Below, in pieces: positions 1-54,732 of a DNA stretch of 54,732 nucleotides. Location of the stretch: NCBI GenBank assembly GCA_032718475.1, contig JAUCBJ010006712.1, positions 1-54,732 on the forward strand. Direction: 5' to 3'. The notes under the pieces are model-generated. The model was not told the DNA's origin and did not search any database. It saw only the letters and a program-made list of their open reading frames with translations. A program made the translations under genes and the position numbers. This DNA comes from Nemertoderma westbladi. Lineage: Eukaryota; Animalia; Xenacoelomorpha. Position 1 is the stretch's first letter; each line of letters begins with the position of its first letter.

Positions 1-2320
1 AGACCCAGTGGTCACAAGTCCCAGATAGACCATATTCTGTTTCGTAGGAAGTACAGGAGCTCTATACAAGACTGTAATGCATTTACACTTCGACCCTTCT
101 CCAGTGATCACTGCCTTATTGTGGCCAAGGTAAGACTTAGTCTGCGCGCTAGCAGAACAACGAATCTGCCTTGCCGCGGCATGACTGGTCCTCTCTGTTG
201 CAACAGTCAAGTGTGAGATCCAGCTTCACACTACAGCTGAGCAACAGGTATGAGGTTCTTGCCTCTGAGGCGGCAGATCACTGTGAGGGCTATACTGCCT
301 TCACAGAAGCAGTTAAGTAAGCAGCTGCAGAAACAGTTCCTGTATACCCTCGAAACAGGAAAAGGGCCCCCTGGACTGACAACAAAATCCAGAAGTGCCG
401 AAATGACCTATATAAGGCGCAGAAAGAGTCCCGACTCAAACAGACTACAGCGGGCAAGCATGCAGTTAAGGCTGCATCTAGGTCCCTGAACAGGCAGTAC
501 TATGTTAATCTACAGGAGCTAATAAACCAACAGGTTGATGCCATCAATGATGCCGACGACAGCAGGCAATCTTCCCAGGCATGGAAATCGATCAACTTGC
601 TTACTGGGCGGAAAAGCCAACCAACCACCAAGGTTAAGGCTGAATCACCAGCCGATCGCCTCAATGGTTGGAAGACCCACTTTGAAAAGCTCCTCAATAA
701 TGACAGGGTTTTGCCTGATAACTTTATAGAAGTAAAAGTGTCTGAGTCTGTACTCCCAGATATTCCCATTGGCGATATCTCCTTTGCAGAAGTGAAGGCT
801 GCTGCAAAGAGCATTAAGACCAATCGTGCCAGTGGAGTAGATGGTGTTCCCCCTGAGGTCTTTAAAATACCTGAGTGTTTAAAGCTCATCTATCCCATCA
901 TAGTAGATATGTACAGAACAACAAGAGTCCCACAAGAAATGAAAACAAATAAGTTGGTGCCAGTTCCCAAGAAGGGCAACCTAACACTCTATGGTTCTTT
1001 TCGGGGAATCTCATTGATCTCGATTGCTGCAAAGCTATACAATAGAATTATATTAAATCGCATCAGGGATCCCATTGAGAGACTGCTCCGTGGAAATCAG
1101 AATGGGTTCCGTAAAGGTCGTTGGACCATGGAACCCATTTTGGCACTTAGAAGGATAATTGAAGAGTTATCAAAAAAGAAAGACAGGCATCTGGCTGTTA
1201 TCTTTGTTGACTTCTTCAAGGCCTTTGATTCAGTCTCCCGCTCACGTATGTTCAGCATACTTTCATTATATGGGATTCCTGATGAAATTATTGCAGCAAT
1301 CAGATCAGTATACGATGGTTCGACAACATTTGTGTCTACTGTTGATGGTGACACAGAACCATTTGAAGTGTTATGGGGCGTCCTCCAGGGAGACACTCTT
1401 GCACCATTCTTGTTCATAATTGTGGTTGACTATGTTCTACGCATGTCCTTAGATCATCATAATGATGATGGGGTGATAACTCCACCTACTGGCTCCAGAA
1501 GTCGAGGAAATCCTGCCAAGTACCTAACTGATCTCGACTTTGCTGATGACTTAGGAGTACTCTCAGAATCACTAGAGGGAGCCCAACGGCTCCTCAGCTC
1601 ATTAGAACATGCTGCTTCTAGTGTTGGTCTTTTTATTAACTCCAGAAAGACCAAAATTTTGACAGTTAACTTTGAAAATTATCAGCAAGTCTCTGATCGG
1701 ATGAGCATAAGCTCAAAGGATGGTATGCTTGAGCATGTGGACGACTTCTGTTACCTGGGTTCATGGATCCGGAAGTCAGGTGAGGACCTTGAATACGTAA
1801 GGGAAAGGCATGGGCAGCATTGAATAGGCTTTCCAGGATTTGGAAGTCACCGAGAATTAATCGGAAACTTAAGGTCCGATTATTTAGAGCAGCAGTAGTT
1901 CAAGTACTCCTCTATGGGAGTCCATGCTGGGCTCTAAAGCTGCTGAGGACACCAAATCTCTGGATGGCACATTCACAAGAATGCTACGCCGGGTTCATTT
2001 GTGTCAAGTACAATGCACACATCTCCAACAAGACACTATATAACATTGGAGGTGTCTCATTGGTTCCCCCAAGCTTGACACTAGAACAAAATCGCCTCCG
2101 CTTTGCAGGACATTGCTTTCGCCGTGAGGACCAGCCAGTGCATAATCTTGTACTTTGTCAGCCTCATGGAGTGAATAAGCATGGTGGACAGCCCATGACT
2201 TTCTTGAGACGCATCTTAAAGGGCACTGGCCTTGAAGATGCGGATGATCTAGCAAATGTCATGGGTGATAGGGAGTTGTGGCGGCGCAATTTTGTCGACA
2301 AGCCGGCACAGCATTCTTAA
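1..2320 (+). mobile_element. Non-LTR retrotransposon (RTE-group LINE), degraded: end of APE endonuclease, RT and C-terminal region; 5' part lies outside the window
   Basis: Positions 22-150 translate as QIDHILFRRKYRS...SDHCLIVAKVRLSLR (APE C-terminal SDH motif). ORF 597-1823 has RT motifs ASGVDGVP, FRGISL, QNGFRKGR, FVDFFKAFDSV, GVLQGDTLAP, LDFADD. ORF 1820-2320 has the RTE-type C-terminus RLRFAGHCFR. Frameshifts near 1790 and 1938 relative to the second copy at 46117-47349. Confidence 0.9.
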
Positions 2321-2760
2321 AAATGCAGCTGCAATGCAGCATGCCGATACTGAATTATATGTTGTATAATTTTTTTGAGCCATCTGCTGTCATACATACA
2401 GACAGAACGTCAAAGCAGCAAAGTGAAGCATGACAAAAAAGGCCTACCGCCGCTACGCTAACTGGCTAACCCTGTAACCGGACTACCCCTAGCGATATCA
2501 CAGTTCCACAGTTACCGTACTGCCGTAGGCCTAGTACAGTAGTAGGCCTATCACAGTATCACGCACGTACAGACGATCTGCAGTTCTAACGTAGGCCTAT
2601 CACTGTATTACAGTATATTAAAGATTTCAGGATTTGATCCCAATCTCAGTCAGTCAAGTCTGTCAGTAGAGCAGTAGGCTAATCAAACTACTGACAGACT
2701 GAACTACAGAATTATTTTCAAGATTTCAGGATTTACGACTAACTGACTAACTAACTGACA

Positions 2761-3727
2761 ATGTCGCGTCACAGAGATATCCGTAACGCAGCGTACAGCG
2801 AGGAATACGCTGTTAGCTACGATGACGAGTACGGTTTGTCCGTTCCCGATTGCGACTACGCAATTTCTCCGCTAACGGCGCAACAGTTCCTCCTGTCTCG
2901 CAGCGTCGACAAACGACCGAATTTATCCAACTTTATCGACGGCGTTGACTCCCGAGGGATCCAACCGTCACGCATCGAATCCCCGCGGAACTCGTTAGAT
3001 GACGATCTCTCCGACCCGCTCGCTGAATCCCTGGACCTCCGCAGTCTTGGACTCAACGACGCGGAGTTCGCTCGCCTTATGGAAGGCTTGGATGAACTCG
3101 GTTCCATCGTCGGCGACACCATCCCGGAGAGCGTGTTGGTTAGAACTCTACTCGAATGTAACTACAACACGGAGCGAGCGATCGACTCGCTACATAATCC
3201 GAGTCCCACTGGCCGCGTGTTTCCAAACGACCCGCTAGGTCCGTCAGCCAGAGACTCCGTAGGTCGAGGGCGAAAGATTGGCGAAGTAGGGCGCGGCGTG
3301 GGCATAGTAGGGCGCGGTCTGAGCGTTGAGGGGCGTGTACTAGGTCCTGTGCCCATGGAAGAAGACGGATTATTGCCGGATACCGTGGCATCCAATGGGA
3401 ATCTGCCCGAACACCACGACGCAAAACCACATATAAACGGCGGTATAACCGCTTCTGTCGCCGCGATTAAAATCGACTCGGATGGTCCGAAACTTCCGGA
3501 GAGTCAACTGAAATGTTCCGGGGCCCCGGATACCGTGGTCAAACCGAAACTAGCTACTAGAGATGCCCCGCCGGCGAATCCGAAACCACGGGAACCTCGG
3601 GGCGGGAAGGGGTTGCTAAACCTTGTTGTGATCGGTCACGTGGACGCCGGGAAGAGCACGTTAATGGGTCACGTGCTGTACCAGCTGGGATGCGTTAATA
3701 AGAAGACAATGCATAAGTACGAGACAG
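2761..3727 (+). CDS. HBS1L: HBS1-like translational GTPase, coding exon 1 (HBS1 N-terminal domain, linker, G1 P-loop)
   Basis: N-terminus MSRHRDIRN...YAISPLTAQQFL and ARLMEGLDELGSIVGDTIPESVL resemble the HBS1L N-terminal domain. LNLVVIGHVDAGKSTLMGHVLYQLGCVNKKTMHKYET carries G1. Donor CAG|GTAGGT at 3727/3728, phase 1. Confidence 0.93.
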
Positions 3728-6700
3728 GTAGGTGGTGTGTTCGGTTAATGGGTCACGTGTTGTACCAGCTGGGATGCGTTAATAAGAAGACAATGCATAA
3801 GTACGAGACAGGTAGGTGGTGTGTTCGGTTAATGGGTCACGTGTTGTACCAGCTGGGATGCGTTAATATGAAGACAATAAATAAGTACGAGACAGGTAGG
3901 TGGTGTGTTGTACCAGCTGGGATGCGTTCATAAGAAGACAATGCATAAGTACGAGACAGGTAGGTGGTGTGTTCGGTTAATGGGTCACGTGCTGTTCCAG
4001 CTGGGATGCGTTAATATGAAGACAATAAATAAGTACGAGACAGGTAGGTGGTGTGTTGTACCAGCTGGGATGCGTTCATAAGAAGACAATGCATAAGTAC
4101 GAGACAGGTAGGTGGTGTGTTCGGTTAATGGGTCACGTGTTGTACCAGCTGGGATGCGTTAATAAGAAGATAATGCATAAGTACGAGACAGGTAGGTGGT
4201 GTGTTCGGTTAATGGGTCACGTGTTGTACCAGCTGGGATGCGTTAATAAGAAGACAATAAATAAGTACGAGACAGGTAGGTGGTGTGTTCAGTTAATGGG
4301 TCACGTGTTGTACCAGCTGGGATGCGTTAATATGAAGACAATGCATAAGTACGAGACAGGTAGGTGGTGTGTTCGGTTAATGGGTCACGTGTTGTACCAG
4401 CTGGGATGCGTTCATAAGAAGACAATGCATAAGTACGAGACAGGTAGGTGGTGTGTTCGGTTAATGGGTCACGTGTTGTACCAGCTGGGATGCGTTAATA
4501 AGAAGACAATAAATAAGTACGAGACAGGTAGGTGGTGTGTTCGGTTAATGGGTCACGTGTTGTACCAGCTGGGATGCGTTCATAAGAAGACAATAAATAA
4601 GTACGAGACAGGTAGGTGGTGTGTTCGGTTAATGGGTCACGTGTTGTACCAGCTGGGATGCGTTAATAAGAAGACAATAAATAAGTACGAGACAGGTAGG
4701 TGGTGTGTTCGGTTAATGGGTCACGCACGTGTTGTACCAGCTGGGATGCGTTAATAAGAAGACAATAAATAAGTACGAGACAGGTAGGTGGTGTGTTCGG
4801 TTAATGGGTCACGTGTTGTACCAGCTGGGATGCGTTCATAAGAAGACAATAAATAAGTACGAGACAGGTAGGTGGTGTGTTCGGTTAATGGGTCACGTGT
4901 TGTACCAGCTGGGATGCGTTCATAAGAAGACAATAAATAAGTACGAGACAGGTAGGTGGTGTGTTCAGTTAATGGGTCACGTGTTGTACCAGCTGGGATG
5001 CGTTAATAAGAAGACAATAAATAAGTACGAGACAGGTAGGTGGTGTGTTCGGTTAATGGGTCACGTGTTGTACCAGCTGGGATGCGTTCATAAGAAGACA
5101 ATAAATAAGTACGAGACAGGTAGGTGGTGTGTTCGGTTAATGGGTCACGTGTTGTACCAGCTGGGATGCGTTCATAAGAAGACAATAAATAAGTACGAGA
5201 CAGGTAGGTGGTGTGTTCAGTTAATGGGTCACGTGTTGTACCAGCTGGGATGCGTTCATAAGAAGACAATAAATAAGTACGAGACAGGTAGGTGGTGTGT
5301 TCGGTTAATGGGTCACGTGTTGTACCAGCTGGGATGCGTTAATATGAAGACAATAAATAAGTACGAGACAGGTAGGTGGTGTGTTCGGTTAATGGGTCAC
5401 GTGTTGTACCAGCTGGGATGCGTTCATAAGAAGACAATAAATAAGTACGAGACAGGTAGGTGGTGTGTTCGGTTAATGGGTCACGTGTTGTACCAGCTGG
5501 GATGCGTTCATAAGAAGACAATAAATAAGTACGAGACAGGTAGGTGGTGTGTTCAGTTAATGGGTCACGTGTTGTACCAGCTGGGATGCGTTCATAAGAA
5601 GACAATAAATAAGTACGAGACAGGTAGGTGGTGTGTTCGGTTAATGGGTCACGTGTTGTACCAGCTGGGATGCGTTAATATGAAGACAATAAATAAGTAC
5701 GAGACAGGTAGGTGGTGTGTTTGGTTAATGGGTCACGTGTTGTACCAGCTGGGATGCGTTAATAAGAAGACAATGCATAAGTACGAGACAGGTAGGTGGT
5801 GTGTTCGGTTAATGGGTCACGTGTTGTACCAGCTGGGATGCGTTAATAAGAAGACAATGCATAAGTACGAGACAGGTAGGTGGTGTGTTCGGTTAATGGG
5901 TCACGTGTTGTACCAGCTGGGATGCGTTAATATGAAGACAATGCATAAGTACGAGACAGGTAGGTGGTGTGTTCGGTTAATGGGTCACGTGTTGTACCAG
6001 CTGGGATGCGTTAATATGAAGACAATGCATAAGTACGAGACAGGTAGGTGGTGTGTTCGGTTAATGGGTCACGTGTTGTACCAGCTGGGATGCGTTCATA
6101 AGAAGACAATAAATAAGTACGAGACAGGTAGGTGGTGTGTTCGGTTAATGGGTCACGTGTTGTACCAGCTGGGATGCGTTAATATGAAGACAATAAATAA
6201 GTACGAGACAGGTAGGTGGTGTGTTCGGTTAATGGGTCACGTGTTGTACCAGCTGGGATGCGTTAATAAGAAGACAATAAATAAGTACGAGACAGGTAGG
6301 TGGTGTGTTCGGTTAATGGGTCACGTGTTGTACCAGCTGGGATGCGTTCATAAGAAGACAATGCATAAGTACGAGACAGATAGGTGGTGTGTTCGGTTAA
6401 TGGGTCACGTGTTGTACCAGCTGGGATGCGTTCATAAGAAGACAATGCATAAGTACGAGACAGGTAGGTGGTGTGTTCGGTTAATGGGTCACGTGTTGTA
6501 CCAGCTGGGATGCGTTAATAAGAAGACAATGCATAAGTACGAGACAGGTAGGTGGTGTGTTCGGTTAATGGGTCACGTGTTGTACCAGCTGGGATGCGTT
6601 AATAAGAAGACAATAAATAAGTACGAGACAGGTAGGTGGTGTGTTCAGTTAATGGGTCACGTGTTGTACCAGCTGGGATGCGTTCATAAGAAGACAATAA

Positions 6701-9700
6701 ATAAGTACGAGACAGGTAGGTGGTGTGTTCAGTTAATGGGTCACGTGTTGTACCAGCTGGGATGCGTTCATAAGAAGACAATAAATAAGTACGAGACAGG
6801 TAGGTGGTGTGTTCGGTTAATGGGTCACGTGTTGTACCAGCTGGGATGCGTTAATAAGAAGATAATGCATAAGTACGAGACAGGTAGGTGGTGTGTTCGG
6901 TTAATGGGTCACGTGTTGTACCAGCTGGGATGCGTTAATAAGAAGACAATAAATAAGTACGAGACAGGTAGGTGGTGTGTTCAGTTAATGGGTCACGTGT
7001 TGTACCAGCTGGGATGCGTTCATAAGAAGACAATAAATAAGTACGAGACAGGTAGGTGGTGTGTTCGGTTAATGGGTCACGTGCTGTACCAGCTGGGATG
7101 CGTTAATAAGAAAACAATGCATAAGTACGAGACAGGTAGGTGGTGTGTTCGGTTAATGGGTCACGTGTTGTACCAGCTGGGATGCGTTAATATGAAGACA
7201 ATAAATAAGTACGAGACAGGTAGGTGGTGTGTTCGGTTAATGGGTCACGTGTTGTACCAGCTGGGATGCGTTCATAAGAAGACAATGCATAAGTACGAGA
7301 CAGGTGTAGGTGGTGTGTTCGGTTAATGGGTCACGTGTTGTACCAGCTGGGATGCGTTAATATGAAGACAATAAATAAGTACGAGACAGGTAGGTGGTGT
7401 GTTCGGTTAATGGGTCACGTGTTGTACCAGCTGGGATGCGTTCATAAGAAGACAATGCATAAGTACGAGACAGGTGTAGGTGGTGTGTTCGGTTAATGGG
7501 TCACGTGTTGTACCAGCTGGGATGCGTTAATATGAAGACAATAAATAAGTACGAGACAGGTAGGTGGTGTGTTCGGTTAATGGGTCACGTGTTGTACCAG
7601 CTGGGATGCGTTCATAAGAAGACAATGCATAAGTACGAGACAGGTAGGTGGTGTGTTCGGTTAATGGGTCACGTGTTGTACCAGCTGGGATGCGTTAATA
7701 AGAAGACAATGCATAAGTACGAGACAGGTAGGTGGTGTGTTCGGTTAATGGGTCACGTGTTGTACCAGCTGGGATGCGTTAATAAGAAGACAATGCATAA
7801 GTACGAGACAGGTAGGTGGTGTGTTCGGTTAATGGGTCACGTGTTGTACCAGCTGGGATGCGTTCATAAGAAGACAATGCATAAGTACGAGACAGGTAGG
7901 TGGTGTGTTCGGTTAATGGGTCACGTGTTGTACCAGCTGGGATGCGTTAATAAGAAGACAATGCATAAGTACGAGACAGGTAGGTGGTGTGTTCGGTTAA
8001 TGGGTCACGTGTTGTACCAGCTGGGATGCGTTCATAAGAAGACAATGCATAAGTACGAGACAGGTAGGTGGTGTGTTCGGTTAATGGGTCACGTGTTGTA
8101 CCAGCTGGGATGCGTTAATATGACGACAATGCATAAGTACGAGACAGGTAGGTGGTGTGTTCGGTTAATGGGTCACGTGTTGTACCAGCTGGGATGCGTT
8201 CATAAGAAGACAATGCATAAGTACGAGACAGGTAGGTGGTGTGTTCGGTTAATGGGTCACGTGTTGTACCAGCTGGGATGCGTTAATAAGAAGACAATGC
8301 ATAAGTACGAGACAGGTAGGTGGTGTGTTCGGTTAATGGGTCACGTGTTGTACCAGCTGGGATGCGTTAATAAGAAGACAATGCATAAGTACGAGACAGG
8401 TAGGTGGTGTGTTCGGTTAATGGGTCACGTGTTGTACCAGCTGGGATGCGTTAATAAGAAGACAATGCATAAGTACGAGACAGGTAGGTGGTGTGTTCGG
8501 TTAATGGGTCACGTGTTGTACCAGCTGGGATGCGTTAATAAGAAGACAATGCATAAGTACGAGACAGGTAGGTGGTGTGTTCGGTTAATGGGTCACGTGT
8601 TGTACCAGCTGGGATGCGTTAATAAGAAGACAATGCATAAGTACGAGACAGGTAGGTGGTGTGTTCGGTTAATGGGTCACGTGTTGTACCAGCTGGGATG
8701 CGTTAATAAGAAGACAATGCATAAGTACGAGACAGGTAGGTGGTGTGTTCGGTTAATGGGTCACGTGTTGTACCAGCTGGGATGCGTTAATAAGAAGACA
8801 ATGCATAAGTACGAGACAGGTAGGTGGTGTGTTCGGTTAATGGGTCACGTGTTGTACCAGCTGGGATGCGTTAATAAGAAGACAATGCATAAGTACGAGA
8901 CAGGTAGGTGGTGTGTTCGGTTAATGGGTCACGTGTTGTACCAGCTGGGATGCGTTAATAAGAAGACAATGCATAAGTACGAGACAGGTAGGTGGTGTGT
9001 TCGGTTAATGGGTCACGTGTTGTACCAGCTGGGATGCGTTAATAAGAAGACAATGCATAAGTACGAGACAGGTAGGTGGTGTGTTCGGTTAATGGGTCAC
9101 GTGTTGTACCAGCTGGGATGCGTTAATAAGAAGACAATGCATAAGTACGAGACAGGTAGGTGGTGTGTTCGGTTAATGGGTCACGTGTTGTACCAGCTGG
9201 GATGCGTTAATAAGAAGACAATGCATAAGTACGAGACAGGTAGGTGGTGTGTTCGGTTAATGGGTCACGTGTTGTACCAGCTGGGATGCGTTAATAAGAA
9301 GACAATGCATAAGTACGAGACAGGTAGGTGGTGTGTTCGGTTAATGGGTCACGTGTTGTACCAGCTGGGATGCGTTAATAAGAAGACAATGCATAAGTAC
9401 GAGACAGGTAGGTGGTGTGTTCGGTTAATGGGTCACGTGTTGTACCAGCTGGGATGCGTTAATAAGAAGACAATGCATAAGTACGAGACAGGTAGGTGGT
9501 GTGTTCGGTTAATGGGTCACGTGTTGTACCAGCTGGGATGCGTTAATAAGAAGACAATGCATAAGTACGAGACAGGTAGGTGGTGTGTTCGGTTAATGGG
9601 TCACGTGTTGTACCAGCTGGGATGCGTTAATAAGAAGACAATGCATAAGTACGAGACAGGTAGGTGGTGTGTTCGGTTAATGGGTCACGTGTTGTACCAG

Positions 9701-12700
9701 CTGGGATGCGTTAATAAGAAGACAATGCATAAGTACGAGACAGGTAGGTGGTGTGTTCGGTTAATGGGTCACGTGTTGTACCAGCTGGGATGCGTTAATA
9801 AGAAGACAATGCATAAGTACGAGACAGGTAGGTGGTGTGTTCGGTTAATGGGTCACGTGTTGTACCAGCTGGGATGCGTTAATAAGAAGACAATGCATAA
9901 GTACGAGACAGGTAGGTGGTGTGTTCGGTTAATGGGTCACGTGTTGTACCAGCTGGGATGCGTTCATAAGAAGACAATGCATAAGTACGAGACAGGTAGG
10001 TGGTGTGTTCGGTTAATGGGTCACGTGTTGTACCAGCTGGGATGCGTTAATAAGAAGACAATGCATAAGTACGAGACAGGTAGGTGGTGTGTTCGGTTAA
10101 TGGGTCACGTGTTGTACCAGCTGGGATGCGTTAATAAGAAGACAATGCATAAGTACGAGACAGGTAGGTGGTGTGTTCGGTTAATGGGTCACGTGTTGTA
10201 CCAGCTGGGATGCGTTAATAAGAAGACAATGCATAAGTACGAGACAGGTAGGTGGTGTGTTCGGTTAATGGGTCACGTGTTGTACCAGCTGGGATGCGTT
10301 AATAAGAAGACAATGCATAAGTACGAGACAGGTAGGTGGTGTGTTCGGTTAATGGGTCACGTGTTGTACCAGCTGGGATGCGTTAATAAGAAGACAATGC
10401 ATAAGTACGAGACAGGTAGGTGGTGTGTTCGGTTAATGGGTCACGTGTTGTACCAGCTGGGATGCGTTAATAAGAAGACAATGCATAAGTACGAGACAGG
10501 TAGGTGGTGTGTTCGGTTAATGGGTCACGTGTTGTACCAGCTGGGATGCGTTAATAAGAAGACAATGCATAAGTACGAGACAGGTAGGTGGTGTGTTCGG
10601 TTAATGGGTCACGTGTTGTACCAGCTGGGATGCGTTAATAAGAAGACAATGCATAAGTACGAGACAGGTAGGTGGTGTGTTCGGTTAATGGGTCACGTGT
10701 TGTACCAGCTGGGATGCGTTAATAAGAAGACAATGCATAAGTACGAGACAGGTAGGTGGTGTGTTCGGTTAATGGGTCACGTGTTGTACCAGCTGGGATG
10801 CGTTAATAAGAAGACAATGCATAAGTACGAGACAGGTAGGTGGTGTGTTCGGTTAATGGGTCACGTGTTGTACCAGCTGGGATGCGTTAATAAGAAGACA
10901 ATGCATAAGTACGAGACAGGTAGGTGGTGTGTTCGGTTAATGGGTCACGTGTTGTACCAGCTGGGATGCGTTCATAAGAAGACAATGCATAAGTACGAGA
11001 CAGGTAGGTGGTGTGTTCAGTTAATGGGTCACGTGTTGTACCAGCTGGGATGCGTTAATAAGAAGACAATGCATAAGTACGAGACAGGTAGGTGGTGTGT
11101 TCGGTTAATGGGTCACGTGTTGTACCAGCTGGGATGCGTTAATAAGAAGACAATGCATAAGTACGAGACAGGTAGGTGGTGTGTTCGGTTAATGGGTCAC
11201 GTGTTGTACCAGCTGGGATGCGTTAATAAGAAGACAATGCATAAGTACGAGACAGGTAGGTGGTGTGTTCGGTTAATGGGTCACGTGTTGTACCAGCTGG
11301 GATGCGTTAATAAGAAGACAATGCATAAGTACGAGACAGGTAGGTGGTGTGTTCAGTTAATGGGTCACGTGTTGTACCAGCTGGGATGCGTTAATAAGAA
11401 GACAATGCATAAGTACGAGACAGGTAGGTGGTGTGTTCGGTTAATGGGTCACGTGTTGTACCAGCTGGGATGCGTTAATAAGAAGACAATGCATAAGTAC
11501 GAGACAGGTAGGTGGTGTGTTCGGTTAATGGGTCACGCACGTGTTGTACCAGCTGGGATGCGATAATAAGAAGACAATGCATAAGTACGAGACAGGTAGG
11601 TGGTGTGTTCGGTTAATGGGTCACGTGTTGTACCAGCTGGGATGCGTTCATAAGAAGACAATGCATAAGTACGAGACAGGTAGGTGGTGTGTTCGGTTAA
11701 TGGGTCACGTGTTGTACCAGCTGGGATGCGTTAATATGAAGACAATAAATAAGTACGAGACAGGTAGGTGGTGTGTTCGGTTAATGGGTCACGTGTTGTA
11801 CCAGCTGGGATGCGTTCATAAGAAGACAATGCATAAGTACGAGACAGGTAGGTGGTGTGTTCGGTTAATGGGTCACGTGTTGTACCAGCTGGGATGCGTT
11901 AATATGAAGACAATAAATAAGTACGAGACAGGTAGGTGGTGTGTTCGGTTAATGGGTCAGGTGTTGTACCAGCTGGGATGCGATAATAAGAAGACAATGC
12001 ATAAGTACGAGACAGGTAGGTGGTGTGTTCGGTTAATGGGTCACGTGTTGTACCAGCTGGGATGCGTTCATAAGAAGACAATGCATAAGTACGAGACAGG
12101 TAGGTGGTGTGTTCGGTTAATGGGTCACGTGTTGTACCAGCTGGGATGCGTTAATATGAAGACAATAAATAAGTACGAGACAGGTAGGTGGTGTGTTCGG
12201 TTAATGGGTCACGTGTTGTACCAGCTGGGATGCGTTAATATGAAGACAATAAATAAGTACGAGACAGGTAGGTGGTGTGTTCGGTTAATGGGTCACGTGT
12301 TGTACCAGCTGGGATGCGTTAATATGAAGACAATGCATAAGTACGAGACAGGTAGGTGGTGTGTTCGGTTAATGGGTCACGTGTTGTACCAGCTGGGATG
12401 CGTTCATAAGAAGACAATGCATAAGTACGAGACAGGTAGGTGGTGTGTTCGGTTAATGGGTCACGTGTTGTACCAGCTGGGATGCGTTAATATGAAGACA
12501 ATAAATAAGTACGAGACAGGTAGGTGGTGTGTTCGGTTAATGGGTCACGTGTTGTACCAGCTGGGATGCGTTAATAAGAAGACAATGCATAAGTACGAGA
12601 CGGGTAGGTGGTGTGTTCGGTTAATGGGTCAGGTGTTGTACCAGCTGGGATGCGATAATAAGAAGACAATGCATAAGTACGAGATAGGTAGGTGGTGTGT

Positions 12701-15700
12701 TCGGTTAATGGGTCACGTGTTGTACCAGCTGGGATGCGTTCATAAGAAGACAATGCATAAGTACGAGATAGGTAGGTGGTGTGTTCGGTTAATGGGTCAC
12801 GTGTTGTACCAGCTGGGATGCGTTAATAAGAAGACAATGCATAAGTACGAGACAGGTAGGTGGTGTGTTCAGTTAATGGGTCACGTGTTGTACCAGCTGG
12901 GATGCGTTAATAAGAAGACAATGCATAAGTACGAGATAGGTAGGTGGTGTGTTCGGTTAATGGGTCACGTGTTGTACCAGCTGGGATGCGTTAATAAGAA
13001 GACAATGCATAAGTACGAGATAGGTAGGTGGTGTGTTCGGTTAATGGGTCACGTGTTGTACCAGCTGGGAGGCGTTCATAAGAAGACAATGCATAAGTAC
13101 GAGATAGGTAGGTGGTGTGTTCGGTTAATGGGTCACGTGTTGTACCAGCTGGGATGCGTTCATAAGAAGACAATGCATAAGTACGAGACAGGTAGGTGGT
13201 GTGTTCGGTTAATGGGTCACGTGTTGTACCAGCTGGGATGCGTTCATAAGAAGACAATGCATAAGTACGAGACAGGTAGGTGGTGTGTTCGGTTAATGGG
13301 TCACGTGTTGTACCAGCTGGGATGCGTTAATAAGATGACAATGCATAAGTACGAGACAGGTAGGTGGTGTGTTCGGTTAATGGGTCACGTGTTGTACCAG
13401 CTGGGATGCGTTAATAAGAAGACAATGCATAAGTACGAGACAGGTAGGCGGTGTGTTCGGTTAATGGGTCACGTGTTGTACCAGCTGGGATGCGTTCATA
13501 AGAAGACAATGCATAAGTACGAGACAGGTAGGTGGTGTGTTCAGTTAATGGGTCACGTGTTGTACCAGCTGGGATGCGTTAATATGAAGACAATGCATAA
13601 GTACGAGACAGGTAGGTGGTGTGTTCGGTTAATGGGTCAGGTGTTGTACCAGCTGGGATGCGTTCATAAGAAGACAATGCATAAGTACGAGACAGGTAGG
13701 TGGTGTGTTCGGTTAATGGGTCACGTGTTGTACCAGCTGGGATGCGTTCATAAGAAGACAATGCATAAGTACGAGACAGGTAGGTGGTGTGTTCGGTTAA
13801 TGCGTCACGTGTTGTACCAGCTGGGATGCGTTAATAAGAAGACAATGCATAAGTACGAGACAGGTAGGTGGTGTGTTCGGTTAATGGGTCACGTGTTGTA
13901 CCAGCTGGGATGCGTTAATAAGAAGACAATGCATAAGTACGAGACAGGTAGGTGGTGTGTTCGGTTAATGGGTCACGTGTTGTACCAGCTGGGATGCGTT
14001 AATAAGAAGACAATGCATAAGTACGAGACAGGTAGGTGGTGTGTTCGGTTAATGGGTCACGTGTTGTACCAGCTGGGATGCGTTAATAAGAAGACAATGC
14101 ATAAGTACGAGACGGGTAGGTGGTGTGTTCGGTTAATGGGTCACGTGTTGTACCAGCTGGGATGCGTTAATAAGAAGACAATGCATAAGTACGAGACAGG
14201 TAGGTGGTGTGTTCGGTTAATGGGTCACGTGTTGTACCAGCTGGGATGCGTTAATAAGAAGACAATGCATAAGTACGAGACAGGTAGGTGGTGTGTTCAG
14301 TTAATGGGTCACGTGTTGTACCAGCTGGGATGCGTTAATAAGAAGACAATGCATAAGTACGAGACAGGTAGGTGGTGTATTCGGTTAATAGGTCACGTGT
14401 TGTACCAGCTGGGATGCGTTAATAAGAAGACAATGCATAAGTACGAGACAGGTAGGTGGTGTGTTCGGTTAATGGGTCACGTGTTGTACCAGCTGGGATG
14501 CGTTAATAAGAAGACAATGCATAAGTACGAGACAGGTAGGTGGTGTGTTCGGTTAATGGGTCACGTGTTGTACCAGCTGGGATGCGTTCATAAGAAGACA
14601 ATGCATAAGTACGAGACAGGTAGGTGGTGTGTTCGGTTAATGGGTCACGTGTTGTACCAGCTGGGATGCGTTCATAAGAAGACAATGCATAAGTACAAGT
14701 ACAAGACAGGTAGGTGGTGTGTTCGGTTAATGGGTCACGTGTTGTACCAGCTGGGATGGATGCGTTAATAAGAAGACAATGCATAAGTACGAGACAGGTA
14801 GGTGGTGTGTTCGGTTAATGGGTCACGTGTTGTACCAGCTGGGATGCGTTCATAAGAAGACAATAAATAAGTACGAGACAGGTAGGTGGTGTGTTCGGTT
14901 AATGGGTCACGTGTTGTACCAGCTGGGATGCGTTAATAAGAAGACAATGCATAAGTACGAGACAGGTAGGTGGTGTGTTCGGTTAATGGGTCACGTGCTG
15001 TACCAGCTGGGATGCGTTAATAAGAAGACAATGCATAAGTACGAGACAGGTAGGTGGTGTGTTCGGTTAATGGGTCACGTGCTGTACCAGCTGGGATGCG
15101 TTAATAAGAAGACAATGCATAAGTACGAGACAGGTAGGTGGTGTGTTCGGTTAATGGGTCACGTGTTGTACCAGCTGGGATGCGTTAATAAGAAGACAAT
15201 GCATAAGTACGAGACGGGTAGGTGGTGTGTTCGGTTAATGGGTCACGTGTTGTACCAGCTGGGATGCGTTAATAAGAAGACAATGCATAAGTACGAGACA
15301 GGTAGGTGGTGTGTTCGGTTAATGGGTCACGTGTTGTACCAGCTGGGATGCGTTCATAAGAAGACAATGCATAAGTACGAGACAGGTAGGCGGTGTGTTC
15401 GGTTAATGGGTCACGTGTTGTACCAGCTGGGATGCGTTAATAAGAAGACAATGCATAAGTACGAGACAGGTAGGTGGTGTGTTCAGTTAATGGGTCACGT
15501 GTTGTACCAGCTGGGATGCGTTAATAAGAAGACAATGCATAAGTACGAGACAGGTAGGCGGTGTGTTCGGTTAATGGGTCACGTGTTGTACCAGCTGGGA
15601 TGCGTTAATAAGAAGACAATGCATAAGTACGAGACAGGTAGGTGGTGTGTTCGGTTAATGGGTCACGTGTTGTACCAGCTGGGATGCGTTAATAAGAAGA

Positions 15701-18700
15701 CAATGCATAAGTACGAGACAGGTAGGTGGTGTGTTCGGTTAATGGGTCACGTGTTGTACCAGCTGGGATGCGTTAATAAGAAGACAATGCATAAGTACGA
15801 GACAGGTAGGTGGTGTGTTCGGTTAATGGGTCACGTGTTGTACCAGCTGGGATGCGTTAATAAGAAGACAATGCATAAGTACGAGACAGGTAGGTGGTGT
15901 GTTCGGTTAATGGGTCACGTGTTGTACCAGCTGGGATGCGTTCATAAGAAGACAATGCATAAGTACGAGACAGGTAGGCGGTGTGTTCGGTTAATGGGTC
16001 ACGTGTTGTACCAGCTGGGATGCGTTAATATGAAGACAATGCATAAGTACGAGACAGGTAGGTGGTGTGTTCGGTTAATGGGTCACGTGTTGTACCAGCT
16101 GGGATGCGTTAATAAGAAGACAATGCATAAGTACGAGACAGGTAGGTGGTGTGTTCGGTTAATGGGTCACGTGTTGTACCAGCTGGGATGCGTTAATAAG
16201 AAGACAATGCATAAGTACGAGACAGGTAGGCGGTGTGTTCGGTTAATGGGTCACGTGTTGTACCAGCTGGGATGCGTTAATAAGAAGACAATGCATAAGT
16301 ACGAGACAGGTAGGTGGTGTGTTCGGTTAATGGGTCACGTGTTGTACCAGCTGGGATGCGTTAATAAGAAGACAATGCATAAGTACGAGACAGGTAGGTG
16401 GTGTGTTCGGTTAATGGGTCACGTGTTGTACCAGCTGGGATGCGTTAATATGACGACAATGCATAAGTACGAGACGGGTAGGTGGTGTGTTCGGTTAATG
16501 AGTCACGTGTTGTACCAGCTGGGATGCGTTAATATGACGACAATGCATAAGTACGAGACGGGTAGGTGGTGTGTTCGGTTAATGAGTCACGTGTTGTACC
16601 AGCTGGGATGCGTTAATAAGAAGACAATGCATAAGTACGAGACAGGTAGGTGGTGTGTTCAGTTAATGGGTCACGTGTTGTACCAGCTGGGATGCGTTAA
16701 TAAGAAGACAATGCATAAGTACGAGACAGGTAGGTGGTGTGTTCGGTTAATGGGTCACGTGTTGTACCAGCTGGGATGCGTTAATATGACGACAATGCAT
16801 AAGTACGAGACGGGTAGGTGGTGTGTTCGGTTAATGAGTCACGTGTTGTACCAGCTGGGATGCGTTAATAAGAAGACATTGCATAAGTACGAGACGGGTA
16901 GGTGGTGTGTTCGGTTAATGGGTCACGTGTTGTACCAGCTGGGATGCGTTAATAAGAAGACAATGCATAAGTACGAGGCAGGTAGGTGGTGTGTTCGGTT
17001 AATGGGTCACGTCTCACGTGTTGTACCAGCTGGGATGCGTTCATAAGAAGACAATGCATAAGTACGAGACAGGTAGGTGGTGTGTTCGGTTAATGGGTCA
17101 CGTGTTGTACCAGCTGGGATGCGTTAATAAGAAGACAATGCATAAGTACGAGACAGGTAGGTGGTGTGTTCGGTTAATGGGTCACGTGTTGTACCAGCTG
17201 GGATGCGTTAATAAGAAGACAATGCATAAGTACGAGACAGGTAGGTGGTGTGTTCGGTTAATGGGTCACGTGTTGTACCAGCTGGGATGCGTTAATAAGA
17301 AGACAATGCATAAGTACGAGACGGGTAGGTGGTGTGTTCGGTTAATGGGTCACGTGTTGTACCAGCTGGGATGCGTTAATAAGAAGACAATGCATAAGTA
17401 CGAGACAGGTAGGTGGTGTGTTCAGTTAATGGGTCACGTGTTGTACCAGCTGGGATGCGTTCATAAGAAGACAATGCATAAGTACGAGACAGGTAGGTGG
17501 TGTGTTCGGTTAATGGGTCACGTGTTGTACCAGCTGGGATGCGTTCATAAGAAGACAATGCATAAGTACGAGACAGGTAGGTGGTGTGTTCGGTTAATGG
17601 GTCACGTGTTGTACCAGCTGGGATGCGTTCATAAGAAGACAATGCATAAGTACGAGACAGGTAGGTGGTGTGTTCGGTTAATGGGTCAGGTGTTGTACCA
17701 GCTGGGATGCGATAATAAGAAGACAATGCATAAGTACGAGATAGGTAGGTGGTGTGTTCGGTTAATGGGTCACGTGTTGTACCAGCTGGGATGCGTTCAT
17801 AAGAAGACAATGCATAAGTACGAGATAGGTAGGTGGTGTGTTCGGTTAATGGGTCACGTGTTGTACCAGCTGGGATGCGTTAATAAGAAGACAATGCATA
17901 AGTACGAGATAGGTAGGTGGTGTGTTCGGTTAATGGGTCACGTGTTGTACCAGCTGGGAGGCGTTCATAAGAAGACAATGCATAAGTACGAGATAGGTAG
18001 GTGGTGTGTTCGGTTAATGGGTCACGTGTTGTACCAGCTGGGATGCGTTCATAAGAAGACAATGCATAAGTACGAGACAGGTAGGTGGTGTGTTCGGTTA
18101 ATGGGTCACGTGTTGTACCAGCTGGGATGCGTTCATAAGAAGACAATGCATAAGTACGAGATAGGTAGGTGGTGTGTTCGGTTAATGGGTCACGTGTTGT
18201 ACCAGCTGGGATGCGTTCATAAGAAGACAATGCATAAGTACGAGACAGGTAGGTGGTGTGTTCGGTTAATGGGTCACGTGTTGTACCAGCTGGGATGCGT
18301 TAATAAGATGACAATGCATAAGTACGAGACAGGTAGGTGGTGTGTTCGGTTAATGGGTCACGTGTTGTACCAGCTGGGATGCGTTAATAAGAAGACAATG
18401 CATAAGTACGAGACAGGTAGGCGGTGTGTTCGGTTAATGGGTCACGTGTTGTACCAGCTGGGATGCGTTAATAAGAAGACAATGCATAAGTACGAGACAG
18501 GTAGGTGGTGTGTTCAGTTAATGGGTCACGTGTTGTACCAGCTGGGATGCGTTAATATGAAGACAATGCATAAGTACGAGACAGGTAGGTGGTGTGTTCG
18601 GTTAATGGGTCAGGTGTTGTACCAGCTGGGATGCGTTCATAAGAAGACAATGCATAAGTACGAGACAGGTAGGTGGTGTGTTCGGTTAATGGGTCACGTG

Positions 18701-20438
18701 TTGTACCAGCTGGGATGCGTTAATAAGAAGATAATGCATAAGTACGAGACAGGTAGGTGGTGTGTTCGGTTAATGGGTCACGTGTTGTACCAGCTGGGAT
18801 GCGTTCATAAGAAGACAATGCATAAGTACGAGACAGGTAGGTGGTGTGTTCAGTTAATGGGTCACGTGTTGTACCAGCTGGGATGCGTTAATATGAAGAC
18901 AATGCATAAGTACGAGACAGGTAGGTGGTGTGTTCAGTTAATGGGTCACGTGTTGTACCAGCTGGGATGCGTTAATATGAAGACAATGCATAAGTACGAG
19001 ACAGGTAGGTGGTGTGTTCGGTTAATGGGTCACGTGTTGTACCAGCTGGGATGCGTTAATAAGAAGACAATGCATAAGTACGAGACAGGTAGGTGGTGTG
19101 TTCGGTTAATGGGTCACGTGTTGTACCAGCTGGGATGCGTTAATAAGAAGACAATGCATAAGTACGAGACAGGTAGGCGGTGTGTTCGGTTAATGGGTCA
19201 CGTGTTGTACCAGCTGGGATGCGTTCATAAGAAGACAATGCATAAGTACGAGACAGGTAGGTGGTGTGTTCGGTTAATGGGTCACGTGTTGTACCAGCTG
19301 GGATGCGTTCATAAGAAGACAATGCATAAGTACGAGACAGGTAGGTGGTGTGTTCGGTTAATGCGTCACGTGTTGTACCAGCTGGGATGCGTTAATAAGA
19401 AGACAATGCATAAGTACGAGACAGGTAGGTGGTGTGTTTGGTTAATGGGTCACGTGTTGTACCAGCTGGGATGCGTTAATAAGAAGACAATGCATAAGTA
19501 CGAGACAGGTAGGTGGTGTGTTCGGTTAATGGGTCACGTGTTGTACCAGCTGGGATGCGTTCATAAGAAGACAATGCATAAGTACGAGACAGGTAGGTGG
19601 TGTGTTCGGTTAATGGGTCACGTGTTGTACCAGCTGGGATGCGTTAATAAGAAGACAATGCATAAGTACGAGACAGGTAGGTGGTGTGTTCGGTTAATGG
19701 GTCACGTGTTGTACCAGCTGGGATGCGTTAATAAGAAGACAATGCATAAGTACGAGACAGGTAGGTGGTGTGTTCGGTTAATGGGTCACGTGTTGTACCA
19801 GCTGGGATGCGTTAATAAGAAGACAATGCATAAGTACGAGACAGGTAGGTGGTGTGTTCGGTTAATGGGTCACGTGTTGTACCAGCTGGGATGCGTTAAT
19901 AAGAAGACAATGCATAAGTACGAGACAGGTAGGTGGTGTGTTCGGTTAATGGGTCACATGTTGTACCAGCTGGGATGCGTTAATAAGAAGACAATGCATA
20001 AGTACGAGACAGGTAGGTGGTGTGTTCGGTTAATGGGTCACGTGTTGTACCAGCTGGGATGCGTTAATAAGAAGACAATGCATAAGTACGAGACAGGTAG
20101 GTGGTGTGTTCGGTTAATGGGTCACGTGTTGTACCAGCTGGGATGCGTTAATAAGAAGACAATGCATAAGTACGAGACAGGTAGGTGGTGTGTTCGGTTA
20201 ATGGGTCACGTGTTGTACCAGCTGGGATGCGTTAATAAGAAGACAATGCATAAGTACGAGACAGGTAGGTGGTGTGTTCGGTTAATGGGTCACGTGTTGT
20301 ACCAGCTGGGATGCGTTCATAAGAAGACAATAAATAAGTACGAGACAGGTAGGTGGTGTGTTCGGTTAATGGGTCACGTGTTGTACCAGCTGGGATGCGT
20401 TAATAAGAAGACAATGCATAAGTACGAGACAGGTAGGT
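3661..20438 (+). repeat. 84-bp tandem array, left segment (~200 units); unit = last 67 bp of HBS1L exon 1 + first 17 bp of intron
   Basis: Consensus ttaatgggtcacgtgttgtaccagctgggatgcgttaataagaagacaatgcataagtacgagacag|gtaggtggtgtgttcgg. The first unit is the real exon end. Confidence 0.98.
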
Positions 20439-20821
20439 TAAAGTGTTTCATTTTAAAAAAAGTTTGAATTTTGCATGTGCTCATGGCTAATCTTGGTCAT
20501 TGACCCACACTGACTTAAAAATTATATTGAAGCAACTTCTGAAAGTGAATTTTTCAGATGGAGCATAACCCATAGTGTTTTTCAATTTGACCGCGATACG
20601 GAATAATGTTCCGATACGATATAAAGAATGTGATAGAAGATTTACATGAGTCTCTAACATCTAATGATGCATAATTGTAAACCTTTTGATTCAAAAATGA
20701 GCTTTCTGATAACATGAGTACAAATATGTAATTTGTAATACGTTTAAATACGTTTACTATTTAAACAAGTGACTGACAGTCTTACAGTTTGTAAAGATAT
20801 CAATTTGTATTATTTAGTTGA

Positions 20822-22733
20822 TTAAGCGAATGAAGACTTAGTAAAGGTTGTGTTTAGTCTTTTATTCTCATCAGCAACAACCAACAATGCCTGTAACATT
20901 TCCTCATCTGTAGTTATGCCACTTTTAATAAACTTTGATACAGCTCCAACACCTCGTTCAGCTGGATCATTAACTACAGTCACCTTGTCTATAATCATTT
21001 TAGCATGTTTATATTCTGAGCTAGATGGCCAGTCAGGTTTAGTGAAAAATGATGTGTCGATCTTCAACTTCTTAAATAGAAACAAACTCCTCTTCGAAAC
21101 AAACTCAGGCAGCTTTTTGTCTACTGCTGACCCTGCGATACCTGCACTGACTCTCACAGATCTCACTGATGGTTGAGCATCATCTATATCAAGAGCATCC
21201 AACATTGCCTTCTTCTCTTCAATAGTTACTTTATCTGAGAATAGGGAAAGGCACACTAGTTCACTACTCAAATACCATAAGTGACGATTTAAGGCTTTCA
21301 TGGCAGTTGTGGCAACTGTTGTATTTACCTTCTCATATTCCTTCAAATCTCTTAGCATTAACAGATCGTTAATTGGAGCATCAGCAGCTGACATACACTG
21401 GAGCCAGTACTTTGCATACACGAATACAACAAACATCACGAAATTTCTAAGAGAGTCTTCCTCCTTCGCTGTGATTAGCTTGCTCTCTCTTAGCTGGTTT
21501 CGAAATAAGTACATTAGCATGCTGTAATTGGCCTTTGCCATCCAGCGGGCATCACTCACAGCACCTGGTCTTGTAAATTGTACCTGATTGCTGCTCCTTG
21601 GAACCTCAGCACCTAGTACAGTCAAAGCTAATTCCAGAAGTACTTTGTAATCATTTCTTGGTTGTTTCACAAGAAGCATTGGTTCTAACAAAGTCACTGC
21701 TTCCGAAATAAGTGTTTTATCCACAGTTACATTATCATCATGAGTTAGGGTTGAGTAGTCATTCAGAATCAAGTGGTCCCAGTTTGATTGGAATCGTTTA
21801 AACAACAGTATTTCAGGCCCTGAGCTCGCTGGAAATTTACAGGCATTCTGGAAAACATCTCCAAGAACAACTTCCATGATATGATGACGACATGCCAGGT
21901 TAAGAAGTTCTCTATTTAGCTTTTGTTCTAGGATAACACATGCTCCTCTACCTGCTCCTGTGTTAGAAGATGTTGTATCGAAACACATCCCTTCAACCTT
22001 ATCAGCAATATCTCTAGCATTGAGTGCTATCAGTGTAGCTTCAGCCTGTGCTAAACCAGTTCCACTGCTAACCTTTGGTGCAGATATCATTTCTGAAAAA
22101 GTCTCAGGTACATTATCAGTATCCAATTTAACACCAGTTATTATCACAGGTATTCTATCAATTTTGCCAGTAAAACCCTTTCCGAGGTTTGGGAGAATTT
22201 TCCCGTCCCAGTGAACTATACAGGGATCTGGACATCGATCTTTAAATGTTTCCACAATTCTAGATGCATTCTCTATACGATTCTTCACCCGGTGTCTGTA
22301 TACAGTTGAATGGGAAGCCGATTTAAAATTCGAGACATCACAGCTTAAGCTTTTGGAAACAGTTGCACTTAGTGTCCATAACTGGCGAGTACTTATTGCA
22401 TGTCTATCTGCCAAGCTGTATACTTCCGGAGACAGAAACTTCGACTTCTTTGGAGCATCAGAATCAGGCGTTTTTGAAACTGTCTTAGCGATGTAATCGC
22501 TGGCAATGAAGTCAGGATCATCTTCATCAGTCTGAGAACTCTCGCAAGATGAACTTGTTGCAATGTCTTCATTAATACTACATATCACCTCACCTTCGTT
22601 GCTATCATTACTTCTAGTTCGTTTCAATCTACGTTGTCTCTGTAAATCGCGAAAAACATCCTCCCAATCGATGCCAGACGATCCTAACACCATTTTTCCT
22701 TTCCTGACTCCTCTTTGATCCAACAGAAAATTC
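20822..22733 (-). CDS. hAT-type transposase, exon 2 (catalytic DDE region); 779 aa spliced
   Basis: Acceptor tatttag|G at 22734/22733 gives in-frame IEEDK-NFLLDQRG. Motifs VHWDGK, MCFDTTSSNTG, LACRHHIMEV, ARWM, HLWYLS, VVNDPAERGV. No stops or frameshifts. Confidence 0.88.
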
Positions 22734-23015
22734 CTAAATATGTATAATAAGCAAAAATAAGGACGGTGTATTACTTACACAATAATATAATGCGTGTTGT
22801 ATATTAAATTGATATATATATATATGTTATGTTCATGATGTTACATGAATAATGATAATTATGAATTTTATACCAAAAAGAGTTTTTAAAAGGTATATAA
22901 ATCTATAAGTTTATGCGTTTCTATTAAATGGTAGCTATTGCTGGTCATTAATATAACTCAATTCAGATATGATTTCAGTCCAACCAAACACCAACAAATA
23001 CTGCTTAATACTTAC

Positions 23016-23443
23016 TTGTCTTCTTCAATCTTGATAAGTTTCAACGCATTTGTTTTAGCAACATCGAATAACAAAGACATTTTTGTTTGAAATTCAACCA
23101 GTTTGTCCTTGGTAGATGCTGAAGGGTCACGGCGAGACACAGTCTTCTTTAGTTTGTTATATTCGTCATATAACTTGGTCAGCACTCTAACAATATTCTT
23201 GTGATCTTGAACTGGTATTTTGGCATTATTCCAAACAATGATGGTGTTGGTAGCCGTGGCTGCTATTCCATTTGATAGGTATCCTTTGGACTTACCACCA
23301 GGGCCTTCTTTTTGTCTTAAAAACAGTACGGATTTCAGTACTTCAGCATTAGTTGGCAGTTGTCTTGTCTTTGCTGGATTGAAATCGGTACAGGACCCAA
23401 GTAACCATTCTGTTACATCAGATCGCAAATGCAATGCTGACAT
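23016..23443 (-). CDS. hAT-type transposase, exon 1
   Basis: ATG at 23443. RQLPTNAEVL, WNNAKIPV, LFDVA and IEEDK resemble the N-terminus of hATm-type transposases. Minus-strand donor AA|GTAAGT at 23016/23015. Confidence 0.8.
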
Positions 23444-24053
23444 TGTCCAGTATTATAGTATTAATCTTTGTATTATACTGTTATATTAATAAATTATTAT
23501 TTATATTAATAAGTGTACCGGTATATGATGTTTGAAGGGTGGAGTAGCAGTAGGCCTACTAAGTACAGCAGTAGAACTACAATATTGCTGTGGAGGTTGC
23601 TTATTTCAGTACCTGCAGTAGGTATAGACAAGGAACATAAATTCAGCAATTAGGAAATGAACGAATACAGTGTCTGTGTAATGTGCCAGTTCATGTCAGT
23701 GTATGCATGGCCTTCGGAGTGGCTGGGTTGAGCAAATCTTGACAAAGACTGAATTTTGACTTAAATTTCGCATGCTCTCTATCTAATTTGATCATTATTT
23801 TTCAAATGAGCTCAAATTTCGATTCATTGCTCTTCCTGATGTGATTTACCTAAAATTACAACCATCGCGTAGCCATATTATCCCATCGCTCGAAATGTCA
23901 ATCTTCAAGAGGCTTGCTCTATCTGAAAAATTAAGTTTGAGACCTACTTGTAATGATTTTTTTTGCTCAAATAGGTGTAATGCACCAAACTAGCCTTGAG
24001 GAAATAGAAAATTCCAAGATTTTTTTTTCGTCTATAGGAAGTGAAACACTCTA

Positions 24054-27000
24054 AGGTAGGTGGTGTGTTCGGTTAATGGGTCACGTGTTGTACCAGCTGG
24101 GATGCGTTCATAAGAAGACAATAAATAAGTACGAGACAGGTAGGTGGTGTGTTCGGTTAATGGGTCACGTGTTGTACCAGCTGGGATGCGTTAATAAGAA
24201 GACAATGCATAAGTACGAGACAGGTAGGTGGTGTGTTCGGTTAATGGGTCACGTGTTGTACCAGCTGGGATGCGTTCATAAGAAGACAATAAATAAGTAC
24301 GAGACAGGTAGGTGGTGTGTTCGGTTAATGGGTCACGTGTTGTACCAGCTGGGATGCGTTAATAAGAAGACAATGCATAAGTACGAGACAGGTAGGTGGT
24401 GTGTTCGGTTAATGGGTCACGTGCTGTACCAGCTGGGATGCGTTAATAAGAAGACAATGCATAAGTACGAGACTGGTAGGTGGTGTGTTCGGTTAATGGG
24501 TCACGTGCTGTACCAGCTGGGATGCGTTAATAAGAAGACAATGCATAAGTACGAGACAGGTAGGTGGTGTGTTCGGTTAATGGGTCACGTGTTGTACCAG
24601 CTGGGATGCGTTAATAAGAAGACAATGCATAAGTACGAGACGGGTAGGTGGTGTGTTCGGTTAATGGGTCACGTGTTGTACCAGCTGGGATGCGTTCATA
24701 AGAAAACAATGCATAAGTACGAGACAGGTAGGCGGTGTGTTCGGTTAATGGGTCACGTGTTGTACCAGCTGGGATGCGTTAATAAGAAGACAATGCATAA
24801 GTACGAGACAGGTAGGTGGTGTGTTCGGTTAATGGGTCACGTGTTGTACCAGCTGGGATGCGTTCATAAGAAGACAATGCATAAGTACGAGACAGGTAGG
24901 CGGTGTGTTCGGTTAATGGGTCACGTGTTGTACCAGCTGGGATGCGTTAATAAGAAGACAATGCATAAGTACGAGACAGGTAGGTGGTGTGTTCAGTTAA
25001 TGGGTCACGTGTTGTACCAGCTGGGATGCGTTAATAAGAAGACAATGCATAAGTACGAGACAGGTAGGCGGTGTGTTCGGTTAATGGGTCACGTGTTGTA
25101 CCAGCTGGGATGCGTTAATAAGAAGACAATGCATAAGTACGAGACAGGTAGGTGGTGTGTTCGGTTAATGGGTCACGTGTTGTACCAGCTGGGATGCGTT
25201 AATAAGAAGACAATGCATAAGTACGAGACAGGTAGGTGGTGTGTTCGGTTAATGGGTCACGTGTTGTACCAGCTGGGATGCGTTAATAAGAAGACAATGC
25301 ATAAGTACGAGACAGGTAGGTGGTGTGTTCAGTTAATGGGTCACGTGTTGTACCAGCTGGGATGCGTTCATAAGAAGACAATGCATAAGTACGAGACAGG
25401 TAGGTGGTGTGTTCGGTTAATGGGTCACGTGTTGTACCAGCTGGGATGCGTTCATAAGAAGACAATAAATAAGTACGAGACAGGTAGGTGGTGTGTTCGG
25501 TTAATGGGTCACGTGTTGTACCAGCTGGGATGCGTTAATAAGAAGACAATGCATAAGTACGAGACAGGTAGGTGGTGTGTTCGGTTAATGGGTCACGTGC
25601 TGTACCAGCTGGGATGCGTTAATAAGAAGACAATGCATAAGTACGAGACTGGTAGGTGGTGTGTTCGGTTAATGGGTCACGTGCTGTACCAGCTGGGATG
25701 CGTTAATAAGAAGACAATGCATAAGTACGAGACAGGTAGGTGGTGTGTTCGGTTAATGGGTCACGTGTTGTACCAGCTGGGATGCGTTAATAAGAAGACA
25801 ATGCATAAGTACGAGACGGGTAGGTGGTGTGTTCGGTTAATGGGTCACGTGTTGTACCAGCTGGGATGCGTTCATAAGAAGACAATGCATAAGTACGAGA
25901 CAGGTAGGCGGTGTGTTCGGTTAATGGGTCACGTGTTGTACCAGCTGGGATGCGTTAATAAGAAGACAATGCATAAGTACGAGACAGGTAGGTGGTGTGT
26001 TCGGTTAATGGGTCACGTGTTGTACCAGCTGGGATGCGTTCATAAGAAGACAATGCATAAGTACGAGACAGGTAGGCGGTGTGTTCGGTTAATGGGTCAC
26101 GTGTTGTACCAGCTGGGATGCGTTAATAAGAAGACAATGCATAAGTACGAGACAGGTAGGTGGTGTGTTCAGTTAATGGGTCACGTGTTGTACCAGCTGG
26201 GATGCGTTAATAAGAAGACAATGCATAAGTACGAGACAGGTAGGCGGTGTGTTCGGTTAATGGGTCACGTGTTGTACCAGCTGGGATGCGTTAATAAGAA
26301 GACAATGCATAAGTACGAGACAGGTAGGTGGTGTGTTCGGTTAATGGGTCACGTGTTGTACCAGCTGGGATGCGTTAATAAGAAGACAATGCATAAGTAC
26401 GAGACAGGTAGGTGGTGTGTTCGGTTAATGGGTCACGTGTTGTACCAGCTGGGATGCGTTAATAAGAAGACAATGCATAAGTACGAGACAGGTAGGTGGT
26501 GTGTTCGGTTAATGGGTCACGTGTTGTACCAGCTGGGATGCGTTAATAAGAAGACAATGCATAAGTACGAGACAGGTAGGTGGTGTGTTCGGTTAATGGG
26601 TCACGTGTTGTACCAGCTTGGATGCGTTAAATAGAAGACAATGCATAAGTACGAGACAGGTAGGTGGTGTGTTCGGTTAATGGGTCACGTGTTGTACCAG
26701 CTGGGATGCGTTCATAAGAAGACAATGCATAAGTACGAGACAGGTAGGTGGTGTGTTCAGTTAATGGGTCACGTGTTGTACCAGCTGGGATGCGTTAATA
26801 AGAAGACAATGCATAAGTACGAGACAGGTAGGTGGTGTGTTCGGTTAATGGGTCACGTGTTGTACCAGCTGGGATGCGTTAATAAGAAGACAATGCATAA
26901 GTACGAGACAGGTAGGTGGTGTGTTTGGTTAATGGGTCACGTGTTGTACCAGCTGGGATGCGTTAATAAGAAGACAATGCATAAGTACGAGACAGGTAGG

Positions 27001-30000
27001 TGGTGTGTTCGGTTAATGGGTCACGTGTTGTACCAGCTGGGATGCGTTCATAAGAAGACAATGCATAAGTACGAGACAGGTAGGCGGTGTGTTCGGTTAA
27101 TGGGTCACGTGTTGTACCAGCTGGGATGCGTTAATATGAAGACAATGCATAAGTACGAGACAGGTAGGTGGTGTGTTCGGTTAATGGGTCACGTGTTGTA
27201 CCAGCTGGGATGCGTTAATAAGAAGACAATGCATAAGTACGAGACAGGTAGGTGGTGTGTTCGGTTAATGGGTCACGTGTTGTACCAGCTGGGATGCGTT
27301 AATAAGAAGACAATGCATAAGTACGAGACAGGTAGGTGGTGTGTTCAGTTAATGGGTCACGTGTTGTACCAGCTGGGATGCGTTCATAAGAAGACAATGC
27401 ATAAGTACGAGACAGGTAGGCGGTGTGTTCGGTTAATGGGTCACGTGTTGTACCAGCTGGGATGCGTTAATATGAAGACAATGCATAAGTACGAGACAGG
27501 TAGGTGGTGTGTTCGGTTAATGGGTCACGTGTTGTACCAGCTGGGATGCGTTCATAAGAAGACAATGCATAAGTACGAGACAGGTAGGCGGTGTGTTCGG
27601 TTAATGGGTCACGTGTTGTACCAGCTGGGATGCGTTAATATGAAGACAATGCATAAGTACGAGACAGGTAGGTGGTGTGTTCGGTTAATGGGTCACGTGT
27701 TGTACCAGCTGGGATGCGTTAATAAGAAGACAATGCATAAGTACGAGACAGGTAGGTGGTGTGTTCAGTTAATGGGTCACGTGTTGTACCAGCTGGGATG
27801 CGTTAATAAGAAGACAATGCATAAGTACGAGACAGGTAGGCGGTGTGTTCGGTTAATGGGTCACGTGTTGTACCAGCTGGGATGCGTTAATAAGAAGACA
27901 ATGCATAAGTACGAGACAGGTAGGTGGTGTGTTCGGTTAATGGGTCACGTGTTGTACCAGCTGGGATGCGTTAATAAGAAGACAATGCATAAGTACGAGA
28001 CAGGTAGGCGGTGTGTTCGGTTAATGGGTCACGTGTTGTACCAGCTGGGATGCGTTAATAAGAAGACAATGCATAAGTACGAGACAGGTAGGTGGTGTGT
28101 TCGGTTAATGGGTCACGTGTTGTACCAGCTGGGATGCGTTAATAAGAAGACAATGCATAAGTACGAGACAGGTAGGTGGTGTGTTCGGTTAATGGGTCAC
28201 GTGTTGTACCAGCTGGGATGCGTTAATAAGAAGACAATGCATAAGTACGAGACGGGTAGGTGGTGTGTTCGGTTAATGGGTCACGTGTTGTACCAGCTGG
28301 GATGCGTTAATAAGAAGACAATGCATAAGTACGAGACGGGTAGGTGGTGTGTTCGGTTAATGGGTCACGTGTTGTACCAGCTGGGATGCGTTCATAAGAA
28401 GACAATGCATAAGTACGAGACAGGTAGGCGGTGTGTTCGGTTAATGGGTCACGTGTTGTACCAGCTGGGATGCGTTAATAAGAAGACAATGCATAAGTAC
28501 GAGACAGGTAGGTGGTGTGTTCAGTTAATGGGTCACGTGTTGTACCAGCTGGGATGCGTTAATAAGAAGACAATGCATAAGTACGAGACAGGTAGGCGGT
28601 GTGTTCGGTTAATGGGTCACGTGTTGTACCAGCTGGGATGCGTTAATAAGAAGACAATGCATAAGTACGAGACAGGTAGGTGGTGTGTTCGGTTAATGGG
28701 TCACGTGTTGTACCAGCTGGGATGCGTTAATAAGAAGACAATGCATAAGTACGAGACAGGTAGGTGGTGTGTTCAGTTAATGGGTCACGTGTTGTACCAG
28801 CTGGGATGCGTTAATAAGAAGAGAATGCATAAGTACGAGACAGGTAGGTGGTGTGTTCGGTTAATGGGTCACGTGTTGTACCAGCTGGGATGCGTTAATA
28901 TGAAGACAATGCATAAGTACGAGACAGGTAGGTGGTGTGTTCGGTTAATGGGTCAGGTGTTGTACCAGCTGGGATGCGTTCATAAGAAGACAATGCATAA
29001 GTACGAGACAGGTAGGCGGTGTGTTCGGTTAATGGGTCACGTGTTGTACCAGCTGGGATGCGTTAATAAGAAGACAATGCATAAGTACGAGACAGGTAGG
29101 TGGTGTGTTCAGTTAATGGGTCACGTGTTGTACCAGCTGGGATGCGTTAATAAGAAGACAATGCATAAGTACGAGACAGGTAGGCGGTGTGTTCGGTTAA
29201 TGGGTCACGTGTTGTACCAGCTGGGATGCGTTAATAAGAAGACAATGCATAAGTACGAGACAGGTAGGTGGTGTGTTCGGTTAATGGGTCACGTGTTGTA
29301 CCAGCTGGGATGCGTTAATAAGAAGACAATGCATAAGTACGAGACAGGTAGGTGGTGTGTTCAGTTAATGGGTCACGTGTTGTACCAGCTGGGATGCGTT
29401 AATAAGAAGAGAATGCATAAGTACGAGACAGGTAGGTGGTGTGTTCGGTTAATGGGTCACGTGTTGTACCAGCTGGGATGCGTTAATATGAAGACAATGC
29501 ATAAGTACGAGACAGGTAGGTGGTGTGTTCGGTTAATGGGTCAGGTGTTGTACCAGCTGGGATGCGTTCATAAGAAGACAATGCATAAGTACGAGACAGG
29601 TAGGTGGTGTGTTCGGTTAATGGGTCACGTGTTGTACCAGCTGGGATGCGTTAATAAGAAGACAATGCATAAGTACGAGACAGGTAGGTGGTGTGTTCGG
29701 TTAATGGGTCACGTGTTGTACCAGCTGGGATGCGTTAATAAGAAGACAATGCATAAGTACGAGACAGGTAGGTGGTGTGTTCAGTTAATGGGTCACGTGT
29801 TGTACCAGCTGGGAGGCGTTCATAATAAGACAATGCATAAGTACGAGACAGGTAGGTGGTGTGTTCGGTTAATGGGTCACGTGTTGTACCAGCTGGGATG
29901 CGTTCATAAGAAGACAATGCATAAGTACGAGACAGGTAGGTGGTGTGTTCGGTTAATGCGTCACGTGTTGTACCAGCTGGGATGCGTTCATAAGAAGACA

Positions 30001-33000
30001 ATGCATAAGTACGAGACAGGTAGGTGGTGTGTTCAGTTAATGGGTCACGTGTTGTACCAGCTGGGATGCGTTAATATGAAGACAATGCATAAGTACGAGA
30101 CAGGTAGGTGGTGTGTTCGGTTAATGGGTCAGGTGTTGTACCAGCTGGGATGCGTTCATAAGAAGACAATGCATAAGTACGAGACAGGTAGGTGGTGTGT
30201 TCGGTTAATGGGTCACGTGTTGTACCAGCTGGGATGCGTTAATAAGAAGACAATGCATAAGTACGAGACAGGTAGGTGGTGTGTTCGGTTAATGGGTCAC
30301 GTGTTGTACCAGCTGGGATGCGTTAATAAGAAGACAATGCATAAGTACGAGACAGGTAGGTGGTGTGTTCGGTTAATGGGTCACGTGTTGTACCAGCTGG
30401 GATGCGTTCATAAGAAGACAATGCATAAGTACGAGACAGGTAGGTGGTGTGTTCGGTTAATGCGTCACGTGTTGTACCAGCTGGGATGCGTTCATAAGAA
30501 GACAATAAATAAGTACGAGACAGGTAGGTGGTGTGTTCGGTTAATGGGTCACGTGCTGTACCAGCTGGGATGCGTTAATAAGAAGACAATGCATAAGTAC
30601 GAGACAGGTAGGTGGTGTGTTCGGTTAATGGGTCACGTGTTGTACCAGCTGGGATGCGTTAATAAGAAGACAATGCATAAGTACGAGACGGGTAGGTGGT
30701 GTGTTCTGTTAATGGGTCACATGTTGTACCAGCTGGGAGGCGTTAATAAGAAGACAATGCATAAGTACGAGACAGGTAGGTGGTGTGTTCGGTTAATGGG
30801 TCACGTGTTGTACCAGCTGGGATGCGTTAATAAGAAGACAATGCATAAGTACGAGACAGGTAGGTGGTGTGTTCGGTTAATGGGTCACATGTTGTACCAG
30901 CTGGGATGCGTTAATAAGAAGACAATGCATAAGTACGAGACAGGTAGGTGGTGTGTTCGGTTAATGGGTCACGTGCTGTACCAGCTGGGATGCGTTAATA
31001 TGACGACAATGCATAAGTACGAGACAGGTAGGTGGTGTGTTCGGTTAATGGGTCACGTGTTGTACCAGCTGGGATGCGTTAATAAGAAGACAATGCATAA
31101 GTACGAGACAGGTAGGTGGTGTGTTCGGTTAATGGGTCACGTGTTGTACCAGCTGGGATGCGTTAATAAGAAGACAATGCATAAGTACGAGACAGGTAGG
31201 TGGTGTGTTCGGTTAATGGGTCACGTGTTGTACCAGCTGGGATGCGTTAATAAGAAGACAATGCATAAGTACGAGACAGGTAGGTGGTGTGTTCGGTTAA
31301 TGGGTCACGTGTTGTACCAGCTGGGATGCGTTAATAAGAAGACAATGCATAAGTACGAGACAGGTAGGTGGTGTGTTCGGTTAATGGGTCACGTGTTGTA
31401 CCAGCTGGGATGCGTTCATAAGAAGACAATGCATAAGTACGAGACAGGTAGGTGGTGTGTTCGGTTAATGGGTCACGTGTTGTACCAGCTGGGATGCGTT
31501 AATAAGAAGACAATGCATAAGTACGAGACGGGTAGGTGGTGTGTTCGGTTAATGGGTCACGTGCTGTACCAGCTGGGATGCGTTAATAAGAAGACAATGC
31601 ATAAGTACGAGACAGGTAGGTGGTGTGTTCGGTTAATGGGTCACGTGCTGTACCAGCTGGGATGCGTTAATAAGAAGACAATGCATAAGTACGAGACAGG
31701 TAGGTGGTGTGTTCGGTTAATGGGTCACGTGTTGTACCAGCTGGGATGCGTTAATAAGAAGACAATGCATAAGTACGAGACAGGTAGGTGGTGTGTTCGG
31801 TTAATGGGTCACGTGTTGTACCAGCTGGGATGCGTTAATAAGAAGACAATGCATAAGTACGAGACAGGTAGGTGGTGTGTTCGGTTAATGGGTCACGTGT
31901 TGTACCAGCTGGGATGCGTTAATAAGAAGACAATGCATAAGTACGAGACAGGTAGGTGGTGTGTTCGGTTAATGGGTCACGTGTTGTACCAGCTGGGATG
32001 CGTTAATAAGAAGACAATGCATAAGTACGAGACAGGTAGGTGGTGTGTTCGGTTAATGGGTCACGTGTTGTACCAGCTGGGATGCGTTAATAAGAAGACA
32101 ATGCATAAGTACGAGACAGGTAGGTGGTGTGTTCGGTTAATGGGTCACGTGTTGTACCAGCTGGGATGCGTTCATAAGAAGACAATGAATAAGTACGAGA
32201 CAGGTAGGTGGTGTGTTCGGTTAATGGGTCACGTGTTGTACCAGCTGGGATGCGTTAATAAGAAGACAATGCATAAGTACGAGACAGGTAGGTGGTGTGT
32301 TCGGTTAATGGGTCACGTGTTGTACCAGCTGGGATGCGTTAATAAGAAGACAATGCATAAGTACGAGACAGGTAGGTGGTGTGTTCGGTTAATGGGTCAC
32401 GTGTTGTACCAGCTGGGATGCGTTCATAAGAAGACAATGCATAAGTACGAGACAGGTAGGTGGTGTGTTCGGTTAATGGGTCACGTGTTGTACCAGCTGG
32501 GATGCGTTAATAAGAAGACAATGCATAAGTACGAGACAGGTAGGTGGTGTGTTCGGTTAATGGGTCACGTGTTGTACCAGCTGGGATGCGTTAATAAGAA
32601 GACAATGCATAAGTACGAGACAGGTAGGTGGTGTGTTCGGTTAATGGGTCACGTGTTGTACCAGCTGGGATGCGTTAATAAGAAGACAATGCATAAGTAC
32701 GAGACAGGTAGGTGGTGTGTTCGGTTAATGGGTCACGTGTTGTACCAGCTGGGATGCGTTCATAAGAAGACAATGCATAAGTACGAGACAGGTAGGTGGT
32801 GTGTTCGGTTAATGGGTCACGTGTTGTACCAGCTGGGATGCGTTAATAAGAAGACAATGCATAAGTACGAGACAGGTAGGTGGTGTGTTCGGTTAATGGG
32901 TCACGTGTTGTACCAGCTGGGATGCGTTAATAAGAAGACAATGCATAAGTACGAGACAGGTAGGTGGTGTGTTCGGTTAATGGGTCACGTGTTGTACCAG

Positions 33001-36000
33001 CTGGGATGCGTTAATAAGAAGACAATGCATAAGTACGAGACAGGTAGGTGGTGTGTTCGGTTAATGGGTCACGTGTTGTACCAGCTGGGATGCGTTAATA
33101 AGAAGACAATGCATAAGTACGAGACAGGTAGGTGGTGTGTTCGGTTAATGGGTCACGTGTTGTACCAGCTGGGATGCGTTAATAAGAAGACAATGCATAA
33201 GTACGAGACAGGTAGGTGGTGTGTTCAGTTAATGGGTCACGTGTTGTACCAGCTGGGATGCGTTCATAAGAAGACAATGCATAAGTACGAGACAGGTAGG
33301 TGGTGTGTTCGGTTAATGGGTCACGTGTTGTACCAGCTGGGATGCGTTCATAAGAAGACAATGCATAAGTACGAGACAGGTAGGTGGTGTGTTCGGTTAA
33401 TGGGTCACGTGTTGTACCAGCTGGGATGCGTTCATAAGAAGACAATGCATAAGTACGAGACAGGTAGGTGGTGTGTTCGGTTAATGGGTCACGTGTTGTA
33501 CCAGCTGGGATGCGTTCATAAGAAGACAATGCATAAGTACGAGACAGGTAGGTGGTGTGTTCGGTTAATGGGTCACGTGTTGTACCAGCTGGGATGCGTT
33601 CATAAGAAGACAATGCATAAGTACGAGACAGGTAGGTGGTGTGTTCGGTTAATGGGTCACGTGTTGTACCAGCTGGGATGCGTTCATAAGAAGACAATGC
33701 ATAAGTACGAGACAGGTAGGTGGTGTGTTCGGTTAATGGGTCACGTGTTGTACCAGCTGGGATGCGTTCATAAGAAGACAATGCATAAGTACGAGACAGG
33801 TAGGTGGTGTGTTCGGTTAATGGGTCACGTGTTGTACCAGCTGGGATGCGTTCATAAGAAGACAATGCATAAGTACGAGACAGGTAGGTGGTGTGTTCGG
33901 TTAATGGGTCACGTGTTGTACCAGCTGGGATGCGTTAATAAGAAGACAATGCATAAGTACGAGACAGGTAGGTGGTGTGTTCGGTTAATGGGTCACGTGT
34001 TGTACCAGCTGGGATGCGTTAATAAGAAGACAATGCATAAGTACGAGACAGGTAGGTGGTGTGTTCGGTTAATGGGTCACGTGTTGTACCAGCTGGGATG
34101 CGTTAATAAGAAGACAATGCATAAGTACGAGACAGGTAGGTGGTGTGTTCGGTTAATGGGTCACGTGTTGTACCAGCTGGGATGCGTTCATAAGAAGACA
34201 ATGCATAAGTACGAGACAGGTAGGTGGTGTGTTCGGTTAATGGGTCACGTGTTGTACCAGCTGGGATGCGTTCATAAGAAGACAATGCATAAGTACGAGA
34301 CAGGTAGGTGGTGTGTTCGGTTAATGGGTCACGTGTTGTACCAGCTGGGATGCGTTAATAAGAAGACAATGCATAAGTACGAGACAGGTAGGTGGTGTGT
34401 TCGGTTAATGGGTCACGTGTTGTACCAGCTGGGATGCGTTCATAAGAAGACAATGCATAAGTACGAGACAGGTAGGTGGTGTGTTCGGTTAATGGGTCAC
34501 GTGTTGTACCAGCTGGGATGCGTTCATAAGAAGACAATGCATAAGTACGAGACAGGTAGGTGGTGTGTTCGGTTAATGGGTCACGTGTTGTACCAGCTGG
34601 GATGCGTTAATATGAAGACAATGCATAAGTACGAGACAGGTAGGTGGTGTGTTCGGTTAATGGGTCACGTGTTGTACCAGCTGGGATGCGTTCATAAGAA
34701 GACAATGCATAAGTACGAGACAGGTAGGTGGTGTGTTCGGTTAATGGGTCACGTGTTGTACCAGCTGGGATGCGTTCATAAGAAGACAATGCATAAGTAC
34801 GAGACAGGTAGGTGGTGTGTTCGGTTAATGGGTCACGTGTTGTACCAGCTGGGATGCGTTCATAAGAAGACAATGCATAAGTACGAGACAGGTAGGTGGT
34901 GTGTTCGGTTAATGGGTCACGTGTTGTACCAGCTGGGATGCGTTCATAAGAAGACAATGCATAAGTACGAGACAGGTAGGTGGTGTGTTCGGTTAATGGA
35001 TCACGTGTTGTACCAGCTGGGATGCGAATAAGAAGACAATGCATAAGTACGAGACAGGTAGGTGGTGTGTTCGGTTAATGGGTCACGTGTTGTACCAGCT
35101 GGGATGCGTTCATAAGAAGACAATGCATAAGTACGAGACTGGTAGGTGGTGTGTTCGGTTAATGGATCACGTGTTGTACCAGCTGGGATGCGTTCATAAG
35201 AAGACAATGCATAAGTACGAGACTGGTAGGTGGTGTGTTCGGTTAATGGATCACGTGTTGTACCAGCTGGGATGCGTTCATAAGAAGACAATGCATAAGT
35301 ACGAGACTGGTAGGTGGTGTGTTCGGTTAATGGGTCACGTGTTGTACCAGCTGGGATGCGTTCATAAGAAGACAATGCATAAGTACGAGACTGGTAGGTG
35401 GTGTGTTCGGTTAATGGGTCACGTGTTGTACCAGCTGGGATGCGTTCATAAGAAGACAATGCATAAGTACGAGACTGGTAGGTGGTGTGTTCGGTTAATG
35501 GGTCACGTGTTGTACCAGCTGGGATGCGTTCATAAGAAGACAATGCATAAGTACAAGTACAAGACAGGTAGGTGGTGTGTTCGGTTAATGGGTCACGTGT
35601 TGTACCAGCTGGGATGCGTTAATAAGAAGACAATGCATAAGTACGAGACTGGTAGGTGGTGTGTTCGGTTAATGGATCACGTGTTGTACCAGCTGGGATG
35701 CGTTCATAAGAAGACAATAAATAAGTACGAGACAGGTAGGTGGTGTGTTCGGTTAATGGGTCACGTGTTGTACCAGCTGGGATGCGTTAATAAGAAGACA
35801 ATGCATAAGTACGAGACAGGTAGGTGGTGTGTTCGGTTAATGGGTCACGTGTTGTACCAGCTGGGATGCGTTCATAAGAAGACAATAAATAAGTACGAGA
35901 CAGGTAGGTGGTGTGTTCGGTTAATGGGTCACGTGCTGTACCAGCTGGGATGCGTTAATAAGAAGACAATGCATAAGTACGAGACAGGTAGGTGGTGTGT

Positions 36001-38180
36001 TCGGTTAATGGGTCACGTGTTGTACCAGCTGGGATGCGTTAATAAGAAGACAATGCATAAGTACGAGACAGGTAGGTGGTGTGTTCGGTTAATGGGTCAC
36101 GTGTTGTACCAGCTGGGATGCGTTCATAAGAAGACAATAAATAAGTACGAGACAGGTAGGTGGTGTGTTCGGTTAATGGGTCACGTGTTGTACCAGCTGG
36201 GATGCGTTCATAAGAAGACAATGCATAAGTACGAGACTGGTAGGTGGTGTGTTCGGTTAATGGATCACGTGTTGTACCAGCTGGGATGCGTTCATAAGAA
36301 GACAATGCATAAGTACGAGACTGGTAGGTGGTGTGTTCGGTTAATGGATCACGTGTTGTACCAGCTGGGATGCGTTCATAAGAAGACAATGCATAAGTAC
36401 AAGTACAAGACAGGTAGGTGGTGTGTTCGGTTAATGGGTCACGTGTTGTACCAGCTGGGATGCGTTAATAAGAAGACAATGCATAAGTACGAGACAGGTA
36501 GGTGGTGTGTTCGGTTAATGGGTCACGTGTTGTACCAGCTGGGATGCGTTAATAAGAAGACAATGCATAAGTACGAGACAGGTAGGTGGTGTGTTCAGTT
36601 AATGGGTCACGTGTTGTACCAGCTGGGATGCGATAATAAGAAGACAATGCATAAGTACGAGACAGGTAGGTGGTGTGTTCGGTTAATGGGTCACGTGTTG
36701 TACCAGCTGGGATGCGTTAATAAGAAGACAATGCATAAGTACGAGACAGGTAGGTGGTGTGTTCGGTTAATGGGTCACGTGTTGTACCAGCTGGGATGCG
36801 TTCATAAGAAGACAATGCATAAGTACAAGTACAAGACAGGTAGGTGGTGTGTTCGGTTAATGGGTCACGTGTTGTACCAGCTGGGATGCGTTAATAAGAA
36901 GACAATGCATAAGTACGAGACAGGTAGGTGGTGTGTTCGGTTAATGGGTCACGTGTTGTACCAGCTGGGATGCGTTAATAAGAAGACAATGCATAAGTAC
37001 GAGACAGGTAGGTGGTGTGTTCGGTTAATGGGTCACGTGTTGTACCAGCTGGGATGCGTTAATATGAAGACAATGCATAAGTACGAGACAGGTAGGTGGT
37101 GTGTTCGGTTAATGGGTCACGTGTTGTACCAGCTGGGATGCGTTCATAAGAAGACAATAAATAAGTACGAGACAGGTAGGTGGTGTGTTCGGTTAATGGG
37201 TCACGTGCTGTACCAGCTGGGATGCGTTCATAAGAAGACAATGCATAAGTACGAGACAGGTAGGTGGTGTGTTCGGTTAATGGGTCACGTGTTGTACCAG
37301 CTGGGATGCGTTAATAAGAAGACAATGCATAAGTACGAGACAGGTAGGTGGTGTGTTCGGTTAATGGGTCACGTGTTGTACCAGCTGGGATGCGTTAATA
37401 TGAAGACAATAAATAAGTACGAGACAGGTAGGTGGTGTGTTCGGTTAATGGGTCACGTGTTGTACCAGCTGGGATGCGTTCATAAGAAGACAATGCATAA
37501 GTACGAGACAGGTAGGTGGTGTGTTCGGTTAATGGGTCACGTGTTGTACCAGCTGGGATGCGTTCATAAGAAGACAATGCATAAGTACGAGACAGGTAGG
37601 TGGTGTGTTCGGTTAATGGTTCACGTGTTGTACCAGCTGGGATGCGTTAATAAGAAGACAATGCATAAGTACGAGACAGGTAGGTGGTGTGTTCGGTTAA
37701 TGGGTCACGTGTTGTACCAGCTGGGATGCGTTAATAAGAAGACAATAATTAAGTACGAGACAGGTAGGTGGTGTGTTCGGTTAATGGGTCACGTGTTGTA
37801 CCAGCTGGGATGCGTTAATATGAAGACAATGCATAAGTACGAGACAGGTAGGTGGTGTGTTCGGTTAATGGGTCACGTGTTGTACCAGCTGGGATGCGTT
37901 AATAAGAAGACAATGCATAAGTACGAGACAGGTAGGTGGTGTGTTCGGTTAATGGGTCACGTGTTGTACCAGCTGGGATGCGTTAATATGAAGACAATGC
38001 ATAAGTACGAGACAGGTAGGTGGTGTGTTCGGTTAATGGGTCACGTGTTGTACCAGCTGGGATGCGTTAATATGAAGACAATGCATAAGTACGAGACAGG
38101 TAGGTGGTGTGTTCGGTTAATGGGTCACGTGTTGTACCAGCTGGGATGCGTTAATAAGAAGACAATGCATAAGTACGAGA
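24054..38180 (+). repeat. 84-bp tandem array, right segment (~168 units)
   Basis: Same unit as the left segment. The last unit ends at gtacgaga (38180) and has no GT donor. Confidence 0.98.
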
Positions 38181-38694
38181 AAGGAACAAGGGTGCCCAGC
38201 CCATATTTAAAGGATATGAAAGTACTTACTTTTAACTATGAGTTATATTAAAGTTTTAATGCAGATGGCCCATGTGAAGTTTACCACACTACCTGCTGTT
38301 ATATTTCGCTTTGTAGTTTACCCCAATGTGAAGAATGCAATTTTTTCAAATACCCAGGTTTCAGAAGGGCTGAATCTAACCAAAGCAATAAACCAATTTG
38401 CATCTGTACTGTACAGGTTACAATGGAGAAATCAGCATCAGCGCTATAAAGCACCCTTTATAATAATAAAAAAATTTGAAAAATACCGATTCTTCATATA
38501 AAATTCCAATTAAAATTTGACAGAAAAATTAAAACCTAGTATTCTTCACATTGGCGATACACATCAACACATCATATTGTACCGACCAGCTAAAATGACA
38601 GTAAAAATTATTAAATTGAAGTTGCATTGAATTATTTGAATAATATTTACACTGTATAGGGAAAATGTACATAATTGTAATTTGTTTCTCGCAG

Positions 38695-39860
38695 AATCTC
38701 GTAAGTTGGGTAAATCTTCCTTCGCATTCGCGTGGGTGCTGGACGAGACTGGCGAGGAGAGAACTCGTGGGATCACCATGGACATCGCGACATCGCAGTT
38801 CGAGACGGACAAATACATAATAAACCTGTTAGACGCCCCGGGACATAAAGACTTTATACCCAACATGATAAGCGGAGCTTCTGCTGCAGATGTGGCAGTG
38901 CTGGTGGTGGACGCGTCAACGGGAGGGTTCGAAGCGGGGTTCGAATCCGGGGGACAGACGCGCGAACACGCGTTGTTAGTCCGCTCTCTCGGGGTCACTC
39001 AGTTGGTAGTCGCTGTTAATAAACTCGACTTAGTTGGTTGGCAGGAATCCCGGTTTACTAGTATAGTCGGTAAACTGGGACAATTCCTCAAACAGGCGGG
39101 GTTTAAAGAGTCGGACGTTAAGTACTTACCGTGTAGCGGTTTGAACGGGATTAATCTGACTCGCCCTGCGGAGGAGCCGGCGTTGACCAGTTGGTACCCT
39201 CACGGGCCTTCCTTACTCGGCGCCATTAACTCGTTCTCGCTGCCACCCCGGCCCGTGGACGGCCCGTTGCGTTTCGGCGTGTCCGACGTCTATAAAGGAC
39301 TCGGTTCCGGGATCTCGGTAGCCGGGAAACTCTCCTCGGGACGCGTGGATGTCGGGGACCGACTGGTGGTGCTGCCGGCCGCGGAGTCCGGCACCGTGAA
39401 ACAGATCGCGGTCTACGGCGAGGCCAAACCCGCTGCGGAGGCCGGGGATCAGGCAGACCTCACGCTCCTCGGCGTCGATCCCAATAAGGTGGGGGTCGGG
39501 AGCGTCGTGTGCCGCAGAGGCGCCTCTTTGGTGCCCTGCACAGCGCGGTTCATAGCTAGGTTACTTGTGTTCCCTATCACCGTTCCCATCACCCCCGGGT
39601 TCCCCGTGGTGTTCCATCACCAGAACGTCAGTGAACCCGCCGTTATCAGTAAACTCATCAGTTTGTTGAGTCGCAGTTCGGGTGAGGTGGTGAAGAAACG
39701 CCCGAAGTGTTTGGGGAAGTCGTGTAACGCGTTGGTTCAGATTACAGTAAACAAACCGATATGCGTGGAACTGTACAGCGACAATAAGGACCTCGGGAGG
39801 TTTATGCTGCGTTATGGAGGGTCAACTATAGCCGCGGGGGTTGTAACTCAGATTAAATAG
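38695..39860 (+). CDS. HBS1L: HBS1-like translational GTPase, coding exon 2 (G2-G5 and beta-barrel domains II/III)
   Basis: RGITMD (G2), DAPGHKDFIPNMISGA (G3), GGQTREH, NKLD (G4), CSGLNG (G5), C-terminal LGRFMLRYGGSTIAAGVVTQIK, stop TAG. Confidence 0.95.
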
Positions 39861-40208
39861 GTATTAATTAGGTGGGCTTTTAGGTGTTTGTTGCTGATAT
39901 TTTAATGATTGGTGCTCGTTTGTGTTTTGTATTTACAAGAGTTTCAACATTTAAACGTATTCGCCTTTTTCGTTTTTAACACGTTAGCAGCGGATTGTGC
40001 ACCGGTGAACATGACCTATGCAACACTGTAGTGTGGAGCTAATATGGCGTGGTTAGGCGTGGTGCTCAAATACATCAGCCGCTGTCTATGTGTGTGTGTG
40101 CGACCTCTAAAAGACTCGTATTTTTTTTTGGGGGGGGGGGGGGGGGGGGGTGTGCAACAGTGCACAATTCCCACTACACAAGAGCTCCGGTGCTCAAACT
40201 TACATATA

Positions 40209-40214
40209 AATAAA
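40209..40214 (+). terminator. Candidate HBS1L polyadenylation signal AATAAA
   Basis: First AATAAA I found after the stop codon, about 350 bp downstream, followed by T-rich sequence. Confidence 0.45.
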
Positions 40215-40538
40215 GCGGAATATTTAAAATGATTAGTGATATTCTACTATTCGATTTAGTTCATTGACTGTTTGTTAAATACCCGCTCCCATACAGAGGT
40301 ACGTTTCCGGGAGAGGGGAGGGGTGGGGGGCTAGGTGGCACCCCCCACTCCCGAAATTCTGAAAGTGTCCCAATATGGTGGGGTAATGATTGTTAAAATT
40401 TTGAAAACATCTAGTTGGACTTTTTTTATAGAGAGTACAATGTTTTAGATGTAAAATAAACAAGCAAAATTAAAGCTGTATTATTGTTTCGGGTATAACT
40501 AAGTCTACATTTTGTAATTCTCACTCACTAGACGATGC

Positions 40539-40610
40539 AGCAGCTTGGTCTAGTGGTGACATTCCTGACCTTCCAATCAGGAGGCCCTGGTTCGATCCCT
40601 GGATGGGGCA
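40539..40610 (+). pseudogene. tRNA-Gly(TCC)-like pseudogene or tRNA-derived SINE head
   Basis: A box TGGTCTAGTGG, anticodon stem CCTGA/TCAGG around loop CCTTCCAA, B box GGTTCGATCCC. The acceptor stem does not pair and the T stem has a mismatch. Confidence 0.6.
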
Positions 40611-40667
40611 GTGCTGCCTCACTGTTTGGGTGCAGTTCTTTAATTGTTTACTGATGTTTACTAAAGA

Positions 40668-42739
40668 TTTACTGTGGAAGATCACCCATGGTGGTGAACA
40701 GGAATTCATTTAGAAAACAGTGTGGACGGGTTTACTGTGGAAGATCACCTTATGGTGGTGGACCGGCATTCCTTTAGGAAACAGAGTGAAATGGCTTACT
40801 ACGGACGATTACCCATGGTGGTGAACAGGCATTCCTTTAGGAAAGAGTTTGGAAGGGTTTACTGTTGAAGATAACCAATGGTGGTGAACAGGCATTCCTT
40901 TAGGAAAAAGAGTGGACGGGTTTACTGTGGAAGATCACACATGGTGGGTGGTGAACAGACATTCATTTAGGAAAGAGTTTGGAAGGGTTTACTGTGGAAG
41001 ATAACCCATGGTGGTGAACAGGCATTCCTTTAGGAAACAGAGTGGAAGGGTTTATTGTGGAAGATCACCCATGGTGGTGAACCGGCATTCATTTAAGAAA
41101 CAGAGTGGAAGGGTTTACTGTGGAAGATCAACCATGGTGGTAAACAGGCATTCCTTTAAGAAACAGAGTGGAAGGGTTTACTGTGGAAGATCACCCATGG
41201 TGGTGAACAGGAATTCCTTTAGGAAACAGCGTGGAAGGGTGTACTGTGGAAGATCACCCATGGTGGTGAACAGGAATTCCTTTAGGAAGCAGAGTGGAAG
41301 GGTTTACTGTGGAAGATCACCCATGGTGGTGAATAGGTATTCCTTTATGAAACAGAGTGGAAGGGTTTACTGTGGAAGATCAACCATGGTGGTGAACAGG
41401 CATTCATTTAAGAAACAGAGTGGAAGGGTTTACTGTGGAAGATCAACCATGGTGGTAAACAGGCATTCCTTTAAGAAACAGAGTGGAATGGTTTACTGTG
41501 GAAGATCAACCATGGTGGTAAACAGGCATTCCTTTAAGAAACAGAGTGGAAGGGTTTACTGTGGAAGATCACCCATGGTGGTGAACAGGCATTCCTTTAG
41601 GATACAGAGTGGAAGGGTTTACTGTTGAAGATCACTCATGGTGGTGGACAGACATTCCTTTATGAAACGGAGTGGAAGGGTTTACTGTGGAAGATCACCC
41701 ATGGTGGTGAATAGGAATTCCGTTAGGAAACAGAGTGGAAGGGTTTACTGTGGAAGATCACCCATGGTGGTGAATAGGCATTCCTTTATGAAACAGAGAG
41801 GAAGGGTTTACTGTGGAAGATCACTCATGGTGGTGAACAGGCATTCCTTTAGGAATCAGAGAGGAAGGGTTTACTGTGGAAGATCACTCATGGTGGTGAA
41901 CAGGCATTCCTTTAGGAAACAGAGTGGAAGGGTTTACTGTGGAAGATCACTCATGGTGGTGAACAGGCATTCCTTTAGGAATCAGAGAGGAAGGGTTTAC
42001 TGTGGAAGATCACTCATGGTGGTGAACAGGCATTCCTTTAGGAAACAGAGTGGAAGGGTTTACTGTGGAAGATCACCCATGGTGCTGAATAGGCATTCCT
42101 TTATGAAACAGAGAGGAAGGGTTTACTGTGGAAGATCACTCATGGTGGTGATCAGGCATTCCTTTAGGAATCAGAGAGGAAGGGTTTACTGTGGAAGATC
42201 ACTCATGGTGGTGAACAGGCATTCCTTTAGGAAACAGAGTGGAAGGGTTTACTGTGGAAGATCACCCATGGTGGTGAATAGGCATTCCTTTATGAAATAG
42301 AGAGGAAGGGTTTACTGTGGAAGATCACTCATGGTGGTGAACAGGCATTCCTTTAGGAAACAGAAGGGAAGGTTTTACTGTGGAAGATCACCCATGGTGG
42401 TGAATAGGCATTCCTTTATGAAACAGAGTGGAAGGGTTTACTGTGGAAGATCACCCAAGGACCCAAGGTGGTGATCAGGCATTCATTTAGGAAACAGAGT
42501 GGAAGGGTTTACTGTGGAAGATCACCCATGGTGGTGAACAGGCATTCCTTTAGGAAACAGAGTGGAAGGGTTTACTGTAGAAGATCACCCATGGTGGTGA
42601 ACAGGCATTCCTTTAGGAAACTGAGTGGAAGGTTTTACTGTGGAAGATCACCCATGGTGGTGAATAGGCATTCCTTTAGGAAACAGAGTGGAAGGGTTTA
42701 CTGTGGAAGATCACCCATGGTGGTGGACCGACATTCCTT
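40668..42739. repeat. 63-bp minisatellite, ~33 moderately diverged units
   Basis: Consensus tttactgtggaagatcacccatggtggtgaacaggcattcctttaggaaacagagtggaaggg. Confidence 0.95.
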
Positions 42740-42862
42740 GTCTTAACGTGCCTAAAAGATTATCCCATTCATTTTGTCATTCTCGATATAACAAAGCAAA
42801 TCTTGTAATAAATGAATAAATATACTATTTAAAAAACCAACAACAACTGTTAATGAAGCCAA

Positions 42863-43427
42863 CTACACTTTGTGGCTGACTAGGCCTATGTCCTCAAATA
42901 TGAACTTATAATTTGCATCAGCAATTGCCATGAGTACAATTGAAAATAAACCTTTATAGTTGTAATATAAAGTCCCGCTATTGGATGGTGCCTTTTTGGC
43001 AGCATATTTCCCATCCAGAGCGCCTATACAGTTGGGAAAGTGCCACAGCCTCCAAAAGTTATCAGCGATCTCATTAATTAAATTGGATTGTGATGGCCGT
43101 TTAATATAATCTTTAAGGTTACGCCATAATGCGTCACACGTAGGGCCTACTGTATCTTTTATAATTACAGAAACAACCAAATTAGGAACTTATTGCGCGT
43201 TTTCATTGCATATTAATAATTGCAAAAAGTGTGAAATTAAGTACATAAAATTAATACAAAAAATATTACAAACTTATAAATTATTGTCAATATAAATAAA
43301 GTCTGAAGCCAGTAATATTATTTATGTATAGTATAAACGGGTGTGTCTGTATCAGATGCCTGTCTGATATCAGACGGGTCTTCAGACCTCAGACGCGTCT
43401 GACATCACACTGTGTATAAACGGGCCT
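42863..43427 (-). mobile_element. PIF/Harbinger transposon remnant: transposase fragment plus one terminus
   Basis: ORF 42863-43180 reads WHFPNCIGALDGKY...APSNSGTLYYNYKGLFSIVLMAIADANYKFIFEDIG (Harbinger/HARBI1-type DDE core). Terminus gtgtataaacgggcct followed by tta at ~43427. Confidence 0.82.
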
Positions 43428-44523
43428 TTAGTCTGATTCTCAAGATCTTTATATGTTGCCTGTGTATCTTGAGCATATCAAGTTAGAAGAAACTGCTGAA
43501 GAAATTCAGTTATTGAATTATTAACCTAGACTTTAAGCACCACAACCCTAATGGAGATACTTCGCCTCATCAATTAAACTCAATAGTTTCGTTTTCTGAT
43601 CCAGGCTTCCATTTGCAATGGTGATGGAACTGATCGATTTCTTTAAGTATTACTTATTCCTACGAGCGAACTTCACTCGTAAAAGTGCAGCTGTACACAT
43701 TCAGTCAATCGCTTTCCACTAAACGAGTATTGGTTAGTAGTTGAGTTGCTACAAAAACAAACTACGTCAGAGTTTAATATTGTCCAATGCGGTGAAGGCT
43801 GGGGAAATATAATTGTTTATACAATACAAAAAATACGAATGTGATTGTTGATTGGTTTATTTAGAAGCATTTTTATACGTACATAATACCTGTAGTATAG
43901 TATACTAACATGTAACTGACTTATTATTGTGTTATTATTTCGCTGGTCAATGCACCCTGTCAGCTGAATGAGTAATGGAGAACAATGTAGGCCTACTTGT
44001 ACTGTACGAACTTGTTTATTACATAACTTATTAAATAATACAGTATGTACAATAATACTGTAAGGTACTCCACTACAGAATATATTATTGCAATATTGAA
44101 CTGTTTAATTACTAACTATTTACTATATTGTGTATAATAATGTAGGACTTTATCTCACGCCGGTCCCGAGTGTTAATATTTACTCGAACGAGCGAAATAT
44201 TGAAACCAGCTGATACTATGAACTTGTACTTTATTCTTTATACTATTAGTTTTTTCCCTGTATATTTATTATATATTTTATTTTTACTGATCTTGGGCGG
44301 ATCAGATAATTTTATATATTGGTACAGTACTGTACATAAAGTAAGTCTCCTACTCATTCACACAATGCGTAAAACAGTACATTTTTTATAAACCAGCAAG
44401 CATGTTCTAGAACAACAATTTAAAAATAACAAAAACTAGCTCTGCTACTATATTAATGTTGAACTATTTTAAAAAATGTAATAGAATTATAAAAATAATA
44501 GCTAACATGTTGATTAACATAAT

Positions 44524-46110
44524 GTGTTTAACGCCGGTGTTATTCATTCTGGTGCTAATTTATCGGGACATAGCCCCATTTTCTTAAAGCTACAATTAAC
44601 TGATACATTACATGTTGGGGAACATTCTTGCACTGCTACCCGTAAAAGTAATATTAATTTTATTCGTGCATCGACCGACCAGCAACGGTTGTTTAAGAAT
44701 ATATTATGTAATGTTTTAGGCAATTTAAGTAATGATTCAGTTACTGATGCTTGTATTAATTGTACAGACATATTTTGTGTTAATATTAGTCAAGAATTGG
44801 TGCTGAAAAATACGCGTTTGATATTTTAGAGTCCATTGACAAATGTGCAACTGAGTGTCTAAATATTTATGCACACCATGTTGGTACATTCAATTCCGCT
44901 GATAGGCCAATCCTCCCAGGTTGGAATGAACACGTCAGACCTTTTAAAGATGAATCTATTTTTTGGCACAGTAGTGTCTAGGTCTACGCGGGTTGCCCCA
45001 ATGCTTCCGTAAATCCGCAATTGTATCACTGTCGGCGAGTTTCTAGATTACAATATAGATATGCCGTGCGGCGTCTCAAATGGTCAGTTAATAATGTTCA
45101 GCATGATAAATTGGTAGAAGCCTGTTTGGCTAATAATCTTCAGATATTCACCGAGATTAAGAAATTGCGTAGGGTTGCTCCTTCTGTGAGTTCTAGAATA
45201 GACGATTGTGTCACCCCTCAGTCAATTGCTGATAAATTCGGGTCTATTTATGCTACATTGTTTAACCAACCGTATAATTCGGAACTCGATAACTTGAAAC
45301 ATGAAATAGAAGATACATTACACGAGTGTAATGTTGATTCTCTGCCTTTTGTCTCACCTGAGTTCATTGTGGCTGCACTGCACAAATTAAAAAGTTCCAA
45401 AACAGATGTTCTTTACGGTTTCGATTCAGACTGCCTGATTGATGCAGGTACCGACTTTCACGAGCACATTGCCAAATTATTTAAGGGGTTTCTTTTTCAC
45501 GGCTTCGTACCTCAGTTCTTATTAATTTGCGTTATTCTCCCCCTTTTAAAGAATAAACTCGGAGATCTATCCGATTCGAGTAATTATCGTGCGAATGCCT
45601 TGTCGTCACTGATTATTAAATTGTTTGATTGGGTCATGCTACTCGCGCAGAGTGACCGTTTGTCTCTTGATGAAGTTCAGTTCAGTTTCCAGACATGGGC
45701 GAGTACCACAAAGTGTACCTGGGCAGCGTCGGAGATCATTGGATACTACTACCGTTACTCGACACCAGTCTACGGTTGTTTGCTCGATCTGAAGAAAGCG
45801 TTCGACATGGTCGAGTGGTGTAAACTCTTTTTAGAGTTAATAAAGAAAGGGTTCTCCCCATTATTTCTCAGAGTCCTTCTGTGGATTTATTCTAACCAGT
45901 CCTGGTGTGTTCGATGGGATGGCGCACATTCTTCTTCGTTTAATATATCTAATGGGGTAAGAGGGCTCTGTTGCCTCTCCAATACTTTTCTGCATTGTAC
46001 TTGATATTCTTCTGATTCGGTTACAGAAAGCTAAAGTTGGTTGTCATATAGGTGCATTTTATTCTGGAGCTATAGCGTATGCAGACGATCTCTTTCTGCT
46101 CTGTCCTTCA
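44524..46110 (+). mobile_element. Degraded non-LTR retrotransposon (CR1/L2/jockey-like group), cut off at its 3' side by the RTE copy
   Basis: LSGHSPIFL (APE end), PILPGWNEHVRPFKDESIFWH, SSNYRANALSS, LLDLKKAFDMV, NGVR and AIAYADDLFLL RT motifs, with stops and frameshifts. Confidence 0.8.
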
Positions 46111-46116
46111 ATGACT

Positions 46117-47349
46117 GGTAATATCTCCTTTGCAGAAGTGAAGGCTGCTGCAAAGAGTATTAAGACCAATCGTGCCAGTGGAGTAGATGGTGTTCCTCCT
46201 GAGGTCTTTAAAATACCTGAGTGTTTAAAGCTCATCTATCCCATCATAGTAGACATGTACCGAACATCAAGAGTCCCACAAGAAATGAAAACAAATAAGT
46301 TGGTGCTAGTTCCCAAGAAGGGACACTCTATGGTTCTTTTCGGGGAATCTCATTGATCTCGATTGCTGCAAAGCTATACAATAGAATTATATTAAATCGC
46401 ATCAGGGATCCCATTGAGAGACTGCTCCGTGGAAATCAGAATGGGTTCCGTAAAGGTCGTGGGACCATGGAGCCCATTTTGGCACTAGAAGGATAATTGA
46501 AGAGTTATCAAAAAAGAAAGATAGGCATAGCTGGCTGTTATCTTTGTTGACTTTTTCAAGGCCTTTGATTCAGTCTCTCGCTCACGTATGTTCAGCATAC
46601 TTTCATTATATTGGATTCCTGATGAAATTATTGCAGCAATCAGATCAGTATACGACGTCTACTGTTGATGGTTACATAACCATTTGAAGTGTTATGGGGC
46701 GTCCTCCAGGGGGACACACTTGCACTTGTGGTTGACTATGTTATACGCATGTCCTTAGATCATCATAATGATGATGGGCTGATGATAACTCCACCTACTG
46801 GCTCCAGAAGTCAAGGAAATCCTGCCAAGTACCTAACTGATCTAGACTTTGCTGGTGACTTAGGAGTACTCTAAGAATCACTAGAGGGAGCCCAACGGCT
46901 TCTCGGCTCATTAGAACATGCTGCTTCTAGTGTTGGTCTTTTTATTAACTCCAGGAAGACCAAAATTTTGACAGTTAACTTTGAAAGTCCTCAGCAAGTC
47001 TGTGATCGGATGAGCATAAGCTCAAAGGATGGTATGCTTGAGCATGTGGACGACTTCTGTTACCTGGGATCATGGATCCGGAAGTCAGGTGAGGACCTTC
47101 GAATACGTAAGGGAAAGGCATGGGTAGCCTTGAATAGGCTTTCCAGGATTTGGAAGTCACCGAGAATTAATCGGAAACTTAAGGTCCAATTATTTAGAGC
47201 AGCAGTAGTTCCAGTACTCCTCTATGGGAGTCCATGCTGGGCTCTAACTGCTGAGGACACCAAATCTCTGGATGGCACATTCACAAGAAGGCTACGCCGG
47301 GTTCATTGTGTCAAGTACAATGCACACATCTCCAACCAGACACTATATA
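46117..47349 (+). mobile_element. Second, truncated copy of the RTE LINE at the window start
   Basis: Near-identical to ~769-2041 (atctcctttgcagaagtgaaggctgc...cactatata), with independent small deletions and stops. Confidence 0.92.
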
Positions 47350-47904
47350 CAGTACAGGCCACCAGAAAAAGCAGATTTCATCCAATGTGATGATCACATG
47401 TGAGCACATTTGTTCAAGTCATCTGATTGGCAGGTTATGGCGAGTTATCTTCTAGATCACACAGCAGGAGGCTGACTTGCTGGGACCGACAAAGGCTTTT
47501 TCTCTAGTGGTAGGACTGTATATTGAATTAAGCTTAACAGGGTCACATTATGACAATTGACAATAACAATAACAATTCGGACAGATAAGGCCCTATATCC
47601 AGCTTAGTTATTATATCAGATTAGAGTTGCTAGGAGTAACAGTTGTAAATATATGGTAAACAATAAACTTTATAAAATAAAAATATACTAGACCGACGGG
47701 CGTGCTGACTCACAACCAAGCCACAAAATAGAAGGCACGGCACATCAATAAACATAAAAAAAAAAATAATATAATGTAGCAACATACAGTGAAATTTAAT
47801 TTACATTACCAAATGAATCTATTTAATTAGCTAACAAAGACAGTTGAAGGGAAAAGGTATATATGCAAGCAAGTAAGTAAATATTTTGGGCTAATGGTTT
47901 TGTT

Positions 47905-48617
47905 TTATTGTGAAAGTAGCCGAAAACGCTGAGTAGAGACAATAAAGGTGTTTAGAAGGGAGAAATATTTGTTGTAATCGGTCGCAGATATACCTTGTCC
48001 CTCTAATACGGAGTTTAATGACAGTGAAGCCCCTAGAGCTTCCAACCCAACCTTCAGTGTACGGCGGGCACCAGAGTAACTCGGACAAGTTATAAAAAAG
48101 TGAAAGGCGTTTTCTGTGGCAGCACCGCATGAGGTGCACTCAGGTGAGTCCTGAAGGTGCCTGGATGCTGGATACCATGTCTGCAGATAATTCACTACAC
48201 CGCAGTCGCAACTGGCAGACAATGATTTGAAATTTGCGGGTTCCAACACAGTAAAATGGTTTGATAACATTATTTGAAATGAGTCGGGATTTAAACGTCG
48301 GGAGAGGGAGTGAACGTGTTGAAAAAGGGAGATCGTTCCATGTTTTTATAGTGTTTGGAAAGAAAGATTTGCCATAAAGGTCTTTACGGTACTGTACGAT
48401 ATTTGGGAAATGTTGGCGCTGTTTCTGAGAGGGTAACTATGTGATGGGTTTTGCCCTACTGTAATTGGGATTCTGGAAAATAAGTACTCCGGAGTTAACT
48501 TGTTAATAATTTTATAAAAAGTTATTAAGTTATGGCTGAGCGCCTGGAAGAGAGACTCTGTATGTTGCATTCGGTATATAACTTGCTATGTGAAGTGCGA
48601 GATGGAGCACCAGTGGC
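47905..48617 (-). mobile_element. 3' fragment of a CR1-group LINE with C-terminal zinc knuckle
   Basis: FYKIINKLTPEYL, YPLRN and SPECTSCGAATENAFHFFITCPSY (CCHC) on the minus strand, frameshifted. Confidence 0.7.
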
Positions 48618-49298
48618 AATGTCTCTAAGTTTCGTCTACAGTATATTATGACGGATTCCAAGGGGGTTGAAATATTGTGCCATCGCGATGCACCACAATT
48701 AAATTGATAACAATATAACACATTTATGAAATATCAATGACTCAAGAAATAACTTCCTGCGTGCTGCAAATGTCATCAAATGAGTCCAAACTTAGTTAGA
48801 TACCAAAATTTTGAATTTGGGATCAAGTGAAATAGTGCCACAAGCACATAGCCAGAACCTACCATTTGGCACATGTGACTATTCTTCGCGATGGACAACT
48901 TTTAGTTCTCCTACTGCATTAATATTATGCTCATTAGAACCGCAATGACCGATTTAGTGGGGGTAGACACCATCAAAACAAGCATAGAGCGAATAGATCT
49001 TGAGATATTGCAGAAAATGTGAAGTCCGGCACAAGTCTACTGTACATTACCGCCTTGAGCCGATATGAACAAATACACTAAAAATGATACATTGAATTAT
49101 CGCAAGGAATCAAGAATAGACACATCACAGAAAATGATCGATGTAGTGGGTGTAGACGTGTGGCATGTAATTTTAACCACAACAATAAACTAAACAACAA
49201 TAGAACAGGTTACAGTTTTATTTTTGAGAGCGTTATTGGTCAGCTGTTATTTGCGTTGAATTTCCCTTGGAGAGGGATGAATTTTTATTGCGTCCAGT

Positions 49299-49329
<31 letters not shown>

Positions 49330-49906
49330 TATGTGCAATATTCTTTCATTATGAAGGTGTCTGTATACAATAAATCAATTCGTTGCAGTGACGTGTATAT
49401 TTTTGATTCTAGATAAAAAGAAGTAACATTTTTAGTGTATTTGTCTAAACATCATCAAGGCACTAATGTTAACTTGTGCCGGACTTAACATTTTCTGCAA
49501 TATCTCAAGAACTATTCGCTCTACGCCCGTTTTGATGGTGTCTACCCCCACTAAATCGGTCATTGCGGTTATAATGAATCTACGGCATAATATTTATGCA
49601 GTAGGAGAACTAAAAGTTGTCCATCGCGAAAATTTACAGTAGAATAAGAGTCATTTGCGCCAAAGAGTAGGTTCTGGCTATGTGCTTGTGGCACTATTGC
49701 CCTTGATCCCAAATTAAAAATTAAGGTATTTAACTAAGTCTGGACCCATTTGATGACATTTGAGGCATGCAGGAAGTTATTTCTTGAGTCATTGATATTT
49801 CATTAATGTGTAATAATGCTATAAATTTCATTGTGGTGCATCGCGATGGCTCAATATTTCAACTCCCCTGGGATCCGTCAAGATATCTACGAAATTTAGA
49901 GATATT
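48618..49906. mobile_element. Foldback / non-autonomous DNA element with ~420-bp inverted arms (48618-49036 and 49472-49906)
   Basis: Arms are reverse complements, e.g. gccatcgcgatgcaccacaat / attgtggtgcatcgcgatggc and gatttagtgggggtagacaccatcaaa / tttgatggtgtctacccccactaaatc. The spacer contains a poly-C tract. Confidence 0.85.
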
Positions 49907-50463
49907 TTTTTTCCCTTAATTTTTTACCATTTGGCAACTTTTGCGCATCGGTAGAACAATGAAATCGAAAAAAAGTAAAAAAACTCACCGCCCTACTACT
50001 CACCTGCCTATGTACAATACAAACTTAATGCATTTATAAGTTAATGAGTCAAAACTGCGAGCCATTAGCAATCTGTTAATTATACTATGGCTGTTTTCTA
50101 AAAGTCAAGAGGGGGTGGGGTGTGTGTGTTTACGAATTACCTAGCACGCTAACTTTGAGTGAGAAGTTTCTATACAAAGTGATAACACCAAAATAGTGCT
50201 AACACCACTCAGAAAATGAATCCTCAATGTCAAATTTATATATTTTTGAGGTCAAAAAGGCATGATCCCACTTTCGCCAAATCGGCAACTTATGAGAAAA
50301 AATGCACAGATTCTATGTTTCCTATAGCGACCTCATTGGGAACAACATATAACTATAATCCTAACATTTAGTCCTTTATGAAAACCACTGACCGTAATTA
50401 ACTTTATTTACATGGTCCTCCTAACTTTCGCATTGTTAGCATTTTAGAAAAAACTTTGTTAAA

Positions 50464-50836
50464 AGGCCCGTTTCCGCGCGGCTTTTTTTTAGCTTTATTT
50501 CAAGCTTTTTTTGTTAAATCAATTTCTAGTAATTCATTGCTTCAAGATGAATCTGAAAATTTTGGAATGTTAAAACCTAAAATGTAGAATAAAGCTTGAA
50601 AAAAAGCTCCAACAAAAGCTTGAAAAAAGCTCAAAAAAAAGCTCATAATTATCGAATTCTAGAACATTCATATTATATCTCATTTTAACTGAACGTTAGA
50701 AAAGGCATAGCAAGCTTTCAAAAAAAGCTCAAAAAAAGCTCAAAAATAAGCTCAAAAAAAGCTTGAAAAAAAGCTCGAAATACAGCTTAAAAAAGGCTCA
50801 GAAACCGCACATAAAAAATCTCGCGGAAACGGGCCT
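50464..50836. mobile_element. MITE, probably Harbinger type
   Basis: 15-bp perfect TIR AGGCCCGTTTCCGCG / CGCGGAAACGGGCCT, internal AAAAAAGCT repeats in both orientations. TSD not clean. Confidence 0.75.
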
Positions 50837-51130
50837 ATAAAGCCTCACAGTATACTAACTATTTATTATATTGCGTACATGTATGTATGACTTTGTCTGA
50901 CGCCAATCCGGGATGACATTATTTTCATAAAGTATTATTAATTAACAATTACATTTCATTTGTATATATATTGCGATTATTTTTCATAGAGAATACAGAC
51001 AAAGTCAATTAGACAGGAATGAGTTAGTTTATTTATGCTACGTAATTCTTAAAAATTTTCAGTTGATTCAGATATAATATTATTCTTATAATTTTTTATG
51101 AAAAGGTAGCAAATAATTTAATACTGTTGA

Positions 51131-52147
51131 TCATTCACTGATAGTAATGGAATCAACACTATAGTCCAAAATAACTTCCAGCCATTCATCCCTTTCTGCT
51201 ACACTTTCAAACCAGATATCCTTGATGACATGCTTGCTCTTCCAGCCTAAGAGGTTGTACATACCTTGAATTCGACTCTGACCCGAATTTCTCAACCTAA
51301 TCCCAGATGTTATCATCAAACAACCATTAAGGGTATCTTCCTCTCGTGTAAGAGGTGCTGCTACAAACGTTTCTAGGTCGTATACCTTTACAAATTGTAC
51401 TCGAATTTCAGGCTTCTCTATGCTTGGGGTCAATCTCAACTCCATTCGGTTCTTCAGATTGTAGATCATTTCGCCCCAAAACGGTTTCATCTTTTCCTTT
51501 TTGTACAGGTATATGAGTCCTTCCTTAACCAACTGATATGATTTCTTGGTACTTGTGTTGTATTTCTCAAAGAAGTTGAACAGAATGTCAACATCATCTT
51601 TATCAGCGGCGTGTATGAAATAAATTTGTTTCTCTTTCTTAAACTCCTGATAGATTACAAGTCCACCACCAAGGCCTGGTTGAAGATATTTCATCCCTTC
51701 TAATTCAAGGTATGCGCGATCGCATCGATTCGTTCTATACACCTCGAGGGGGTAACTTCCAAATACTTTACATAACCAGTGAACAATTGCCCAATTCGTC
51801 GGCGTCGCACTTCTGTCTTCTGTCCTCCTTCTTTCGTCCTCCTTTTTGTCAAATCTAAACATTGTGCGAAATGGCACATATGACAGCGAATTATAAGTGT
51901 CTGTACGCCTACTTTCTATCTTTTTACAATTTTTAGTTAAAATTCGTTTTCCTAGTGATAATTCTAAGAGGTTGGCCTCTAACACCATCTCGGCGGAAAC
52001 AACCCAAAATGATGAACTTTCCAGGTCTTCGGAAAGTCTTTCCAGTTCCTGACCTATGTAATATCTTTTCAGGATTTCAGTTCTCTTTTCCTCCGCGGTT
52101 TGCCCTGCTTCTAGTAGTCGACGATTATTGCATCGAATTCGAGACAT
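51131..52147 (-). CDS. Intronless 338-aa ORF, probable PH-domain-like protein (possibly tandem PH)
   Basis: True ATG at 52147 and a long ORF in AT-rich DNA. LVKEGLIYLYKK...KPFW and IWFESVAERDEWLEVI resemble the first strand and terminal helix of a PH domain. Minus-strand AATAAA at ~51028-51033. Confidence 0.6.
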   Translation of the reverse strand: MSRIRCNNRRLLEAGQTAEEKRTEILKRYYIGQELERLSEDLESSSFWVVSAEMVLEANLLELSLGKRILTKNCKKIESRRTDTYNSLSYVPFRTMFRFDKKEDERRRTEDRSATPTNWAIVHWLCKVFGSYPLEVYRTNRCDRAYLELEGMKYLQPGLGGGLVIYQEFKKEKQIYFIHAADKDDVDILFNFFEKYNTSTKKSYQLVKEGLIYLYKKEKMKPFWGEMIYNLKNRMELRLTPSIEKPEIRVQFVKVYDLETFVAAPLTREEDTLNGCLMITSGIRLRNSGQSRIQGMYNLLGWKSKHVIKDIWFESVAERDEWLEVILDYSVDSITISE

Positions 52148-52702
52148 ATTGGATGTGGATTTTTGGTAGTTTACGTTATAGTTACCTATACTACAGTTAC
52201 ATTGTTGTTGAGTTTCAGTTTCATTATAAAAATTAGCTAGCTACCTATTGTAATAGTTCTAGAAATATTCTGTCGCCTAATTGTGAAAAACTCTATACAC
52301 AATTGAATTTCGTTCATTTAAAAATAATGACAAAAATTGATTCTTTCGATTCTTGTTTTATGGTATAACATTAGATAGGCTCCTTCAGGCGGAGCAACTT
52401 GTGTCGCTGCAACTTTTTTCTGAATAGGTGAGTCCGGAAATGTAAGGAAATTTCATGAGGAAAATTTCGGAAATTTCGGTGACATTTTTCCAGAAATTAT
52501 ATACAGTTTCATATCATTTCTTCACATTTTGTTTCAGAGCATGTGCTGCATAATTTGTAATTCGACTATTTTTGAGAAACCATCATTAAGCATTGTAAAC
52601 TCGATATTACTATAGAAAACTCGTCATTAATAAGTATGACTCATCGTTGATGTAGCGCTTCTAAATACTTAGTACTGTATTGTCTTTGCCTTAGTACTAC
52701 TC

Positions 52703-53749
52703 GTTGCTAAGCTAACACGCTGTTGCTATACAAAATTTAACGTTGCCAAGGAAACTTTGAAAAACGCAATGTTGGTACTAAAAGTCGCCGGTTGCTAAGG
52801 AAATATTTAGTTGCTAAGTATATAAATGTAATTCGAAAATAATTTTGTAATTTTCTACAGAGTCTCATATGCTACAAAATACTGAATACTGAAATGTACA
52901 AAAAAAAAATCGAATTTGGAGTACAAGTCACTGTCACTTGTAACTCACCCGACAAGTCACTCCCAAATTAGGATCAAAACTCTCGTTGCTATGGTCAAAA
53001 TTCAAGACTTTGTTAAATAAAATAGCTGCAGCAGATTCCTCAGAAGTTTTTTCAGTAATCTTTAATATGATTAACTTCTAATGTCAATAAAATACGAAAT
53101 ATGTTACTGAAACTACATAAATAATAAAATCTGCCCGTTGCTATGGTAACAACAGAATAATCACTTCGCTTTTGATCATGAACGTTGACTATGTACCATA
53201 TTGATATGCATCTGAAGAACATATAAAATGTTTCAGATAGAAATTCCACATATTAAATAATATTTTTGGTTGCAATGGTAACTAGAAAAGACATTATTGA
53301 CTGGAAAATTATGGTCTGAATATGGCAACATGCGAGGTACTTGATCCCGAATTGGTTTCTATTTAAAATGATAGTAACCATATTTGGTGTGAAGTAAGAT
53401 TATAGGTGATATTATTTTCTTATTACCTAGGCTACAGGCCAACTGCTATTTCACTTTAATGCCGCATCTAAAAAAGAACAATTATGCTTAAAGACAATAT
53501 AATTCCAACGTTTCCTAGTTTTGCAACATTGGGAACACGTAATACGGATACGTTTCCAAAATTTCATAAATTCACTGTACAATTAAGTTTGGCGATGTAT
53601 TTCTCATTGTTGCCATGAACCGGGTTTCAAAAAGTACCGTACCCATCGGATTCTTCGAGAATGATTTTGGTGGGCTAGGTCGAGGTTAGAATTCCGTAGG
53701 ATTATAGGGAAGAGGTGATTTATATATGACTTTCTGTTGCCATGGGTGA
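52703..53749. promoter_or_regulatory. Cluster of RFX X-box-like motifs (GTTGCYAWGGWAAC), possibly TE-derived
   Basis: gttgctaagctaac 52703, gttgccaaggaaac 52742, gttgctaaggaaat 52791, gttgctatggtaac 53137, gttgcaatggtaac 53269, gttgccatgg 53736, plus half sites. Confidence 0.4.
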
Positions 53750-53885
53750 AATGGTCTTTATAACCAAGTTCCAACAACCCGATTTTGGCCGAATTTGGAT
53801 AAGATGATAAGCATAAAATTTGGGCCTAGAAAATATTAAATTAATTTCTGTTGCAATTTGTCCGAGTTTGTGCCTTTTTTGTGTA

Positions 53886-54075
53886 TTTGGTTAGAAAAAT
53901 CCATCTCTGTAACCGGCTCCGTCTCTCCATTGGTAACAACATCGTGTTCTTGTTTTGGTAAGAAATAACCCGTCTCGGTAACCTGCTCCTTTCCCTCAAT
54001 AGATAATAACATCGTTTATTGTTTTGGTTAGAAAAACCCGTCTCGGTAGCCTGCTCCTTTCCCTCAATTGACAAC
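53886..54075. repeat. Three diverged ~68-bp tandem units
   Basis: tttggtwagaaaaa...cgtctcggtarcctgctcctttccctcaat repeated. Confidence 0.7.
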
Positions 54076-54110
54076 TAAAATGGTTACTAACATGAATCAT
54101 TTTCTGTGAT

Positions 54111-54338
54111 GGGGGGGGGGGGGGGGGGGGGGGTTAACAGGAATGGGGGGTTAACAGCACTGCGAAGGGTAACAGGAATGGGGGGTAACATGACTGGGGG
54201 GGGGGGGGTAACAGCACTCGAGGGGGGGGGGGGGTGGTAACAGGAATGGGGGTTAACAGCACTGCGAGGGTAACAGGAATGGGGGGTACATGACTGGGGG
54301 GGGGGGGGGGGTAACATGACTGGGGGGGAAGGGTAACT
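54111..54338 (+). repeat. G-rich minisatellite (G-run-TAACA-GGAAT/TGACT/GCACT), G-quadruplex prone
   Basis: About ten G-runs, each followed by taaca and a short variable spacer. Confidence 0.8.
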
Positions 54339-54732
54339 TGAAAGTACCCCCTTTTTTCGCCTATCTCATATGGGTCGGAAAAACTCACATCCCTATTTCT
54401 GAAACAAAAGTTGATCCTTGTGAGGGTGGTCAGCAATAAGTTGCTGGACACAATCAGAAACATTGCGCAACAAAAGTGATTGTGTTTGAGAAGCAACAAC
54501 AATTTTTGCGTGTGTGGGGGGGGGGGGGGGGTGGGGTGTCAGTGTGTGTGACGGAAGCCATAATTGTCGGAAGCCAATATATAACTAGCCATAGTATAAT
54601 TGTAGTTGTTCGCTAAGATTACTTTCAGCTTTTGCTTCACGAAGGCCCCGCTCGTATCACACTAACTTTGTTACATTAACTTTACTGTAGTTGGACATTG
54701 ATATGATAGGGTAGTGAGATAAAAATGTAAAT

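What the first reader, a model, noticed from the sequence alone, without database searches (positions are those of the whole stretch)
3661..38694. HBS1L intron built from ~368 tandem copies of its own exon end and 5' splice site
Seen: the 84-bp unit is the last 67 nt of exon 1 plus intron nt 1-17, so nearly every unit carries CAG|GTAGGT in the same upstream context as the true donor. Only ~0.5 kb of the 35-kb intron is unique. Both exons are intact and joining at the first donor gives a normal 710-aa HBS1L. Inference: the spliceosome must choose the donor farthest from the acceptor over hundreds of identical decoys. Because 84 is a multiple of 3, donors 2 and 3 would insert 28-aa blocks between the P-loop and switch I. 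From memory (please verify), boundary-spanning minisatellites called 'mirages' were reported in amphioxus. A 31-kb one in a housekeeping GTPase would be an extreme test of co-transcriptional first-come donor choice.
Basis: partly seen in the sequence, partly recalled or inferred. Interest (0 to 1): 0.92.

Follow-up and report, generated by a model that had tools for sequence, protein, structure and literature searches.

The report
Giant splice-donor satellite in HBS1L intron
In an invertebrate animal, the end of the first exon of the ribosome-rescue gene HBS1L, splice signal included, is repeated about 368 times across a 35-kb intron that also holds a 3.6-kb transposon, yet the one assembled transcript is cut at the first signal, so this is likely a tolerated, very large case of a repeat type already known from human and lancelet genes.

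Summary
The array is real: 368 donor-like sites (307 of the 367 found by motif read CAG|GTAGGT), 84-bp units about 97.7% alike, filling 88% of a 34,967-nt intron. DNA runs of two samples show the unit at hundreds of times flank depth. One run that behaves as RNA (other alleles) holds a single contig joining 3727 to 38695 with exon-1 sequence upstream, so the first donor is used; contigs drop rare forms, so decoy use is not measured. Only donors 2-3 stay in frame; 364 of 367 meet a stop at 3931. This is the arrangement of human F7, CBS, IFI6, LMNB2 and PDGF minisatellites and lancelet 'mirages' (3-26 copies in the papers read), about 14-fold larger. Likely mechanism: neutral repeat expansion, tolerated because the most upstream donor is committed first. 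The scan has noted many such arrays, some larger, on other pieces of this genome and in other animals (unchecked notes); that genome-wide habit, not this locus, is the interesting part.

The parts
2704..3727 (+). HBS1L exon 1 (ATG at 2761; HBS1 N-terminal region, linker, P-loop); 5' end at or upstream of 2704
   Evidence: ORF; Pfam HBS1_N E 1.9e-5 (25.4 bits, just under the 26.4 cut-off) and GTP_EFTU E 1.9e-8; run X4 contig covers 2704-3727
3660..3743 (+). First 84-bp unit: last 68 nt of exon 1 plus first 16 nt of the intron, holding the donor that is used (3727|3728, CAG|GTAGGT)
   Evidence: junction
3744..20438 (+). Array, 5' arm (decoy donors 2 onward); 64-nt frameshifting units 3 and 5; AATAAA variant in 29 of the first 47 units
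3931..3933 (+). First in-frame stop met by read-through or by splicing from donor 4 or later (390-aa product)
20439..24053 (-). 3,615-bp DNA transposon (hATm-like), 12-nt terminal inverted repeats (11 of 12 match), 8-bp target duplication AGGTAGGT = donor positions -2 to +6, predicted intact two-exon 779-aa transposase
   Evidence: 331 homologues, best 36-37% identity, none named as a family; no Pfam hit
24054..38184 (+). Array, 3' arm; last donor at 38100; last unit ends without a donor
   Evidence: run X3 contig bridges 38137-38381
38185..38694 (+). 510-nt non-array intron tail with a high-copy repeat and the T-rich acceptor
38695..39959 (+). HBS1L exon 2 (rest of G domain, domains 2 and 3; stop 39858-39860; poly(A) tail after 39959 in one contig)

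Best explanation
This is a satellite grown from a tandem duplication of the exon 1 end and its donor; the assembled transcript is spliced at the first donor, likely because the donor nearest the cap and made first is committed before the copies can compete, so the array is likely neutral passenger DNA. Shown: anatomy, presence in two DNA samples, first-donor junction in one RNA-like run. Inferred: growth by slippage and unequal exchange (local homogenisation, duplicated 5-7-unit blocks, ragged edges); survival because a duplication that includes the donor pushes all copies into the intron; no acceptor lies upstream of any decoy, so none can define an exon; rare slips to donor 4 or later would meet a stop at 3931 and would likely be degraded; the dense U1 sites would likely mask the 45 AATAAA variants. 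The transposon inserted later, into one donor copy.
For: Run X4: one 1,911-nt contig (depth 837) maps to 2704-3727 and continues with exon 2; the letters before the unit are exon-1 letters. Depth over the intron 16-mer is fully explained by that contig alone (254.9 and 596.3 are its pro-rata values). 233 of 234 homologues with both flanking motifs have the 38-residue spacing of the first-donor product. No sign of selection on the copies: of 36 distinct substitutions 1 makes a stop (2.4 expected from 17 of 252 possible), 5 are silent (7.1 expected), 5 fall in donor positions -3 to +6 (3.9 expected) (counts; events are not independent). Unit differences rise from 1.58 (neighbours) to 2.25 (300 apart) and blocks of up to 7 units recur, one on both sides of the transposon. 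Unit AG has 30% pyrimidine upstream against 65% at the true acceptor. In human F7, mutation of 50 constructs showed the most upstream identical donor is chosen even when later ones stay in frame (PMC1557585).
Against: RNA evidence is contigs of one run labelled 'DNA?' that I read as RNA; contigs drop rare forms and a filter removes some records, so decoy use is not bounded. The X4 individual's array length is unknown. Steady-state RNA cannot separate first-donor choice from decay for donors 4 and later. Run X5 holds a unit-to-unit contig at depth 334 beside a poly(A)-tailed exon-2 contig at 134.5: array sequence may be present in RNA. In human IFI6 and CBS the next one or two pseudo-donors are used (as cited in PMC1557585), and here those two would be in frame. 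Co-transcriptional commitment, NMD and U1 masking were not tested in this animal.
Confidence: 0.75

Rival explanations
1. Decoy donors are used often, and decay of the products (stop at 3931, 110 nt or more upstream of the junction from donor 5 on) leaves only the first-donor mRNA visible; the early 64-nt units would then be a safeguard.
For: 364 of 367 donors give a premature stop; both 64-nt frameshift units lie within the first five units. The last decoy is only about 0.6 kb from the acceptor against 35 kb for donor 1.
Against: Donors 2 and 3 would escape decay in this haplotype, yet X4 shows one unbroken contig and no cover of the intron 16-mer. Array edges are known to escape homogenisation (PMC3087553), which explains odd early units. 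In F7 in-frame pseudo-sites stay unused.
Confidence: 0.1
2. The array is a tunable control element: U1 bound every 84 nt holds back cleavage at the AATAAA variants, and when U1 is short the transcript ends early as a 390-aa GTPase-less HBS1L.
For: 45 AATAAA in the array, 29 in the first 47 units, the first 148 nt after donor 1. Run X5 has array contigs beside a poly(A)-tailed 3' end and no cover of the high-copy tail repeat. HBS1L in other animals makes a GTPase-less isoform (PMC6143672).
Against: Clustering of one variant is what local homogenisation gives. The X5 unit contig matches the non-AATAAA unit. X4 has no read-through contig. The SKI7 Patch-4 motif is absent from all six frames of the window, so a short product would not be a SKI7.
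Confidence: 0.06
3. The intron is removed stepwise: each CAG|GT junction acts as an acceptor that regenerates a donor (recursive splicing), which yields the same mRNA.
For: Every intact unit has AG directly before GT; the mature junction could not tell this from one-step splicing.
Against: The 20 nt upstream of the unit AG are 30% pyrimidine, against 65% at the acceptor that is used; 22 years of F7-type cases need no such step (inference).
Confidence: 0.04
4. The long array is an assembly inflation or one allele's peculiarity, and the expressed gene has a short intron.
For: No record spans the array; the RNA comes from another individual; depth sums are not copy numbers (tool caveat).
Against: Summed depth on the unit over exon-1 depth is about 330 in X1 (matches the window letter for letter over exon 1; may be its source), about 409 in X2 and 260-463 in X3. 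An X3 contig bridges the donor-less last unit into the tail, so further units must lie upstream. 36 substitution types, ordered blocks and a transposon with a perfect target duplication are not what a collapsed or looped assembly makes.
Confidence: 0.05

Closest known systems
Human donor-spanning minisatellites: F7 intron 7 (37 bp, 5-9 copies), IFI6/6-16 (25 pseudo-sites), CBS intron 13 (15-20), LMNB2 (100 bp, 10-15), PDGF intron 4 (81 bp, 16-18); PMC1557585 (abstract, introduction and whole discussion read; the other four genes only as cited there)
   Same: First monomer spans the exon-intron boundary; identical donors follow; the most upstream one is used.
   Different: 368 sites over 34.5 kb, about 14 times the largest listed; 68 of 84 nt are coding; first exon (cap-defined) rather than an internal exon; a transposon sits inside; no use of the next pseudo-donors seen, unlike IFI6 and CBS.
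Amphioxus 'mirage' minisatellites (Adh3, globins BflGb6 and BflGb9, troponin C, PGBD5); PMC3087553 and PMC3902484 (matching passages read; Adh3 and troponin C as cited there)
   Same: Tandem copies of an exon-intron boundary in an invertebrate; normal splicing kept; homogenised middle with divergent edges.
   Different: Copy numbers in the passages read are 2-7; here hundreds. The animal is not amphioxus (exon-1 protein 34% to Branchiostoma HBS1L).
Internal tandem repeats at exon-intron boundaries of human segmental-duplication genes; PMC2812944 (passages)
   Same: Repeats at boundaries that can be spliced out.
   Different: There they often make new introns or alternative forms; here none was seen.
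hATm DNA transposons (for the insert); PMC6004678 (passages)
   Same: 8-bp target duplication; termini close to TAGGGTG (5 of 7 and 6 of 7).
   Different: No PF05699 hit; homologues unnamed; family not established.

Membership tests
Junction-spanning minisatellite ('mirage' / F7 type) | Head-to-tail repeat whose first unit spans an exon-intron boundary | tested here: met
   boundary confirmed by spliced contig
Junction-spanning minisatellite ('mirage' / F7 type) | Splice site reiterated, identical to the authentic one | tested here: met
   307 of 367 motif sites CAG|GTAGGT, 366 of 367 keep GT
Junction-spanning minisatellite ('mirage' / F7 type) | Normal mRNA still made from the exon-proximal site | tested here: met
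   one contig of one RNA-like run; rare forms not visible
Junction-spanning minisatellite ('mirage' / F7 type) | Concerted evolution inside, divergent edges | tested here: met
   difference rises with distance, repeated blocks, 64-nt units at the 5' edge, donor-less last unit
Junction-spanning minisatellite ('mirage' / F7 type) | Copy-number polymorphism or instability | tested here: inconclusive
   depth ratios 330, 409, 260-463 are order-of-magnitude only
Junction-spanning minisatellite ('mirage' / F7 type) | Pseudo-donors work when the upstream one is mutated (oriented choice) | not testable with these tools
   needs a minigene; shown for F7 in PMC1557585
HBS1L translational GTPase | HBS1 N-terminal domain plus EF-Tu-type G domain and domains 2, 3; nearest relatives HBS1-like | tested here: met
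   (HBS1_N just under its cut-off); best 120 of 4,223 hits are HBS1-like or unnamed, 58-62%
hATm transposon (insert) | 8- or 9-bp target duplication | tested here: met
   AGGTAGGT on both sides
hATm transposon (insert) | TAGGGTG termini | tested here: inconclusive
   TAAAGTG and TAGAGTG (consensus)
hATm transposon (insert) | hAT dimerisation domain PF05699 | tested here: not met
   no Pfam family at E 0.01; so called hATm-like only
Recursive-splicing site | AG|GT preceded by a polypyrimidine tract | tested here: not met
   30% pyrimidine in the 20 nt upstream; the defining feature is recalled

The most novel reading that the evidence does not exclude
This animal amplifies its own splice junctions to satellite size across the genome by a process aimed at junctions (for example slippage or RNA-templated repair where the polymerase and U1 engage a donor), not merely by survival of chance duplications. 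HBS1L would be one of dozens of natural experiments in which one donor wins over hundreds of identical ones, U1 on the copies masks dozens of poly(A) signals, and array variants that change invariant residues threaten the coding exon by gene conversion.
Probability: 0.2. Interest if true: 0.7.

Novelty: new member of a known kind. Interest (0 to 1): 0.33.

Why it matters
How a cell picks one 5' splice site among identical ones is a long-argued question; PMC1557585 calls such minisatellites an outstanding physiological model but had 5-26 copies. Here 367 decoys, the last about 60 times closer to the acceptor than the real donor, still lose in the assembled mRNA, which makes a strong natural test of first-come choice against proximity and decay. 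Practically, such arrays will mislead gene predictors (open frames of 1,154 and 859 codons of repeated HBS1L peptide). The locus alone is an oversized example; a junction-targeted amplification process across the genome would be new.

Tried and rejected
No whole genome is held, so the genome-wide count and the search for a second HBS1L locus could not be run. No RNA holder listed among the 8 runs; X4 was recognised as RNA-like only from its spliced contig. Exon 2 has no cover in X2 and X3 although says they hold it (0.95, 0.87): a filter hole, not used. X4's lack of intron cover is used only together with the contig that joins across it. No close relative of the protein was found (best 62% for exon 2, 37-40% for exon 1), so no orthologous locus could be compared and the animal was not placed. 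Selection on the copies as coding sequence or as donors: no signal. A Fisher test on AATAAA clustering was dropped because units are not independent. The last four lines were mis-indexed and are not used; the column table above them is. No tRNA gene. The Atlas did not run for the transposase. PMC8724738 passages gave nothing on duplicated donors. Paper searches for larger or genome-wide junction arrays found none: 0 papers; 2; 3; 5, one relevant and already seen; 1, not relevant; the library lacks most subscription papers, so this is not proof that none is in print. No earlier scan note on this window, on HBS1L or on the transposon. The 63-bp array at 40668-42739 could not be tied to any exon.

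Full report
Observation. The window holds a two-exon HBS1L gene: coding exon 1 at 2761-3727, a 34,967-nt GT..AG intron, exon 2 at 38695-39860; the join gives 710 aa. Pfam finds HBS1_N (just under its cut-off) and the EF-Tu-type domains, and the best 120 of 4,223 hits are HBS1-like or unnamed at 58-62%. The 84-bp unit is the last 68 nt of exon 1 plus 16 intron bases (67+17 is the same thing, one G being shared). A donor motif with up to one mismatch gives 367 sites, 307 of them CAG|GTAGGT and 366 with GT; one more lies left of an insertion, 368 in all. 352 of 366 spacings are 84; the 352 units differ by 1.95 of 84 letters on average. A 28-nt unit pattern matches 363 times against 0 in 100 shuffles. 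The last unit stops before its donor.

Correction. The intron is not array plus 0.5 kb. A 3,615-bp element at 20439-24053 interrupts it: 12-nt inverted termini, an 8-bp target duplication equal to donor positions -2 to +6, and a predicted intact two-exon 779-aa protein on the minus strand, with 331 unnamed homologues at up to 37% and no Pfam hit. Target length and termini resemble hATm transposons (PMC6004678 passages), but the hAT dimerisation domain was not found, so I call it hATm-like only. The intron is 88.2% array, 10.3% transposon, 1.5% tail.

Is it real? Eight runs were listed, five holding exon 2, none on record as RNA; I laid X1-X4 on 2300-3743 and X2-X5 on 38097-40060, each stretch with one unit. 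Summed depth on the unit over exon-1 depth is about 330 in X1 (no letter differences in exon 1; perhaps the window's source, so not independent), about 409 in X2 and 260-463 in X3, which carry other alleles. The tool warns that these sums are not copy numbers; I take them as 'hundreds'. An X3 contig bridges the donor-less last unit into the tail (38137-38381). No record spans the array.

Which donor is used? Run X4 holds one 1,911-nt contig at depth 837 whose first part maps to 2704-3727 and whose rest maps to exon 2; its loose end after 3727 is the start of exon 2, and the letters before the unit are exon-1 letters, not the intron 16-mer. Depth over the intron 16-mer equals the pro-rata share of this contig alone. 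So X4 behaves as RNA and the dominant mRNA uses donor 1. Limits: one run, contigs only, another individual whose array length is unknown, rare forms dropped. Against a fully silent array: run X5 has a unit-to-unit contig at depth 334 beside a poly(A)-tailed exon-2 contig at 134.5; spread over 368 copies this would be under 1% per copy, but it could also be shorter read-through RNA, and the library type is unknown. Protein context agrees with donor 1: 233 of 234 homologues with both flanking motifs (236 examined) have the same 38-residue spacing, the exception being a partial Nematostella model.

What decoy use would give. Donors 2 and 3 add 28 or 56 residues in frame; units 3 and 5 are 64 nt, so 364 of 367 donors meet a stop at 3931-3933, 26 nt before the junction for donor 4 and 110 nt or more from donor 5 on. 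The copies show no selection as coding sequence or as donors: of 36 distinct substitutions 1 is a stop (2.4 expected), 5 are silent (7.1), 5 hit donor positions (3.9) (not independent events). Differences rise with distance (1.58 to 2.25) and 5-7-unit blocks recur, one on both sides of the transposon, as slippage and unequal exchange would give (inference). The unit's AG has a purine-rich upstream (30% pyrimidine against 65% at the true acceptor), so it is a poor acceptor; recursive splicing and pseudo-exons are unlikely. A variant creates AATAAA in 45 units, 29 among the first 47; X4 shows no read-through contig.

Mechanism. Most likely (0.75): a duplication that included the donor placed all copies in the intron; the array then grew neutrally; the donor nearest the cap, made first, is committed before the others compete; slips beyond donor 3 would be degraded; U1 on the copies would mask the poly(A) signals. 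Shown: anatomy, presence in two samples, first-donor junction. Inferred: everything about commitment, decay and masking. Rivals: frequent decoy use hidden by decay (0.10), U1-sensitive control element (0.06), short expressed allele or artefact (0.05), recursive splicing (0.04).

What is known. [quoted passage not shown] PMC3087553 and PMC3902484 (passages) describe amphioxus 'mirages' of 2-7 units that leave splicing intact. PMC2812944 (passages) covers boundary repeats in human duplicated genes. PMC11207136 (search listing only) concerns satellite-filled giant introns in flies. Supplements of these papers were not read and may list longer arrays. My searches for arrays of hundreds of junction copies found no paper, within a library that lacks most subscription journals.

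Scan context. Unchecked notes of this scan describe many such donor and acceptor satellites on other pieces of this same genome, with 400-1,300 copies (tensin, CstF-77, PRP8, GALNS, beta-catenin and others), and smaller ones in abalone, cephalopod, annelid and comb jelly. One note reports use of an inner variant donor, one suggests an acoel host; I could test none, as no genome is held. They do not support my reading as evidence, but they moved my novel case from this locus to the genome-wide habit.

Verdict. A real, new and very large member of a known kind, with the expected outcome. Interest 0.33 for the locus; a junction-aimed amplification process across the genome (probability 0.2) would deserve about 0.7.

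Noticed in passing
window 20431-20438 and 24054-24061: The transposon's 8-bp target duplication is exactly donor positions -2 to +6, so the insertion made one more donor copy. Chance (1 register of 84) or target preference; the element looks intact (predicted 779 aa) and so likely recent.
   Followed up: partly
window 3876-7600: A two-base unit variant creates AATAAA (45 units, 29 among the first 47) and would change Met and His residues that are invariant in 233 of 233 homologues: a possible source of harmful gene conversion into exon 1. The live exon differs from the array consensus only by one silent base, shared with 14 other units.
   Followed up: partly
whole window: No SKI7 Patch-4 motif in any frame, whereas 10 of 236 homologue models carry it (motif per PMC6143672). 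This two-exon HBS1L seems to lack the SKI7 exon; human HBS1L has 18 exons. SKI7 may be a separate gene or lost.
   Followed up: partly
run X5 on window 38097-38180 and 39536-39959: A small run with a unit-to-unit contig (depth 334), a contig joining 30 nt of the unit to about 330 foreign letters (depth 38) and a poly(A)-tailed 3' end (depth 134.5), but no cover of the high-copy tail repeat. Library type unknown; chimera or array RNA.
   Followed up: no
P0021 (Nematostella model): Has 13 extra residues at the position of this intron, as an ill-predicted intron edge would give; a weak hint that the intron position is old and predates the array.
   Followed up: no
window 40668-42739: Second tandem array, 63 bp x 33, just after a tRNA-like stretch near 40530-40615 that ARAGORN does not call; not tied to an exon.
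   Followed up: partly
window 1-2350 and 46125-47355: Two copies of one LINE-like element (RVT_1 E 9.5e-29 for 321-1820); its 3' end has very high depth in all four runs. Another reverse-transcriptase-like fragment at about 44980-46120 by eye (no Pfam hit).
   Followed up: partly
window 51134-52240 minus strand: 369-codon open frame with no Pfam hit.
   Followed up: no
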